Shown here piece by piece: positions 1 through 64,000 of a stretch of 64,000 nucleotides of DNA. The position numbers and the translations under genes were made by a program. Numbering within the stretch: position 1 is the first letter of the stretch; each line of letters begins with the position of its first letter. Source of the stretch: a virus (lineage: Duplodnaviria > Heunggongvirae > Uroviricota > Caudoviricetes). The notes under the pieces were generated by a model, which saw only the letters and a list, made by a program, of their open reading frames with translations, was not told where the DNA came from and ran no database searches. Where the stretch lies: the IMG/VR virus record IMGVR_UViG_3300010213_000001, positions 32,001-96,000 of that record; one strand, given 5' to 3'.

Positions 1-1
1 A

Positions 2-1840
2 CCACCAATTACTATTACTTCAATAGTTCCAACATACAGAACATTAGATATTTACTGGGAGCACAATGCAACTGGTATATTATATTTAATAGAGGTTCTA
101 AATTATAATACTCAAGAGACTATTACATCTACAATTACGTCTGATAAGAATATAACAATTGAAGGATTAAGCCCAGATACAGAATATACAATAGTAATAA
201 CAGCAAGTAATTGTAACTCTAGAGTTACAGTATCTCAAAATCAAGAAACACTTCCTGTATTTATAACTGTTAATTTAATAGATAATAGACAACTTACAAC
301 ATCTGTAATTTATAATTTATCCTTTATTGGTACAAGACAACTTGATGAAAATGAAATATTTTCTCTAGACTTCATATTATCAAATATAGATCAGCAGCCT
401 TTAGATGTATTCATACCTAATTCATATAGCTACTTCTCTAAATTAATCATTAGTGATATTAATGGATCAACTGCATTATATGTTAATAATCAAACTGATT
501 CTAACTTAACTAAATTAGATAATTATCTAGGGTTATTATCTCAAGGTAGATATAGAACTCAACCATTAATTAATACTACTATAGATGTATATATTGATGA
601 AATATCCTATCTTTTAGATAATCCGACTTGTGATTCAAACAGTACACTTACTTATAATACTTTAGAAATTTCTAACAGTGGCATTGATATTACAATACCA
701 TTGCCGAGCACATTAACTTCCATACAGAATCAAGTCAATACAATGAGTAGTGAGTTATTTATCTCTGGTAATGTAGCACAAACAGTATTAGATTCATATC
801 AAGAATTAAATTCCTCCGTCTGTTGTAAGGATCCAGCATTAGTTCCAAGTAACATTAGTATTTCTAATATTACTGATAGTGCGTTTACTATTAATCTAAC
901 GTCAAATCCTGTAGCTACTACAACAATATTGATAGAAGATGCTGGAGGCACTGTATTTGAAGGACCTATAGGCTCTGGAACTACAAGCTATACAGTCAAT
1001 CATCAAGTAGGAATCTCCTACTCTACAGAATATACCGTAACAGTAACAGTTACCAATTGTACTGGAACACTTAGTGAGAGTACTAACGTAACCACTAACA
1101 GTGTAATTAATACAGCTCAATTGTTTGTTAGAGGAGGTTCTGGAGCCGTCTACAACACAAGAACAAGTAGTTTAGATACTTCATACTTATCAACATTGCC
1201 GACTATAGATAGCTGGACATCTAGTGTAAATGTATCATGTTTGGAGAACTATCCTCCTTATACAGCAATAGATAAGATATATAATGCTGATAAACTTAAC
1301 ACTAATGGATTTGCTTTAGAAGCACCTAACACTGGTATTGGATATAATAATCTAACTACTCCATTCCAGGCTAATATTGGTACTGGTACCTTTGCTTGTT
1401 GTACACCAAACCTTACACCATGGAGTATAAGCAATACTCCTACTGAAATATCAGCTACGTTAGATAATAGTTCTACTGTTAGCCAGTATATCTACAGTGG
1501 TAAGTTCTTAGGTATAAGACCTATACCACAACCTAATTTATTGAGATTAGAAGTTATAATCTCGACTAATAATAGTGGTGGACATACTATAGCAAGTGAT
1601 ATGGAATTGTATTTGCTTATTGATGGTAATCCAGTTATAAATGGAGTACAGTTTAACTTAGCTCCAGGATACTATGTCTCTGGTCCGTTCCACACTGTAC
1701 CGTATGACTACTCTCCAGCTACTTTAGTTAGTGAAGGGGAGATTGAAGCGTATGTATTAATAAGAAGTAATGCTTTACAACCATTTAATCCAGCTAATAA
1801 GTCAGGAATTAAGATTTGGTATCAAATAATAAAGAACTAA
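2..1840 (+). CDS. FN3/Ig-like repeat virion surface protein (head decoration or fibre), 5'-truncated by the window
   Basis: The frame of the listed ORF 701..1840 is open back to position 2 (PPITITSIVPTYRTLDIYWEH...IEGLSPDTEYTIVITASNC), an FN3 'L-x-P-x-T-x-Y' signature. A second FN3-like unit follows VCCKD. The TTG start at 701 is therefore internal. Confidence 0.7.
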   Translation, partial: PPITITSIVPTYRTLDIYWEHNATGILYLIEVLNYNTQETITSTITSDKNITIEGLSPDTEYTIVITASNCNSRVTVSQNQETLPVFITVNLIDNRQLTTSVIYNLSFIGTRQLDENEIFSLDFILSNIDQQPLDVFIPNSYSYFSKLIISDINGSTALYVNNQTDSNLTKLDNYLGLLSQGRYRTQPLINTTIDVYIDEISYLLDNPTCDSNSTLTYNTLEISNSGIDITIPLPSTLTSIQNQVNTMSSELFISGNVAQTVLDSYQELNSSVCCKDPALVPSNISISNITDSAFTINLTSNPVATTTILIEDAGGTVFEGPIGSGTTSYTVNHQVGISYSTEYTVTVTVTNCTGTLSESTNVTTNSVINTAQLFVRGGSGAVYNTRTSSLDTSYLSTLPTIDSWTSSVNVSCLENYPPYTAIDKIYNADKLNTNGFALEAPNTGIGYNNLTTPFQANIGTGTFACCTPNLTPWSISNTPTEISATLDNSSTVSQYIYSGKFLGIRPIPQPNLLRLEVIISTNNSGGHTIASDMELYLLIDGNPVINGVQFNLAPGYYVSGPFHTVPYDYSPATLVSEGEIEAYVLIRSNALQPFNPANKSGIKIWYQIIKN

Positions 1841-1841
1841 T

Positions 1842-2960
1842 ATGATACAATATAAGAAGTTAATCATAAAGAGAGATAACCAGATTATTGGTTATCTCTA
1901 CTTTCAACAAGGCGCGACGCCAACTATACAAGATATAAGAACATATCTACATAATTATAACCTATCTAGCTATTTCTCAGATCAACAGCTTCAAGATATT
2001 ATAGATTCTCAGTATATAGATATTGATGGAGATCTATGTTGTACTGATCTGCCTCCTTTGGCTCCAGTCATAGAATATACTGTAGAAGATAACAATACTA
2101 TATACTTCAGTATTAATAATTATATAATTAGTCAAGACTATATTATAAATATTTATAATATGGAAGCTCCTAATGTGTTATTAGATTCAATAGAGTATAC
2201 AGAACCAATAGGTATAGATCTAGATGCAGGAATGTATAAGTTTGTTATAATTACAAGTACATGTGCTGGAACAGTTACTAGAGAATTTAACATAGAATTT
2301 GGTAATATTAGTATAGTTATAAATATTTTTGGGAACTTACAATCATCAAACATACAAAGTCCAGACACAACTATAACTATTCCGACTTTTGTTGGGGATA
2401 GTGTTGATATTAATGCTAATGTAATTGATCAGATAAATAACTTATGGAGAATTAACTCTATTACAGCCAATGGAATGGAAACAATTAATAATGAAGTGTT
2501 TGATATTGCCAAAGTTTTTACAAATGGAGTTATTACTGAAGTAAATTTTACAGCAAGCAATATACAGCAAAGTTTGACAATAAATATATTAAGTACATAT
2601 AATACTGTTGAATGGTGTGATCAAGAAGAGTGCTTTGAGTGTGTCTTTGATCAGTTTCCTTGTGTACCTGTAACTAATGCTTGGACTGATGAACCTAACC
2701 CAACTGGAATTGTTAGAAATAGTGGAAACTTGGATGCTATATTTCCAGCAAATACATATACTATAGTATGGCAAACTCCAGTGGCAGCTACAATATTAAT
2801 CGTCGACAATATAAGTGGTTTTGTATACAATACTACTAATGTAAATCCTGGAAGTGGATCTTATACTGTAGTTAAGCCCAATGGTGCTGCAGGTGTAAGA
2901 TACATACCTGTTAGTAGTAGCGTTACGGGATTTGATTTAAGAATTGAAACTACTTGCTAA
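1842..2960 (+). CDS. Putative virion surface protein with CC-FN3/Ig-like module
   Basis: 372-aa beta-rich (I/N/T/V) ORF. It shares the 'Q-x-I-x-x-S...CC...T-C-A-G-T' module with both neighbours. Confidence 0.6.
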   Translation: MIQYKKLIIKRDNQIIGYLYFQQGATPTIQDIRTYLHNYNLSSYFSDQQLQDIIDSQYIDIDGDLCCTDLPPLAPVIEYTVEDNNTIYFSINNYIISQDYIINIYNMEAPNVLLDSIEYTEPIGIDLDAGMYKFVIITSTCAGTVTREFNIEFGNISIVINIFGNLQSSNIQSPDTTITIPTFVGDSVDINANVIDQINNLWRINSITANGMETINNEVFDIAKVFTNGVITEVNFTASNIQQSLTINILSTYNTVEWCDQEECFECVFDQFPCVPVTNAWTDEPNPTGIVRNSGNLDAIFPANTYTIVWQTPVAATILIVDNISGFVYNTTNVNPGSGSYTVVKPNGAAGVRYIPVSSSVTGFDLRIETTC

Positions 2961-2971
2961 AATAAATAACT

Positions 2972-3757
2972 ATGACACAAATAAAAAGAAACATATTAAA
3001 TATTATTAATAATGGATCAGTTGTTCAAAGCATATCTATAACAGACTCAACTACAGCACAGGAAATTGCTACTGCTGCACTAATAACTATAACGGAGGCA
3101 CAGAATATACTTAATAGTAGAATTATTGATGATTTAAATAATTATTGTTGTGATGGAATATTGCCAACAATAATGCAACCTCAATACGCGTTTAATACAG
3201 ACACTCATATACTATCAATAACTCCAGTTGTTAATAACTCAGATGGCAACAATAGTATTACTATCTATAATGAAAATTCAACATTAATTGATACTTTCTC
3301 TGGATTAGGTCCATTTGATCTAACAGACCCTATTCAATTTAATACAAACTTCCCACATACTAGAGTTATAGATATTAATATTGCTGCAACAAATTGTGCT
3401 GGTACAATAGACAATGATTATAGTTTATCTATATTACCTGATTTTGTATTTGGTAATGCGGGAAATCCCACAAGGGGAGGATTAAATAAATTTAGTAATC
3501 TAGTACCAGACTCTAATTTTTCTACTAACTTCCCCGCTGGAGATACTGTAGAGCTTAGATATTTTATAAATAATATAGAAGTTTTAGATACTAGAACAGT
3601 ATTCCAATCTATAAATAATATTATTAATTTTACACAACCAATAAGTTATACTAATAGCGTAGTCTCTTTATACCCAACTAAATTACAGCTAAAAAACCTA
3701 GCAAATAACTTTATATTTGAGTTTGGTAATGATTTATCTTATATATTCACTATATAA
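2972..3757 (+). CDS. Putative virion surface protein with CC-FN3/Ig-like module
   Basis: 261-aa ORF with the same NYCC...ATNCAGT module as the two upstream genes. Confidence 0.6.
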   Translation: MTQIKRNILNIINNGSVVQSISITDSTTAQEIATAALITITEAQNILNSRIIDDLNNYCCDGILPTIMQPQYAFNTDTHILSITPVVNNSDGNNSITIYNENSTLIDTFSGLGPFDLTDPIQFNTNFPHTRVIDINIAATNCAGTIDNDYSLSILPDFVFGNAGNPTRGGLNKFSNLVPDSNFSTNFPAGDTVELRYFINNIEVLDTRTVFQSINNIINFTQPISYTNSVVSLYPTKLQLKNLANNFIFEFGNDLSYIFTI

Positions 3758-3763
3758 TAGCAT

Positions 3764-3787
3764 TTTATAATGTAATTACATTATAAA
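3764..3787. repeat. Perfect 24-bp palindrome TTTATAATGTAA|TTACATTATAAA in the intergenic region
   Basis: Read directly. It lies between the surface-protein genes and the scaffold/capsid genes. Confidence 0.7.
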
Positions 3788-3868
3788 GCATATAATATCA
3801 AAATACAATGTTTTATTACATTAATAATCAAAATTAATGAAAATACAAATTAATATATAAATTAATAT

Positions 3869-5050
3869 ATGGGTACAAATGATAATGGTTTCGTTGATAT
3901 CAACGATTTAGGACTTGGAGACTTTGATGAGATATTAGCTATTTCTCAAGGAGCAGAACCAGAGCCCACCAAACCAGGTAAACAAACCTCACAAAAATCT
4001 ACTCAGAAAGATACAAGTAACACTGAGTTAAACCTAGAAGATTATTTTAAGTCAGATTCAGAATGGGCAGAAGAGCTAGGTAAAGTAGAAGAGGCTTCTA
4101 CAAAAGAAGATGACTTTGAAGATCTATTTAATTTTGTTGAAGATACTGATACTGAATCAGATGATACAGATTTAGATAATGAACTGGAACCTATTAAAGA
4201 TGATAAAGAAAGTGACAAGACAGAAAAGATTGTAGAATTAAATCTAGATGAAAAAGTAGTTAAAGAATTGTCTGATCCTGAGTCTATTTTATCTAAAGTT
4301 GTAAATAAACTTAAAGAAACTGATTATGTTGGTCTAACTGATTTCTTAATAAAAGAAGGATATGTTAGAGCAGAGATCGAGGGAACAGATTTTGTTTCTT
4401 CTGTAGATTATTTTACAGATGATCAGTTGCTAAATCACGATATCAGAAATAGATGTACAGGTTGCAGTGAAGAGCATATTAATGATATGTATTTAAAGAT
4501 CCGCCAATCTCAAGCATCAGATGCTTACATTAAAGATTTAAGAAAGTCATATGTTAATATGGATAAACTTAAATATCAGCAAGAACAGAAACTGCAAAAT
4601 GAAGAGAGAATAAAAGCTATAGAAAAAGAAAATAACGAAGCGATAAGCAAAGTTAAAGCTTTAAATGCTATTGGGGACTTTGTAAATAAAGAAGATATTG
4701 TTAATAAATTTATTCCATTCTTAAAAAAAGATGATACTGGAACATCAAAGTTTATTCAGGAGATATCTTCAGATCCAGTAAAGCAATATAAAGCTATGGT
4801 ATATCTTCAATTAGAAGATAAAATGAGAGATCATTATAAACAAGAATTAGAAAGATCTTTCAAATTAGGAGTAGAAAGTGTTATTGGATCTGGTAAGAAA
4901 GTAGAGAATAAAGTTACTAGCTCTCCTAAAACATCAAAGAAGAGATCTGTATCAGAACCTAAGTTAGCTGGAGATACTATTGATTTTGATAGTATTACAG
5001 AAGACGAATTGATGGATATCAGTGAACTAACAAAAATTAACGGATTATAA
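3869..5050 (+). CDS. Acidic putative capsid scaffolding/assembly protein
   Basis: 393 aa with a very acidic low-complexity N-half and a helical/coiled-coil C-half. It sits immediately upstream of the major capsid gene, the usual position of this gene in crAss-like phages. Confidence 0.6.
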   Translation: MGTNDNGFVDINDLGLGDFDEILAISQGAEPEPTKPGKQTSQKSTQKDTSNTELNLEDYFKSDSEWAEELGKVEEASTKEDDFEDLFNFVEDTDTESDDTDLDNELEPIKDDKESDKTEKIVELNLDEKVVKELSDPESILSKVVNKLKETDYVGLTDFLIKEGYVRAEIEGTDFVSSVDYFTDDQLLNHDIRNRCTGCSEEHINDMYLKIRQSQASDAYIKDLRKSYVNMDKLKYQQEQKLQNEERIKAIEKENNEAISKVKALNAIGDFVNKEDIVNKFIPFLKKDDTGTSKFIQEISSDPVKQYKAMVYLQLEDKMRDHYKQELERSFKLGVESVIGSGKKVENKVTSSPKTSKKRSVSEPKLAGDTIDFDSITEDELMDISELTKINGL

Positions 5051-5058
5051 AATATATG

Positions 5059-5108
5059 ATATAATATGCATTAAATATTAAATTATTTCTTGCATATTAT
5101 ATTTTTTT
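5059..5108 (+). promoter_or_regulatory. 12-bp inverted repeat (ATATAATATGCA / TGCATATTATAT) with T-run upstream of the capsid gene; overlaps TGATATAAT
   Basis: Arms at 5059-5070 and 5091-5102, followed by a T tract. It could be a weak terminator or a promoter-associated element. Confidence 0.35.
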
Positions 5109-5160
5109 ATATTTTTATAAATAAAACAAACTTTAAAAGAATTTAATTTATTAACAATAT

Positions 5161-6549
5161 ATGAGAGTTGTTCAATTATCATCCTTTCCAGAAGCAATGA
5201 ATCAAGGTACCCACACGTTGGAACACTTTGAAACTCTTATTGGTAGAGGTGTAAATGTTATGCCAGACGTAGTTCAATTACGTCCAGACTATTCAATGAA
5301 TTATCTTACTGATGGTATCGGTAGAACATTCATGGAAGGTCAAAAAAGTAAAAGTGAGAAATCTCAGTATATGATTGTTGAGTGGACACTTAACCAAAAA
5401 AATATACCTAAAGTAAAAATTGTAGCTGACTGCACAGAAACTGGAGTTGGTAAAACACCTGTAGCTATTGATGTTGATCGTCCTTACTACTTCCAAGGTG
5501 ATACATTCGTTCTAGAAAACCAACAACAATTGCGTGTAACTCTACCAGTTCAGAAGATTTCTGCTAATAGATGGAGATATATATGTACTCTAGAAGGTAA
5601 TGACTTAAGTAGAGGTATCAATACAAGATTCACCACTGCAGGTAAAATTACCATGTACCGTACTAACTATCATGGTGAGCTTTCTAAGCATGGAGCATTC
5701 AAGAAGATGAATACGACTGAAGTTCACAGAGCTTATCTTTCTAGACAACGTCAATCTCTTCAAGTTTCAGGAGACTTTGCTTCAATGCTAGCAGTTCTTA
5801 AGAGAGGTAACAAGTCAGCATACTTCAAAATTGGTGAACCAACTAGAGATCTTATGGAGTTGTTGATGCACTCTAGAAACAACTCAATGTTGTTTGGAGA
5901 ATCTAACCACGATGAGCATGGAAGATGTTTGAACATCAATGAAGATGGAATGGCTGAACCATCAGGAGATGGACTTCTTAAACAAATTGAAAGATACTGT
6001 GATAAGCTTAATTATGCAGTTCTTGATACATCATTATTTGATGAAGCTATAGAAAGTGTTATCTTAAAGACAGGTAAGCCTAGAGGAAATCAGATCACTG
6101 TTCTAGGTAACAGAAAAGGTCTAAAAGATGTTCACGCTGCTTTAGAGAGAGCTCTATTACAAAAATCTCCTCTTGGAGCTTGGTATTACCACCTAAATGG
6201 TAGTGATAAAGTTAAAGTTGGTAAAGAGTATGATATGTATCAGTATCAAGGTAATACTATTACATTTGTAGAAGATCACAACTTGAGTGAGAGTATCTAT
6301 AACAGAGGATATCTAATCTTTGTTGATACATCAATCAATGGTGACAAGCCTAACGTAGTTAACTATACATTAGAAGGAAGAAATCTTATCCAAGGTAAGC
6401 TTTTAGGTATGGGTGGACTAGATGGTAGAACTTCTGGTAATATTGCTACTGCTTTAGATGGAACTGAAATCCACCTAATGAGTTACTCAGGTCTAGCTGT
6501 ATTAAATCCATACGCTGGATTTATCATGCAAGAAAACTTATACGAATAA
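5161..6549 (+). CDS. Major capsid protein (crAss-like, HK97 fold)
   Basis: 462 aa. Sequence features resemble crAss-like MCPs (YLTDG, VEW, F-x-LENQQQL, GDGLLKQIE, GGLDG, YSGLAVLNPY). Codon use looks like a highly expressed gene (CGT, TTC, AAC, TAC enriched). A strong terminator follows. Confidence 0.85.
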   Translation: MRVVQLSSFPEAMNQGTHTLEHFETLIGRGVNVMPDVVQLRPDYSMNYLTDGIGRTFMEGQKSKSEKSQYMIVEWTLNQKNIPKVKIVADCTETGVGKTPVAIDVDRPYYFQGDTFVLENQQQLRVTLPVQKISANRWRYICTLEGNDLSRGINTRFTTAGKITMYRTNYHGELSKHGAFKKMNTTEVHRAYLSRQRQSLQVSGDFASMLAVLKRGNKSAYFKIGEPTRDLMELLMHSRNNSMLFGESNHDEHGRCLNINEDGMAEPSGDGLLKQIERYCDKLNYAVLDTSLFDEAIESVILKTGKPRGNQITVLGNRKGLKDVHAALERALLQKSPLGAWYYHLNGSDKVKVGKEYDMYQYQGNTITFVEDHNLSESIYNRGYLIFVDTSINGDKPNVVNYTLEGRNLIQGKLLGMGGLDGRTSGNIATALDGTEIHLMSYSGLAVLNPYAGFIMQENLYE

Positions 6550-6578
6550 GAAGTATAGTATTTTCGTTAATTAAGATT

Positions 6579-6607
6579 TAAGACCTAGAAATAGGTCTTA
6601 TTTTTTT
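6579..6607 (+). terminator. Rho-independent terminator after the MCP gene
   Basis: TAAGACCTA-GAAA-TAGGTCTTA (9-bp stem, GNRA loop) followed by T7. Confidence 0.85.
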
Positions 6608-6699
6608 GAAAATATTTTAATTAAAATATTTTTTTATAAGTATTTTTTTATTTACTTTAATTACATTAATGAAAATAACTAAGAAATAACAAAATAAAT

Positions 6700-7488
6700 A
6701 TGTCACATAGTTTAATATCAAAGGTCGCAAGGACCCAAAATAAACAAATTATATTTAAGCCTGTTTATGGGCTAGGTAGATTGATCTTACAACCGCCTAT
6801 TGATGTAAGAACAAGAAGAATAATTGGAGCTTATATTCCAACTCCAGAAGAAGAAAGACACTTGGAATTCTATGTTAAACCTAATAGAGTTAGAATAATT
6901 GAACCTGGTACTACACTAGATCTTAACATTCCTGTAGATGCTATGGATTGGGGATGGATATCTAAGTCTAGAGGTATAGCTTTAACAAAAGAAGAAGCCT
7001 TAACACAGAGTGATGTTTACTTCTATGTCTATGATGAAGTAATGGAGCAGCAAAGAGAGATGGAATACCATCAAATTATGTTGAAGGCTCTTAACTACGT
7101 TAATGATTCTACAGATGGCAAATTAAAAGAAGTAGCCAGAATGTTAGATGGTAGATTAGACAGATTACCACCATATCAATTGAAGAAAGAGTTATTTGAT
7201 ATGGCTCAAGATGACAATGTTAATAATATATATAAATTAATAGGTGTTTTTGAAGATCCAGATGCTAAATTCAAGACTTTGATCCACAAGTTAGTAGATG
7301 AAGGTATTATAAGAAATACTAATGAAGTATATAGATTTGATAATATTATTGTTGGGACTAATTTTGATCAAGCAGTTGCTTTCTTACAATCTCCAGAGAA
7401 TAAGGATATAATCAAAGCTATGGATAAGAGATTATCTCCACATAGATATGATGAAGAAGGAAGACTAGATGTGACTTTTATTGACTAA
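6700..7488 (+). CDS. Conserved crAss-like protein encoded downstream of MCP
   Basis: 262 aa. Position and motifs (TTLDLN-x-P-x-D-x-x-x-W; C-terminal G-x-I...Y-x-F...G...A-x-x-FL-x-x-P-x-N) match the gene normally following MCP in crAss-like phages. Confidence 0.6.
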   Translation: MSHSLISKVARTQNKQIIFKPVYGLGRLILQPPIDVRTRRIIGAYIPTPEEERHLEFYVKPNRVRIIEPGTTLDLNIPVDAMDWGWISKSRGIALTKEEALTQSDVYFYVYDEVMEQQREMEYHQIMLKALNYVNDSTDGKLKEVARMLDGRLDRLPPYQLKKELFDMAQDDNVNNIYKLIGVFEDPDAKFKTLIHKLVDEGIIRNTNEVYRFDNIIVGTNFDQAVAFLQSPENKDIIKAMDKRLSPHRYDEEGRLDVTFID

Positions 7489-7525
7489 TCATATACACAT
7501 TTAAGATTATCTTATAGGTAGTAAC

Positions 7526-7558
7526 ATAGGAAGAAGGTTTCTCTTCCTATTTTTATTT
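7526..7558 (+). terminator. Rho-independent terminator
   Basis: ATAGGAAGA-(7 nt)-TCTTCCTAT followed by TTTTATTT. Confidence 0.75.
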
Positions 7559-7591
7559 CATTATATTTACAAATATTTAAACCAATAAATT

Positions 7592-8485
7592 ATGACAGCA
7601 AAACAGGTATTAGATTATTCTTTAATAGAACAGAATAAGATAGAGAGTCCTAGTCTTGAGATAATACAATATAACTATTTCTTTAATAAAGCTATAGATA
7701 ATGTATTAAAATTGAATTACGGATACTATGATATAAATCAACTTCAAACAGACAAATTATATACTTTAAAGAAAAGAGTTACTATATTAATTGATATGAA
7801 TAATTTAGAGGGAACTGTTGTTATGGATACAGGAAATCCTTTAAACTCTTATTCAACTACTACATTACCTATTACTTTAACAGAGAGAGGAATTAAATTC
7901 CTATTACCTGATGATTATTGGCATTTGCTCTCTGCTAAGGTAGTGATGCAGCCTAAAACTAACGGAAGTTCAGGATCTTGTAATACAGGACCAGGGAGTA
8001 GAATAGAAAGAGCTCTTAAAAGGGGTACGAGCGATCTATTGGTTGCTTCTCTTAACAATGCTTATAATAGACCAGCTATATTTGGAAGGAGTGGTCCTGG
8101 TATTGTATATTATGAAATAACAGATAATCCTCAACCTCCATCACATATCCCATTTAGTAACAGTGTACCTGGAGTAAATAATGGAGAAATAGAAGTTATT
8201 ACTGGGTTAAGACATAATAACTTAGATTTCTATTCTGTAGTCTTTGATTATATAAAGGTATATGATGTTATAAATTTGACAGAAGAGCAACTCTTTTTAG
8301 ATGTTGAACCAGGAGGTCCCGACGATATATCTCAAGTCATGGAATTTACTAATTCTGTATGTAGAGATATAATTACGGAGCTATCAAAACAACTAGCAGG
8401 TAATGCTAAAGAGGCTGACAAACTACAAATAGTATCAGCTTTAGGACCTCAAGACCTATCAGCTCCAAATCAAGGAGCTCAATAG
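7592..8485 (+). CDS. Tail ring / head-tail connector protein (crAss-like)
   Basis: The N-terminus MTAKQV...LIEQNK...PSL...NYFFNKAI and the LPDDYWHLL motif are typical of P22 gp4-like/crAss ring proteins. Synteny agrees. Confidence 0.65.
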   Translation: MTAKQVLDYSLIEQNKIESPSLEIIQYNYFFNKAIDNVLKLNYGYYDINQLQTDKLYTLKKRVTILIDMNNLEGTVVMDTGNPLNSYSTTTLPITLTERGIKFLLPDDYWHLLSAKVVMQPKTNGSSGSCNTGPGSRIERALKRGTSDLLVASLNNAYNRPAIFGRSGPGIVYYEITDNPQPPSHIPFSNSVPGVNNGEIEVITGLRHNNLDFYSVVFDYIKVYDVINLTEEQLFLDVEPGGPDDISQVMEFTNSVCRDIITELSKQLAGNAKEADKLQIVSALGPQDLSAPNQGAQ

Positions 8486-8592
8486 AAAAATAATAAATTT
8501 AAATAATTTACTTTGTTTATAACAAAATATTATATATTTATAAATATTATCTCAAAAGTAATAGAAAATAACAATAATACATAAATTTAATT

Positions 8593-9597
8593 ATGGCGCA
8601 AATTAAAAGAAGAAAAGCATTTCTAATTAATACACCAACTGACTTTCCAGCTCAGTTTTTAGATGCTTCTAATGCTGTAGTTTCTGCAGCTACTGCTACT
8701 AAGTTCCAACTATTGGGATTCAGCCCAGTAACTGAACTAACTACAATTCATGGTGTTATAGGTTCTAGAGGTTTGGAAGGTACTAGAAATGTATTACGTT
8801 TGAACAACACTAACGTAACTGTTACTGGTCCAATTCCTGCTAACACAATTGTTAATGTATTCATTGAAGCAATTACTACTGACTATGAAGCTGAATACAA
8901 CCGTTACATGGGTCATGATGGGGCTATAGCTACTTACCAAGTACTTTTGCAAACAGGAGATACTTACGATGTATTCTTAGCTAAATTGTATAATACAATT
9001 CGTCAAGACCTATATATGAACTATAAGCAACTTGTAAGAGTAGAAGATGAAGCTACAATCACAGGCGGTGGTAATGGTACATTCGTTAATGGATTGGCAA
9101 CAAGTATTACTCAATTAGACATTATTGCTACTGATATAACATTGAAATTGAACATTGATGTAACTGGCATTGACAGACTATTAACCTCTGCTTTTGTGCA
9201 AGTTGGTGCTCCAATTGTAGTAACTCCACAGTTCAACGGAACTAACAACTATCAAGTACTAAAAGGAGAATTCCCTCAGTGGAACCGTCTTCCTTACAGC
9301 TATGATTATACAATGACTCCGTACAGAGGAAACTTGTATACTTCATTTAGATGGTCTACATTAGTGAGTCATGAGCAACTTGGTGGTGGATTTGTAACTG
9401 ATCAAGTAGTTGAATCTACTCCAGTATACGATATCTATATCAACGAAACTTGTGATACTCTTATCAATGATTTAGTAGACTTCTTCGACAGAGCAACTAC
9501 TTTATCTACTGCTAACCCAGTTAAGTATAAAGCTCCTGTATGGTATGGACCAACTAACCCTCCTACAGCAGTAGCAGCTGCTGCATTTAAGATATAA
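8593..9597 (+). CDS. Abundant structural protein, probably auxiliary capsid (cement/decoration) protein
   Basis: 334 aa, beta-rich, with the same high-expression codon bias as the MCP. It is followed by a stable hairpin and lies among the ring genes. Confidence 0.5.
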   Translation: MAQIKRRKAFLINTPTDFPAQFLDASNAVVSAATATKFQLLGFSPVTELTTIHGVIGSRGLEGTRNVLRLNNTNVTVTGPIPANTIVNVFIEAITTDYEAEYNRYMGHDGAIATYQVLLQTGDTYDVFLAKLYNTIRQDLYMNYKQLVRVEDEATITGGGNGTFVNGLATSITQLDIIATDITLKLNIDVTGIDRLLTSAFVQVGAPIVVTPQFNGTNNYQVLKGEFPQWNRLPYSYDYTMTPYRGNLYTSFRWSTLVSHEQLGGGFVTDQVVESTPVYDIYINETCDTLINDLVDFFDRATTLSTANPVKYKAPVWYGPTNPPTAVAAAAFKI

Positions 9598-9654
9598 TTT
9601 TAACAATATAATTTATTGTACTGCAATTAGTTATAATTGTATAACACACATGAA

Positions 9655-9676
9655 GGCTTTGAGGAAACTCAAAGCC
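9655..9676 (+). other. GC-rich hairpin GGCTTTGAG-GAAA-CTCAAAGCC (mRNA stabiliser or atypical terminator)
   Basis: Perfect 9-bp stem with GNRA loop and no immediate U-tract. Confidence 0.65.
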
Positions 9677-9727
9677 AAATTAGTTTTAAGACAATTGTAT
9701 TAATTTATATATTTGTTAATAAAAAAT

Positions 9728-10405
9728 ATGAATAGTTTATATATAATAGCTTCAGCTATACAAAATCATATAAGTGCAGGTCTTAAGGGCACAAATAATG
9801 AACCATACTCAGTTGAACAAATAATAGATGAGATACTAGTATCTAGAGCTGCAATAATTAAAGCAGAAGAAGATAATAGTAGATTAGATTCAAGAGATTT
9901 AGTACAATCTATATCATGTATAGAATTAGATTGTGAGAATATATCATTGTGTTGTAATGTTGAAACTTATAACATGGATAGATTTAAGCATTTTAAGATG
10001 CCTAAACCAGCAGCTTATGTTTCTGAACCTATAAAATACATTGGTTTAGTTGATAGGTCAATGAGCTTTAATATAGTTAAAGGGTCCACATGGGATACAG
10101 TAGATTATAGTAAGTTTAATAAATATATTAAGCCAAAACCTAAAGTTTGGATACATCCTAATAGAGAAGATGGATTTATTATAGATCCTCCAACTGAAGA
10201 TCTAAAATACATAACTATAGACTTTATACCAGAAAATCCTACTGATCTGTATCAATATGCATGTTGCCCCATTAATAATTTTGAAGACGATGCTAAAACT
10301 ATCCCAAATTGGATGGTAGATACAATAATGAACAATGTTATTAGTAGATTTACTAAGACAATGTATTGGACAAGTGCTAAGAGAAATGATGGTACTGGAC
10401 ACTAA
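9728..10405 (+). CDS. Tail ring protein (crAss-like)
   Basis: The ATG at 9728 with an A-rich leader is preferred over TTG 9713. Motifs ASAI-x-N, S-x-EQ-x-x-DE, C-x-x-x-DC...CC and YIG-x-x-D are typical of crAss-like ring proteins. Confidence 0.6.
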   Translation: MNSLYIIASAIQNHISAGLKGTNNEPYSVEQIIDEILVSRAAIIKAEEDNSRLDSRDLVQSISCIELDCENISLCCNVETYNMDRFKHFKMPKPAAYVSEPIKYIGLVDRSMSFNIVKGSTWDTVDYSKFNKYIKPKPKVWIHPNREDGFIIDPPTEDLKYITIDFIPENPTDLYQYACCPINNFEDDAKTIPNWMVDTIMNNVISRFTKTMYWTSAKRNDGTGH

Positions 10406-10416
10406 ACTAAAATAAT

Positions 10417-11181
10417 ATGCAAAATAATTCAACATTTGATTACAATAGTATAGATATAGTTAAATACTATATATACGAATACTTTGGAGAAGAAAATATA
10501 AGTGATTCTACTCTAGCTTTTATAGTTAAAGTAGGATTATCACTGATAGGTAGTAAGTACCAAAGTGTCTTTAAATATTCAACTAAAGTATTAAAGTCTG
10601 GTAGAGAATACTTAATACCGATACCATGTAACTTAGAAGCTATAGAAGCTATTACATTAAATAATGTCGATGAGTATACAAGATACAACCGACATGACTT
10701 GGAAGTATTTCAAGCTTCATTTATATTACCTTATATTAGCGTGGTTACAGATCAAGTATTAGATAGTGCCACTGTATATTTAACTGCTAAAGACACTAAA
10801 GAATATTTTGTTAAAGGAACATCTATTAATTTTACATTTTTAGGTGATAAAGTTCAAGTAGATAAGAGATATGAAGGCAAAGAAGTTAATATCTTATATA
10901 GAGGAACATTGTCAGATAAAGATGGACAACCACTAATAACTAATGCTGAAGCTAGAGCTTTAGCCTTCTATTGGTTTTATACTAACGAACTAAAAAAGGT
11001 AGCAACTAGGAAAGGTGGAGATGCTGGAATTTTACAGCTAGCTGCTCAACAAAAAGACGAGTGGATAAGTAAGGCTAGAATACCAGAGTTATTAACTCAA
11101 AATGAGCTAACTGCAATAAAGGATGCTGTAAAGAGAAGAAGCTTCCCAAGTTATGGAAAAACTATGAAATTTGGAATATAA
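10417..11181 (+). CDS. Tail ring / tail tubular protein (crAss-like)
   Basis: 254 aa with motifs 'PCN-x-x-x-IEAIT' and 'V-x-ILYRG...D-x-DG-x-P-x-I-x-x-x-EA-x-A-x-A'. Synteny before the muzzle gene. Confidence 0.6.
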   Translation: MQNNSTFDYNSIDIVKYYIYEYFGEENISDSTLAFIVKVGLSLIGSKYQSVFKYSTKVLKSGREYLIPIPCNLEAIEAITLNNVDEYTRYNRHDLEVFQASFILPYISVVTDQVLDSATVYLTAKDTKEYFVKGTSINFTFLGDKVQVDKRYEGKEVNILYRGTLSDKDGQPLITNAEARALAFYWFYTNELKKVATRKGGDAGILQLAAQQKDEWISKARIPELLTQNELTAIKDAVKRRSFPSYGKTMKFGI

Positions 11182-12170
11182 TGCAATTTTATAATACGTA
11201 TAGAAAAAACCATATTATAAATACTAGAGAACTAGCTAAAATTAGTGAAGCTGAGATCCTAATGGGAGTGCCCACATTGGTCAATGGTAAGTATAAAGAA
11301 ACTTCTATAAAAGATTTTATAGATCCAATAACTAATAAGAAGATAAGAAGACACTATAACAAGATTGATGTGGGATCAATACTGATTAACAAGTTATTTC
11401 AATTGATGATAAATGATATAATATTTAACAATACACTAATTAAGTTTCCATTAGGAGCTAAATTATATATAGATAATATGTCACAAGATGAAATAAATTT
11501 TAAAACTGCTAATAATCTATATAGTAACTGGAGCTCATACTTTAGCAATAATAACTTATTTTATATAAGGTATGAAGGTTTAACTAGAACTAAAAGAGTC
11601 TTAAGTAGAAGAGTTCAAATTGAGTATAACAGATACCATAGAGATATATTAGAAAGAGGAAATGAAGGGGAAGAGTTCGTCATAACTAAGACTAAGAAAT
11701 ATACAGACTATCTTATCACAATAATAAAAGAGTATCCATACATTGAGCCAGTTAGAATCAGATACTTCTTAAAAAATGTAATGATGAATATACCTATGTT
11801 AGTATTAGCAGGAATGGATATACATCTATCATATCCTAATATAATTACAATATTTACAAATGTTCCAAGCAAAGGACTCCAACATAACCTATCAAAAGAA
11901 AAAGAAATTAAGAAAAAGTATATTTTAAATAATCTAAAGTCTGAAAAACTACACAAATATAGAATATTAAAGAAAGATATAGATGTCATCAACTACTATG
12001 ATAACATAGTATTTGGTACTTATTTCTTATCTAAATCATCATTAGATCATTACAATAAAGACTTTAGCAATTCAATTAAATCTAGTACAGTATTGACAAG
12101 CTTTGCACAAGAGATAGTAGACAATAATTTAATTGATAATTTTATCTATATGAAGAAACTACTTAAATAA
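11181..12170 (+). CDS. Basic IHF/HU-like DNA-binding protein (crAss-like conserved gene)
   Basis: K/R/Y-rich. 'LMINDII-x-NN-x-x-x-KFP' resembles the IHF-like gene found between ring and muzzle genes in crAss-like phages. The start overlaps the upstream stop (TAATG). Confidence 0.45.
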   Translation: MQFYNTYRKNHIINTRELAKISEAEILMGVPTLVNGKYKETSIKDFIDPITNKKIRRHYNKIDVGSILINKLFQLMINDIIFNNTLIKFPLGAKLYIDNMSQDEINFKTANNLYSNWSSYFSNNNLFYIRYEGLTRTKRVLSRRVQIEYNRYHRDILERGNEGEEFVITKTKKYTDYLITIIKEYPYIEPVRIRYFLKNVMMNIPMLVLAGMDIHLSYPNIITIFTNVPSKGLQHNLSKEKEIKKKYILNNLKSEKLHKYRILKKDIDVINYYDNIVFGTYFLSKSSLDHYNKDFSNSIKSSTVLTSFAQEIVDNNLIDNFIYMKKLLK

Positions 12171-12179
12171 TAACATATT

Positions 12180-15100
12180 ATGAGCACAGCAAATAATACC
12201 TTTAATAAAGGATTAAATTTAGATACTCCAAATTATCAATATCAACCAGATACACTATCTTATTGTAGAAATTGTGACTATCTAACTGGAGAGGGAAATG
12301 AAGCCATATTACAAAATATAAAAGGTAATACAAAAATAGATGGTCTAAAGGAGAATTATTTTCCTGTAGCAATTAAATCTTATGGAGGTGTTGCATATAT
12401 TGTATCTGCAGAAGTAATAAATAATACATTTACTGGTAGAGGGGAGGTTGGCTCGTTTCCTAGTCCAGATTATTCTAACCTATCTTTAGTTAATGGTAGA
12501 ACACTAAGAGGAACTATAGACTACGAAAATCCAAGATATTCTCCATTAAAGAACTACCTAGATGAAAGTTTAGAGCCTGATGATCCTATTGTATTAAATG
12601 AAGAGCTATTAATATATGGAACATCAGCTTCAGTATATAAAGACTTTAACACTAGCTTATTCAATTTTACTGAGTTTACTGAATTTGATATAGAGATCCA
12701 GCCATCATATGATGGCAGTATTAATATAATCTTTACTGATAATTATAATCCAATAAGATTAGTAAATACTAGATTTACTGCATTATCAAACAATACTGTT
12801 GAGATTAGGGATAGAATTGGACAAGCTGATACTAACTTATATAATAAATATAACTTTAATAATACACTTAACTTATTCCAAAACAGTACTAAGATAGTAA
12901 ATCTTGATCTTGATTCTATAGGATTTGGAGGAGAATTAAATTCTGGAATTTATAGGTATTATATAAAGTATGCTACACAAGATGGAAACGTAACTAATAT
13001 AATCGCTGAAAGTTTTAATGTTAATATATTTCATGGAACAACACTAGTAGATGCTAGAGGAGGAGACGACAACTTACTTAGAAATACAAGGAAGAGTGTT
13101 AGGTTGAAACTATCTAATCTAGATATGTCTTACAAAATGCTTAAAGTACAATATTCTTATTCTTATGGAGACAATAATATTGAAACAGAATTTTATGAGA
13201 TAGAAGATAGTTTTAATATAACTAATAATAGTATTACTATTCAGCATACTGGTAGAGAGAGTATTTTTCCAATAAGTAGGCAGGAATTAGGAATAGATTA
13301 TGTTACAGCATTTACAGGTAAGTCTCTAACACAAGTCAATAATAAGTTATATATAGCTAATATTAAAAGTAAACAATATAATTTAGTAGCTTTTGAAGAA
13401 TTTGCTAACAATATTAAAGTTGGACATAAACAGAAAAAAGTAGAAGTACCATTTACTTCTGCAATAGTAGATGATAACAGCATTTATAGTTCTTTATTAA
13501 CCACTAAGATAGCCAATACCAACGATAGTCTATCTATTGGATATAAGAATGGGTATCATAATCCATTTAATACTTACTACTTTGTAGGATATACCCCAGG
13601 CGAAAAATATTTGTATTCATGTAGATTTATTCTAGATGACGGTACTACAAGCCAATGCTTTCCTTTAAGAGGGATTGATAACTGGGAAAATGATAAATAT
13701 ATAACATATGGTAACGAAACACTAAATGAAGCTAATGATTATTTCAGTACTAATAATGGTGAAAACTTAAAAGGTTTATATAGATTTCCACAAAGAACTT
13801 CTAATAATTTATTTGCTCAAAGAAATGGTGATACTTCTTATTCAATAATTGATAGTGATACTAATATTGAAAGAGAAGTGGACTCTATTGGTGATGGATC
13901 ATTAACTACAGATGAATCAGCATTCATCTTTAGCGATAGTATTACAGATATTAATACTCAAACATTAGAAGATTATTACTTTAATGAGCTAAATGGCGGG
14001 TCTTCAATTATAGTAACAGAAGAAACTCTAGAAAACTATGAAAATCCAAACTATGAAAATCCAAACTCTGGAGATTTCTTCTTTGATTATTCTATATTTG
14101 ATATAAATGACTGTATATCAAATCCTGATTGTGAATTAACTCAAGAAGTGATAGATTGTATAAATGATATAAATTGTACGGTTAGCTTACTACGACACAA
14201 TTGTGAATTTATATCAACAACTGCTGGCACAGCATTCCCAGCAGGACAACTCTATGAAATATCTGGTGTTACTTGCTCTGGAGATCAATTTAACAATACA
14301 ACATCTACTATCACTTTAACATACCAGAATCAAGTAGATAGCTATGGAAATCCATTAGGAACAACTTATGATTATCAAGTAATATCTACAAAAGAGGCTC
14401 AAGCTAATATACTAGCTGTCACGTTTGAATTACCAAATACTCCTTATCCAGAAGGGACTATAGGAGTACAATTTATGAGATCTATAGAAAATAGTAAAGA
14501 TTCCATAGGGCAGGGATATATAGTAGATACGTTACCAGTTCCATCAATAGAAATATATGGTAAAGAAGAGAGAGGGAACAGATATATTGATTATATATCG
14601 GACTTTGGAGATGGAGGTATGAAACTTGTTCCTTCTATAGATTATGTATTAGAAAGTCCAGCAGTCTGGGATAGAAGAGGATTAGGACCAAATAGAAAAA
14701 AGATTAGAGAAGACGAAGGTGGTAACACAGGCTTGCAACCTGTACTATTCAATAATAAAGGTTGGAAGGCTACAGAACCGTATGAAGAGAGGACAAAATT
14801 TGCTTTTATAAGTAATGACCTATTATCAAATCCAGTTGAACTGTCTTCAACATTAATAGGAGGTAATTTTAAGTTAAAAGAGATAAGTAAGATTGGATTA
14901 TTTACTGGAGTAAGAACATCTAACAGAAGTTCAGGTAGAAACATTGGAGTTGAAGGATTTAGTGTTTATAAGACTATTACAGTAGAATCATCTACTGAAA
15001 GACTTATAAACTGTGAGTTAGATTTTGTACTAGCTGATGTTGAAGGAAGAACTCCAAATGGATTTAGTAGTAGATGTCAGTTCAGTGGTACACATAACGA

Positions 15101-18062
15101 TTTTAAGTATGAATCTTTTGTTATGTTCCCTTTAAAATTTAATTCATATATTGGAGTGTCCACTGAAGACACTATAACATTAGGAGAGTTCTCAAATAAT
15201 ACAAGTGGTGATAGATTAGGAGAGAATCTACATGTAGAGCCTAACTACGGAGGAGATGATAATCCATCATTTGGAGTTATTAGACCTGTAGCTATGCTAG
15301 TTAATCTATATAGAGATTTAGGATTTGACTTAGGCACTAATGTGGATGATTTAAACAGAATAAAATCAGATGTAAATTTAGCAGCTATATCATATACTCC
15401 TGTAACTAAAAGATTATACTGGATTAAACCTGAAGATGAGTTGGATTCAGTAGATATATTAGATGTTAGTGAAGATGGTAAAATAGTTGCGTACCAAGGA
15501 GACAACTTTGTTAGCTTAGGAATTAGACAATTATATAATAATATTTATGGTGTAAATGACGAAGCTCCAGAAAATTCATTTAGATCAGGACGTGTTGGAT
15601 ATAGTTTAACTCTTGTTAACGATAGTATTTACAATCCCTTATTCAGAACTATAGAAATACCTAATCAAGCTGAGCCAGCTTTAAACTTTTTCCCGAATCT
15701 TCTAACTACATCTCCTAATAACCTAGGTAATAAATATGCACAAGGTAACCAGTGGAGAGACTATGAAGAACTTGAATCTACTGCATTCAATTTTGGGGGA
15801 GTAAAAACTTATACAGATAGAAACTATATTACTTTAGTTGACAGAGTTCCATTCTTAAATACAGAATTTTCTACAAGAGTTATTTATAGTGAGTTACACA
15901 TTAACTCTGCAATTGAGAACGGATATAGAAACTTTCTACCTTCAGCATATAGAGACTATAGTCAAGAAATGGGAGCTATAACAGCTATTAGATCATTTCC
16001 TAATAATAACAACTATTTAGTCTTAGTTCAAGAAAATGGTATAGGGTTGGTTCCTGTTGTACAAAGAGATTTATTAGCTGATACAAGTTCCTCCACTAGT
16101 GGTAGTCTTTATTTTGATGAAGCAGGTATATTAGGAGATATAGATAAAGTTCAGCAGTTAACAAAACAATATGGATCTAAATGGTTGAACTCTATAGTAA
16201 CTACTAATACATCAATATATGGTGTAGATATAGAAAATACTAAGGTATGGAAGTTAAATCCAGGGTTGGAATTAATTTCTGATTATAAGATTCAGAGCTG
16301 GTTGAGATTAATAAAACCAACATATAGTTACAAATCTGTCAATCTATTAAATAGATATATTTATGGATACTATAACTTAGGTTCTAATTATGTTCATTTT
16401 AACTATAAAGATGTAGTATGCAGTAGTAGTGTGCAGGATGATACTCCATACGCTTGGCAAGTAGACTACTCTATTTTGGAAGAATATAATAATGGAATCT
16501 TAACAGGGCAGGAAAAACCTAATGTGATTAGTGATCCAGATTACATAGAGCCAGCCGTACTTGAGCAGATAGAGAGTCCTTGTCCCATACAAGGAGAACC
16601 TTCTTTTCCTAATAATATAGATATATATGTTGTGTGGGATACTACATCTTTTAATCCTACTTTAAAGGCTACTTTACAACAGAATGTTATAGGTCCTTGG
16701 ATACAAAACTTTAGAACTCAGTATCCACAGTGGATTGGAAATTTCCAGCAAATAGATGCGCCTAATACAACTGAAGGGGAGCAATGGTTAAGTTATGTAA
16801 ATCTTATACCAAACACTGCTACAAAAGTTGTACTAATTTGTATGATTGATGAAGCACATACTAGTTATCATAACCAAAGCGTAACGAGATGGGATAGTAT
16901 AGCAGATGCTAATAATCTATTTAATGTAGCATTATCTACAAGTGGCACAACCCAGCCAACAGCTCAATATATAACAGATTATAATAATTTTATAACCATA
17001 TACAATACCAGATTTGATTATTTTAAAGGTATGGTATATGCTATACCTAGTGCACCTAGTGTATTACCTAGATTATTTGCTAACCTCCAATTACATGCTT
17101 ATTGTGCAATAGAAGGTACAACTGTAAGTCCTGGAGAATTTGTACCATCACAGCAAGGGGACATAAGTATTATACAATCAGAGAACTTATATTCTACTAT
17201 TGGACCAGGTTTGAAGAACTTTGGATGGCAAGAGCAACATAACTTTAGTGGTCAAGCTAGTGATTTAACTCTTGAACAATTTACTGAAGATATCAATCCT
17301 TTAATAATAGAATCTCCTACAGAAGGGTTTAGTGGTTGGAAGCCTAGGGTTTCCTCTGCTACTTGTACTCCATTATATAAATTGATTTGTGTGGAGACTA
17401 CACCAGTACTAACTCAAAATATCAGCTATAGTGAAACTTTAGGTTACTGGAATAGCTTTTGGGGATTTTTTCCATCTAAAACATTTAATCTATATAATAA
17501 ACATTATTCTTTTAATGGGTCATTAACTAGTCCTATAAATGAAATATGGGAACACAATACTAATAATACAAGATGTAACTTCTATGGATACCAAGATGAA
17601 TTTGTATTTGAATTTGTTATTACTTCAGAGATACAATTCCAAAAGATATTTACAAACTTCATATTATTGTGTAATGAAGTACCTCCTATATTTATAGAAT
17701 ATACTACTGATAATGAACCTACTATAGATGATGTTAAACCTAACCCTATAAAAGAGCCTAGAGTGCAGACTATTTATCCAAGATTTAGACAAAGATATTA
17801 TAGTTCTTACAATCCGTCTAATCCTAATCCAGTTTTAAATAGAGTTATAAAATATAATGCTAAGTATAAAGAAAATCACATGTATATTCAAATAGATGAT
17901 AACAATAGAGATACTAAAGGTAGGGTACATCCTTCTCCTTTTACTAAGCTAAATAATGCTAAAATAAGAGACAAATACCTTAAAGTAAGATTTAGATATA
18001 AAGGGGATGAATATTCTATTATACAGGCTGTAATTACAGCTTATCAAATATCTTTTAGTTAA
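12180..18062 (+). CDS. Tail muzzle / tail stabilisation protein (P22 gp10-like beta-propeller) with inserted domains
   Basis: 1960 aa. Motifs include N-terminal NTF-x-KGLNLD, LQNIKGN, GEVGSFPSPDY, QPSYDGSINIIFTD-x-x-NPIRLVN, YRDYS-x-x-x-GAIT, YGSKW, and C-terminal K-x-RDKYLKVRFRYKG, all recognisable in crAss-like muzzle proteins. Confidence 0.75.
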   Translation: MSTANNTFNKGLNLDTPNYQYQPDTLSYCRNCDYLTGEGNEAILQNIKGNTKIDGLKENYFPVAIKSYGGVAYIVSAEVINNTFTGRGEVGSFPSPDYSNLSLVNGRTLRGTIDYENPRYSPLKNYLDESLEPDDPIVLNEELLIYGTSASVYKDFNTSLFNFTEFTEFDIEIQPSYDGSINIIFTDNYNPIRLVNTRFTALSNNTVEIRDRIGQADTNLYNKYNFNNTLNLFQNSTKIVNLDLDSIGFGGELNSGIYRYYIKYATQDGNVTNIIAESFNVNIFHGTTLVDARGGDDNLLRNTRKSVRLKLSNLDMSYKMLKVQYSYSYGDNNIETEFYEIEDSFNITNNSITIQHTGRESIFPISRQELGIDYVTAFTGKSLTQVNNKLYIANIKSKQYNLVAFEEFANNIKVGHKQKKVEVPFTSAIVDDNSIYSSLLTTKIANTNDSLSIGYKNGYHNPFNTYYFVGYTPGEKYLYSCRFILDDGTTSQCFPLRGIDNWENDKYITYGNETLNEANDYFSTNNGENLKGLYRFPQRTSNNLFAQRNGDTSYSIIDSDTNIEREVDSIGDGSLTTDESAFIFSDSITDINTQTLEDYYFNELNGGSSIIVTEETLENYENPNYENPNSGDFFFDYSIFDINDCISNPDCELTQEVIDCINDINCTVSLLRHNCEFISTTAGTAFPAGQLYEISGVTCSGDQFNNTTSTITLTYQNQVDSYGNPLGTTYDYQVISTKEAQANILAVTFELPNTPYPEGTIGVQFMRSIENSKDSIGQGYIVDTLPVPSIEIYGKEERGNRYIDYISDFGDGGMKLVPSIDYVLESPAVWDRRGLGPNRKKIREDEGGNTGLQPVLFNNKGWKATEPYEERTKFAFISNDLLSNPVELSSTLIGGNFKLKEISKIGLFTGVRTSNRSSGRNIGVEGFSVYKTITVESSTERLINCELDFVLADVEGRTPNGFSSRCQFSGTHNDFKYESFVMFPLKFNSYIGVSTEDTITLGEFSNNTSGDRLGENLHVEPNYGGDDNPSFGVIRPVAMLVNLYRDLGFDLGTNVDDLNRIKSDVNLAAISYTPVTKRLYWIKPEDELDSVDILDVSEDGKIVAYQGDNFVSLGIRQLYNNIYGVNDEAPENSFRSGRVGYSLTLVNDSIYNPLFRTIEIPNQAEPALNFFPNLLTTSPNNLGNKYAQGNQWRDYEELESTAFNFGGVKTYTDRNYITLVDRVPFLNTEFSTRVIYSELHINSAIENGYRNFLPSAYRDYSQEMGAITAIRSFPNNNNYLVLVQENGIGLVPVVQRDLLADTSSSTSGSLYFDEAGILGDIDKVQQLTKQYGSKWLNSIVTTNTSIYGVDIENTKVWKLNPGLELISDYKIQSWLRLIKPTYSYKSVNLLNRYIYGYYNLGSNYVHFNYKDVVCSSSVQDDTPYAWQVDYSILEEYNNGILTGQEKPNVISDPDYIEPAVLEQIESPCPIQGEPSFPNNIDIYVVWDTTSFNPTLKATLQQNVIGPWIQNFRTQYPQWIGNFQQIDAPNTTEGEQWLSYVNLIPNTATKVVLICMIDEAHTSYHNQSVTRWDSIADANNLFNVALSTSGTTQPTAQYITDYNNFITIYNTRFDYFKGMVYAIPSAPSVLPRLFANLQLHAYCAIEGTTVSPGEFVPSQQGDISIIQSENLYSTIGPGLKNFGWQEQHNFSGQASDLTLEQFTEDINPLIIESPTEGFSGWKPRVSSATCTPLYKLICVETTPVLTQNISYSETLGYWNSFWGFFPSKTFNLYNKHYSFNGSLTSPINEIWEHNTNNTRCNFYGYQDEFVFEFVITSEIQFQKIFTNFILLCNEVPPIFIEYTTDNEPTIDDVKPNPIKEPRVQTIYPRFRQRYYSSYNPSNPNPVLNRVIKYNAKYKENHMYIQIDDNNRDTKGRVHPSPFTKLNNAKIRDKYLKVRFRYKGDEYSIIQAVITAYQISFS
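14033..14067 (+). repeat. 15-bp in-frame tandem duplication (NYENP x2)
   Basis: AAACTATGAAAATCC repeated twice plus a partial third copy. Confidence 0.8.
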
Positions 18063-18105
18063 AATAATTATATTTAATACTAAATACATTATAATAAATA
18101 TACTA

Positions 18106-19011
18106 ATGAAAAATAATGAGATTAATAAATATCAGTTAGGTAATTTATTCCAGGGAATTTTATCTGGACAAGGCAGCAATTTCAACTCTATAGTAAATAG
18201 TCTAGGAAATATAGGTAATAACAAAACCAATACTGTAGACACTTCTAAATTAAATGCAGAAGAATTAAAGGCTATAAATGAGGGCACTGCTACTGAAGAA
18301 CAAATAAATACATGGATATCAGAAGGGAAATTGTCTGCTCAACAAGCTACGGAACTAACCAATAAAAGTAAAATGAATTTGGGAATGGGACTAGCAAACA
18401 GTATGGCTACATTTAGTGAATTGAATGCTGATGGCAATATAGATACTACAGATTTAGGGCAGACTGCTGGAGATTTTATTTCTGGTTCATCTCAATACGG
18501 ACAAATTGGAAAACAGATTGGTAATATAGCTACAAATATCATAGGTCAAGATAGAACTACTAATACATTAGGGGAAGGGGTTCAATCACAAAAAGCTGGT
18601 ATTACTGCAATGAATAAAGCTTTGGAATACACAGCAGCAGGCGCAGAATATGGAGGATTGCCTGGAGCTGCTATTGGAGCAGTAGCTGGAACTGCTATTG
18701 GATTAGCACAGGGTAATAAAGCAAGACAAGAAGCCGAGGAAGAGTTTCTTAAGAGAAGAAGAGAAAGATTGGATAGATTCAATGATTATTCTAAGAATCA
18801 ATATCTAGATCAATACACAAACCAAATGTTATATGCTAAAGATGGTGGAATTTATATTAAAGAAAGTAATAAAGGTAAGTTTACAGAATACTGTAAAAGA
18901 AGCGGCTACTCTAAAGTTACTGAAGATTGTATAAATAGAGCTAAGAAATCTAAGAATTCCAAATTAAGAAAGAGAGCAGTCTTTGCTGAAAATGTTAGAA
19001 AGTGGAACTAA
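18106..19011 (+). CDS. Internal virion (cargo) protein with Gly/Ala-rich hydrophobic hairpin and basic C-terminal domain
   Basis: GGLPGAAIGAVAGTAIGLA glycine-zipper segment. The basic C-terminus IKESNKGKFTEYC...C...RKRAVFAEN is preceded by a KDGG motif. Confidence 0.6.
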   Translation: MKNNEINKYQLGNLFQGILSGQGSNFNSIVNSLGNIGNNKTNTVDTSKLNAEELKAINEGTATEEQINTWISEGKLSAQQATELTNKSKMNLGMGLANSMATFSELNADGNIDTTDLGQTAGDFISGSSQYGQIGKQIGNIATNIIGQDRTTNTLGEGVQSQKAGITAMNKALEYTAAGAEYGGLPGAAIGAVAGTAIGLAQGNKARQEAEEEFLKRRRERLDRFNDYSKNQYLDQYTNQMLYAKDGGIYIKESNKGKFTEYCKRSGYSKVTEDCINRAKKSKNSKLRKRAVFAENVRKWN

Positions 19012-19030
19012 AATAAAATAATTAATTTAT

Positions 19031-20872
19031 ATGAAAAAATGTAATACTGGATGTAATATCCAACAAGATGGTATTGATACAGATGTCTTGCATCTTATTC
19101 CAGAAGAGGTTTATGACTTAATGAAGAAGAGAGCTAGAATTAGATCGTCTAAACCATATAATGATAAACACAAAGAATGGTTAAAAAAGCAAGCTAATAA
19201 GAAAGGAGTTTCTTTAAGAGCATACTTAATAGGACTATCTAATGAAGTAGAACCTCATTTGATTGCTATAGAGAAAATGCAGCAAGGAGGCGAATTAGAT
19301 GATGATCTGTTAATGATAAGTGAAAACATTAATAATAGATTAAATCAAATTGCTGCTATGTATAATCAGCAAGTGCCAGACGCTACTTCCGCTAATACAA
19401 TAAACAAACAATATAAAAAAGGCGGTAAGATGAAGCCTATGTATCAAAGAGGCTCAGTTCTAGAACAATCTAGAGAAATGTTAGCAAAGAAAATAGATAG
19501 TCAAAGAGCAAGATTGTATGATGATAATATAGCTGCTAAAGAAGGATATCAATCTACAGGATTTATAAAAGTAGATAATCCATCAGAGATGTTGGAAGCT
19601 GACGCATGTTATATTGTAGAAAAAGGTAAAAAACCTAGAAAAGTAGATTGTTCTGTAAATGGAGCTGTTAAAGGAAATGCCCTAGAAACTAAGGATGGTG
19701 TTACTTATTATATGAGAGAGCAGACCAAGTATAGTACTAATAAAACAGATGGTAAATCTACTATAACAGATTGGCAATCTCCCGAGATATCTAATAGTAG
19801 TTCAAGAGGTGGAGAAGGTGACCCTGCTCCAGAAGAAGGTAAAGGAAAAGGCAAAGATAGTAGTAATAGAAGAGGATACAAGTGGGCTGTAGAAGGTGGA
19901 TGTGGATATTGTACAGGGAAAAATAAGCAGAATATGATAGTAAAAGATATAACAGATTTTGTCTCTTCTAATTCTAATATTAGTGCCTTTGTTGGAAGAC
20001 ATCTAAATGCTTTAGTTAGTAACTACAAGAAAGCTGGAGGTAAGGATACTGATACTATAGCTATTCCAATGGGAGATAATATGAAATCCTTTCAGCAAGC
20101 AGCAGAGATGGGCTGTTTTTGTGCTGTCTCAGGTAATATAAAGGTGGATACTCCTCCAACAGAAACTATAGAAGCTGATAGACAAGTAGATGTTATTAGT
20201 GAAGAAGAACCAAAACCTATTAAGGATAACATAAATAGAGCTTATCATTACTATGCTAAGATAGAGATTCCATATCCACAGGAAATTAATAATGGTAAAG
20301 GATTTAAAACTGATGTGGTATACTTCTCTGTAGTACCACAAATGAGTGGAAACAGTGTTCAGTCGTTAACCTTATCAAATTTAAGTGTTGGAGCTAATAC
20401 TTTACCTAAGGGACAAAGTTTAAGTGGAGGTATTAAAGAAGGAAATGTAATAAAAGGGAATGCTAATCTAGGCACTGTACGTTTACCTATGCCATCAAGT
20501 GATCAAATAGAATCTGTGTTTGGAAAACTTGAAAAAGGAATAAGAAAAGAGAATACAGCAGGATTAGATAATTACCTTAGAGAGCAAATAACTCAAAACT
20601 TAAATTCTAATTGGCTTGATAAAATAAAAGGATTTATAGAAGATAAAATAAGTAAATCGAAAGATGCTAATTTAGAAAGTCAAGAATTTGAAACTGGAGC
20701 TGATGGTAACTTGCAGAATAGAGCTACTCAACCTAAACTTCAACAAGGAGGACAGTATCCAATAGGTAAGGAGTTCCTTATAAGAAATAAGGATATGTTT
20801 AAAGAAAGAAACATTAAAGAATATATAAAGAATTACTCATCTAGAATAAGCCCAACTTATTTTAATCAATAA
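19031..20872 (+). CDS. Putative internal virion protein with several xxGG motifs and Cys clusters
   Basis: 613-aa ORF with MQQGG, YKKGG and LQQGG motifs plus CGYC and CFC. Confidence 0.55.
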   Translation: MKKCNTGCNIQQDGIDTDVLHLIPEEVYDLMKKRARIRSSKPYNDKHKEWLKKQANKKGVSLRAYLIGLSNEVEPHLIAIEKMQQGGELDDDLLMISENINNRLNQIAAMYNQQVPDATSANTINKQYKKGGKMKPMYQRGSVLEQSREMLAKKIDSQRARLYDDNIAAKEGYQSTGFIKVDNPSEMLEADACYIVEKGKKPRKVDCSVNGAVKGNALETKDGVTYYMREQTKYSTNKTDGKSTITDWQSPEISNSSSRGGEGDPAPEEGKGKGKDSSNRRGYKWAVEGGCGYCTGKNKQNMIVKDITDFVSSNSNISAFVGRHLNALVSNYKKAGGKDTDTIAIPMGDNMKSFQQAAEMGCFCAVSGNIKVDTPPTETIEADRQVDVISEEEPKPIKDNINRAYHYYAKIEIPYPQEINNGKGFKTDVVYFSVVPQMSGNSVQSLTLSNLSVGANTLPKGQSLSGGIKEGNVIKGNANLGTVRLPMPSSDQIESVFGKLEKGIRKENTAGLDNYLREQITQNLNSNWLDKIKGFIEDKISKSKDANLESQEFETGADGNLQNRATQPKLQQGGQYPIGKEFLIRNKDMFKERNIKEYIKNYSSRISPTYFNQ

Positions 20873-20877
20873 TAACA

Positions 20878-21201
20878 ATGAAATATAATATCTATAAGAA
20901 ATCTAATGTAATCCCTACTGGAGTTCTTCACAAAGAAAAAAATGACTTACCAGCATCTTTTAAACTAGGGACGAAAGGCATACCAATAGTATCTTGTGAT
21001 ATTAATACTAAAGTATGTGCTAAAGCTGCTGAAGTAGAGAAAGAAGAGTTAATAATCCATAGTGAATTATCTAAGGAGGTTGAGAGACTAGCTACATTGT
21101 ATTTATCTTCTAAAGATCCAAGAATAGCTCTAGATTTGGGAAAGCTTATGTACAATCAAATTAATAATAACACACAGGATTATAGTGGTAAATACAAATA
21201 G
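20878..21201 (+). CDS. Small conserved crAss-like virion-module protein
   Basis: The pattern NVIP-x-G-x-LH...TKGIPIV...AEVE-x-x-E-x-I recalls a domain of crAss-like cargo-region proteins. Confidence 0.5.
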   Translation: MKYNIYKKSNVIPTGVLHKEKNDLPASFKLGTKGIPIVSCDINTKVCAKAAEVEKEELIIHSELSKEVERLATLYLSSKDPRIALDLGKLMYNQINNNTQDYSGKYK

Positions 21202-21209
21202 ATTATAAG

Positions 21210-21824
21210 ATGAAGAATAAAAGTAGATTAACAGCTGTAACTATAGGAGATAAGGAATATACATGTATTATTCCTCAATCTTCTAAAGAAGGATTATTAA
21301 ACTATAATAAAGGAGAATTAGGAGAATATGGAATGCTATTCTCTTTTCCTTCTAGAGACGTTACAATAACATCACATGGAATGAAATTCCCAATTAATAT
21401 AGTTATTATACAAGATTACAAGATAAAAGATATTATATATTTAACTCCTAATAATATACTTGAGACAGAAGGACAATATGCTGTAGAGTTTGATTCTATA
21501 GCAGATATTTCTTCTATTAAGAAGGGAGACACAGCCAAAATACTAAATTCAATGGGAGATACAGTAAAAGTAAGAGTACGTTTACCAAAACACGAAGCAG
21601 GAGGTCAGCCTCACTATCAAGATACATTCTTACTAGATGAGAAAGGACACGTACAAATGATATTACATGGTAAAGAGAGAATTTTTAGTAGAGAGCATAC
21701 TAACAAAATTATGAATTTAGTAAGCAAAAAGCCTACAATTGAGAATCTCATGAAGCTTGGACAATTAGTAGCTAACATAGTAAAGATACATTCTGAGCAA
21801 AAACAAGAGTATGTTGAAGAATAA
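21210..21824 (+). CDS. DUF192-like protein with C-terminal domain paralogous to the upstream gene
   Basis: GL...GMLF-x-F...M-x-FPI-x-I-x-x-I...Y-x-VE is the DUF192 pattern, followed by an HEAGG linker and a second small domain. Confidence 0.6.
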   Translation: MKNKSRLTAVTIGDKEYTCIIPQSSKEGLLNYNKGELGEYGMLFSFPSRDVTITSHGMKFPINIVIIQDYKIKDIIYLTPNNILETEGQYAVEFDSIADISSIKKGDTAKILNSMGDTVKVRVRLPKHEAGGQPHYQDTFLLDEKGHVQMILHGKERIFSREHTNKIMNLVSKKPTIENLMKLGQLVANIVKIHSEQKQEYVEE

Positions 21825-21887
21825 TTTATCTTTATAATTGTATTTTATTAAATTTATATACAATAAGAAATTTTAACAAATTAAATA

Positions 21888-22316
21888 ATGAAACTAGTAG
21901 CAACAAATCCTAATAAATTTAAAGCTAATGCTTACGCAGCATATGACTTTATAAACAACAGAAGAAGTGTTCCTTTATATCAAGCTGGAGGAGTGGCTCC
22001 AGATCCTGAAATGGCTCCTGATGCACAACCAGCTCAACCAGATGTTCAAACTTTAATGCAAGAGTTTAGTCAGACTCAAGATCCAAATATTGCAATTCAG
22101 ATATTGCAGATGTTGGCTCAACCTGAAACAGCAGCTCAAGCAGTAAGTATGCTAATGCAGGCAATGCAATCTCAAACTACAGAGGCAGCTCCAGCTGAGC
22201 CAGGTACTGAAGTACCAGCAGCTGCTAATGGAATGAGTTTAGATGATTTAAAGTTAGAGAATTCTCTATTTGATAGAATATATAAAGAAGTAACAGGAAA
22301 AACTTTAAAGAAATAA
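21888..22316 (+). CDS. Small Q/A/P-rich putative internal virion protein
   Basis: 142 aa, YQAGG motif, low-complexity helical core. Confidence 0.55.
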   Translation: MKLVATNPNKFKANAYAAYDFINNRRSVPLYQAGGVAPDPEMAPDAQPAQPDVQTLMQEFSQTQDPNIAIQILQMLAQPETAAQAVSMLMQAMQSQTTEAAPAEPGTEVPAAANGMSLDDLKLENSLFDRIYKEVTGKTLKK

Positions 22317-22322
22317 TTAATA

Positions 22323-23069
22323 ATGAGTACTCACCCTATGGATATTGGAAACTTTTCAGATTGGGCAGTTATATTCTTATTAGTTAAAGAAATATTTAAT
22401 TGGATTAAGCAAAGTAAATTTGAATTAGTTTTAAAAACTGTTTTAGATCATTTTGCCGATAGACGTAACCAAAAGAATAAATTATCTGATAAGTATATTA
22501 AAGAATTATCTGGTAAAGTATCAGAGCTAGAAGAAGCTAATTCCCACTTATATAAAGAGTTAAAAAAGTCCTCTAGTATTGATAGGGTGCTAGATGCTAT
22601 AAGAGATAAGTATAACTTTAGACGAGCTTATACTATAATATTTAGCAATGGTACAGTTGATCTAGCAGGAGCAGGAATTTTCTATTACTCTATAGTAAAT
22701 GAATGTAGTATATACCATGAGCCACCTATTAAATCTTTATATAATAAGAAATCTTTATCTGAGATATCATCTTGGATAAATCAAGTTAAAGATGTAAAAA
22801 TATGGGACAGCAATTCATATATAGATGAAGATACAACAGTAAAAATATCATCAGATATAAAGGATTATATGTTGGTACACTCTATAGATAGATTAATTGC
22901 AGCTCCTATATTTCTAAATAATATATTAATAGGGGCTTTATGCTTAGAAATAAAATCATATAGCTCATTTCCAAACACTACAATGAGGAAAAATTCTTAC
23001 GAGGAAGCTCTATCAGATATACTATTACATAAACATACTATTGAAGCTATTTATCAAAAATATAAATAA
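22323..23069 (+). CDS. Putative holin-like membrane protein with coiled coil and GAF-like C-terminal domain
   Basis: One N-terminal hydrophobic helix (WAVIFLLVKEIFNWI), a coiled coil, then a GAF-like pattern (L-x-x-I...RAY-x-x-x-F-x-NG...IAAPIF...IG-x-L-x-L). Adjacent to a putative cell-wall enzyme. Confidence 0.45.
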   Translation: MSTHPMDIGNFSDWAVIFLLVKEIFNWIKQSKFELVLKTVLDHFADRRNQKNKLSDKYIKELSGKVSELEEANSHLYKELKKSSSIDRVLDAIRDKYNFRRAYTIIFSNGTVDLAGAGIFYYSIVNECSIYHEPPIKSLYNKKSLSEISSWINQVKDVKIWDSNSYIDEDTTVKISSDIKDYMLVHSIDRLIAAPIFLNNILIGALCLEIKSYSSFPNTTMRKNSYEEALSDILLHKHTIEAIYQKYK

Positions 23070-23075
23070 TAAATT

Positions 23076-23996
23076 ATGAGTTGGTGGAGGAAATTACTAG
23101 AAAAACTTAACATCGTAAAAAAGAAAGAATCTATTAAAACAAAAGAGTCGGCAGATGTTGTTGAAGAATCTGTTAATGATACTGAAGATGATAAAGAAGA
23201 TATTACTGAAAATACAGTTGAAGAAGATAAAGACAGTGAAATTGTTCCTGAAATAGTAGATGAAAATACTACACCAGTTACAAATTTAAATATGGAGCAG
23301 CTTTTATCTTTGTGTGAGAGTGATATAGAGTATATAAAAAATAATGCCATATTAGATAAGTTATTTACTAATATTGTTGATTTTTCAATTAAAAACGAAT
23401 ATACTATATTCTCAGATAATACATACAACTATAATATAAACCTATGGTTTATAAGAAACAGTAGTGTAACAGAGGATGCTTTTAATGATGTAGTTTTTGT
23501 TTTCTATAAAGAGTCAATAACAAATATATGGAAAGGTAAATTGTTTAGATTAACTACTAATCCAGGATTATACTATCTTAATAATCCAGCACATAAAGAT
23601 GGTACAGCTATAATAGCTCCAGGACAATATATTGGAACTCATAAGATAGATATTCATAGAAGAAATACATCATCAGCACATGAAGCGTTGTGCCATAGAC
23701 GTGGTATAGTTAAAGTGTTTAGAGATAATAATATGGATTCTGTACTAGACATATCTGGAAGTATATACTTAAATGGTGCTGGATTAAACTGTCATCAACC
23801 TACTGTGTACTCAGAAAATACTGGTAAAGTAAATAGAAGCTCAGCTGGTTGTTTAGTACATAGAACTAGAAAACAGTTTGATTCTAAACAAGACTTAAAA
23901 ACAGAGAATACATTTATGGGATTACTAAGATTGTCAGTAGATAATTGGGGAGAATGGGTTAGTATAACTTTAATAGAGTCAAATAAACTAATGTAA
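23076..23996 (+). CDS. Putative peptidoglycan-active Cys peptidase (YkuD/L,D-transpeptidase-like), candidate endolysin
   Basis: Motifs FND...TTNPG...PGQY...VFRD and G-x-N-x-H-x(15)-SAGC, resembling the YkuD H-x(14-17)-[ST]-x-G-C catalytic motif. Acidic N-terminal linker. Confidence 0.55.
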   Translation: MSWWRKLLEKLNIVKKKESIKTKESADVVEESVNDTEDDKEDITENTVEEDKDSEIVPEIVDENTTPVTNLNMEQLLSLCESDIEYIKNNAILDKLFTNIVDFSIKNEYTIFSDNTYNYNINLWFIRNSSVTEDAFNDVVFVFYKESITNIWKGKLFRLTTNPGLYYLNNPAHKDGTAIIAPGQYIGTHKIDIHRRNTSSAHEALCHRRGIVKVFRDNNMDSVLDISGSIYLNGAGLNCHQPTVYSENTGKVNRSSAGCLVHRTRKQFDSKQDLKTENTFMGLLRLSVDNWGEWVSITLIESNKLM

Positions 23997-24045
23997 TTTG
24001 CTCAATATATTACTCAAATTATGATAATGATATAATACTTCATAC

Positions 24046-24080
24046 ACAGAATAACAATATTGTTATTCTGTTTTTTGTTT
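24046..24080 (+). terminator. Terminator formed by a perfect 26-bp palindrome plus T-run
   Basis: ACAGAATAACAAT|ATTGTTATTCTGT followed by TTTTTGTTT. Confidence 0.75.
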
Positions 24081-24116
24081 AAATTTATAAACTAGTAATA
24101 TAACTAGATAATTAAT

Positions 24117-25931
24117 ATGAAAAAAACTAATAAAAGAATCCCTAAACATGAAAAGGGAGCAGTAATAAAACAAAAGCTAGTTGATTGGTTGAATAAGAAT
24201 GGCTCGTCTATATCTAGAATAGAGGCTGCTGAATTAAGAAAAGGTATTGAGGATCTAAATCCCGATATGTTTTATTCTATAAATGAAGACAAAGAAGGCT
24301 ACTTAACTTTTAAACAAGATGATTCTGGAAAATGGAATGAGTCTTCTGATTTTGGAGCTGGTATTTATAAAAAAGATGGTAAGTTATCAAGGAACAGAAG
24401 TGGATTTCTTCAAACTCTGTCAGGCAACAGAAAGTATGCAGCCTATGGAGGTAGAGAAAACCCTAGAAGAATAAAAGATGCTTTAATTAAGGCTAAGGAG
24501 CTTAATATATTACGCAACATTAAGGATGAAGAAGGTCAATCAAAGAGTACTGATACTACAGGCAATTCTAATGCTGCTACTAGTATAGATGATTTAATAG
24601 GAACTACTCCAACTAATGTTCTAAATAAAAACGGTATTGATTACGTTACTGTTGATGGTCAAGAGATACCTGTTAAGATAGGACCAGATGGTAAAATACA
24701 AAGTATAATCGCAATAGAGGATGTTGCTATTGATGCTGTAGAAGGAACAGGACAAGATGCAAAATTTAAAGATGGGATAGATCCATATACTACAGGAGTA
24801 GACTTATTTGATGAGTCTAGCAATAATCAAGACGCCTCCACATCAGACACTATACCTACTGATGAAGAAGGGAATATTGTATTTACAGACGGTAGACTAT
24901 TTCAAAAGTATCTTATAGATAAAGCTAAGGCAGCTAACATGACCGTTACAGGTAGAATGTTAGGAGTAAAGACTGCAGTTGATACCCACAATGGAGTTCC
25001 TATAGATGGTAAAGTTGGAGATTTAACTATGGCATTAGCAACTAAGTTAGGAGTTGCTGATAAGTGGAAAGGTAATATGTTTAAGAATAAAAAAGTAACT
25101 GTTACACAAGATTCTCCTCAGAATGTTGATGAAGATATTAGTGATGATCCAATTAAAGATAAAGATACTAAATTAAAAGAGATAGAAGATGAAGTAAAAA
25201 GAATAATAGATCCTACTAGCGCACAATATGGATATGTTAAAAGACTACAAGAGTTATTTACTGAGTATGCTAATTTAACTGGTAAGTTTTATCCCAACGC
25301 TGACACACTTCTTAAGATGACTGAACAAGCTAGTAAGACTGAAGATTCTCCAACTTTAGAAGCCAAGATAAGAGATAATAACATGGATCGTGTAAATCAT
25401 GAAGGCAGGATACAATATGGTAATACAGATGATCTTAGATATAAGTTCAGACCAGACATATATACTGGAAGTCAAGGTACTAGCAATACATCCACATCAT
25501 CTACTTCAGTAGACCTTAATCAAGGAAAGCAGATAACTAAAGGTAGTGAATTATTTCCCTTTTTTGGTATAAAGTCAGGAGAATATTCTAAAGAAGATAA
25601 ACAAAAAGACATAGATACACTAAATAAGAAAATAGAAGGATTATCTAGATTTAAAGACAGTAATCCTAAAGCATATGAACAAAGTCTAACTAAACTTCTA
25701 AAAGAATATAAGGAACTAACTGGGCAAGACCATCCTGTAGCATCTATGAAAACTGGAGGTGTTGTAAGTAAGTATGAGAATGGAGGCAGTTTAGACCTAT
25801 CTTATTTAGATGATCTATTAAGTTTCTCAACTAGTTATGAATCTGGCAGCCTACAAGATTACTTTAATAAAAAGAGTGCAAGAAAGGAGGAGTCACAACC
25901 AGTAAATTTTACCAAGAAGGGGGCTCTCTAA
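24117..25931 (+). CDS. Internal virion (cargo) protein; N-terminal part of a probable frameshift fusion
   Basis: 604 aa, Cys-free. Motifs HEKGA, MKTGG and YENGG. A peptidoglycan-binding-like 'Q-x-x-L...IDGKVGDLT' segment. An internal repeat (LQELFTEYANLTG / LTKLLKEYKELTG). Confidence 0.65.
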   Translation: MKKTNKRIPKHEKGAVIKQKLVDWLNKNGSSISRIEAAELRKGIEDLNPDMFYSINEDKEGYLTFKQDDSGKWNESSDFGAGIYKKDGKLSRNRSGFLQTLSGNRKYAAYGGRENPRRIKDALIKAKELNILRNIKDEEGQSKSTDTTGNSNAATSIDDLIGTTPTNVLNKNGIDYVTVDGQEIPVKIGPDGKIQSIIAIEDVAIDAVEGTGQDAKFKDGIDPYTTGVDLFDESSNNQDASTSDTIPTDEEGNIVFTDGRLFQKYLIDKAKAANMTVTGRMLGVKTAVDTHNGVPIDGKVGDLTMALATKLGVADKWKGNMFKNKKVTVTQDSPQNVDEDISDDPIKDKDTKLKEIEDEVKRIIDPTSAQYGYVKRLQELFTEYANLTGKFYPNADTLLKMTEQASKTEDSPTLEAKIRDNNMDRVNHEGRIQYGNTDDLRYKFRPDIYTGSQGTSNTSTSSTSVDLNQGKQITKGSELFPFFGIKSGEYSKEDKQKDIDTLNKKIEGLSRFKDSNPKAYEQSLTKLLKEYKELTGQDHPVASMKTGGVVSKYENGGSLDLSYLDDLLSFSTSYESGSLQDYFNKKSARKEESQPVNFTKKGAL

Positions 25932-25947
25932 AGCTCCCGAATACTTC
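25885..25947 (+). promoter_or_regulatory. Putative -1 programmed ribosomal frameshift signal
   Basis: AGGAGG at 25885-25890, slippery heptamer A_AAT_TTT at 25904-25910 in the frame of ORF 24117, and hairpin GGGGGCT-CTCTAA-AGCTCCC at 25919-25938. The -1 frame is open into ORF 25958. Confidence 0.75.
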
Positions 25948-25957
25948 CATTAAATAT

Positions 25958-27520
25958 GTGAAGTATGATAAAGGTGGTAAGGTGCTAAGAGGTAGTCCAT
26001 ATTATGATACTGTATTAGACAAAATAATAAATCCAAGTGATAAAGTTTATAATCCTGAATCATATAGTGCTATTCCAGTAAGTGAAATGGAGAAGTTCAA
26101 AGCTAATAGAGACAATAGAATGCAGCCTAAGGATATTCTCAATCCAAATAATGATAAAACTAAGTTATTAGGAAATGATAATAAAGAGAGAGAACTTGAT
26201 ATCTTATCACCTAATAAAACTTCTGATTTGGAAAATGTAGGTGGTTTATCGCCTAATGATAATACTAGAGAATTGGATAGAAAGGGCTCAAGTTTTGAGA
26301 ATACCGGCAACAGACAAAATCAAGATATAGCTAACAAAGTTAATTATGGAACTGGGTTAGACCATACTACTGCTCAATATGTAACTGCCATAGGAACATC
26401 AGCTGCCAATTTTGGATATGTCCCACAAAGAAAGAATGTAAAAAGAAATGTATTTATTAGTGATATAGAAAAGAAAGCTTACAATTCTTTGCAAAATAAG
26501 ATGAATCAGCAATTTGCTGATCAAAGATCTAGGACACCTAAGACTAGTGATGCTACATTGAATACTCTATCTCAACAAGCGACAACAGAGAATGCATATC
26601 AACAAAATCTAAGCTTAGCACAGTCAGAAGCTCAAGATATTAATAGACAGAAAGATTTACAATATGGACAACGTATGCAAGCTGATGCACAAAGAGTAGC
26701 AGAATTAAATCAAAGCATTGCTATTGATAATGCAGAAGCACTAGCTAAAGATAAAGCTAAAGATATGTTTAGAACTACTGTAGCTCAGACTACTATGGAT
26801 TATGCAGATACTAAGAAACTTGAAAAGGAACAACAAAGACAATTAGCTGAGAATTTATTTATTAGTAAACAGAACCAAGAAATTGAAAAACAAATATCTG
26901 AATTATCAAACAAGAAAGCTAAATTATTAGGACCTGCTACACAAAGAGATAGAATTAACTATGCTTTGTCTATAGGTCAAATAGACGATGCTCAAGTACA
27001 AATAGCAGCTAAGAATGCCATAGATCAATTTAATACATTATATCCAGAAGATAAAGTATCCGACTTCGCATCTCTGGATTCAGCTTTAACACAAAAAATA
27101 AATGATTTAGATACTGAGATGGGGAATCTTAGAGAAGCTGCTAATAATAATGCTTTAGAGATAAGAGCTAAGGGTGCGTTAGTTCAAGGATATCAGTATG
27201 CTCCAACAAGTAACCAATACGGACATTTGAATAATTCATCAACAGGACAGCAATTCAATCCTAATAATCCAATTGGAAAACAATTGTTTAAGAAAGGTGG
27301 TAAGACTAAATCAGATTATCAATTTGAAGCTTATAAACATGAATTGAGAAAAGAAGCAGCAAGAAGTAAGGAAGAAATGAAATATGATAATGCTGCTAAA
27401 ATAGAACAGTTAAAAATTTCAATGAAAATAGCAGAGAATAATATAAGAAATTTTACTAAATCAATAGAAGCTTACAATAAAGATATACATAATATATATA
27501 ATAAGGGCAAGAATAAGTAA
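25958..27520 (+). CDS. Coiled-coil cargo/ejection protein; probably made as the C-terminal part of a ~1134-aa frameshift fusion
   Basis: 520 aa, Q/A/N-rich, helical and Cys-free. It has only a GTG start, and its frame is open upstream to 25871. Confidence 0.65.
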   Translation: MKYDKGGKVLRGSPYYDTVLDKIINPSDKVYNPESYSAIPVSEMEKFKANRDNRMQPKDILNPNNDKTKLLGNDNKERELDILSPNKTSDLENVGGLSPNDNTRELDRKGSSFENTGNRQNQDIANKVNYGTGLDHTTAQYVTAIGTSAANFGYVPQRKNVKRNVFISDIEKKAYNSLQNKMNQQFADQRSRTPKTSDATLNTLSQQATTENAYQQNLSLAQSEAQDINRQKDLQYGQRMQADAQRVAELNQSIAIDNAEALAKDKAKDMFRTTVAQTTMDYADTKKLEKEQQRQLAENLFISKQNQEIEKQISELSNKKAKLLGPATQRDRINYALSIGQIDDAQVQIAAKNAIDQFNTLYPEDKVSDFASLDSALTQKINDLDTEMGNLREAANNNALEIRAKGALVQGYQYAPTSNQYGHLNNSSTGQQFNPNNPIGKQLFKKGGKTKSDYQFEAYKHELRKEAARSKEEMKYDNAAKIEQLKISMKIAENNIRNFTKSIEAYNKDIHNIYNKGKNK

Positions 27521-27575
27521 TTTTTATTTAAATTTAAATACAATAACAACAATTAATAATTAATTATTTTAATAA

Positions 27576-27923
27576 ATGGAGACAACTAATATGGAGCCAG
27601 GAATGGACATGGAACAAAATATGCAACAGCCTATGATGCATCCTGGAGAAATAATCATAGCTGCTGCTGAAGAACTAGCAGATAAATATCTTAAATTAAA
27701 AGTTAAATATTTGGCTAAAGAGATAGAAGAAGAATATTCAGGAGAGAGTTCTGATGAAATGGAAGAGCCTATTGATCATAAGTTAATGAAATGCTTAGAT
27801 TTTACAACTAATATCATGCGTGTTATTACGGATCATGTTAATATGTTAGCAGGAGGAATGCCGCAAGAAGATGATTTTGAAGAAGAAGCTATTGAAGAGG
27901 ACGACGAAGAATTTGTAGATTAA
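27576..27923 (+). CDS. Small highly acidic, Met-rich hypothetical protein
   Basis: 115-aa ORF with an A-rich leader, followed by a terminator. Confidence 0.6.
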   Translation: METTNMEPGMDMEQNMQQPMMHPGEIIIAAAEELADKYLKLKVKYLAKEIEEEYSGESSDEMEEPIDHKLMKCLDFTTNIMRVITDHVNMLAGGMPQEDDFEEEAIEEDDEEFVD

Positions 27924-27958
27924 TACTAGGCTACACAACCTTAATAATAGATATTAGT

Positions 27959-27989
27959 AAAAGAGTAATAAATTTATTACTCTTTTTTT
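27959..27989 (+). terminator. Terminator (perfect 28-bp palindrome plus T-run; possibly bidirectional)
   Basis: AAAAGAGTAATAAA|TTTATTACTCTTTT followed by TTT. Confidence 0.7.
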
Positions 27990-28010
27990 ATTTATAACAA
28001 ATACAATAAT

Positions 28011-28403
28011 ATGGCAACCAATAAGAAAAACCTTAAACCTACTAATACTAGATCTGGCAATACTAAAGCTAAAGGCGCAAACTTCAAGAAAGAAGAAATA
28101 ATATCAGTATCAGATAAGCTACTAACAACAATACAAGAGTCCAACAAGAAGCTAGTGGATGTTATCCATTTACTACTAAAACTTAAAGAAGATCAAGATA
28201 TCTATGTAGTTAATGTTGGAGACGACAATACTAAGTGGTCATTCATAATATCAGATGTAGAAGATCCAGCTAAAGATATAAAGTTTAGAGTTGATTATGA
28301 ATTCAACCCACTTGAACTTGAAGTTAGTATTATAAACACAATACTTATAAGTCAACTAGAGCTAATAATTAAAAGTAGTGTACAACCTTCTAAAGTCCTA
28401 TAA
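28011..28403 (+). CDS. Hypothetical protein
   Basis: 130-aa ORF with a basic N-terminus, bracketed by two terminators. Confidence 0.6.
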   Translation: MATNKKNLKPTNTRSGNTKAKGANFKKEEIISVSDKLLTTIQESNKKLVDVIHLLLKLKEDQDIYVVNVGDDNTKWSFIISDVEDPAKDIKFRVDYEFNPLELEVSIINTILISQLELIIKSSVQPSKVL

Positions 28404-28422
28404 TTTATAGGACTTTTATTTT
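28392..28422 (+). terminator. Terminator overlapping the stop codon
   Basis: AAAGTCCTATAA-T-TTATAGGACTTT followed by TATTTT. Confidence 0.65.
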
Positions 28423-28547
28423 ATTATTATATAATATAGTTTTAATGTAGTATCTTTATATACTATAAGTAAATACTAATATAATAATTTACATTATAAA
28501 ACTAAATTATTATAATAATATTATAATATATTTAATTATAAGATATA

Positions 28548-30419
28548 ATGGACAATACATTTGAAGATATAAGTTTGGAACAATATGATGAAATAGACGC
28601 AACATCTATTTATCAAGAAGGTGGAACTTTTGAAGTACCATCTTTCCAGCCTGTTGTACGGCAGTTTAACCCTGTACAAATGAGGTTTAATGCTCAAGAA
28701 TCAGATTTCATAAAGAGTCCTGGTATACCTCAAATACCAGATATAGACTATGATGGGTTAGATAAACTACAAGGTAAGGGGCATACAAATGATGTAAATA
28801 ATTACATAAACTCTAAAAAGCAAGCACAATACGAGCTGCAAAGTTTAGTTACCAAGTATGGATACGAAGCCACTAAGCTGCCTATATTTGGAGAGATGAT
28901 AAATAGAATGAAAGTTGATCCCGCAGAGCTTAATGAATTAATAGTTAGAAAAGAGATGTCTAAGGAGTTTGCTGATATTAATAAAGCTAATGGAGGGGAA
29001 AACGAATGGGTAACTGATGCTAATGGTAGTATACTAGTACAAAACAGTGAAGGAAATTATGAATATGTAGATCCCTATGTATTAATGACGTCCAAAGATA
29101 AAGTTCCTATAACAAGTTCAGATGCAATACAAAGAAATGATAGAGATAATAAACTAACTAGAAATCAAGATATTATGCCTGCTGTTGCCCAAGTTTGGGG
29201 CGGGGATAAAGCTCTAGATCATCTTAATTCACAATTAGATAAGATAGGATCTACAGAGCGTCAAAGAGCTAGTGAAGCCATAGCTGGATTAGGTAATTTA
29301 AATGGTTCAAATGTATTTGGTAAAGCTGGATCAGATAGAACACTATCATCAAATGAAAAGCAAGTAATAGATTTGTATCAGTCATTAATGAGAACCATGG
29401 ATACAGCAGCTAAAAATTACTTTAGAAATAAGGCTATACAATCTATAGGTAAAGTTGATTTAGATAGAGAAACATATGAGAGAGCAGTTAATGAAGCCAC
29501 TGGCAAGCTAGTATTATCTTACGTTAGTAAAGTTCTAGACACTAAAGACATATCTAAAAATACAGTTGATATTGATGCTACTCTAACTAAAGGAATTAAA
29601 GGCGGAGCAGGTTGGGAAATGCCAGATGAAGCTGAGTGGCTAATGTCTACAGCTCAAGGATACTATATGCGAGAAGTAGATGGTAAACTAGTTGTAGATG
29701 ATGGTTGGGATAAATCTAATATTTATAATTATGATCCTGAAACTGGTCAAATGATGCAGACAGACGCTTATTTTTATACTGATTTAGGACAAGAAGAAAA
29801 AGAAAGAGTTCAGCAGCCTATTGGTACTTCATTAGAAGGAACAAGAGTACAATTTAATTCTGGAATACCAGTAACATTAAAAGGCGGTATTCAAGCTGGA
29901 GCTAATCCTCAATTGATAGGATTTATAGATAAAGATGGTAGACATCAACTTAAAGTAAAGACAGCTGGAGTTTTCAAAGCTAGTGAACTAGAAGGTCAGA
30001 CTATAATGGTTTATAATAAAGAAAAGAGAAAGTTCGAGAGTCAACCTATTGTACAAGATGGAGAGATAACTGATGCGGCAAAGCAATTATTAAAGGCTAA
30101 AGAAGTAGTAGGAGCAGGAATGTTTTTTGGAAATAGTAGAGATGAGGGTATTGAGACCCTTGTAGCAAATGGATTCAGTAAAGAAGAGGCGGAAGCAATA
30201 GTAGCTCCCACTGATAAATGGGGACCAAGTGATGAAGGTATGTATGTGATACCATTTATGGATGACTATACAACAACTCAAGCACATCAGAGAAATCATG
30301 GAAAGGTAGCAAATAGAAAACAATTGTCATTGGAGAATAGAATAAAAGTTAGTGGTGCTCAAGAAGCACAGCAAGCTGAAAATCAAATTAGAGAAATGAG
30401 TATCCGTCTAGGATTATAA
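28548..30419 (+). CDS. Internal virion / ejection protein
   Basis: 623 aa, Cys-free, with an N-terminal YQEGG motif. It directly precedes the giant ejection genes. Confidence 0.6.
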   Translation: MDNTFEDISLEQYDEIDATSIYQEGGTFEVPSFQPVVRQFNPVQMRFNAQESDFIKSPGIPQIPDIDYDGLDKLQGKGHTNDVNNYINSKKQAQYELQSLVTKYGYEATKLPIFGEMINRMKVDPAELNELIVRKEMSKEFADINKANGGENEWVTDANGSILVQNSEGNYEYVDPYVLMTSKDKVPITSSDAIQRNDRDNKLTRNQDIMPAVAQVWGGDKALDHLNSQLDKIGSTERQRASEAIAGLGNLNGSNVFGKAGSDRTLSSNEKQVIDLYQSLMRTMDTAAKNYFRNKAIQSIGKVDLDRETYERAVNEATGKLVLSYVSKVLDTKDISKNTVDIDATLTKGIKGGAGWEMPDEAEWLMSTAQGYYMREVDGKLVVDDGWDKSNIYNYDPETGQMMQTDAYFYTDLGQEEKERVQQPIGTSLEGTRVQFNSGIPVTLKGGIQAGANPQLIGFIDKDGRHQLKVKTAGVFKASELEGQTIMVYNKEKRKFESQPIVQDGEITDAAKQLLKAKEVVGAGMFFGNSRDEGIETLVANGFSKEEAEAIVAPTDKWGPSDEGMYVIPFMDDYTTTQAHQRNHGKVANRKQLSLENRIKVSGAQEAQQAENQIREMSIRLGL

Positions 30420-30434
30420 TATAAATAAAACATT

Positions 30435-33400
30435 ATGCCAGAACCTAAAAAACTTAATAGAGAGATAGACTTCAGTAAAGTTATTGAAGCTGGAATGCAA
30501 TCAGGTAGTACATTGTCACCTATACAATTAGCTGGGTTATTAGATTACGAAAAGACTAATTTTGGAAGTGCGACTACTTTTAAGTTAAATGAAGATAATT
30601 TAAGTCAGTATACTCCTGAAGTAAAGAATAAAATAAAAGACTTATATACTCAAACACAAGCAGTGTATGGAGCATATAAACAAGCTGGAGCATTTCCAAT
30701 AAAAGCACCTAGATTTGGTAAAAATAAGGTAATGGAGCTATTCTATCCAAATATGGAATACTCTAAAGGTATAAAGTATGATGCTCCAGATTTAGAGTTC
30801 TACTGGAATGGTAGTATGGTTCCTTCTAGAAATATGACTAGTCAAGAGATTAGAGATATAGCACCATTCTATTTAGATACTAAGGCAAATGAAATAAAGT
30901 CTCTAGATAAAACTAAATTAGAGCAATTTTCTGATGGTTGGAGTTTCTCTAATATTGGACAAAGTTTTATCAATGATCCTTTAAAAGCTATTAAAACAGG
31001 ATTAGGCATTGAATTACCAAATGTAAATGACAGTATTGCAGATCTTGGGTTTTCTACTAATCCTAAACTAGCTGTAGCTAATTATGGTGATATTGCTAAG
31101 CTTAATACAGAAGAAGGTAAAGCAGCTGCACAAATGTTAGCTTTAGGTATTGTTAATCCTAGAACAGAGTATAAGAAGAAAGCTGATGATGGTGCTGAAT
31201 ATTATTTATGGAAGACATTAGATGAAACACATGATAGTTTCCAGGAAGAAGTTAGAAGTGTGTGGGGTCCTAAGACTATGTACCACAATAACTACTTTTC
31301 AGAAGGATTAGAGGCTGCTAATGACTTTTTAATGAATAGTTTAGATGGAGCTAATTTTATATTTAACTATGCTCCAAAGAAGATTATAGGAGGATTAGGA
31401 TCCAGATATTTATTTGATGGCACATTTGATAAGCAAATAGAGAAGGAATATAATGCTTATAATGCTTGGTCATCTTCTAGGAAATCTCAAGCATCTGAAG
31501 AAGATGCTGAATCTTGGACGTCTAATCCTATTAATTTTACTAAAGGTATAATAGATGGAGCTGCTCAACTAGCATTGACATTAGCAACAGGAGGGCTTGG
31601 AAAAGGGCTAGTATGGGGAATGGGTAAAGCATCAGCTTCATTAAGTGCTAATAACTTATTAAAGTTGTCTGCCAGACGAGCTCAGAACTTGGTTACTGTT
31701 CCAGCTACAGCTTATGGATATTCTTATGCTGCCTCCGCAGCCAATAAGGAGGCTCGTCAAGCAGGAATAAACCCTGAAGCAGCTATGATTATGTCTGGAA
31801 TAGCAGCAGCAGCTATAGCTGGTTCAGAGCGATTAACTGGTGGTAATTGGGTAAAGAAGTTATTAGGTAAAGATATAGCTCAAGGATATGGATCTAAAAT
31901 AGCTAAGGAACTAACAACAGAAGTTATGAGAGCTAATAGATTAAATAATACTAGCTTGATAACATCTGATGTATTAAACTCTGAAGCATCCAAAGGAGCG
32001 ATTAAGAAAGTTTTAGGTGCAGCATATGATTATATATCAAAAGATGCAGAGACTAGAACAGGAGCGTTATTACAAGGATTCCTAAAGGAAGGTGTTCAAG
32101 AGTTAACTGAAGATAGTATAAATAAGCTTAGTCAAGCAGGTTTTAATCTAGTTGGAGACATTACAAAGAAAGTTGGACTTGATTGGATAAATGATAAAGA
32201 AAGATATAAGATAGAAACTAATAATCTATTTGAAGACTTATTAGGTTCATTTGTTATTGGTGGTATTGTAGGAGGTGGAGCAGGTGCTATGCTTCATTCT
32301 AAACCTAAGGTCGATGAGCAATTAGAAAATAATAGATCATATTGGTTAGTTGACTTAGCACTAAAAGGAGAGAAAGAACAAGCTAGATTCTTTGAAGAGT
32401 TAGAGGATATGAAAAAGAACGAGCTTTTAGGTATAGCTGACTTATCTGCAGAGGTTGATAAAGATAGTAAAAATGGATTAGTTAGAAAGCTATTAGGCAA
32501 TAAGGCGACAAGAAAGACATCAGATTTAGAGATAGATGACAATGAATTTAATTATAATTTATTTAAGGCTAAAGCAGAGTTTGTGTTTGGTGAAACAGCT
32601 AGAGTTAGTAAGTTATTAGAAGATTCTATTGGAGAGCCTATAGATAGAGCTAATAAGAAAACTGCTGGATTAATTTCTGATATATTAGGATTAAGTCAAG
32701 AACCAACTTCAAATGAAGGTATGTTCTCTATTAAATCTTTATTACCAGAATACAACACTAATGTAGTAACTATAAAAGACTCAGAAGGTAATCTAGTAGG
32801 TATAAGTCAAGAGAGATATGATGAGATTACTCAGGGAAAGTCTATTGAAGAGATTAATAAAAACTTTAAGATCTTAACTCCATTAGAAAGAGCTCAAGAG
32901 GAGGCTAGAATACTAACAACATCGCTTAATCAAGCAATACATTCAGAGAGTATTTTTGTTAAATCTCAATTAGAGAAAACAAATAATAGAATAGCTCACT
33001 TACTACAAACTAAAGAGAATAATGCCGACAGTAAACTAGCTGCCATTAACCCTGATAATATCATATCATACAATGGTAATATGAAGGCTATTAAACGGGA
33101 AGATAGTAATGAAATAGATAACACTGAAGCATATTTTGATAAAGAAGTAAAATTAGAATTCTCAGAAGCTCAAAAGAAATTAAGAAATTTAGAAGAAGAT
33201 AAAGATATAAGAAAATCAATTAATTCTATTAAAGATCTAGAGAAACAGTTAGAAGAGTTAGAGTTTAGATCTAAGAGAGAACCAGAACTAAGAGAGTTTC
33301 TAGATAAACAAAAAGAAGACAAGTTAAAAGAAATCGAAGTTGCAGAAACTCAATTACATGAACAAATAGAGCAGAAGGGATTAGTATCTAGTGCTAAAAT

Positions 33401-36400
33401 AAAAGACTTAGTATCTTTATTAAGAACAAAAGATACTTACAATAATTATTTAACAAATAACTTAACTACTAGACTAAATTACTTTAAAACTAAATCTATT
33501 ATTAATGCGGCTGCTTTTAATAAATTAGGTAATTTAATTAGTAAAGCTGCTGAGAATGGAGTATCTAAGAGAATTTTATCTCCTTACACAAAAGAAGAAA
33601 AAGATAGAAGAAAGAGATATTATGTTAATAGAATTAAGTCCGAAGAGCAAGCAGCTAAAAAGCTAAATGAAGAACAGAAGTTAAAATCTACGGAGTTAGC
33701 AAAGAAGATAACTGAATCTAAAGAAGGCTTCACAGAATCTATTGCAGAAGAACTAATTAAATATTTTGAAGAAAATCCTTTAGCTGGTAGAACTCAGGAA
33801 CTATCAGACTTACTTATTGAAAATGTAACAGATATTTCAGCAGAAATATCAAAGTTATTTCAGGGTATTAGCCAATATGCTGTTGATGAAGCATTCTTAA
33901 TACAGTTAGATGGTCAAACAACTGTGCCTGGTATATTAAACTCATTAGAAAAGCAGGCACTAGCTTATAAAGAGTATAATGATACATCTGAAGTAATAGA
34001 AGCTGCATCTACATCTTTTAGATTACTATCAGATTTATTAAATAATCTAAATAATAAAAATATATCTTCTAAACTATTAGAAATTAAGAAAGCTTTAGGA
34101 ACAACTGAAGTATTTCCTTTAATTCAAGAACTTATAACTTTAGTTGAGACAGAAGTAGAAAATGTAGAAGAGTTATTGAAAAAGAGCAAGTTTGATACAG
34201 ATACTAACTTTCCAACCCCAACTATTTATGAAGCTTATACAGAAGTAGATATATCAAACAGTATAGAAGAATTTATACAAGATATAATTAGAAGTCATAG
34301 TGACAACACTATATATAAAAACATAATAGAAGATTTTAAGTCTACTAGTGATAATCCTAAAGCATCCAGAATAAATTTTGTTAATAGATTTAATAATAAG
34401 CTACAAGGCATCCTAAAAAGAGATATCCTTGGTGATGTTACTCAAGAAAAAGAAGAGGATCTAGAGAAAGAGTTTTACTTAAATGATCATTCTATTCTAA
34501 TAGATAACAGAAATATAGCTATTCCTACAGAAATAGAAAATAATCTTAGATCATATTTATTAGATGAATGGGATGAGATAGATGTCAATAAATTAACTGA
34601 GAATGTTAAGAAGTTGTACGAGCCATTACTTTCTATAGTACTAGATCATTATGTTGATAAAGTCAATGGTAATACATTACCAAGCTCTATATTTAATGAA
34701 GATTCTAGTATTGATAGATTATTACTAGATAGATTAACTTCAAGAGTAGATGAAGAAGGTAGATTAGAACTAGAAAAAATCTCACGAGTGTATCAAGAAT
34801 TAGTAATGTATAATGCTTCAAAAGTAGAAGGGTATACAGACATGAAGTTGGAAGATTTCAGTGCCTTCTCTAGAGCTGTGTTAAGTATATTAACTGGAGA
34901 GCAAGTTATAGAAAAGGTAGGACTAAAACTAAAGTCAAGACTTGTACAAGATACTGAATATAGAGCTAAGTATCTAGATTACTATTCTAAATTACTAAAA
35001 GAAATAAATAGCTTGTTAGATGAAGACGATGAGACAAACACATTATTAGATACACTATCAAATAATATAATTGACCTAGAAACAGAATTAGGAATAAAGT
35101 TAAATGAAGATCTTCCTACTGAAGAAGGTAAATCTAAAGAAGTAGATTCAGCAATTAATGTGTTGTTATCAGATTTAAAAACTATAGAACTACAAGTTAG
35201 TAATAGGATTAATAAATTACCAATAGGTGAATTAAATACATTAATTAGAAAGGTTACTGAAGATTATTCAGCAGAAGCAATAACCAATTTATATAAAACT
35301 GAGAATGGTGAGATTGAATCTCCACTAATGCCTAGAACTAAGTTATCTACAGAAGAATTAGAAGCTAAGATTAATTTCTTACAAGCATTATATACAAATA
35401 AGCTAGATAAGTTTTATACAGCACTCCACGATACTGTCAAACTAACTAACTTTAATGAGGATTTTATTAGTACATTTGAACAGCAACAAGTAACTAAAGG
35501 ATTGTATTCATTATACTCTAATAACAAGAGAAACGCTTTTCATAAAGAACTATCAGCAATTATAAATGAAGCTAATATTAGCAAGAAGTCTGTTTTTTAT
35601 AATGATCAAGGAATACAAAGAAATGTCAAATCTAATAAAGATAGAATTAGAGCATTATCAAATATGATGATGGTAAGAGGATACGCTGGAGTTGGTAAGA
35701 CTACCTTTGTTATAAAAGAAATTATGAAGATTTTGAGTCAGTTGGAAGACTATAAAGGAAGAAAAGTTAGAATATTGGTATCAGCTCCTGGAGCTAGTCA
35801 ATTAGAAACTATAGGTAAATCTGTAGCTGAATTACAAGATTTCTTAAAACAGAATAACATAGATAATATAGAGATAAGTCTTAAGAATCTAGATTATATC
35901 AAGAGTACAGAAAATTTAAGTAGTTTGTATGATTCAATCATTATTGATGAAGCAACTTTAGTATCTAGACAAGATACTATGCATAATATTACTGGTAGCA
36001 TTAGCCTATTAGATAGATTAATTGAATTTGGTAAGCCAGTAATTTTAACTGGAGATGAAATTCAAAAAAGTAATGGTGACTTTGGATCTAGTCCTTGGAC
36101 TAGAGGGAATCCTTCAGCTGCTTTTTACATACCAAGGACAACATCTTTAGTTAATCCTATGAGAACAGGTAAGATAGACTCTTTTAACTTACAAAAGAAT
36201 CTTATATCCTCTATTGTAGAATTATCTAAATTAAATGAAATTTATATAAGAGATGGTGTGGATTATGTTGCGTCTAATAAGGATATTATAAAGTTATTAG
36301 GTAGTAAGCCAATAAAAGTTAGTAAATCAAACTTTGCTAATATTGCTGCTAGAATACTAATTAATACTCTTTATAAGCCCACAAATACTAGATTCAGTGT

Positions 36401-39353
36401 TAAATCTGGAGATATAGAAGAGGGTGTTAGAGTACTAAAGAATGGACTGAGTAACAGTGTCGCTTCTTATTTTAAGACACATATACAAAATGATCCTAAC
36501 AGTGGAGCTAGATTAATTGTTATAAATCCAGACCAAAAAGATAGTTCTGGAGAGGAGAAATTAAAAGAACAGATAAGAAAGCAGTTTGATCTACCAGCAA
36601 ATATGATATTAACAGCAACTGAAGCACAAGGTAAATCAATTGAACATGTTTATTTGTATACACCTGAGAGTATAGATATGGATTCTTCTACACTACTAAT
36701 GTTCTTAAAAGATCTCTTTGTTGGTATTAGTAGAGAGAAGAAGTCCGTAACATTATCATTGCCTAGTATAACTGGAGTTGATAGTGCTATAACTAATGGA
36801 GTGAGTTCTATTTCTGTTGCCAATAATACTTTAATTAATAAGTTTACATCATCTTTAGGTGAAGATGGTAAGATAAATCAAGACTTACTAAATAGACAAA
36901 TATCTACTGTGAATCTACTAGAACTTTATACAAATAATATAAATAATATTAGTGATGATTCTTCTACTGAAGAAGTTGATACTCCTCTAAAACCTAACAA
37001 ACAAACTACTGATCAAGGAGAACCAGCGTTGGCTATAGATGTCTCTAAAGACAAAGTATATAATATAGACGATGCTCCAGACATTAAGATAAGCAAGTTA
37101 GAAGAAGAGATAGCTACACTAGAAAATGCTTTAACTAAAGCAACTGAAGCTAATAATCAAGAAATAATAGATAGGATAACTCCTATATTAAACAGCTTAG
37201 TACAGGATAAGTCAGACATAGAACGTGCACTTGAGTTGGCTCAGGCAGCTTCTGCAGAAAGTGTCAAATTATCTGATAGGGTGGAGCTTGGTATCAAATT
37301 AGTATGGTATTCTATAGATAAAGAAGGAAATAATATATATAGTGATATTATAGTAGAAAATATAAATAGAAACAATAACAGAGTGACTATTAGAGTCGTG
37401 GATACCGATTCTACAGTAGAATTAAATCTATCAAGTTTAGATAATACTATATCCAATGTTCCCGTTTTCCAGTTACCTGGAGAAATGTTACAAGTACAAC
37501 AGACAGTTACTATTAATTCTTCTCAATCAGTTGTTGAACCTACTACTAGTAAACCAGACAAGATAGATAAAGTGCAGGAGAAAGATGATATAGTTATTGG
37601 AACTGAAGTTCAGGTTTACAACACAAAAACACAAACTTATAAATCTAGTCATGTTGTTGAAGTATCAGCAAATAGTATAACTATAAAATTTAATAGTGGT
37701 ACAATTGCTAGAGTAAAAAGGAACAGTTTAAACAACAAGATTGGAAGTATTCCTCAATATAGAATAATTAAAGATGTAGAAGATGAGCAGGACTTGAATA
37801 GTAAGATAACTAATAAATTAACTTTCTCTCCTCTAACAATTGCTGAAGATCAAGAAGTAAGCAAGATTGTAGAGAATTTTAAACTATTCTTAGAAGACTT
37901 GTTTAACCAGAACAATCAATTAATTAGTCAAGACTTATTCTCTGATCTTACAGCTCTAGTAGGTTCTTTTGTATCGACATTAGATACTAAACTAAATCAG
38001 GCTATATCAGATGGTATCATTTACATGATATCTAAAAATAATTATATAGTATTGAATGGTAAGAAGGTTAGATATAATAGAACTCAAGTAGTTAATGACT
38101 TTACAAAAGTAGCGTATGATGTAGTCAGAGAGTACAGACAAAAGTATATAGATAGTAATGAAAATGTTGAAGCTGACTCAATTGTTGAATTGTTAGATCA
38201 TATTATAGGATCGATAGGATCAGTTAAAATAGCATTATCTAATAATATTAAAGCTAAAATAGATTTATTTAATTCCAAATCTGTAAATGTGAGTAAGTCC
38301 ACTAGAACTGTAATATCAGAAGAAACATCAAAAGCTGAAGATAGAAATGAGCAGGAGTTTAAGGAAATATTAATGTTGAATGGAATTTTAACTCCAGCAA
38401 TAGAAAAACAAATAGATAATTTTAGTAAGTATGTCTTAGGTGTAGATAGTGTAAAATACACAAAGGCAGATATACAAAATATAGCAGATACATCTATAGA
38501 AAAGCAGGGAAATAAGACTATACTCAATATAATTATATCTACTAGAGATATAACAGATAAGAGTGCTATTATGCCTTTAATTGCTTATAAATTAACTAAT
38601 AGTATTCCAGCTTTAGTAGATGAAGATCTTATGAATTACATTCATTTTAGGGGAGTTGGTAGAGTACCTAATAGTGTATTTTATAGCGACTCCAAAGTCA
38701 ATTTTGCGTCTATGTTTTATCCAGTAGTTACTAAGTTTTTTAGTGCTGTTGAAGCAGACAAATTAAGATTAAATAGTGCTATTAATTTAGCTGCAAATAA
38801 CTTACCAAAAAATAAACAAGAGCAGTTTAAAAGATTAGTGAGTGAAGATGTATTCTCAGATAGGATTATTCGTATCTTGTCACAAGAGCCTATGACATCT
38901 AAAGAGAAATTAGAATATAATAAACTATTGTTTTCTATCTTAAAACAAATATATAAAGATCCTAGAATAGCTGACGTTGCTAGAGGTTTTAAGTTAATCA
39001 ATGAAAATGGAGAATCTATATCCTTATTAGGAGAAATAACTAGAGTCTCTATTGAGACGATAACTATGGGTAAGAAAGGAGTAATAGATAACTTACAAAG
39101 TATAATAAATACTATAACTGAATTAAGTGCATTAAGAATGGAACATGCTAATATACATAGTTCTGAAACAATAATTGTTGAAGAGCAAAACGAAACTACA
39201 GAAAATAAAATAGAGAATGAATTAGCTAATGATTTTGAATTAAATGAGTTAGTGATAAAGGAGGAGTCTATGATAGATTTAATCAATACTATATCTACAG
39301 CATTAGATACTGATATACCTTTAGATATTCAATTCTTTAAAAACTGTTTATAA
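30435..39353 (+). CDS. Giant ejection protein with N-terminal membrane-inserting segments and a superfamily-1 helicase/ATPase domain
   Basis: 2972 aa. Gly/Ala hydrophobic helices at ~31560-32295 and long coiled coils. Walker A GYAGVGKTT (~35679-35705), Walker B IIIDEA, LTGDEIQ, TATEAQGKSIEHV and FVGISR correspond to SF1 motifs I, II, III, V and VI. Confidence 0.75.
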   Translation: MPEPKKLNREIDFSKVIEAGMQSGSTLSPIQLAGLLDYEKTNFGSATTFKLNEDNLSQYTPEVKNKIKDLYTQTQAVYGAYKQAGAFPIKAPRFGKNKVMELFYPNMEYSKGIKYDAPDLEFYWNGSMVPSRNMTSQEIRDIAPFYLDTKANEIKSLDKTKLEQFSDGWSFSNIGQSFINDPLKAIKTGLGIELPNVNDSIADLGFSTNPKLAVANYGDIAKLNTEEGKAAAQMLALGIVNPRTEYKKKADDGAEYYLWKTLDETHDSFQEEVRSVWGPKTMYHNNYFSEGLEAANDFLMNSLDGANFIFNYAPKKIIGGLGSRYLFDGTFDKQIEKEYNAYNAWSSSRKSQASEEDAESWTSNPINFTKGIIDGAAQLALTLATGGLGKGLVWGMGKASASLSANNLLKLSARRAQNLVTVPATAYGYSYAASAANKEARQAGINPEAAMIMSGIAAAAIAGSERLTGGNWVKKLLGKDIAQGYGSKIAKELTTEVMRANRLNNTSLITSDVLNSEASKGAIKKVLGAAYDYISKDAETRTGALLQGFLKEGVQELTEDSINKLSQAGFNLVGDITKKVGLDWINDKERYKIETNNLFEDLLGSFVIGGIVGGGAGAMLHSKPKVDEQLENNRSYWLVDLALKGEKEQARFFEELEDMKKNELLGIADLSAEVDKDSKNGLVRKLLGNKATRKTSDLEIDDNEFNYNLFKAKAEFVFGETARVSKLLEDSIGEPIDRANKKTAGLISDILGLSQEPTSNEGMFSIKSLLPEYNTNVVTIKDSEGNLVGISQERYDEITQGKSIEEINKNFKILTPLERAQEEARILTTSLNQAIHSESIFVKSQLEKTNNRIAHLLQTKENNADSKLAAINPDNIISYNGNMKAIKREDSNEIDNTEAYFDKEVKLEFSEAQKKLRNLEEDKDIRKSINSIKDLEKQLEELEFRSKREPELREFLDKQKEDKLKEIEVAETQLHEQIEQKGLVSSAKIKDLVSLLRTKDTYNNYLTNNLTTRLNYFKTKSIINAAAFNKLGNLISKAAENGVSKRILSPYTKEEKDRRKRYYVNRIKSEEQAAKKLNEEQKLKSTELAKKITESKEGFTESIAEELIKYFEENPLAGRTQELSDLLIENVTDISAEISKLFQGISQYAVDEAFLIQLDGQTTVPGILNSLEKQALAYKEYNDTSEVIEAASTSFRLLSDLLNNLNNKNISSKLLEIKKALGTTEVFPLIQELITLVETEVENVEELLKKSKFDTDTNFPTPTIYEAYTEVDISNSIEEFIQDIIRSHSDNTIYKNIIEDFKSTSDNPKASRINFVNRFNNKLQGILKRDILGDVTQEKEEDLEKEFYLNDHSILIDNRNIAIPTEIENNLRSYLLDEWDEIDVNKLTENVKKLYEPLLSIVLDHYVDKVNGNTLPSSIFNEDSSIDRLLLDRLTSRVDEEGRLELEKISRVYQELVMYNASKVEGYTDMKLEDFSAFSRAVLSILTGEQVIEKVGLKLKSRLVQDTEYRAKYLDYYSKLLKEINSLLDEDDETNTLLDTLSNNIIDLETELGIKLNEDLPTEEGKSKEVDSAINVLLSDLKTIELQVSNRINKLPIGELNTLIRKVTEDYSAEAITNLYKTENGEIESPLMPRTKLSTEELEAKINFLQALYTNKLDKFYTALHDTVKLTNFNEDFISTFEQQQVTKGLYSLYSNNKRNAFHKELSAIINEANISKKSVFYNDQGIQRNVKSNKDRIRALSNMMMVRGYAGVGKTTFVIKEIMKILSQLEDYKGRKVRILVSAPGASQLETIGKSVAELQDFLKQNNIDNIEISLKNLDYIKSTENLSSLYDSIIIDEATLVSRQDTMHNITGSISLLDRLIEFGKPVILTGDEIQKSNGDFGSSPWTRGNPSAAFYIPRTTSLVNPMRTGKIDSFNLQKNLISSIVELSKLNEIYIRDGVDYVASNKDIIKLLGSKPIKVSKSNFANIAARILINTLYKPTNTRFSVKSGDIEEGVRVLKNGLSNSVASYFKTHIQNDPNSGARLIVINPDQKDSSGEEKLKEQIRKQFDLPANMILTATEAQGKSIEHVYLYTPESIDMDSSTLLMFLKDLFVGISREKKSVTLSLPSITGVDSAITNGVSSISVANNTLINKFTSSLGEDGKINQDLLNRQISTVNLLELYTNNINNISDDSSTEEVDTPLKPNKQTTDQGEPALAIDVSKDKVYNIDDAPDIKISKLEEEIATLENALTKATEANNQEIIDRITPILNSLVQDKSDIERALELAQAASAESVKLSDRVELGIKLVWYSIDKEGNNIYSDIIVENINRNNNRVTIRVVDTDSTVELNLSSLDNTISNVPVFQLPGEMLQVQQTVTINSSQSVVEPTTSKPDKIDKVQEKDDIVIGTEVQVYNTKTQTYKSSHVVEVSANSITIKFNSGTIARVKRNSLNNKIGSIPQYRIIKDVEDEQDLNSKITNKLTFSPLTIAEDQEVSKIVENFKLFLEDLFNQNNQLISQDLFSDLTALVGSFVSTLDTKLNQAISDGIIYMISKNNYIVLNGKKVRYNRTQVVNDFTKVAYDVVREYRQKYIDSNENVEADSIVELLDHIIGSIGSVKIALSNNIKAKIDLFNSKSVNVSKSTRTVISEETSKAEDRNEQEFKEILMLNGILTPAIEKQIDNFSKYVLGVDSVKYTKADIQNIADTSIEKQGNKTILNIIISTRDITDKSAIMPLIAYKLTNSIPALVDEDLMNYIHFRGVGRVPNSVFYSDSKVNFASMFYPVVTKFFSAVEADKLRLNSAINLAANNLPKNKQEQFKRLVSEDVFSDRIIRILSQEPMTSKEKLEYNKLLFSILKQIYKDPRIADVARGFKLINENGESISLLGEITRVSIETITMGKKGVIDNLQSIINTITELSALRMEHANIHSSETIIVEEQNETTENKIENELANDFELNELVIKEESMIDLINTISTALDTDIPLDIQFFKNCL

Positions 39354-39363
39354 TATAAATGAT

Positions 39364-42300
39364 ATGTTAAAAATTACTTCAATAATATGCTCGTTCATAA
39401 ATAGAGCAGCTGTTAAGTTAAATGCTGAATCATTAATAAAGTCCCTAATGATGTCGTATAGAGAAGATGTTAAATCTCTAATGGATATAGTATCTCTCAA
39501 TATAAAGATGGGCAGTATAATGCAAGAAGCTTTAGAGCAGAAAGATGAAAATGGTAATAAACCTAATCCAGATGCTATGTATTTGGGGGCGTTCATGGCT
39601 ATGAACAGTATTTACCCTCTTGTTCTTGCTGCTGAGACAAATCCAGCAGCATATGACGCATTAAATAAATTAATGGGCGGAGCTTTAGATTATTATCCAG
39701 AAGCTTTAAGTACGGAACTAAACTTTGCTAAGCAATATCTACAAGGGGATGAAAATGGTAGCGTAAAAGATAATATTTTATCCCAACGTAAGTCTTCTTT
39801 AGATATGTATGATTTTGTTCAGTTTATTACACCAGAATTACCTATTGAGTTAGCTACTGATACAGATGCAAATGATATTGATAATCCTATACTAGATAAT
39901 GACACAACAATAGATGATTACAATGAGACGGAGTTAAATAAGGCTAAAACTACTATAGAGCAATTTGCGGATCAGGTTAGTGATGCTAAAACTAATACAA
40001 CTATAGAAGAATTGCCCGAACTCCAAGCTGATGGAGACCCAGATATAGATGAAGATGATTTATCTCAAGATCAAGACAATGAAGATATATTTGATGATTT
40101 TGATATAGATGATGATGATAATGACACTAAGCCATTTACAAATGAAGAAGTTGAAGAGTTGGAATTAATAAGTAGATTAAAAGAAGTATTTGACAATGAA
40201 GAATTTCCAAGATTAAATAACTCTAATATATCTGACTTTTTTGAGTTTATAAAATTAAGTGATATTGCAGACAGAGAGGTGCTTAGTACAGACGTTAACT
40301 CATCTGAAGTATTATTGTTTGTAAATAATGGATTAAATAGAGAATACTCAATTATTATAAATAAAGACCTAAAGGGGAGTAAGTATATATATACTTATAC
40401 TCTGAATTCTGGACCTGATAATTATATTCCTATGTCAGGCAATTTAAGAGAGTTAAGTAATTTAATTGCTAAAAAGTACAAGTTTGGAAGATTAGGTAAG
40501 ATTAATCCTTCAGATATATATGATCTTGATAAAGACATTCCAGCTCGTAATGTTGTTAGAGACAATAATAATCAAGCTATAACTTATGCTAATACATTAC
40601 CTGTAGAATTACATAGTATAAGTCTCTTTTCACAAAATGCTCAAGTTACTAGGGATTATCTAAGATTAAAGAATTTAATATTTGGAGAGTTAATGTCCAA
40701 GTCATCTACAGATATAGTTCTAGATGAAGATACTTTAAGAAAGGTAGTAATGAAAGCATTCACAGGTATGGTAGGGTTGAATAATGCCAATAAATTAGCA
40801 GTATTAAATAACTATAGATTTAACCTGGTAATTGAAAAGGATACAGTATCTTATCCACAAGATAGAGTAGTAGCATCAACTATAAGATTTAAGGATAAAT
40901 CTGGAAGTACTACATACTATACACCAGAAAGATTAACAACATCAATACATATACAAGACGCTTCTGGAAATTATGTAGATTTAAGTAATATAGGAGTCAA
41001 CTTACCAAACATAATAAAATTAAGTAACTTAAGATTACCTAACTCCACAAGTGATTTTAGTCCTTATGCTGAAGAGTATTATAAGCTACAATCTGCTCTA
41101 AATACTAGATTAATTCAAGGAGATGGTCCTATTGTAGCAACAGGTTTGGTTATAGAAGCTAATAATAAAGCTGAGCAAGACCTACTTAATATCTATCAAC
41201 CTCCGCAGTATTACAATGGAGTTGGTAGTGAAGTAAATCAATATAGACTTCATATTAATGAAAGCTATAGAATAGGTAATACTGATGTTGAATTATCAAC
41301 TCAAGAGTTATTAGAGATAGGAAATAATCTTGTTATAATGAAATCTCTAGGTTATGATGTACATCTAACAAGTAGAGAGTTGTATGATATGCTTATGGAA
41401 GTTGAAGATGATTTTATAGAATCTACTACTTCAATAAATTCTATGAATAATAGGATGCTAACCATATTAAATAATATCGCTCAAGATAATCCAGCATTAC
41501 TAGCGAGTAAAGATAAATCATCAGTATTTTATATACTGAAGTCCATTAGAGATAATGAGAATGGAATAGCTTCAAGTGAACAGTTAGAAGAACTTTCAAA
41601 ATTTAGAGAATTACTAAAACAGCCTTTAACTTTTCCTCAATACTATCATTCTTTATTATTAAAGGAGTTAGGATTTTCAACAACAGAAAGTATTATTGCA
41701 CAACCTGGAGATTTTTCTGGAAATAGTGCTGTAGTATATAAATCTGAGAATACTGCTATACTATCTAAATCAGATAGATATAACAGTACGCCATCTATTC
41801 AATCTAAGAACTCTAATGCTTCTGTGGCTTTAACTTCTAGAAGTAAGATAACTCCATTAGATTTGATGCAAGAATCTTTAGAATCTCCTGAATCTAAGAA
41901 GTCTTTACTAGGAGTGACTCAAGCACCTTATTTCTATGCTCAAACTTTACAATATATCAAAGGATTAGAAGATAGGTTGAATAGGTTAGATACTGAGCCT
42001 ATAACTATAGGAACATACGTTAGGCATGAGAATGAGACATACATTGTTATACAAGACAATATGTCTGGAAACAGAGTACAGTTGTATAATCCAAAGATTG
42101 GAGTTAATTCTAAAATAGTTGTAGATAGATCATCTATATCATCTCTAAATAAGAAAGGTACTTTTGTACAATACAAAGGTAAAAACTATTTGGTAACTGA
42201 TAGTGATGTCATAATATCAACACTAACATATTCTCAAATATTTGAAAAGCCAAACGCTACAAGTAAGGCAATTATTGATGAGAAGTATAAGATAGTTGAG

Positions 42301-45300
42301 AATGAGAAAAAGCAACAAGCAAGTAAGTCACAAGAAACACTAGATTTAAGAGCTGCTATAAGCAAAGCTAAAGCCAGCTTGTTTGATCCAAGTAATCCTT
42401 ATGGTTTAGGTTATAGTAATATTGCTAATATTGGTAATATGACTAAAGAAGAAGTCGAGACATTAATAAACGGTAATAAAGATGTAGGAATTCAAGGAAT
42501 TAGAGATAAGATACTTAATGAGTTTGCTTTTACTTTAAGACAGTTACAAGAAACTGCTAACCTAAAAGGAGTATCGTCTCTTCAAGACCGAGTATATAAA
42601 TATAACTTGAGAACTACTTTTAGATCTAGAGAAATTGTTGATATTAGTAATGAATATGCTAAACAAAGTAATTTACCAGATACTATTACTAGTGATATTA
42701 CTATAAATAATCAAGATGGTACTACAGACAATTATAATAATGTTAATATAGAATATATTACTTTAGATGTTGCAGGAGAGTATCCAAGCGAATATAATGA
42801 TATATACCCAGATAAAAACATAAAACTAATTGTTCTAAATAATCCAAGTCCAAATAGTAAGAAAGATTTGGGAGGATCATTTTTAATTCCATTATCTTCT
42901 TTTGATAATCAAGATAGATTAATTAAACATCCAAAGAACATAGTAACTGTAACTTATACAGTTAATGGGCAATCAATAACTGAAGATTTTGTTAAAATTA
43001 GAAAACATTGGAATGATTCTAAATTATTCTATTCGTGGTATTCCGTAGATGGAAAGTATAAATATATAGGAACTCTCTTACCTAGAGAAGATGGTGGATT
43101 TAGTGTAGCAACACTAAGCTCTATGAAAACTTTAGAGTTTATAAAGTATGGAGAAGCTAAATATGAAGAATTTAAACAACTAGAAACTTTACAAGAACAA
43201 TTAGATGTAATCAATGAAAATAGTACAAGACTATTTGGAAGTTATAGTGACCTAAAAACTAATATTAATGGGGAGATTATTGCTGAGAAAAACTTAGAAA
43301 AAGAAAGTAATAAGATTTCATCATCAATTATTGTTAATAGTCCAAATATGATTAACAGTCCATCTTTTGGTGATGTAGACACCTCTGAACCTACAACTGC
43401 TAATGTGGCTAAGAAACTTCAATCTGGAGGAATAAGAAACAAAGATATATTAGCTATATATGATTCAGACTTATATACTGGTGAGACTATGGAATATGCA
43501 ATAGAGGCTACAAAAGAATTAACAGTAAACATAGTCTATAACCCCATTGTTAATTATAAATCTAGTGAGAAGTCTGGAATAAGTGGTAAGGAAGTGCCTC
43601 CTCAGATACGTGATACAACTCAACAAGCTAATATATATGTGCAAAATGATATATTCCCTATGTTTCCACATATGGTAATAAATTTATCTTTAAATCAATC
43701 TAATTTATACAATAACAATAGTGTAGTAGCCAATAGAATAGATGCATCAGGAGTATTATCTGGAGAGTTAGCTCAAATAGCTGAGCCTATCAATATTGAT
43801 GATTTCCAGTTTCCAATAGAGGAACCAATATCTGTATCAACAGAAGATGTTAATGAACAAGTAACAGATGTAGTTGATACTGTAGAACAAGATGAGACTA
43901 GTGATGTAGAGTTTGAAGAGCAATTAGGTGATATTGATTTTCTACTTGATGAAGATGATGAGTTTCTAATTTCTGATAAAGACATAAGTAACGATAATAC
44001 TGGAGCTGACGACATAGAAGATTCTATGGATGACATATTTGGTAGGCTGGAGACTACATTGGCTGACTATACTATGAGTGAAGATGATATACTTACATTA
44101 TATAATCAGATTTTAGGTATAAATGCTATTGTTATAGATCAAGTAAGTTATAATAAATTACCAGATTCTAAAAAAAGAGATAATTTCTACATAATAAAGT
44201 CTAATAACAAATTCAGACTATCTGACGGCTTAACATACTTAGGATTTGCGTCTAAGGGATTAAATGCATTACATACATCTAATGATTTATATAGCTTTAC
44301 TCTAGCTAAACATGAGATATTGCATACTATTCTTAATGAGTATATGCCTGCAACTAGAAGACAAAAGATACTTCAAGAAGTAAGAATTTTGTTAAAAGCT
44401 GACAAAGATAGGTCACAAGAATATTTAGATGTAGATAATCTTACAAACAGACAGCTAGAAGAGTATCTGGTACTTTTAAAAGAAAGTACTGATCTAGGAA
44501 ATGACTGGAGAAAGATAAATGAAAACAGTATAGTAAGATTTATAGATAAGACTATTGTAGGTAAGTTTATAAATAGAATTTTAGGAAGCAACAATGCAAT
44601 TACTGATTTTCTATCTTGGATAGTTAGTACATATAAGAAAACTATAAACTTTAATCAATCCGAATTAGACAAATTTATAATAGATTTATCATATAATAGA
44701 TTTAGAAGAGCGGAAGGTTCTTACGATTCATATAACCAAGAAACAGGACAGAAAGAAGAACCTAATATTAGAGGTAGACTAGATTCAGAAGTAGAAGCTA
44801 AATCTAATCAAGCAAAAAGATTAAATAGTGCTTTTGGATACCCACATGAATTAAATGAGGAAACTAAAGTACTTAATGGTAGTAGAAGATTTAGTAGGTA
44901 TAAACAGCAAATCGCATCTTTGATTGTAGAATATCAATTTGTGACTGCAAGTATAGATTTGTATAAGCAAAGAAGATCTTTGGGAGAAATCATAGATAGA
45001 GTACAAAGTAAGTACATTAGTGATGTAATTAAACAAATAGATGAATCTCCTCTTTTGAGACAAGTGTTAGAAAAGAAAGATAATAAAAGTGATGTAGAAA
45101 ATATCTTTATACAAGATTATCTTACTCTTAAAAAGGTAGATAGAAATAAAACTGCTGTTTCTTACAAAGAGCTTCAAAATATATCAAATAGAATACAGAA
45201 GTTCCTATATAGCCAATTTGATAGTGATCAATTTACAGATAAGAATAATAAGATAAACAAAGCATATTATACATTAGCTGTATTAGCTAATAAGAATGAG

Positions 45301-48300
45301 ATATTATCATATATGTATGAAGATATTGAATTTGATGCTTGGAATGATACTGTTGAGGAAGATGATGGTTCTATAGAGATTGGAAGTAGTTGGCAAGCAA
45401 AGGAAGCTACTCACTTAACTACTCTAGACACACTATCTAAAAAGGTAAAGAATCATATATACAATACATCATATTTCTATGAAGATTCTTTTGGTAATAA
45501 AGTATACGAACTAGTTGATCCTAAAACAGTTCAGGATATATTAACAAGTGTATTCGAGAATGCACAGCAATTAAGTAGAAAGAATAACAATGATGCTATA
45601 AGTGCTCTAAATGAGGCTTGGAGGCTATATTTACAAGATTTAGGTACATCTTCTCCTGACAGTTACTCTTATTATGAAGCAAGAGCTCTATATGATAAAG
45701 TATTTAAAATTGATGATGATTTTATACCTATATCGCCTAATAGTACATATAAGAGTAGTTACAAGTATTCTTATGCTCAAGTAGCTTTTAATCACGAGAG
45801 TATTACAAGTGTAAATCCAAATATAGCTGAATCTACCTATAAGTATCTAACTAAGTGGACAACTAAGTTTAACAATGCTATTAATACTAAGAATATTAAT
45901 GATATAAAATCTTTAATGACAGAATTAACAGCTGTTAATGCTAAGAATAATCAATCTAGATTAGATGCTATAGCTAAGATATTCAAAGATTTAAACTTAG
46001 AAAAAGAGTATAATAAAGCTATGCTGGAGTATAATAACTTTAAGCAAGGTGATAATATTGAAAAATTAAAAGCACTTAATAAGTCTATTACTAAGCTTAC
46101 ATCTATTGTATCTAACTATACAACAGTTAATCAATCTATATTGCAGTTACATCAAGATGCTTATAATTCTGTTGTATCTATGTTTGCATCAAACTGGAAG
46201 GTATCATTCTCTAAAGTTGGGGTAACCAAGAATATAGTGAAGACTCACACTGATGTTGGTAGTAAGAAAGATAGTGGTTTTAATCTTTCTGTGAAAACTG
46301 GTATAATTAATACAGTCTATAACAGTAGACTTGAGATACATAAAGAAAATATAGTAAAGCAGATTATTTCACATACACCAGATAAATCTAAAGTTAATAC
46401 TGGTAACTATCTTAGTATTAATACTCTACAAGATCCAAGATCTAAGTATAAAATATCACATAATAAAAGCTCTATTACGTTTGAATTCCCTTACAATTTT
46501 AAAGGAGAGGATAATGTTATTAAAATTGTACTGAATGAATCTGATTTAATAACTAGAGGAGAGTTTAAAGATATTACAAAAGATAAACTAAAGAGAATAT
46601 ATGAACAGTTGACATCAGTTCCATATCAAGGTTATAAAGTAGACATTATACCTAACGTTGTTGCTAGCTTCTATCAAACAATAGGATTTCAATTAGATAG
46701 AAGAGCAGTCAGAACTCTACAGAGAGTGGAAGGAATAGAGAATACAAACCCTAAAGAAGGGGTATTAAGGTTGATACATCATATGTTACAATCATATGCT
46801 GTTATACAGGCTGCATATGAAGAAGAGAATGGAGTCTTCTATTCTAGAAAGCAACCTGACACTAATAGAGGAGAAGTAAGAGGTACTAGCTTATTAAGTA
46901 AGTTTGTAAGTCGCAAAGATGACGTGGATATTAATGCTACAACTGACTCTAGTGGAACTAGACAGAGTACTTTAACAGAGGAAGGTGAAGACGAGAATTC
47001 AAGTCAAATCAATGAAGATACTCCATATATGTTTACCCCAAGTAGGGACTATGATGATGTACTGACTAGATTAATAGAGTATAATAAGAGATTTAAGCAA
47101 GCTGTACAAAAAGATAGTGTGTATTTTGGTGAGAATCGTTATGGACTTAATGTTTATACTACTCCACTATATGAACATTTGCAGGAATTAACAACTATAG
47201 AAAAAGATAATATTTTTGATCAGTTAACTACACTTAAAGCTAGGATAGAAAACGAGAACAGGCAATTAATTAGTTCCGCAGAAGGATTAGCTGAAATAGA
47301 TAGATTATATAAAGAAGCTAGAGCTAATTTATTATCAGAGTATAAGTTTATGTCATCCCCAATCTATACAAATAGATTGATAGATATGTATACAGTAAAT
47401 GGTAAATTAGAAAAGAATTTAATAGCTAAGAATTGGTCTATATTTAACTATATAAATAATAGTTCTTCTGGTAAAGGGAAAAGCTTCCTTAATTTTACAA
47501 TTAAAGAGCTTCAGAGACAAGCTGTTAATGATTTCTTCCTGTATCCTGGACAAAGTGGAAACAAATATGGTGCTTATAATTCAGCTAGACACAATGAATA
47601 TAAGCAGACATTAGAAGCTCAGGCGAACAGGGGACAATTACCAATAGTTGAATTAGATAGTAAGGTATTTTATGATTATGAAAAGGGAGATGAGTCTATG
47701 TTTGCAGATGATAAAGGTAATATAAGTAATAACCTTGTTGTCTCCAAATACAAGCTAGGTGCAGATGCAGAGAGTAAATTATTCAATGTATACTCTTCTT
47801 CAAATTCCTATATGTATAATACATTAAAGGAAACTGAAACTGTTCTTGGCTATGAATCAAATAGTGATTTAGGTATAGGTATTGACACTACATATCTTAA
47901 TAAGTTAATGGATATATCTATTGATGTTAATGCTAAGTTGGCTGAAGTAGGAAATAATCCATTAAAGGTATTCTTAGAGTTTAAAAGATTAGTCAATTTA
48001 TATAAAGCTAATTCTGAGAATGTAGAGTATTATGATGAAGTTAGACAGATAACTACTAATATTACTGGGTTTGAAGTTATGGCTATTAATAATATTGATA
48101 GTGTTATTGAGCAGATTAAAAACAAGTTAAGTAAAGCATCAAATCCTACTTTAATAGATTTCTTGAATAAAACTTTGCAAGAATACACATCTGTAAGAAA
48201 TAATCCAGAGCAATTAAGTTTAATAGCTGGAGAATATAGTAAGATATATAAAGAAGCTTATCTAAATAGACTTAAGGAATCATATTTGATGGCTAATCAA

Positions 48301-51300
48301 TATATGATAAATGATGGCTTTGGGGATCCAGCTAAAAAGGAGCAGAATGCTAAAATATTAAATGGTTTAAGACAAACTTATATAAGACTAGATAAATTTC
48401 TAGAAAAACCTGCTAATACTTTAGATGGTTTTGATAATAGATATTTGGATGCTATATATAAAAGACTTGGAGATATAGGTAATAATATGGATTCTGCAGC
48501 TGGAACTTCAAGTGAGGTAAAGGATTTCATACGTTATGAGCCATTACCTAGTGAGACTTTAAGTAGTGCTATATCTAGAAATTTATCTAGAACAGCTCAA
48601 TTATTGAATGATCAATTAGCTGTTATGTCTAAAGCTAATAAGAACAAGTTAATGGGGCAATTGACTTTACATAGACACTATGATAAGACAAGCTCTATAT
48701 TTTCTATAAATGGACTTACAGGATTTACTTTATCAGAGGCTATCCAGAGATTACCTAAAGACCAAAGAGAAAAGTCTGCAGAAACTATAAAAAGTTTTGT
48801 AGCTATAGAGAGAGCTATATCAAAGAAGAATTTAACTATAGATGATATAATAAAAGTAGCTAATAATAATGATACTATTCATGATGAAGTATTGAGCGCA
48901 ATAGCAAATGATATTAAGGCCGGTAATCCTAATATACAAGGTCCTGATATTAATAATACCAAAGAATTTATACAGTTATATAACAATATAAAAGCTAATC
49001 TTGAAGCTAACGGAATAACCTCCGTAAAGAGTACTAAGGCTATGACTATAGGTCAACTTTTGTATGAAGACGTCACCAAATCCTTTTCAGAATATATCAA
49101 AGAGATAAAAGAAGAGATGGTTAGATTTGGATTACAAGCAGTTCAAGAAGAAGTAGAAATTACAGGTATTATATCTTCAAAGTACGATAGTGGAGTAATG
49201 AGTTATGGTCCTAAAAGGAACATTGACTCTAACAATAGATATGATAAAGCCTTTATAGATAACTTCCCAACTTACTTTGAATTAGATCCTAATACAGGAA
49301 GTTATACTCTAGTAGAACATAGAATTAAACCTATTGAGTATACAATCAATGGTAAGAAGTTGTATAATTCTGCAGGAAAGAAGTTTATTTATGACGATAA
49401 GAATTCTAACTCTGGTAGAAAATATAATGATCAAGTTCCTACAGTAAATCCAGGAAGTTTCTTATTCTTCTCCAATACTTATCAAGGAAGCGAGTCTAGA
49501 GAAGAAAGATTATCTTTATTTAAGCAATTACCTATCGATGATCAATTAGATAACATAAATCCAATATTCCTAGATTATTTCTTAACTAATAAGGTTAATG
49601 GCTTCTATTTGGGACAGTATATAGATGGGGATATCTATAGATATAAAGGTAAGACTACAACTGCTAAGTTGATTGATATGGTTAAGCGTATTGGTACTAA
49701 TACTACACCTGGTACTAAGCCTACTTTTAGAGAGGTTATATCTTTAAACAATAAACAGAAAACTATAAACAATAATGGATTATCTACTCATCACAATGTA
49801 GCTAATATACCTGATGAGGTTTACGATATAATGAATCAAGAGTATAAATACTTTAGAGATGTATCAGCTTTAACTTATGATGATGATAACCAAGCTCTTA
49901 AAAGTATTGTGGAAAATATGATATATCATGGAGAAATAAGTGCAACTCAAGCTGCTACACTAACAGTTGGTAGTTTAGATGTACTTAAGATAGAAGATTC
50001 ATCCAGTAAATATAATAGAGGTATCTATGTTAGAGAAGGAGCAAGATATGGTATTGATACCTCAATAGAAGGAAATCCAACTATTATACTTTTAGAAGAA
50101 GGTTCAATAAGAGGAAGATCTGGAGAGTTATTAGATAGTTTTGAAGCTTGGGACGGTGTAACATTTATGAGTAATTTAGCTGGACTATTAATTATAAATT
50201 CTTATGGAAATAAGGAAGGTATTGATATGACTCAACAAGGTCTAAAGATGATAAATAACAATCTAGATGCTAAGACCCAGAATGGTGTATCAATGAAATC
50301 TTTGCAAGTTAAGTTTACCTCTAAATTTATATTTAATTCTTCTGAATCAGTAAAAACATTAGTTAAAGAAGGATATAGATCTGGTATATTAAATGAAGAC
50401 TTTATAAAAGATCACACTTATAAGAAAGGTACAAATGCTATAATAAATGGAGAAGAGGTCGTACTTAATGAAGATTTATCTATACAGGTTCCTGACGGAG
50501 AATGGAATTTATACGGTGAATTTGTTCCTCCTCAACTAAATCTTATAACAGATAAAGATGGAAAGTTTAGTTGGAATATTCCTTCTAGAAAGAAGACTTT
50601 ATATGATGTATATTGGGAAAACGGAGGGTGGAATCCTAACCAATCAGGAGTATTTGAAACAGTATACTTTGATGGTTCTACTACTGCTGTAGATTCAGAG
50701 CAACACTCAACATTAAAAATAAGCAAGTCAGACTTTGAAGTATATAAAGCATATATAAAGAATAGAGAGGATAATGCTTTTATGGTTAAAGATAAGTCAA
50801 ATAATACATTATTGACTTTAGATGAATTGCTAGGTAAAATAAAGAATAATGATAGTAATTATTCTGATTTATTAAATAGAAATATAAATACTATTCAAGA
50901 TTTAATAAAAGCTATTAATGTTGCAGATAGATTTGTTTATATGGATTCTGTAATGTTATTTAATCCTGCTTCTGGTACTAAGAAGGGGACTAGAGATACT
51001 AACCCTAACTTCAAAGGTAATTATTCTGATGAATTTACTAATATACATACTCAATCTTTAGAGAATTTTAGTTACATTATAACTATTAATAAGAAAGACA
51101 AAGATGGTCAGGATGTGGCACTTTCTACACAATTTACTTACCTGTTAGGTATGGAGAACAATGTGTTTGAAGCCCAGGATGTTTATAATGTTATTGCTAG
51201 CTTATCTAAAGAGCAGAGAAAAGATTTTGAAGGTAAAATAAAGAAGATAAGAAATGAGCTTTTAAAGTCTAATTCTTTAGAAAAGATTAAAGAAACTTTA

Positions 51301-53313
51301 AACCAGTTAAATGGTAAAAGAGAACTTAATAACAATTTATCTCCACAGTTAATAAATCTTATAACTACTACTAGATTGGAAAATATGAAGTTAGAAGGTA
51401 GATTAACTGCTAAGACTTTAAATACTGAAGCTGAGAGACTATTAAGTGTGAATAAGTTTTCTACAGAGGAAATAAATTTCATAGCAGACTCTATATTAGA
51501 TAGTGTCTCTGTTAAAAAGTATATGATGGAGATAGTTAGATCTAATGCAGAAGCAAGTGCAGAATTTAATCAAGTTTGGGAACATGTTTCTAATCAAGAG
51601 AATCTTGATGAAATGACCATATCTAATCCAGTACTATTTAATAAGTTATTTAGTGATGTAGCTGCTAGAGTATCTAAAGGTATGGCACTTAGAGTAAATG
51701 GTAAGAAAGCTGTACAGATGCCAATTACTCAAATGAAGAAGGTTTATGAGTGGAATGGTAGATTACATACTAAATTAGATATATTTAATATACTAAAAGC
51801 AGCATCTCCAAACAAGTCTAATACAACTATATATAAACAAATAGACGATTTAATTCGAACTAGGACAATTAAAGAAAGAAGTGTCAGCTATGGTAATCCT
51901 AATCAAGATACGGATAAGATTACACATACAGAAGTAGAAGCAAGTAATCCATTTTATGTTAAGTACTCATTCTTGAAAGATATATCTTTGAGAGAGATGT
52001 TTGATATTTATGATAATAATAGAATGTTGAGATCTTTAGAGTCTAAAACTTATGAAGATATAAACACTGATTCTTTAGCTTTGGAAGAGTATCTTAACGA
52101 TTTAGTAGATGGAGGAGAAGCTAGTACATTAGCTAAAATATACAAATCTCCATTATTTAAGATGTTAAAAGCAGATGTTAATGACAAGATTCAACTATTA
52201 GAGAGATCTAAGAAAATAGATGAATACCTTAGAAAACAATTAATAAATAATCCTCAAGCTGTTGAGGAGGCTAGAGAGTTATATAAATCTATCTTAGAAG
52301 ATAAGTTGTCCGAGTACAATGATAGATTACAAGAGGAAGAGAATCCTGAAAATAGAGAATCAATTAAAGGTTATATTCAAACTCTAGAACAACAAATTAA
52401 AGATGCAGATACATTAGAAGATGCTAAACTTATAAGTTATCTTAATACAAGTGTTAAATTTAACAAGTCAAAATTAATAAAATTAACACAATATATGGAA
52501 TTCTTAAATCGAGTAGAGAAAGGAAGATTTAATACTAAAGATGGAAATATATCCAAGTTAAATAATGACTTTGTTAAACTAACTAAGAGAGCAAATAAAG
52601 CACTTTATGGAATAATGTCTCGTGTACCTAATACAGGGTTGAACTCTAACTCATTCTTTAAGATTGTTACATTCAATAATGAATATGGTAACTCTGTATT
52701 TATACCTGCTGAATGGTTGAATATATCAGGATCTGACCATGATGGGGATACATTACAGCTGTGGACATTTGATCCTTATGGTAGGAATAAATACTCAGAT
52801 TTAGCTCTAGAAAAAGCAGCTGACATCATGACTAAGTATGATAATACAGCTTCTATATTCTCTAAACTAGACTTATCACTAAAACCTATTCAAGATGAAG
52901 CTACTAAGAAATATAATGAGCCTGGTATGTATTTGAAGCCTTATGATGCGCACTCTTTCTTTACTGTAGTCTCACAGAATGCTGTAGGTTCCACAGTTGT
53001 AGGTTCTTCTGCCTTACTAGGTAAGAATTATACTTATGCCAACCAAGTTATAAAGAGTATGATTTCTTATATTTCTAAGCAAGAAGATTTAAATAACGTT
53101 AATAGATTAGAAGTTTCTAAAGGAGAAGAGATAGAAGTTCAACCAGATATTTCAAATGTTAATGAAAGTTTAGAAGAAATAGACAATGAAATTATTCAAG
53201 TATTGTTTGAAAGTGTTGATACTCAAGAGGAGTTAATGGAGTTATTAGATGCTATGGAATTGTCAACAGAAGAAAAAGGAGAGATAATCCGTAAGTATTG
53301 TATGAATAACTAA
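39364..53313 (+). CDS. Giant virion RNA polymerase-containing protein (two-barrel, crAss-type) with zincin-like domain
   Basis: 4649 aa. R-x-P (SRVP, 52621) is followed by GSDHDGD (Asp triad at 52735-52749). Upstream DMVKR and WDG motifs fit the second barrel. HEILH at 44311-44325. Confidence 0.8.
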   Translation: MLKITSIICSFINRAAVKLNAESLIKSLMMSYREDVKSLMDIVSLNIKMGSIMQEALEQKDENGNKPNPDAMYLGAFMAMNSIYPLVLAAETNPAAYDALNKLMGGALDYYPEALSTELNFAKQYLQGDENGSVKDNILSQRKSSLDMYDFVQFITPELPIELATDTDANDIDNPILDNDTTIDDYNETELNKAKTTIEQFADQVSDAKTNTTIEELPELQADGDPDIDEDDLSQDQDNEDIFDDFDIDDDDNDTKPFTNEEVEELELISRLKEVFDNEEFPRLNNSNISDFFEFIKLSDIADREVLSTDVNSSEVLLFVNNGLNREYSIIINKDLKGSKYIYTYTLNSGPDNYIPMSGNLRELSNLIAKKYKFGRLGKINPSDIYDLDKDIPARNVVRDNNNQAITYANTLPVELHSISLFSQNAQVTRDYLRLKNLIFGELMSKSSTDIVLDEDTLRKVVMKAFTGMVGLNNANKLAVLNNYRFNLVIEKDTVSYPQDRVVASTIRFKDKSGSTTYYTPERLTTSIHIQDASGNYVDLSNIGVNLPNIIKLSNLRLPNSTSDFSPYAEEYYKLQSALNTRLIQGDGPIVATGLVIEANNKAEQDLLNIYQPPQYYNGVGSEVNQYRLHINESYRIGNTDVELSTQELLEIGNNLVIMKSLGYDVHLTSRELYDMLMEVEDDFIESTTSINSMNNRMLTILNNIAQDNPALLASKDKSSVFYILKSIRDNENGIASSEQLEELSKFRELLKQPLTFPQYYHSLLLKELGFSTTESIIAQPGDFSGNSAVVYKSENTAILSKSDRYNSTPSIQSKNSNASVALTSRSKITPLDLMQESLESPESKKSLLGVTQAPYFYAQTLQYIKGLEDRLNRLDTEPITIGTYVRHENETYIVIQDNMSGNRVQLYNPKIGVNSKIVVDRSSISSLNKKGTFVQYKGKNYLVTDSDVIISTLTYSQIFEKPNATSKAIIDEKYKIVENEKKQQASKSQETLDLRAAISKAKASLFDPSNPYGLGYSNIANIGNMTKEEVETLINGNKDVGIQGIRDKILNEFAFTLRQLQETANLKGVSSLQDRVYKYNLRTTFRSREIVDISNEYAKQSNLPDTITSDITINNQDGTTDNYNNVNIEYITLDVAGEYPSEYNDIYPDKNIKLIVLNNPSPNSKKDLGGSFLIPLSSFDNQDRLIKHPKNIVTVTYTVNGQSITEDFVKIRKHWNDSKLFYSWYSVDGKYKYIGTLLPREDGGFSVATLSSMKTLEFIKYGEAKYEEFKQLETLQEQLDVINENSTRLFGSYSDLKTNINGEIIAEKNLEKESNKISSSIIVNSPNMINSPSFGDVDTSEPTTANVAKKLQSGGIRNKDILAIYDSDLYTGETMEYAIEATKELTVNIVYNPIVNYKSSEKSGISGKEVPPQIRDTTQQANIYVQNDIFPMFPHMVINLSLNQSNLYNNNSVVANRIDASGVLSGELAQIAEPINIDDFQFPIEEPISVSTEDVNEQVTDVVDTVEQDETSDVEFEEQLGDIDFLLDEDDEFLISDKDISNDNTGADDIEDSMDDIFGRLETTLADYTMSEDDILTLYNQILGINAIVIDQVSYNKLPDSKKRDNFYIIKSNNKFRLSDGLTYLGFASKGLNALHTSNDLYSFTLAKHEILHTILNEYMPATRRQKILQEVRILLKADKDRSQEYLDVDNLTNRQLEEYLVLLKESTDLGNDWRKINENSIVRFIDKTIVGKFINRILGSNNAITDFLSWIVSTYKKTINFNQSELDKFIIDLSYNRFRRAEGSYDSYNQETGQKEEPNIRGRLDSEVEAKSNQAKRLNSAFGYPHELNEETKVLNGSRRFSRYKQQIASLIVEYQFVTASIDLYKQRRSLGEIIDRVQSKYISDVIKQIDESPLLRQVLEKKDNKSDVENIFIQDYLTLKKVDRNKTAVSYKELQNISNRIQKFLYSQFDSDQFTDKNNKINKAYYTLAVLANKNEILSYMYEDIEFDAWNDTVEEDDGSIEIGSSWQAKEATHLTTLDTLSKKVKNHIYNTSYFYEDSFGNKVYELVDPKTVQDILTSVFENAQQLSRKNNNDAISALNEAWRLYLQDLGTSSPDSYSYYEARALYDKVFKIDDDFIPISPNSTYKSSYKYSYAQVAFNHESITSVNPNIAESTYKYLTKWTTKFNNAINTKNINDIKSLMTELTAVNAKNNQSRLDAIAKIFKDLNLEKEYNKAMLEYNNFKQGDNIEKLKALNKSITKLTSIVSNYTTVNQSILQLHQDAYNSVVSMFASNWKVSFSKVGVTKNIVKTHTDVGSKKDSGFNLSVKTGIINTVYNSRLEIHKENIVKQIISHTPDKSKVNTGNYLSINTLQDPRSKYKISHNKSSITFEFPYNFKGEDNVIKIVLNESDLITRGEFKDITKDKLKRIYEQLTSVPYQGYKVDIIPNVVASFYQTIGFQLDRRAVRTLQRVEGIENTNPKEGVLRLIHHMLQSYAVIQAAYEEENGVFYSRKQPDTNRGEVRGTSLLSKFVSRKDDVDINATTDSSGTRQSTLTEEGEDENSSQINEDTPYMFTPSRDYDDVLTRLIEYNKRFKQAVQKDSVYFGENRYGLNVYTTPLYEHLQELTTIEKDNIFDQLTTLKARIENENRQLISSAEGLAEIDRLYKEARANLLSEYKFMSSPIYTNRLIDMYTVNGKLEKNLIAKNWSIFNYINNSSSGKGKSFLNFTIKELQRQAVNDFFLYPGQSGNKYGAYNSARHNEYKQTLEAQANRGQLPIVELDSKVFYDYEKGDESMFADDKGNISNNLVVSKYKLGADAESKLFNVYSSSNSYMYNTLKETETVLGYESNSDLGIGIDTTYLNKLMDISIDVNAKLAEVGNNPLKVFLEFKRLVNLYKANSENVEYYDEVRQITTNITGFEVMAINNIDSVIEQIKNKLSKASNPTLIDFLNKTLQEYTSVRNNPEQLSLIAGEYSKIYKEAYLNRLKESYLMANQYMINDGFGDPAKKEQNAKILNGLRQTYIRLDKFLEKPANTLDGFDNRYLDAIYKRLGDIGNNMDSAAGTSSEVKDFIRYEPLPSETLSSAISRNLSRTAQLLNDQLAVMSKANKNKLMGQLTLHRHYDKTSSIFSINGLTGFTLSEAIQRLPKDQREKSAETIKSFVAIERAISKKNLTIDDIIKVANNNDTIHDEVLSAIANDIKAGNPNIQGPDINNTKEFIQLYNNIKANLEANGITSVKSTKAMTIGQLLYEDVTKSFSEYIKEIKEEMVRFGLQAVQEEVEITGIISSKYDSGVMSYGPKRNIDSNNRYDKAFIDNFPTYFELDPNTGSYTLVEHRIKPIEYTINGKKLYNSAGKKFIYDDKNSNSGRKYNDQVPTVNPGSFLFFSNTYQGSESREERLSLFKQLPIDDQLDNINPIFLDYFLTNKVNGFYLGQYIDGDIYRYKGKTTTAKLIDMVKRIGTNTTPGTKPTFREVISLNNKQKTINNNGLSTHHNVANIPDEVYDIMNQEYKYFRDVSALTYDDDNQALKSIVENMIYHGEISATQAATLTVGSLDVLKIEDSSSKYNRGIYVREGARYGIDTSIEGNPTIILLEEGSIRGRSGELLDSFEAWDGVTFMSNLAGLLIINSYGNKEGIDMTQQGLKMINNNLDAKTQNGVSMKSLQVKFTSKFIFNSSESVKTLVKEGYRSGILNEDFIKDHTYKKGTNAIINGEEVVLNEDLSIQVPDGEWNLYGEFVPPQLNLITDKDGKFSWNIPSRKKTLYDVYWENGGWNPNQSGVFETVYFDGSTTAVDSEQHSTLKISKSDFEVYKAYIKNREDNAFMVKDKSNNTLLTLDELLGKIKNNDSNYSDLLNRNINTIQDLIKAINVADRFVYMDSVMLFNPASGTKKGTRDTNPNFKGNYSDEFTNIHTQSLENFSYIITINKKDKDGQDVALSTQFTYLLGMENNVFEAQDVYNVIASLSKEQRKDFEGKIKKIRNELLKSNSLEKIKETLNQLNGKRELNNNLSPQLINLITTTRLENMKLEGRLTAKTLNTEAERLLSVNKFSTEEINFIADSILDSVSVKKYMMEIVRSNAEASAEFNQVWEHVSNQENLDEMTISNPVLFNKLFSDVAARVSKGMALRVNGKKAVQMPITQMKKVYEWNGRLHTKLDIFNILKAASPNKSNTTIYKQIDDLIRTRTIKERSVSYGNPNQDTDKITHTEVEASNPFYVKYSFLKDISLREMFDIYDNNRMLRSLESKTYEDINTDSLALEEYLNDLVDGGEASTLAKIYKSPLFKMLKADVNDKIQLLERSKKIDEYLRKQLINNPQAVEEARELYKSILEDKLSEYNDRLQEEENPENRESIKGYIQTLEQQIKDADTLEDAKLISYLNTSVKFNKSKLIKLTQYMEFLNRVEKGRFNTKDGNISKLNNDFVKLTKRANKALYGIMSRVPNTGLNSNSFFKIVTFNNEYGNSVFIPAEWLNISGSDHDGDTLQLWTFDPYGRNKYSDLALEKAADIMTKYDNTASIFSKLDLSLKPIQDEATKKYNEPGMYLKPYDAHSFFTVVSQNAVGSTVVGSSALLGKNYTYANQVIKSMISYISKQEDLNNVNRLEVSKGEEIEVQPDISNVNESLEEIDNEIIQVLFESVDTQEELMELLDAMELSTEEKGEIIRKYCMNN

Positions 53314-53327
53314 TAATTTAAATAATT

Positions 53328-53365
53328 TACTAGTACCTATATATAATACAAAATAGGTACTAGTA
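53328..53365 (+). repeat. 13-bp inverted repeat with 12-nt loop between two giant genes
   Basis: TACTAGTACCTAT-ATATAATACAAA-ATAGGTACTAGTA. Confidence 0.75.
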
Positions 53366-53401
53366 CTTTAATAAATAAAAACTTAATAAATAAATAAAGA
53401 T

Positions 53402-56400
53402 ATGGCTAAGTTAGGATTCAAATGTCCAAATAAGAATCTACAAGAATGGAAAGATTTAGTTGAAATACAAGGAGAGCAAACAGCTCATTACTTATGGAAT
53501 AAATTTGATGCAATTCCAGAACAATATTATAAGGAGATATATAATATAACTTCAACAATAACGCCTCAGCAATCTACTAGCCTGGTAGAGGCTACAGAGC
53601 TAGTAATGAAATCTATTTCAAGCAGAATTAATGTACCTTTAGCAGAGGTATATGATAAAAACAGAATTATTACTACTAGTAAGAACATAGATAGAGAATC
53701 TATAGAATATTTTATTAGTACTTTAATTGGAGGTAATGTTAGTGATTTGGAAGGAGATATTCTTTATCAAGATGGTAAAGAATATAGTATCCCAAATAAA
53801 TATACTAAAAATTTAGGGTTAACTTCAGAAGATTACTTTTTATCAAAAGTATTAGATAAAGAAAAAGACTTAACAACTGGAGCAAGAGTAATTAAAGACG
53901 GAGTAAAACTATCAATTAGAGATTCTATATTGTCTAAAATAGAGGAGAAGTATAACTCTCTAGTTAACAATTTAGAACAATCACCTTATGTAATCAAAGA
54001 AATGTCAGATTCCTACATTCAGTTTGCCGCTAGAGTAGCTGAAAATAATGGAGATTTTAGTAAAGCTCAACAAATAAGAAATTTTACTCCTCAACAAAAG
54101 AAGGATAACGCTGAGTTAATTAGAAATAATCAAATCAAAGATTTACAACCTTGGATAAATTATTTGAATAGTAGACCTGATTATCCAATAGAGTTTAAGT
54201 ACTTAATTCTATCTGACATATTAAAGTACAATGTAAATGAAGTTAATTTAAAATCTAACTATGTTAGACTTAATAAAAGAAATAACACATCAGTAAATTC
54301 TTTTGAAAGTTTCAACGCTAGAGGAATTGCTAGTGTATTTGAGAAACCTACCAGTTCAAATATGTTTCTAGTAGATTATACTTTAGAGTTAGCAAATAAA
54401 GCAGCTACAGAAGCTCCAACAGAAAAACAATTTAGTAGAACTAATAAAGGTATTTGGTATAAATTTATTAATGGAGATGCCAAAGAATTATCTAGTTTAG
54501 TTAGAGATACTCCTTGGTGTACAGGAAGTGAGAGTACTGCAGCTAGTCAACTAAGTGTAGGAGATTTTTATGTATTTGTACCTTTTAATAATGAAGAAAA
54601 TGAAAAAATAGCTATTAAGTTTGAAGGAGAGACTATAGCTGAAGTTAGAGGAACGCTTAATGGGCAAGAGTTAAAAGATAGCTCCACTCCTATAGTAGAC
54701 GATTTCGTAACTACTAACTTTCCTAATCAAACAAATGCTTTAAATAAAATAGCTTATTTAAAACTTAGAGGTAGATTTATAGAAAATGAAGAGTTGTGGA
54801 GAGATAAAGGGCTTGTAAGAGAACTGTATGAGCTATCTCAATATAATGATGCGTATGAAGATGATCCGTTTTTAGTAGAAAATGAGAATTATATTTTTGA
54901 TGTAGTAAAAGAAATTTTAGAAGAAGTAGCCTACAACTACTCTCCTGAAATAGAAAGAATTTACTCCACAAGAGTAGAAGAATATAAAATTAGAGAAAAT
55001 GAAGATAGAGTTTATTTCTATTTAGAAGATGGTACCATAGTTAAAATAGATATAACTAACAAAAATTTATATATTAATCAAAGAAATAGAAATAGAAATA
55101 ATTATATAGAATCATTTATTTATAGTGACAAAGCTAAAAGGGTAAACTTAGACATAGATAAAAATACATACCTTGGCGTGAATCTGAGAAAAGGTATAAC
55201 AAACTTAAAAGATATAGCTAATGAAGCTACTGATGTAGATATTAAATACTGGCATAATAATGCAGTTCCCAAAATTGCGAAAGAATTTATAGTAGAAGGT
55301 CAGTACTATGAAGGTTTGAAAGCTTCTTTTAGAGGAGGTAAATTAGAATCTTCTGTAGGAAAGGCAGCACATATCAAGATTTTACTTAAAGTAAATCCAG
55401 ATCTATTAAATACGTTTAAGTTAAATAATCACTATAAACATACTATAGATAATGACGTTGTTAATAATCTTAGTATAGACGCTTTATTAAAAATTATTTC
55501 CCCTAAACTTCAAGGTGATTTAGAAGAAAATATTATCTATTTAGATGCTAGTACTTTAGATGCTAGTACTTTTTTCAAGATTTGGGATGCTTTATCCATA
55601 GAAGAGAAAGATAATATTACTATACAAAATATGTCACCCAGTTTATATGAAGATATAAGTTTAGGTATAGATAATATAAATTTATATTATACTAATAATT
55701 ATATCTTAACTGAGGGACAGTGGGTTGGAAATACATACGTACAGGAATACAATACTATTCCATTAATTAAGAATGGTAAAGTAGAGTTACAAGATTCTGT
55801 CTATAAGGATATAGATGAAGAATATACTAAGATTCCTAGAACATATACCTTTAAAAACTACCAACTAGTTTCTGCTGTTTATGATGAGAATTCAGATAGA
55901 TATTCAAAATATTTTGAATATTTTAATACTAAAAATTTATCTGATTTAGAGTATTATGAAGAAAAGTATGGTAGTTTATATCAAAAAGATAAAGATCTTA
56001 TAAGGGGTGTATTTACTAGATTAGCTACGGACAAGTCTTTAATTCTTTTACATAAAGACGCCAACATTACTACTCCACTACATGAGTTAGCTCACTTATG
56101 GGAAACTGTTCTGACCTCTGATGAGAAATCTACAATATTAAATTGGACTAAGCAATCTACATGGGACAGAAATACAAGCGAGAGGTTTGCTAAAGGATTT
56201 GAGCAGTATGTATATGAAGGTGTAAAGACAGGAGATAGTAAAGTAGATAGTTTATTTGAGAAGTTTAAAACTTGGTTCACATCTATAATAGATAACTTTA
56301 ATAAGTATTTCAAAGGTAGTGATCTTAACAAAGATATTAAAGCTATATATAATAAGATGCTTATATCTGGGAACAAGCTAAATGAAAACTTTAGTTCTTT

Positions 56401-59400
56401 ACAAGAAGAACAATTGATATCTATTTATAATGAACTTAATATATTTGATAAAGAAGGAATTACAAATCAAGTAGAACCAACTAAAAAAGTAGATGTATTA
56501 GCTAAACTAAAAGCTTTGACTGATAAGAAGAAGGCTCTTAAGGAAACACTCTATCCAGAACAAGACAAACAGGATGGTGCTCCTAAACAAATTAAGAATT
56601 TATCAACACTTGTTAATCATAGTGGAGGAGCTGTAGGATCCGACACAGAGTGGGATACTATTGGCAGTGATTTTGGTATGGTTACTAACAGACATTATTA
56701 TTTTGAAGAGAGGACTCCTCGAGGTAATGTAGAGATATCAGAAATTGATTCTGAAGAAGGTAAGATAGAAGCTGCAAAAGCAGCTAAGAGAAACTTTGGT
56801 TATAAGTTTAAAACTATGAAAGATAGTAGACTTATTAGGAATTGGAGTCAAGTAAAATATTCTGATGCTGTTTTTGCTATTGGTAAAATAGTAGATAAAG
56901 GAGAGAAGTTATTCCCCAACCAATCTAACGATACAAGAACAGCATTGGTTCCTTCAGTAACAGGTGGAACAGGTTATGCTGTAGGAATGGCTATTAATCA
57001 AAACAAACCTGTATATGTATTTAATCAAGAAAAAAGTGAATCTTCAAACAAATTTATTTCTGCAAAAGGAAAGATGACATTTTCTTATGGAAATAATAAA
57101 AGAGATGATGTAAAGTCTGATACTACTTTTGAAGCCATTCAAAACGGAGAAAGAACTGCTACTACAAGATATGAGTCTGATGGTCATATAAATTATTGGA
57201 AAAATCTTAAAATAGGGGATATTGTAGAATGGGAAGGAGCTAATGGTGAAAAACAATTAGTCGAAATAACCAAACCTTTACATAAATTAACAGGAAGCGG
57301 TAAAACCGCAGAAGAATGGAGCAAGCTGGAAGGTTGGTCAGTTGATTATTTTAACAGTAAAGTCAAACCAAAATTAAACGATGCTTGGCAAATAGAGTAT
57401 AAATCTGTTAGTGATAAAAAAGGTTATGATGTTGGTTGGTACAGATGGGACTATGCTTCTAAAGATTTCACAAGAACAGAAACTCCAATATTAACTAAAA
57501 ATTTTGCAGGAATTGGAACTAGAAATATCAATAATGCAGGGAAGCAAGCAATTAGAGATGTTTATAGTAAAACTACAGAGTCTATTAATGGAAATGCAGC
57601 ATCTAGCGTTAGCTTACAGTTAAATAAGTTGGATTTATCAAATGCTTCAACAGATTTGCTTGAATTAAATTATAGAATTAAGCAATTAGCCAGAAAGTAT
57701 GACTATAATTATAATGATAGAACAATACAAAAAATATGGAATCATATTAAAACTAACTACTACAAGAGATTTGCTATAAACCCAGAGTTGGGTATAGTAA
57801 CAGATAGCAATTTGTCAAAGCAGGATATATTAAATAGTAAAGAATTACTAGTAGCTGCAGTAGCTAAGTTATTAGAAAGTAATTTAGATCAGAGTACTAA
57901 GCAAGTATATATAAATCAAATTAGACAACAGATTATACAGGCAACTTCTAATTATGATCCCAACTTTGAATTATCTGCCACTCAGGAAAACATAATATAT
58001 GTCCTAGATTCTATAGGAGTAGTTAATTATAATTATAATATAGAGAACACTACTACAATTCCTGATATACCAGATATATTACAAGCCGAAATAAATGAAT
58101 GGTATAATAGAGAATTATCAAATGAGGAGATATTTAAGTATAGAGAAGCGCTAGAACCTAAGATAGGCATACCATATCTTATAGAAAATACACAGTCTAA
58201 TTACGCATATGAAATAGAGCAAGCTAAGTTTGTAGCGGGAGACGATGATAGTAGAGGCAATAAAGTTAATAAATGGATTGAATCTTTAATTCAATCAGCA
58301 GTAGATAATGCTAAATATTTAGCTTTGGGAGCTCTTCAATTAAGTTTGAGTAACGCTGATATACAGTCAGCTATTACATTCTTAGGTATTAGTAAAGAAG
58401 CTATTATACGATTACTGACAAGTAAGCAATTTTCAGAGTTTTTTAAGGAGCATGCTTTATACGATGATATTATGGAACTGAAGGGTACATCTTGGGAAAC
58501 ATCATTATATAGATATGCTAGAAAATATAATCTAGGTATTGATAGAGAGAATACTTTGGGAGATTCCATAAATTATATAAATGCTGCAAATACCAATGGA
58601 GTAGTAAATAAAAATTTAGTTAATAGAGAGTATGTGTATCATATGATGAATATTCTAATATCATATTCTAAAGAGTATAGTAGTTTGAATGATTCATTAA
58701 AAGCAACCTACCCAATTAAAGGTAGACCTACTCAACAAGAGACCCAAATAAGAACTATATTGGAAGGACTGGGATTAAAAGATATGGGGCTAGAAGCTCT
58801 AGAAGATGTATTAGATGGTTTAGAGAAGCACATAAATCAAGGAAACTCAGTATATAGTTCAAGATATTTCAAAAAAGCTATGGCTTCTAGTGGAAATGGG
58901 TTATTACCTAAAGGTATAGTAGCTTTATCATTTCCTCACGTTAGAGAAATGTTAAGGTCACACCTCCAATTTCATAGCATTAAACAAATGAACCATCTAT
59001 TGCATAGTCCAGTTATAAAAGAGTTTATTGGAGAATTACAAAGCCAATTAGATACTGTTCAAGTAAATAGAACAAATAGTGGTAATAAAGTTTGGAACGC
59101 TATGTATAATGCAATAAGTAATATATTTTTAAGAGAGTCTTATACTAAAGAGTCTGATGTATTTGCTGATATCCTAGACAAGGAAGATGGTATGTTTAGA
59201 CAAATTGAATTGGATTCTTTGGCAACTCCTGACAGTATAACAAACAATCAAGAACACTTTCAATTGTTTAAACCTAAGGAAACTGAAGAGTTTCTTAGTC
59301 ACGCTGCCAGTGTTGTAAGAGAAATAAAGAAGAAGTACCCTAATAACCCAAGATATAGATTTATATATTCACTTGATTTAGAAGGGGATACTATTAAGCT

Positions 59401-60991
59401 TAGAGGTTCTGAACAAATGATGAATGATGAAAGATTAGTTGCAGAGTATAAAGCACAATTTGAGTTGTTACCTGACAAGCTTAAGGACATGTTATTTAAG
59501 TACTTGTTATCTCATAGATCTTATGGGCTAAATTACAGTGTTGACAGTTGGTTTGGGTTCATGAACTACAAAATGTTTAAAAACTTTAATAAATTCTTAT
59601 TTAGAGCTGAAACTGTTCCTGGAGCTTTGCTGAAGCCAGAATATTTAATGAGACAAATATCTAACTTTGTTATGCAGCATCCTGAGCTAGTTAGACAATT
59701 TCCAAAGACTAGATTTTGGAACGGAGATCAAAATGTAAATACCATATTAAATAATACTGATATGTCTTACTCGTCTGCTGTAATGAGATTACCAGACAAG
59801 TTACCTGCTTTCACAATGGTTGAGGCTGGTCATTTAGAAACTGCATATGAAAGTCCTACTATTAACAAAGCAAAAACTAAACTACAATATCTATTTGATA
59901 TGGAAGTAGAGGGAGTAGAATCATTTAATAGTTTGTTTAAGAAATCTCTTAAGACTAAGAAGACCTTACTCAATAGAGTGAGTGATGCTCATAGTAAAAT
60001 TGTTGAAGAACTTGATAAACTTGAAGATAATGAATTCAAAAAAGCAGCACTAGGATCAGCATTTGATGTGAATGATAATATTAGTTGGTTGTCAAGCTTT
60101 ATTGAATATAAAGAGTATGGTGTATCCCCTGACCTATTCTCCACACTTAGCACATTCTATGATAATATAGATGGTAGCTTGTCTAAAGATATTGTAGACT
60201 TATATTTATCAACAGGAGTAAAGTATGTAAAATCTATTAACGATAATATACAGCAGACTAAAGATGAGTTAAGAAGTATTAAACAAAAGCTGAATAATAA
60301 TGGAGCTGTAGACATAACTTATCAAGGTAAAACTCAGACTTATGATAGTTGGTATAGAGAACTTCAACTTGATATTATGACTGAAGAGCAGATTATTCAA
60401 GATGAGCAGTTATCACAAACTTTAAATGATTTAGAACTATTACTAGATGATAGTATTATACAACTAAATAGTAGAAAGATTTCACTAGAAAATCAATTAA
60501 GTTCCAATATAGAAGATAGAAATAACTTATTCAAATATACTCCACAGACATTATATCTACCACAACCTCACTTTTATACATTAACTAAGTATAACGATTC
60601 TAAGGGCAATGCATATAAGAAACCTATAGTAGCGTTGTATATGGCTACTCCTTCTGTGTTAGAGCATGAGTATAAAGGCGATGTGCCATATGATCCAAAT
60701 GATTTTCCTCTTGTATATAGAAGAGTGTACAATTATAATGCTGATAGTAATATTAACCCATATTTTGTTACAGTTAATCTATTTAGTAATCAACTAAAAG
60801 GAGCTATGTTTAATAGTAGGAATAGTGGCAAAGACTTTATAGATGTTGGATGGAAATTAAATAGAAGAAACCAAGGTTCTATGTATCTAGATCAGATGTT
60901 ATCATCTTTAAATGATGATGCTGCCTACTTGAAATCTTTAATGGAAAGTGATAATAGAATTGATGATTTACATTGTCCACCTAATAAATAA
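53402..60991 (+). CDS. Giant polyvalent virion protein: PWC-motif domain, zincin-like HExxH, SLOG-like domain with nested ASCH-like domain, and probable C-terminal RNAP segment
   Basis: 2529 aa. N-terminal CPNKN-x-x-EWK-x-LV, TPWCTG...AEVRG, HELAH (56081-56095), HSGGAVGSD...GGTGYAV...KPVYVF, GERTATTR, and SAVDNAK (58298-58315). Confidence 0.7.
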   Translation: MAKLGFKCPNKNLQEWKDLVEIQGEQTAHYLWNKFDAIPEQYYKEIYNITSTITPQQSTSLVEATELVMKSISSRINVPLAEVYDKNRIITTSKNIDRESIEYFISTLIGGNVSDLEGDILYQDGKEYSIPNKYTKNLGLTSEDYFLSKVLDKEKDLTTGARVIKDGVKLSIRDSILSKIEEKYNSLVNNLEQSPYVIKEMSDSYIQFAARVAENNGDFSKAQQIRNFTPQQKKDNAELIRNNQIKDLQPWINYLNSRPDYPIEFKYLILSDILKYNVNEVNLKSNYVRLNKRNNTSVNSFESFNARGIASVFEKPTSSNMFLVDYTLELANKAATEAPTEKQFSRTNKGIWYKFINGDAKELSSLVRDTPWCTGSESTAASQLSVGDFYVFVPFNNEENEKIAIKFEGETIAEVRGTLNGQELKDSSTPIVDDFVTTNFPNQTNALNKIAYLKLRGRFIENEELWRDKGLVRELYELSQYNDAYEDDPFLVENENYIFDVVKEILEEVAYNYSPEIERIYSTRVEEYKIRENEDRVYFYLEDGTIVKIDITNKNLYINQRNRNRNNYIESFIYSDKAKRVNLDIDKNTYLGVNLRKGITNLKDIANEATDVDIKYWHNNAVPKIAKEFIVEGQYYEGLKASFRGGKLESSVGKAAHIKILLKVNPDLLNTFKLNNHYKHTIDNDVVNNLSIDALLKIISPKLQGDLEENIIYLDASTLDASTFFKIWDALSIEEKDNITIQNMSPSLYEDISLGIDNINLYYTNNYILTEGQWVGNTYVQEYNTIPLIKNGKVELQDSVYKDIDEEYTKIPRTYTFKNYQLVSAVYDENSDRYSKYFEYFNTKNLSDLEYYEEKYGSLYQKDKDLIRGVFTRLATDKSLILLHKDANITTPLHELAHLWETVLTSDEKSTILNWTKQSTWDRNTSERFAKGFEQYVYEGVKTGDSKVDSLFEKFKTWFTSIIDNFNKYFKGSDLNKDIKAIYNKMLISGNKLNENFSSLQEEQLISIYNELNIFDKEGITNQVEPTKKVDVLAKLKALTDKKKALKETLYPEQDKQDGAPKQIKNLSTLVNHSGGAVGSDTEWDTIGSDFGMVTNRHYYFEERTPRGNVEISEIDSEEGKIEAAKAAKRNFGYKFKTMKDSRLIRNWSQVKYSDAVFAIGKIVDKGEKLFPNQSNDTRTALVPSVTGGTGYAVGMAINQNKPVYVFNQEKSESSNKFISAKGKMTFSYGNNKRDDVKSDTTFEAIQNGERTATTRYESDGHINYWKNLKIGDIVEWEGANGEKQLVEITKPLHKLTGSGKTAEEWSKLEGWSVDYFNSKVKPKLNDAWQIEYKSVSDKKGYDVGWYRWDYASKDFTRTETPILTKNFAGIGTRNINNAGKQAIRDVYSKTTESINGNAASSVSLQLNKLDLSNASTDLLELNYRIKQLARKYDYNYNDRTIQKIWNHIKTNYYKRFAINPELGIVTDSNLSKQDILNSKELLVAAVAKLLESNLDQSTKQVYINQIRQQIIQATSNYDPNFELSATQENIIYVLDSIGVVNYNYNIENTTTIPDIPDILQAEINEWYNRELSNEEIFKYREALEPKIGIPYLIENTQSNYAYEIEQAKFVAGDDDSRGNKVNKWIESLIQSAVDNAKYLALGALQLSLSNADIQSAITFLGISKEAIIRLLTSKQFSEFFKEHALYDDIMELKGTSWETSLYRYARKYNLGIDRENTLGDSINYINAANTNGVVNKNLVNREYVYHMMNILISYSKEYSSLNDSLKATYPIKGRPTQQETQIRTILEGLGLKDMGLEALEDVLDGLEKHINQGNSVYSSRYFKKAMASSGNGLLPKGIVALSFPHVREMLRSHLQFHSIKQMNHLLHSPVIKEFIGELQSQLDTVQVNRTNSGNKVWNAMYNAISNIFLRESYTKESDVFADILDKEDGMFRQIELDSLATPDSITNNQEHFQLFKPKETEEFLSHAASVVREIKKKYPNNPRYRFIYSLDLEGDTIKLRGSEQMMNDERLVAEYKAQFELLPDKLKDMLFKYLLSHRSYGLNYSVDSWFGFMNYKMFKNFNKFLFRAETVPGALLKPEYLMRQISNFVMQHPELVRQFPKTRFWNGDQNVNTILNNTDMSYSSAVMRLPDKLPAFTMVEAGHLETAYESPTINKAKTKLQYLFDMEVEGVESFNSLFKKSLKTKKTLLNRVSDAHSKIVEELDKLEDNEFKKAALGSAFDVNDNISWLSSFIEYKEYGVSPDLFSTLSTFYDNIDGSLSKDIVDLYLSTGVKYVKSINDNIQQTKDELRSIKQKLNNNGAVDITYQGKTQTYDSWYRELQLDIMTEEQIIQDEQLSQTLNDLELLLDDSIIQLNSRKISLENQLSSNIEDRNNLFKYTPQTLYLPQPHFYTLTKYNDSKGNAYKKPIVALYMATPSVLEHEYKGDVPYDPNDFPLVYRRVYNYNADSNINPYFVTVNLFSNQLKGAMFNSRNSGKDFIDVGWKLNRRNQGSMYLDQMLSSLNDDAAYLKSLMESDNRIDDLHCPPNK

Positions 60992-61008
60992 ATTAAATAA
61001 TAAAACAA

Positions 61009-64000
61009 ATGAAATGTAGATTTGTACCAAAAGCTAAAGATAATTCTGGAGCTTCTATAAGTTACTTAGAACTAAACTCTATATTTAATATAGACAATAG
61101 TGAACTTAAAGAAAATAAGATAAAAGAATTATATAAGTTAGTTAGTAGTGATGTATTTCTTAATGAGTATAAGAAATATAATCCAGAACTTATACAAGGT
61201 GAGATAAGTCCATTTAACTTAGTTAAGTATATAAATAAAGCTTCGACACAAGAGAAATTTCCAGCTATAAGTGCTCTTTTATATGATGTAAGTGAAGGGA
61301 GTGATATAAATACCACATCATTATATACTATAGAATCTTTATCTAACTTATTAGGGATAAACTATAAACTAGATTATTCTACAGACTCACAAGCAATAGC
61401 ATACTATGAAAACGGAACTACTGTATTTAATGTGAAGAATCTTAATAACAGAGAAGATGCTGATAATATAATCTATCATGAGTTTACCCACCCAATAATA
61501 GATCATATACAGAGTAATGATTCTAGATTGTTTGATTTCTTTGTAAAAGAAGCTAAGAATATTCTTAGTAGTCAGGAAATGTCCGAAATAAGAAAGTTAT
61601 ATGATAAAGAAGATGCGCTAACACTATCTAAAGAGATAATTGTTAGAGCAGTAGATAAATTAAGAAACTCAACAGAACAAGACAAACCTAACAATCTACT
61701 GCAAACTCTTAAGAAGTACATCAAGTATGTACTTTCTAACTTATTTTCTAATATTGCTGGACCAACTCACTTTAATAAGTATCAAATTGATACTTTACAA
61801 GATGTAGCTCAGTTTATGAGACAATTACCAAACTCTCTAACTAATTTTAAGCTAGACATTGATACTAGTCTTAAATCTGCAGTACGTCAGAAGTATATTG
61901 GTTCCCAAGAAGAAGCTCCTGATGCTATAAAGAAAATGGGGTTGGAAGACGTAATAAATAGACTGTTTGATTATAAGTCTAATGGAACAACTAAGGTTAT
62001 TCAGGGGATAGAAAACTTTAGTATTGATAATTCTGAAGCTAGTAACTTCTTTTCAATAGACTATACTAGATCTACTTTAAAAGTAACGTATCCAAACGGA
62101 GAAACTAAATCAATTAGATTCAAAGACATATCACAACTTCGAACTATTATAGAAAGTGAAAAAAGACTATTAATTAAAGCTGTTGAAGCTTATGCGGAGA
62201 AATACTCCAGTGATCTATCAAGAATAATGAATATAAGAATGCCAGATCCAGGAGATAAAAGAGCTATAGAAAACTATGAGAAAGAGTTACAGAATATAAA
62301 TACAAGATATACTATTGATATGATGGGCTCTTTAATATATGATATTAGTAATAATAAGCCTGATGAAGTATATAACTACGCTACATTTAAGCAACTTTTC
62401 CCAACTCTAGCTATGCCTAATTTTAACGATGATAACTTAATTGTTACTGTTAGAAATGTAAAAGATAAAAATGGTAATACTATTAATAAAGTATATAACT
62501 TAATATCTCCTTACGTTGGATTTAATGATAGAACAAAAGAATATGAGTCATTTGCTAAAAAAATATACAAGAGTGACAGCATAGCAAGACAAAATGGTTT
62601 TACTATTAGTGATAATATAAAAGGTATTAAATCTATTAATGCTGCGATGCTAGCTATGCATATAGCTATTAATGATAATACTGCTAAATTTGAATCAGTT
62701 AAAACATTTAATATATTCGATCCAAGAACAATAGAAGAAATCAATCTAGAGGAAGCTGTATCTAATATACTTTCATTAGAGAGTAATCTACCAGACTTTA
62801 TATCCTTTATATCATTAAATAATGAGTATAAAGAACTTAAACCACTAGAAGAGCAAATCAAAAGTTTAGCAGAGAATGTTTCTAAAATGAAATCAGATAG
62901 GAGAAATAGTGTATTTAAGCAATCGTATATTCAATTACTATTCTCTCACGATCTTGGAAGAAAGAATTCACAAGGTGTAAGTTACAACTTATTTCAGAAC
63001 TTTAATACTTCAGATATAGAGAATGATCAACCATTAAGAGATAGACTTAAACGATCTATTGAAAAGAGATTGAGAACAATCGTAAAAAATTATGAGCACA
63101 GTATTGATGGTCTTACAGGAAAACGTAAGTTTGAATCTTTAAATACTGATATAGGTAAGGAGTATTTACTATTATCTTTAGCATTAATGGAACTAGATGG
63201 TAATAGGTATGGAGTAGATTTAACTCAACTCAATAGAGATATGACAATGGATAATAGTCTTGAGTCTTGGATTAAAGGGCAGGGGGACTACTTTGATTCT
63301 TTTACTAACTTTGTTATGAGCAATGTTAGAAAGATTATGGCTAGAGTTAAAGAGAAATTTATAATCTACCAAAGAGAGAAAAATAAATTCTTTGAGGACT
63401 ATTTTAAAGAACTAAAAGAATTCAATTCATTTAAGAACATAGCCTTTAACTATAAAGAAGATCTTTATACTAATTTATATGAGTATAAAATGGTTAGAGT
63501 AATGGATAAAGTACCAATTAAGAATAAAGACAATAGAGATAAAATTATTACTAATAATGTATTTCGTAAAGATGCTAATGGTGAATTTATTAAAAAAAGA
63601 GTAAAAACTGGCAGACTAAAGGATCCAACTACTTCAGGGTTAACTAAGTTTGAAAAACAGTTGATATTAAAAACTGCTAAGACTATAAGAGATGCAGTAA
63701 AAGAATTAGTTAGATCTAAGTATGATAATGGAGAATTACCTAGCGCTTTCCAATCTAAAGGAAATTTTGAAGAGGCTTTCGCAGACTGGGAATTACAAAG
63801 TATGGGAGCTACATTTAAGGGCAATACAAATGATGAAACTGTTTGGGGTAATTATCTAATGTTACCAGCTGTAAAGAAGGATGTTATAGCCTCTATACTA
63901 TCTGGAAATTTTAGAGAAGCTATAGATAACTTTGCTGAGCTAGAGTTTAATATGAATAATATGAGTCTAGATAAAGATTCGAAGCACGATTCTAAAAGTT
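61009..64000 (+). CDS. Fourth giant virion protein with zincin-like HExxH motif, 3'-truncated by the window
   Basis: ATG at 61009 (MKCRFVPKAK...) with an A-rich leader. The frame is open to the window end and is missing from the ORF track because no stop is reached. YHEFTH at 61474-61491. Confidence 0.75.
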   Translation, partial: MKCRFVPKAKDNSGASISYLELNSIFNIDNSELKENKIKELYKLVSSDVFLNEYKKYNPELIQGEISPFNLVKYINKASTQEKFPAISALLYDVSEGSDINTTSLYTIESLSNLLGINYKLDYSTDSQAIAYYENGTTVFNVKNLNNREDADNIIYHEFTHPIIDHIQSNDSRLFDFFVKEAKNILSSQEMSEIRKLYDKEDALTLSKEIIVRAVDKLRNSTEQDKPNNLLQTLKKYIKYVLSNLFSNIAGPTHFNKYQIDTLQDVAQFMRQLPNSLTNFKLDIDTSLKSAVRQKYIGSQEEAPDAIKKMGLEDVINRLFDYKSNGTTKVIQGIENFSIDNSEASNFFSIDYTRSTLKVTYPNGETKSIRFKDISQLRTIIESEKRLLIKAVEAYAEKYSSDLSRIMNIRMPDPGDKRAIENYEKELQNINTRYTIDMMGSLIYDISNNKPDEVYNYATFKQLFPTLAMPNFNDDNLIVTVRNVKDKNGNTINKVYNLISPYVGFNDRTKEYESFAKKIYKSDSIARQNGFTISDNIKGIKSINAAMLAMHIAINDNTAKFESVKTFNIFDPRTIEEINLEEAVSNILSLESNLPDFISFISLNNEYKELKPLEEQIKSLAENVSKMKSDRRNSVFKQSYIQLLFSHDLGRKNSQGVSYNLFQNFNTSDIENDQPLRDRLKRSIEKRLRTIVKNYEHSIDGLTGKRKFESLNTDIGKEYLLLSLALMELDGNRYGVDLTQLNRDMTMDNSLESWIKGQGDYFDSFTNFVMSNVRKIMARVKEKFIIYQREKNKFFEDYFKELKEFNSFKNIAFNYKEDLYTNLYEYKMVRVMDKVPIKNKDNRDKIITNNVFRKDANGEFIKKRVKTGRLKDPTTSGLTKFEKQLILKTAKTIRDAVKELVRSKYDNGELPSAFQSKGNFEEAFADWELQSMGATFKGNTNDETVWGNYLMLPAVKKDVIASILSGNFREAIDNFAELEFNMNNMSLDKDSKHDSKS

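Follow-up and report, generated by a model that had tools for sequence, protein, structure and literature searches.

The question raised by this locus is whether two overlapping open reading frames in a phage genome are two genes, or one gene whose halves are joined during translation. The window analysed here is a 64,000-nucleotide stretch (positions 32001-96000) of a single 244,700-base contig with 30% GC, and on sequence grounds its source is assigned to a giant crAss-like phage (244.7 kb). Within it, a 604-aa ORF (ORF1) is followed in the −1 frame by a 520-aa ORF (ORF2). The reading favored here, with a probability of about 0.8, is a programmed −1 ribosomal frameshift within a single split gene, the product of which is probably a virion protein that is injected. 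The relevant features, in window coordinates, are as follows.

24117..25931, plus strand: ORF1, 604 aa, the frame-0 product and N-terminal half of the probable cargo protein (ORF call; alignments with the N-terminal halves of the relatives P0004 and P0005)
25746..25802, plus strand: [YFM]xxGG motif pair in frame 0, repeated by the −1 frame at 25877-25933
25868..25874, plus strand: T_AAA_AAG with its A5 run, start of the frame overlap and rival slip or indel position (sequence; crossover scan)
25871..27520, plus strand: −1 frame with 536 codons downstream of the slip, annotated as a 520-aa ORF that starts with the GTG at 25958; conserved C-terminal half, predicted to be largely helical (ORF call; profile search; predicted structure)
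25885..25890, plus strand: AGGAGG, a Shine-Dalgarno (SD)-like word 13 nt before the heptamer, encoding Gly-Gly in the −1 frame; putative stimulator (sequence)
25904..25910, plus strand: slippery heptamer A_AAT_TTT, in frame over Asn-Phe codons (sequence)
25919..25938, plus strand: hairpin 1, 7 bp with one G-U pair, 8 nt downstream of the heptamer; its loop contains the frame-0 stop TAA (25929-31) (RNA folding)
25941..25966, plus strand: hairpin 2, 10 bp with one bulge, pairing the GTG start region (RNA folding)
25958..25960, plus strand: GTG, a possible independent start with weak context, paired in hairpin 2 (start-context score)

Most of these elements lie where an initial annotation, made from the sequence alone, had placed them: the in-frame heptamer (GTA AAT TTT in ORF1), the upstream AGGAGG, the downstream hairpin with the stop codon in its loop, and a −1 frame that reads F-Y-Q-E-G-G-S-L after the slip and stays open into the GTG-initiated ORF, whose first ATG is residue 44. 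Fusion through the slip would give 598+536 = 1134 aa. The proposed extension of the hairpin by GAAG/CTTC is not supported, since CTTC (25944-47) pairs with GAAG (25960-63) in the separate hairpin 2 with a pair probability of ~1.0, and the first G of the GTG is paired there as well. An IS911-like three-way junction was looked for, and only a weak closing stem of 2-3 bp, directly adjoining the heptamer, is predicted, with a probability of 0.39-0.54. A pseudoknot was rejected, the loop matches being only 4-5 nt long, and no intrinsic terminator was called at the junction.

A profile search with ORF2 against 1.84 billion protein representatives returned four matches, namely the phage's own protein and three homologues (P0002, P0004 and P0005). 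Fused forms, which the initial annotation had suggested looking for, are found in P0004 (1100 aa) and P0005 (1213 aa), which contain both halves in one protein. ORF1 aligns with the N-terminal half of P0004 at 35% identity (E 2e-82) and with that of P0005 at 32% identity (E 9e-71), and the ORF2-like C-terminal halves are 33-35% identical. Because these two relatives encode ORF1 and ORF2 as one protein, the 1134-aa slip product would be the full-length form of the family, and the 604-aa product its N-terminal half. The third homologue, P0002 (518 aa, 40% identity), is a split sister that shares its starting motif with the GTG ORF, so that the split is seen at the protein level in one of three homologues; P0002 is known as a protein only, from a 5.6-kb contig, and its beginning may be a contig edge or a start of its own. 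In an unrooted quartet on the C-terminal half (464 columns), the two split forms are separated from the two fused forms with 100% bootstrap support (34 versus 8 versus 7 sites), a grouping that would fit one old split. No DNA of these relatives was confirmed in viral, metagenome or genome contigs or in GenBank phages. A word-indexed protein search with ORF1 and with the alignment, which is insensitive and missed even P0004 and P0005, returned only the phage's own protein and no upstream partner of P0002.

At the junction itself, the −1-frame sequence FYQEGG, which includes the first of two −1-frame GG motifs and lies upstream of the GTG, aligns with FFKQGG of both fused proteins. The two GG motifs are 3-4 residues apart in the fused relatives and 13 in the −1 frame of the phage, which places the hairpins in an insertion of ~9 codons that is absent from the fused relatives. 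Protein homology places the frame switch only within 25872-25910; in the crossover scan, moving the switch earlier improves the P0005 score (58 versus 46) and gives a tie for P0004 (55 versus 55). Before the heptamer, the −1 frame repeats the cargo motif pair of ORF1 and was therefore probably coding at one time. This repeat, together with the Gly-Gly origin of AGGAGG in the −1 frame, is read as a probable trace of the history of the signal, and because a motif-like −1 frame precedes the heptamer, an indel and an upstream slip stay minor rivals.

The RNA structure is the decisive signal. The 65 nt after the slip site fold with −20.4 kcal/mol (z −4.15), a value matched by none of 200 shuffles, and among 3000 windows drawn at random from the structural region only 4 are as stable. 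None of 3000 synonymous recodings reaches this energy (the best is −14.3), and hairpin 1 is matched in a single one of 3000. The other two signals were judged against a coding-only null, in which the −1-frame protein was held fixed and synonymous codons were redrawn: 1984 of 4000 draws contain a heptamer, and 282 of 4000 contain one together with an SD. Both are weak evidence, as they are also produced by the protein's own K-F-Y and Gly-Gly codons; across the structural ORFs that were inspected, 12 of 20 GG motifs have GGAGG in their codons. Across the genome, 75,866 codon positions include 303 in-frame heptamers. GGAGG or AGGAG lies upstream of six of them, the −1 frame stays open for 100 codons or more at nine, and two combine these features. 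The remaining seven with a long open −1 frame have no SD and no structure, and five of them, in three inspected junctions, have a start close by. Codon usage also bears on the site: the 22 codons after the slip are more atypical in synonymous usage than all 3753 late-gene windows, and the 12-codon overlap before the heptamer favors frame 0 (+4.9 versus −2.7 bits, a 7.6-bit gap).

The phage appears to use this signal design twice, since a second cassette is found in the same genome. Of the 257 junctions between genes, four combine an overlap with the lack of any ATG within 25 codons. Two of the four overlap in −1, and each of these has an in-frame heptamer with an upstream GGAGG. The second cassette lies at ~179018 on the minus strand (G000:C1) and consists, in order, of GGAGG, A_AAA_AAG directly before the stop codon, and a long stem-loop (z −2.8 and −2.7) whose stability is equalled by no recoding out of 1500. 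Some 70 codons without a start come next, of which codons 24-72 are normal in their usage, and no control −1 window is open as long (0 of 1689).

Taken together, the fused homologues, the split sister, structure in excess of the coding-only null and the second cassette favor the initial proposal of a programmed −1 event that joins ORF1 and ORF2, although the "two cargo ORFs" of that proposal are better described as one split gene. An improbable alternative is gene fission followed by translational coupling, in which separate proteins are made and a ribosome ending in hairpin 1 melts hairpin 2 and frees the GTG at 25958. Such a start would put YDKGG at the N-terminus, as in neighboring cargo-type proteins, and the M of P0002 stands at the same motif; the GTG is indeed paired by hairpin 2, and its context, at the 12th percentile of true ATG starts, is weak but possible. 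However, coupling leaves unexplained both the GC-rich hairpin 1 at its distance of 8 nt from an in-frame heptamer and the FYQEGG/FFKQGG conservation upstream of the GTG. A GTG start would also be out of keeping with the genome, in which ATG is the start codon of 156 of 172 long ORFs and closely follows the start in most of the others, and the start-less codons of normal usage in the second cassette argue against coupling too.

The two remaining explanations, each very unlikely, move the change of frame to the beginning of the overlap. An assembly error or a recent mutation, for example a base missing from the A5 run at 25869-73, would mean that the true gene is one ORF and that the "SD" and "heptamer" are mere codons. 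The resemblance of the −1 frame from 25871 to a repeat of the cargo motif pair, the better P0005 alignment with an early switch, and the ease with which recoding yields the heptamer (50%) or the heptamer with SD (7%) are all as an indel would have them, but it does not account for a structure that coding fails to explain (0/3000), for codon usage that favors frame 0 before the heptamer, for a 40%-identical sister split at the same place, or for a second, independent cassette. A programmed shift located instead at T_AAA_AAG (25868-74), by an A_AAG-type slip, has a comparably small probability. The −1 frame opens exactly there, early crossovers score equally or higher, and A_AAG is a known minimal −1 site according to the available part of PMC5009743; against this, the hairpins begin 44 nt away, no SD lies upstream, and the next 12 codons favor frame 0 by codon usage.

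Under the preferred reading, a programmed −1 shift at A_AAU_UUU, ribosomes would read frame 0 up to the heptamer and pause at the two predicted tandem hairpins. A fraction would then slip back one base, with tRNA-Asn moving from AAU to AAA and tRNA-Phe from UUU to UUU, and would make the 1134-aa full-length protein, the form that the relatives encode in one frame. The remaining ribosomes would terminate after six more codons, yielding the 604-aa N-terminal half. The signals, the frames, the fused homologues and the excess structure are observed, while the slip itself, a fixed isoform ratio as proposed in the initial annotation, packaging and ejection, and the Bacteroidota host are inferred. 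The hairpins are likely the main stimulator, and the SD, perhaps a relic of Gly-Gly codons, may contribute little.

The possibility that the AGGAGG is idle arises from the presumed host. As the initial annotation had noted, the gene starts of this genome lack SDs: they are A-rich and avoid SD words, with an SD-like word in 10 of 244 ORFs versus 12% of coding 17-mers. Such starts, together with the phage group, point to a Bacteroidota host, and Bacteroidia ribosomes largely ignore SDs. In Flavobacterium, where the anti-SD is sequestered, prfB shifting is independent of SD pairing and occurs at ~7% with or without the SD (PMC10798248, available part), so that the AGGAGG may have no role here either. 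Its spacing of 13 nt is within the 9-14 nt given for −1 signals in PMC5009743, the available part of which gives no mention of A_AAU_UUU. The cassette is a compact case for asking whether Bacteroidota ribosomes, with their sequestered anti-SD, can be stimulated to −1 shifting by an internal SD.

The heptamer of dnaX and IS911 is A_AAA_AAG, which in E. coli is shiftier than A_AAU_UUU, and in dnaX the shift leads to the short form. The phage differs from both in its A_AAU_UUU heptamer, in two side-by-side hairpins with a weak closing stem and in a probable host lineage that sequesters the anti-SD, and it differs from dnaX in that the shift would lead to the long form. Its classification as a dnaX/IS911-type signal in the initial annotation nevertheless holds at the level of sequence, as an X_XXY_YYZ heptamer, an SD-like word 9-14 nt upstream and 3′ stem-loop(s) are all present; a further likeness is that the predicted short and long products share an N-terminus (PMC5009743, in part). 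Like lambda G/GT and T7 gene 10, the locus is a phage morphogenesis gene that would give two nested products by a −1 slip (PMC5009743), but it belongs to the cargo block, encodes no tail chaperone or capsid protein, and has relatives that encode the long form in one frame. Assembly-protein genes read in two lengths by a change of frame also include Halothiobacillus neapolitanus csoS2 (PMC5009743) and Citrobacter rodentium tssM1, for which both forms and their ratio matter (PMC4256274, available part). In tssM1 the change occurs by transcriptional slippage on an A11 run, a mechanism rejected for the phage, where base runs are only 4-5 long; the short runs together with the RNA structure point to ribosomal rather than transcriptional slippage.

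The identity of the protein is approached mainly through its position. The capsid gene matches the crassvirus-type major capsid family PF23898 (72.4 bits versus a cutoff of 27), with 20-28% identity to crAss-like capsids, and a ring protein match to PF24228 scores under the cutoff. The order capsid, rings, muzzle, cargo and giant genes is found by synteny with MT835470.1, in which four neighbors are matched by BLASTP (E 1e-41 to 6e-6) and a muzzle-like gene is followed by three small homologous genes, a 1554-aa ORF, a ~600-aa gene and giant genes. The slot of ORF1 and ORF2 is occupied there by the single 1554-aa ORF. The locus resembles gp45 of crAss001 (PMC10172136, available part; PF25725) in following a muzzle-like gene, in preceding a ~600-aa gene and giant genes, in its helical C-terminal half and in its [YF]xxGG motifs, which gp45 also contains. 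The wider motif [YFLM]xxGG occurs 18 times in 30,995 aa of the structural arm versus 3 times in 45,465 aa.

Despite these likenesses, no significant match to gp45 or PF25725 is found (no Pfam hit; hhalign probability 0.4%), and hhalign against the 1554-aa ORF gives 0.1%. Neither half matches a Pfam or PHROG family, and the −1 frame has no enzyme match in either; there is no sequence match in the PDB and no Rfam family, with three chance hits at E of at least 0.64. The AlphaFold model is of low confidence (pLDDT 58.6, pTM 0.28), and the C-terminal half is predicted, again with low confidence, as long helices (one of 124 residues) joined by disordered linkers. No TM helix is predicted, which is another difference from gp45. 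The ESM Atlas points to crAss_CARG1 (0.84-0.85), a lead only. Because the gp45 homology is not significant and the ESM Atlas result is a lead, the term cargo protein is used in a provisional sense; gene order, motif and helical build make an injected virion protein probable, and the initial naming as an ejection protein stands on those three points and not on a significant match to gp45. The available part of PMC10172136 expects gp45 and gp46 to form an envelope channel and places gp45 segments in capsid and tail. By analogy, and speculatively, the full-length form could be part of a helical channel and the short form could supply extra copies of the N-terminal domain.

A comparable cassette was found neither in the 1554-aa ORF of MT835470.1 nor in crAss001 gp45, which has no usable slip site, its one heptamer being followed by a −1 frame that closes after six codons. 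The word "frameshift" is absent from the available part of PMC10172136, and a literature search of main texts, with few subscription papers, turned up no report of frameshifting in crAss cargo genes; one Crassvirales preprint mentions frameshifting only in general terms in the portion available. A signal of the dnaX/IS911 kind that restores a conserved C-terminal half rather than adding an enzyme is likely new. If the frameshift is real, recoding would govern the composition of the protein set that a crAss-like phage injects, whereas its use has until now been described for tail chaperones and capsid extensions, and gene callers would miss the actual 1134-aa protein.

The fused and split relatives also form a natural before-and-after series for a frameshift signal arising from coding motifs. 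A rather doubtful extension of this is that the tandem GG motifs of crAss-like cargo proteins are ready-made frameshift parts, and that insertion of the hairpins in one lineage turned the cargo gene into one with two isoforms that sets the ratio of N-terminal half to full-length protein. Gly-Gly codons could supply the SD and a G-rich stem arm, and Lys/Gly-Phe codons the slip site. In its boldest form, the fused relatives would make the same isoforms by the opposite logic. Both of them retain K-E-G…Q-G-F-F-K in register, and its codons could form an SD and a U-rich slip site with a −1 frame that stops at once, as in dnaX.

Both relatives that encode ORF1 and ORF2 as a single protein keep the motif K-E-G-x-x-S-Q-G-F-F-K-Q-G-G at the junction (P0004, residues ~586-604; P0005, residues ~651-669), in a register that matches the SD and heptamer of the present phage. 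The motif could conceal a slip site that would yield a short form in the fused homologs. Within hairpin 2 of the present phage, an ATG-TGA lies in frame 0 at 25956-25961, overlapping the GTG start.

A further candidate cassette lies outside the window, on the whole contig that holds it (G000:C1).

179009-179040 of G000:C1 (L002 ~1420-1535), minus strand: second candidate -1 cassette

This contains a GGAGG, an A_AAA_AAG immediately followed by a TAG, and a long stem-loop. A slip here would join a 297-aa membrane protein and a frame of ~230 aa, in which no ATG occurs until ~70 codons in, into one product. Searches of GenBank phages and viral contigs returned no homolog.

At window 19031-21201, ORFs of 613 and 107 aa fill the slot of a single 568-aa ORF in the syntenic MT835470.1, and the 107-aa ORF matches the C-terminus of that protein (BLASTP, E 7e-13). 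The pair is a further gene fission, in this case with an ATG. A 53-nt +1 overlap at G000:C1 ~16500-16546, where the first ATG falls 30 codons past the stop, possibly reflects an intron or a +1 shift.

A [YFLM]xxGG motif recurs across many structural-arm proteins, frequently close to the termini, in the following regions.

Window 19031-21824: [YFLM]xxGG-bearing
Window 21888-22316: [YFLM]xxGG-bearing
Window 24117-27520: [YFLM]xxGG-bearing
Window 28548-30419: [YFLM]xxGG-bearing
G000:C1 18040-21174: [YFLM]xxGG-bearing

The motif may serve as a tag for packaging or cleavage; a literature search listed no paper on it. The last region, an ORF of 1044 aa, carries six GG motifs; by eye, its central stretch resembles DNA topoisomerase IB, and the ORF may encode a packaged topoisomerase.

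The contig, at 244.7 kb, is about twice the length of the crAss-like records among the capsid-search matches listed, and contains only two tRNA calls.

Follow-up and report, generated by a model that had tools for sequence, protein, structure and literature searches.

Four giant genes lie one after another in a 64,000-nucleotide stretch of a crAss-like phage genome (the window), and their products are almost free of cysteine except at the ends where one protein faces the next, which raises the question of whether the four proteins are tied end to end in the virion. Crassviruses are the most abundant human gut phages. According to the structural study of crAss001, how a cargo of several megadaltons is packed in the right ratio and ejected in order is still open (PMC10172136). 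The reading preferred here is that the four giants, P1 to P4, are disulfide bonded in series and ejected together as one thread, with a probability of roughly 0.55.

The cargo block and its cysteines

Judged by the sequence of its major capsid protein, the phage is crAss-like. The capsid gene (5161..6549, plus strand) encodes a crassvirus-type protein (PF23898, E 3e-20; phrog_11589) sharing 24-28% identity with the three nearest records. The genome size is 244.7 kb, and the genomes of the largest gut crassvirus family are smaller (145-192 kb). Genetic code tables 4 and 15 explained coding in the window no better than table 11, and no tRNA was found within the window.

By sequence comparison, the four giants, all on the plus strand, are the crassvirus cargo block of a putatively gp47-like protein, virion RNA polymerase, and gp49-like protein. 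Homologs of the block have been detected in virions by mass spectrometry, and by analogy with homologs P1 to P4 would be virion cargo. P1 (30435..39353, 2972 aa) is the putative gp47-like head of the proposed chain, with an SF1 helicase/AAA domain at residues 1743-2106; its N-terminal region matched head giants in BLASTP (cr4_1, E 1e-6; MT835470, E 1e-5), and a profile built from head proteins did not match P1. P2 (39364..53313, 4649 aa) is the first part of the virion RNA polymerase (polymerase profile, E 8e-13), with the catalytic DxDGD motif at 52735-52749, which the profile puts at residue 4458, and a bridge-helix-like stretch at about 52933-53034 that matched weakly (E 0.077; E 0.0047 in an ortholog). 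An acidic stretch near residue 245 was discarded as a catalytic motif because of the profile's placement, and P2 has no sequence match among solved structures. P3 (53402..60991, 2529 aa) is the second part of the polymerase (profile E 6e-9), with the trigger-loop motif region at 58259-58381 (E 2e-7); about 1,400 aa, mobile passenger domains included, precede its polymerase part, and the protein opens with a module of about 45 aa (53414..53551, plus strand; C-P-N...W-K-x-L-V...G...A...L-W). P4 (61009..64000, 1554 aa) is the gp49-like last member (profile E 6e-20), and its stop lies beyond the window at genome position 97673. Upstream, three plus-strand genes of 604, 520, and 623 aa (24117..30419) occupy, by position only, the place of gp45/gp46-type cargo genes; their products contain zero cysteines and are outside the cysteine chain.

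P1 to P4 contain 7 cysteines in 11,704 residues; the genome-wide frequency of 1.0% (723/72,077 residues) would predict 117. P1 has C2971 alone (codon at 39345); P2 has only C9 and C4646 (39388 and 53299); P3 has cysteines at 8, 373, and 2525 (53423, 54518, and 60974); and P4 has only C3 (61015), with no further cysteine in the full-length protein encoded by the genome. Thus, six of the seven lie at three pairs of facing ends, and neither the N terminus of P1 nor the C terminus of P4 carries one. Under uniform placement, the chance of finding six of seven cysteines, one each, in six facing windows of 12 residues is about 6e-15. In the remaining ORFs of at least 100 aa in this genome, a cysteine occurs in the first 12 residues in 23/238 and in the last 12 in 28/238. 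The recount agrees exactly, coordinates included, with the original prediction of about seven cysteines, six at junctions, and a first giant lacking an N-terminal one. The prediction had also placed the sole internal cysteine in a "PWC domain"; there is indeed one, C373 of P3, but Pfam names no family there.

The database gene call for P2 (P0060) begins at Met40 and so excludes Cys9. The ortholog P0061, which carries Cys6 at its beginning, aligns over residues 7-91 of P2 (E 2e-4), and GC content is coding-like in the 117 bases by which the longer P2 is extended (0.28 versus 0.30). Both observations support the start at 39364.

A polymerase divided between two chains

The polymerase core is encoded here in two polypeptides, with the DxDGD motif in P2 and the trigger loop in P3. 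The break between them falls within a stretch that is a single chain in 12 other proteins, whose equivalents of the break region contain 2 cysteines in 2,850 aa. The break has gained a cysteine pair, which the orthologs have kept: P0061 has only C6 and C4966, and the P3 orthologs P0002 and P0062 have only C5 and C3995 and only C4 and C2317, respectively. Neighboring DNA of close relatives was found neither in viral contigs (capsid and P2-end queries) nor in metagenome contigs (P0061 query), so that P0061, P0062, and P0002 are only putative neighbors of one another. P2 and P3 are separated by 88 nt that contain a 13-bp perfect inverted repeat (53328..53365; -18 kcal/mol, z -4.1). An intron or RNA element in this gap was rejected, with no Rfam match to E 1 over 24000-64000; promoter-like sites in the gap were at chance level, and no terminator was found there by the rule of the scan.

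Conservation of the end cysteines

In 17 related phage records, including crAss001 and phi14:2, both cysteines are present at 28 of the 32 ORF breaks, which are not independent, the records being mutually related. For crAss002, this tally uses an ATG that lies in frame, 32 codons past the annotated start; with the annotated start it becomes 27/32. Cysteine occurs at 0/34 outer ends, at 2/68 termini of the upstream pair of cargo genes, and at 92/105,718 internal positions, with up to 9 internal cysteines in some relatives. The terminal cysteines are conserved. The four breaks without a pair comprise three intron-type gaps (a LAGLIDADG endonuclease gap at the catalytic motif in two cases and a group I intron, RF00028, in one) and one sequencing fault (a run of N). 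None of eight fused proteins has a cysteine pair in the estimated fusion zone; fused cr4_1 has a single lone cysteine at the estimated fusion point, which counts against the chain reading.

The pairs are C2339 of gp47 with C5 of gp50 and C2404 of gp50 with C5 of gp49 in crAss001, and C1797-C3 and C2179-C3 in phi14:2. Among 58 P3 homologs, 47 have a C-terminal cysteine and 33 an N-terminal one, and the internal rate is 0.064%. The module heading P3 heads gp49-like or whole-polymerase proteins elsewhere; in the 33 long proteins with such a module, the C-terminal cysteine is absent from 22/22 gp49-like proteins and present in 7/7 polymerases. The module is a candidate docking cassette. The head gene is on the opposite strand in crAss001, DAC15, IAS, and cr116_1, and thus gene order, named in the original proposal, is not the rule; pairing must follow protein identity.

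The proposed chain, its alternatives, and known systems

Facing end cysteines of P1 to P4 probably form interchain disulfides, as suggested by the conservation pattern and by analogy with cyanopodophage A4 (Anabaena phage A-4L), in which cryo-EM reveals a disulfide between Cys1715 of gp27 and Cys5 of gp26 (PMC12002296). The disulfide half of the originally proposed end-to-end bond thus has strong support from comparison and analogy, and its shared-metal half is less likely. The resulting cargo chain would amount to 1.33 MDa. The ends would first dock noncovalently while the virion is being assembled under the reducing conditions of the cytoplasm, and the thiols would be oxidized after lysis, a step that an anoxic habitat might hinder. 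The disulfide tie would take the place of the peptide bond found in fused forms and would set order and stoichiometry; in the present phage it would also keep P2 and P3 joined as parts of one polymerase. The whole chain would leave through the tail as a single thread, the cysteine-free protein bodies forming no stray cross-links in the periplasm, and cytoplasmic reductants would sever the ties after entry. In its favor, crAss001 virions contain other intersubunit disulfides, and their channel of <50 Å can be traversed only by unfolded cargo (PMC10172136). Against it, gp47, gp49, and gp50 were not resolved in the crAss001 map, and isolated gp66 is able to transcribe single-stranded DNA in vitro. 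A broader formulation, tentative and slightly short of even odds, is a virtual polyprotein, in which a portable cysteine-tipped docking cassette at each true cargo break would replace the peptide bond with a reducible one; an 11,704-residue cargo would be pulled through the tail in a set order and released by host reductants, and the block could thereby split, fuse, and gain passenger domains.

The alternative that survives best, although unlikely, is that the disulfides are real but only staple the packed core or the assembled polymerase complex, without a thread that orders ejection. The A4 authors read their bond as stabilizing a packed structure (PMC12002296), crAss001 has a tail stiffened by disulfides (PMC10172136), and T7 gp15 and gp16 and N4 gp50-52, with zero cysteines, are ejected without ties. 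However, a staple could be placed anywhere on a contact surface, yet these cysteines lie no more than about 10 residues from a terminus, the order that they join is that of the fused polyproteins, and the outer ends lack them (0/34). Other chemistry is improbable, whether a metal ion that several junctions of an oligomer share or a thioester or ligation reaction making a true polyprotein. The fate of a thiol is unreadable from sequence alone, and reducing conditions in the cytoplasm, the site of assembly, would permit a metal bridge; however, within 6 residues of the terminal cysteine a second cysteine occurs in 0/84 cases and a histidine in 1/84, ligation needs a cysteine at the free end whereas the N-terminal cysteines lie at about positions 3-7 (C9 in P2, C8 in P3), and the sole solved case, A4, is a disulfide. 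Still less probable is a stand-alone role for each cysteine, as a packaging tag, modification site, degron, or homodimer link, unpaired with the next protein. T7 gp14 has a lone cysteine adjoining its start, and the small conserved N-terminal module could bind a scaffold; yet, despite both being cargo, head proteins lack the N-terminal cysteine and last members lack the C-terminal one (0/34; 22/22), and both cysteines are gained or lost jointly with gene breaks. Chance or miscalled starts, to which the Met40 call of P2 and the shifted crAss002 start might point, are a negligible explanation given the uniform-model value of about 6e-15, the ortholog alignment spanning Cys9, and the 27/32 breaks that keep their pairs under the crAss002 annotation.

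If true, the disulfide-chain reading would account for the fusion of the block in some families and its division at differing places in others. The pattern specifies exact residues testable in cultured crAss001 and phi14:2. It also supplies annotation rules: a break with a cysteine pair marks a genuine protein boundary, one lacking the pair proved to be an intron-type gap or an error (4/4 here), and start codons that miss the terminal cysteine are suspect. The original prediction knew of no description of such a system. The bond type has in fact been published for A4, and no description for crassviruses was found in the literature searched; the text covered in the crassvirus papers does not mention the end cysteines. 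Reduced and nonreduced crAss001 samples are described in PMC10172136. Fusion of the cargo block to a polyprotein is noted in bioRxiv 10.1101/2020.03.07.982082.

Like the ejection proteins of Schitoviridae (N4 gp50-52 and DEV gp71-73), whose cysteine depletion has been ascribed to passage through the periplasm (PMC11445570), P1 to P4 are cysteine-depleted giants; unlike them, they have terminal cysteines, and the single-chain polymerase of the Schitoviridae is unrelated. With A4 they share neighboring giant ejection genes and a lone C-terminal cysteine followed by a lone N-terminal one, three times here; C1715 is the only cysteine in the 1717 residues of gp27 and C5 the only one in the 1114 residues of gp26, and Pf-WMP3 and Pf-WMP4 retain the A4-type pair. 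However, A4 is a T7-like phage of 42 kb with one link between two proteins, whereas the present phage would have three links among four proteins totaling 1.33 MDa, one of the links within an RNA polymerase. The A4 precedent is an analogy because its authors regard the bond as stabilizing and gp26 lacks crassvirus relatives, a tblastn search having returned 20 records, all from cyanophages. A further likeness is to crAss001 gp47-gp50-gp49 and phi14:2 gp67-gp66-gp65, which have the same order, homologous parts, and the same cysteine signature, whereas the present phage differs from crAss001 in dividing its polymerase between two proteins and in having a block of 11,704 aa rather than 6,102.

Cysteines of the four giant proteins

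The consecutive giant proteins P1 (30435-39353; 2,972 aa), P2 (39364-53313; 4,649 aa), P3 (53402-60991; 2,529 aa), and P4 (starting at 61009 and ending beyond the window; 1,554 aa in the 244.7-kb genome) contain 7 cysteines in 11,704 residues, with 117 expected at the genome rate of 1.0%. Six are located at the facing ends (P1 Cys2971, P2 Cys9 and Cys4646, P3 Cys8 and Cys2525, and P4 Cys3), and the seventh is P3 Cys373. The original prediction of about seven cysteines, six of them at gene junctions, is borne out by this count, and its codon positions are the same as those recomputed here. Under a uniform model, the chance of this sixfold terminal placement is ~6e-15; among 238 other ORFs, 23 have a cysteine in the first 12 residues and 28 in the last 12. 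The P4 C terminus, invisible to the original prediction, contains no cysteine in the full genome, which agrees with a role as the chain end. The database gene call of P2 begins at Met40, and Cys9 is thereby lost. That start is countered by the P2 ortholog P0061, which has Cys6 near its start and aligns across P2 residues 7 to 91, and by the coding-like GC of the 117 extra bases.

Identity of the proteins and the polymerase

The capsid gene is of the crassvirus type, with only distant named relatives. The genome (244,700 bases) is far larger than those of named relatives (83 to 145 kb), and the capsid is 24 to 28% identical to the nearest records. P1 shows weak similarity to head giants from two relatives and contains an SF1 helicase/AAA domain (35661-36752), whereas AAA domains are listed in the P2 ortholog P0061 instead. 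P4 matches the profile of gp49-like proteins (E value of 6e-20). The catalytic DxDGD motif of the polymerase is found in P2, ~190 residues before its end, as DHDGD (52735-52749), with glycine at the fourth place, which is the cellular-polymerase state. P3 contains the next polymerase part, including a motif found in the trigger loop of phi14:2 gp66 (residues 1598 to 1636). According to the gp66 preprint, that protein has isoleucine at the fourth place and is reported to be locked in an inactive shape (bioRxiv 10.1101/2020.03.07.982082). A bridge-helix-like stretch in P2 scores weakly (E values of 0.077 and, in the ortholog, 0.0047). Judged from sequence, the polymerase is cut between P2 and P3, probably with the bridge helix on one side and the trigger loop on the other.

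A pattern search found both motifs in one chain, 166 to 355 residues apart, in 12 proteins, the strict pattern having missed the second motif in 33 more; the stretch between the motifs in these 12 has 2 cysteines in 2,850 residues. Three orthologs retain the split, each with exactly two cysteines, both terminal: P0061 (C6 and C4966) and the P3 orthologs P0002 (C5 and C3995) and P0062 (C4 and C2317). The 88-nt P2-P3 gap holds a hairpin with a perfect 13-bp inverted repeat (53328-53365; -18 kcal/mol, z of -4.1) and had no match in an Rfam search; the other two gaps are 10 and 17 nt. The P3 passenger domains (DprA-like and others; 55949-57661) share up to 85% identity with segments of giants that are distant in other respects, and they match virion polymerases of the N4-like kind as well. 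Domain exchange appears to take place within the cargo block.

Cysteine pairs in related phages

Seventeen records were hand-picked for family span from tblastn hits (3 and 106 records): crAss001, DAC15, phi14:2, IAS, cr108_1, cr116_1, crAss002, LMMB, cr127_1, cr4_1, cr55_1, cr109_1, cr118_1, MT835470, MT835492, phi17:2, and Lbo-JY46. Giants were ordered gp47, gp50, gp49 by homology and position. A cysteine within 12 residues of the C terminus of one member and another within 12 residues of the N terminus of its successor are present at 28 of 32 breaks, counts from kindred records and thus of nonindependent events; the terminal cysteines at breaks are conserved in homologs. Terminal cysteines occur at 0 of 34 outer ends. 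The ends of two upstream cargo genes have them in 2 of 68 cases, and the internal rate of the giants is 92 in 105,718. For crAss002, an in-frame ATG 32 codons past the annotated start was used (the annotated start gives 27/32); the annotated start of its gp33 (L006:16243-16339) is probably 32 codons early, and the later ATG places a cysteine at position 3. A 119-aa cysteine-free gene between two phi17:2 members was omitted from the count. The phi17:2 middle member (L005:12091-13644; 517 aa) has no polymerase motif, yet it has a cysteine at both ends and is linker-like.

Two of the four exceptions are gaps at the catalytic motif containing a LAGLIDADG endonuclease, in which Rfam detected no intron at the gathering score; one has a group I intron in the gap, and one lies inside a run of N. 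Breaks closed by RNA splicing would need no cysteine pair. The breaks fall at at least three different places. Since the head gene is on the opposite strand in crAss001, DAC15, IAS, and cr116_1, the rule tracks proteins rather than gene adjacency; of the predicted pairing in gene order, the facing terminal cysteines are seen, and gene order is not the rule.

Two larger samples, also of shared ancestry, agree. Of 58 P3 homologs, most of them retrieved via passenger domains, 47 carry a cysteine at the C terminus and 33 carry one at the N terminus (0.8% expected per end). P3 residues 1 to 90 as the query retrieved 101 proteins, and 96 of the 98 new ones have a cysteine in the first 12 residues, a partly circular result because the query carries one. 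The C-terminal tally in the 33 matches of 1,000 aa or more is noncircular: all 22 gp49-like proteins lack the cysteine, all 7 polymerases have it, and the other 4 comprise two with both cysteines, one with the first only, and one unrelated repeat protein. The same 45-residue module thus stands at the N terminus of last members, of whole polymerases, and, in this phage, of the polymerase half P3; the profile found it at no internal position in the giants searched. BLAST detects both parts in seven of eight fused proteins and the gp49 part alone in Lbo-JY46. None of the eight has a cysteine pair in the fusion zone, which was extrapolated and is a few hundred residues wide; cr4_1 has one lone cysteine there, and cr55_1 lacks it.

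Proposed disulfide linkage and its precedent

Each facing pair is most likely an interchain disulfide on a small docking interface, which would take the place of the peptide bond present in fused proteins. Because phage assembly takes place in the reducing cytoplasm, the ends would dock first and the thiols oxidize once the cell lyses. A P1-P4 chain, with a computed mass of 1.33 MDa, would give the order and ratio of the cargo and would hold both polymerase halves together. According to a crAss001 paper, virions contain intersubunit disulfides, the cargo is expected to pass partly unfolded through a channel under 50 Å, gp45 is expected to pass N to C, and passage order is expected from packing and mutual contacts (PMC10172136). 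The main rival is that the same disulfide serves as a staple alone. A metal bridge between the paired cysteines is less likely, as a second cysteine lies near the terminal one in 0 of 84 cases and a histidine in 1 of 84.

Cysteine depletion of such ejection proteins was already known (PMC11445570); T7 gp15 and gp16 and N4 gp50 to gp52 have none. T7 gp14 (L024:3729-4319) has a single cysteine immediately after the start Met. In a peptidase ejection protein of three cyanopodophages (L021:25321-28497, L022:1271-4294, and L023:1548-4589), the sole cysteines form a CxxC ~20 residues before the end. Proteins like gp45 have internal pairs 8 to 9 residues apart (L002:4988-7516, C390/C398; L003:5177-7675, C211/C219 and C273/C281; L004:22984-24246, C369/C378).

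The original prediction knew of no description of such a system. For crassvirus cysteines this stands within the mostly open-access literature searched: neither that search nor term look-ups in the gp66 preprint, PMC13434306, PMC7886860, and PMC10136315 gave an account of the terminal cysteines. It does not stand for the bond type. In cyanopodophage A4, the gp27 C-terminal helix is reported to enter a gp26 cleft and to be held by the disulfide Cys1715-Cys5 (PMC12002296). In the genome sequence, these are the sole cysteines of gp27 (1,717 aa) and gp26 (1,114 aa), and Pf-WMP3 and Pf-WMP4 retain the pair; a sequence search with A4 gp26 gave no crassvirus match. The published A4 bond joins gp27 to gp26, whereas the linkage proposed here from sequence would be multilink and order-wide and would extend into an enzyme.
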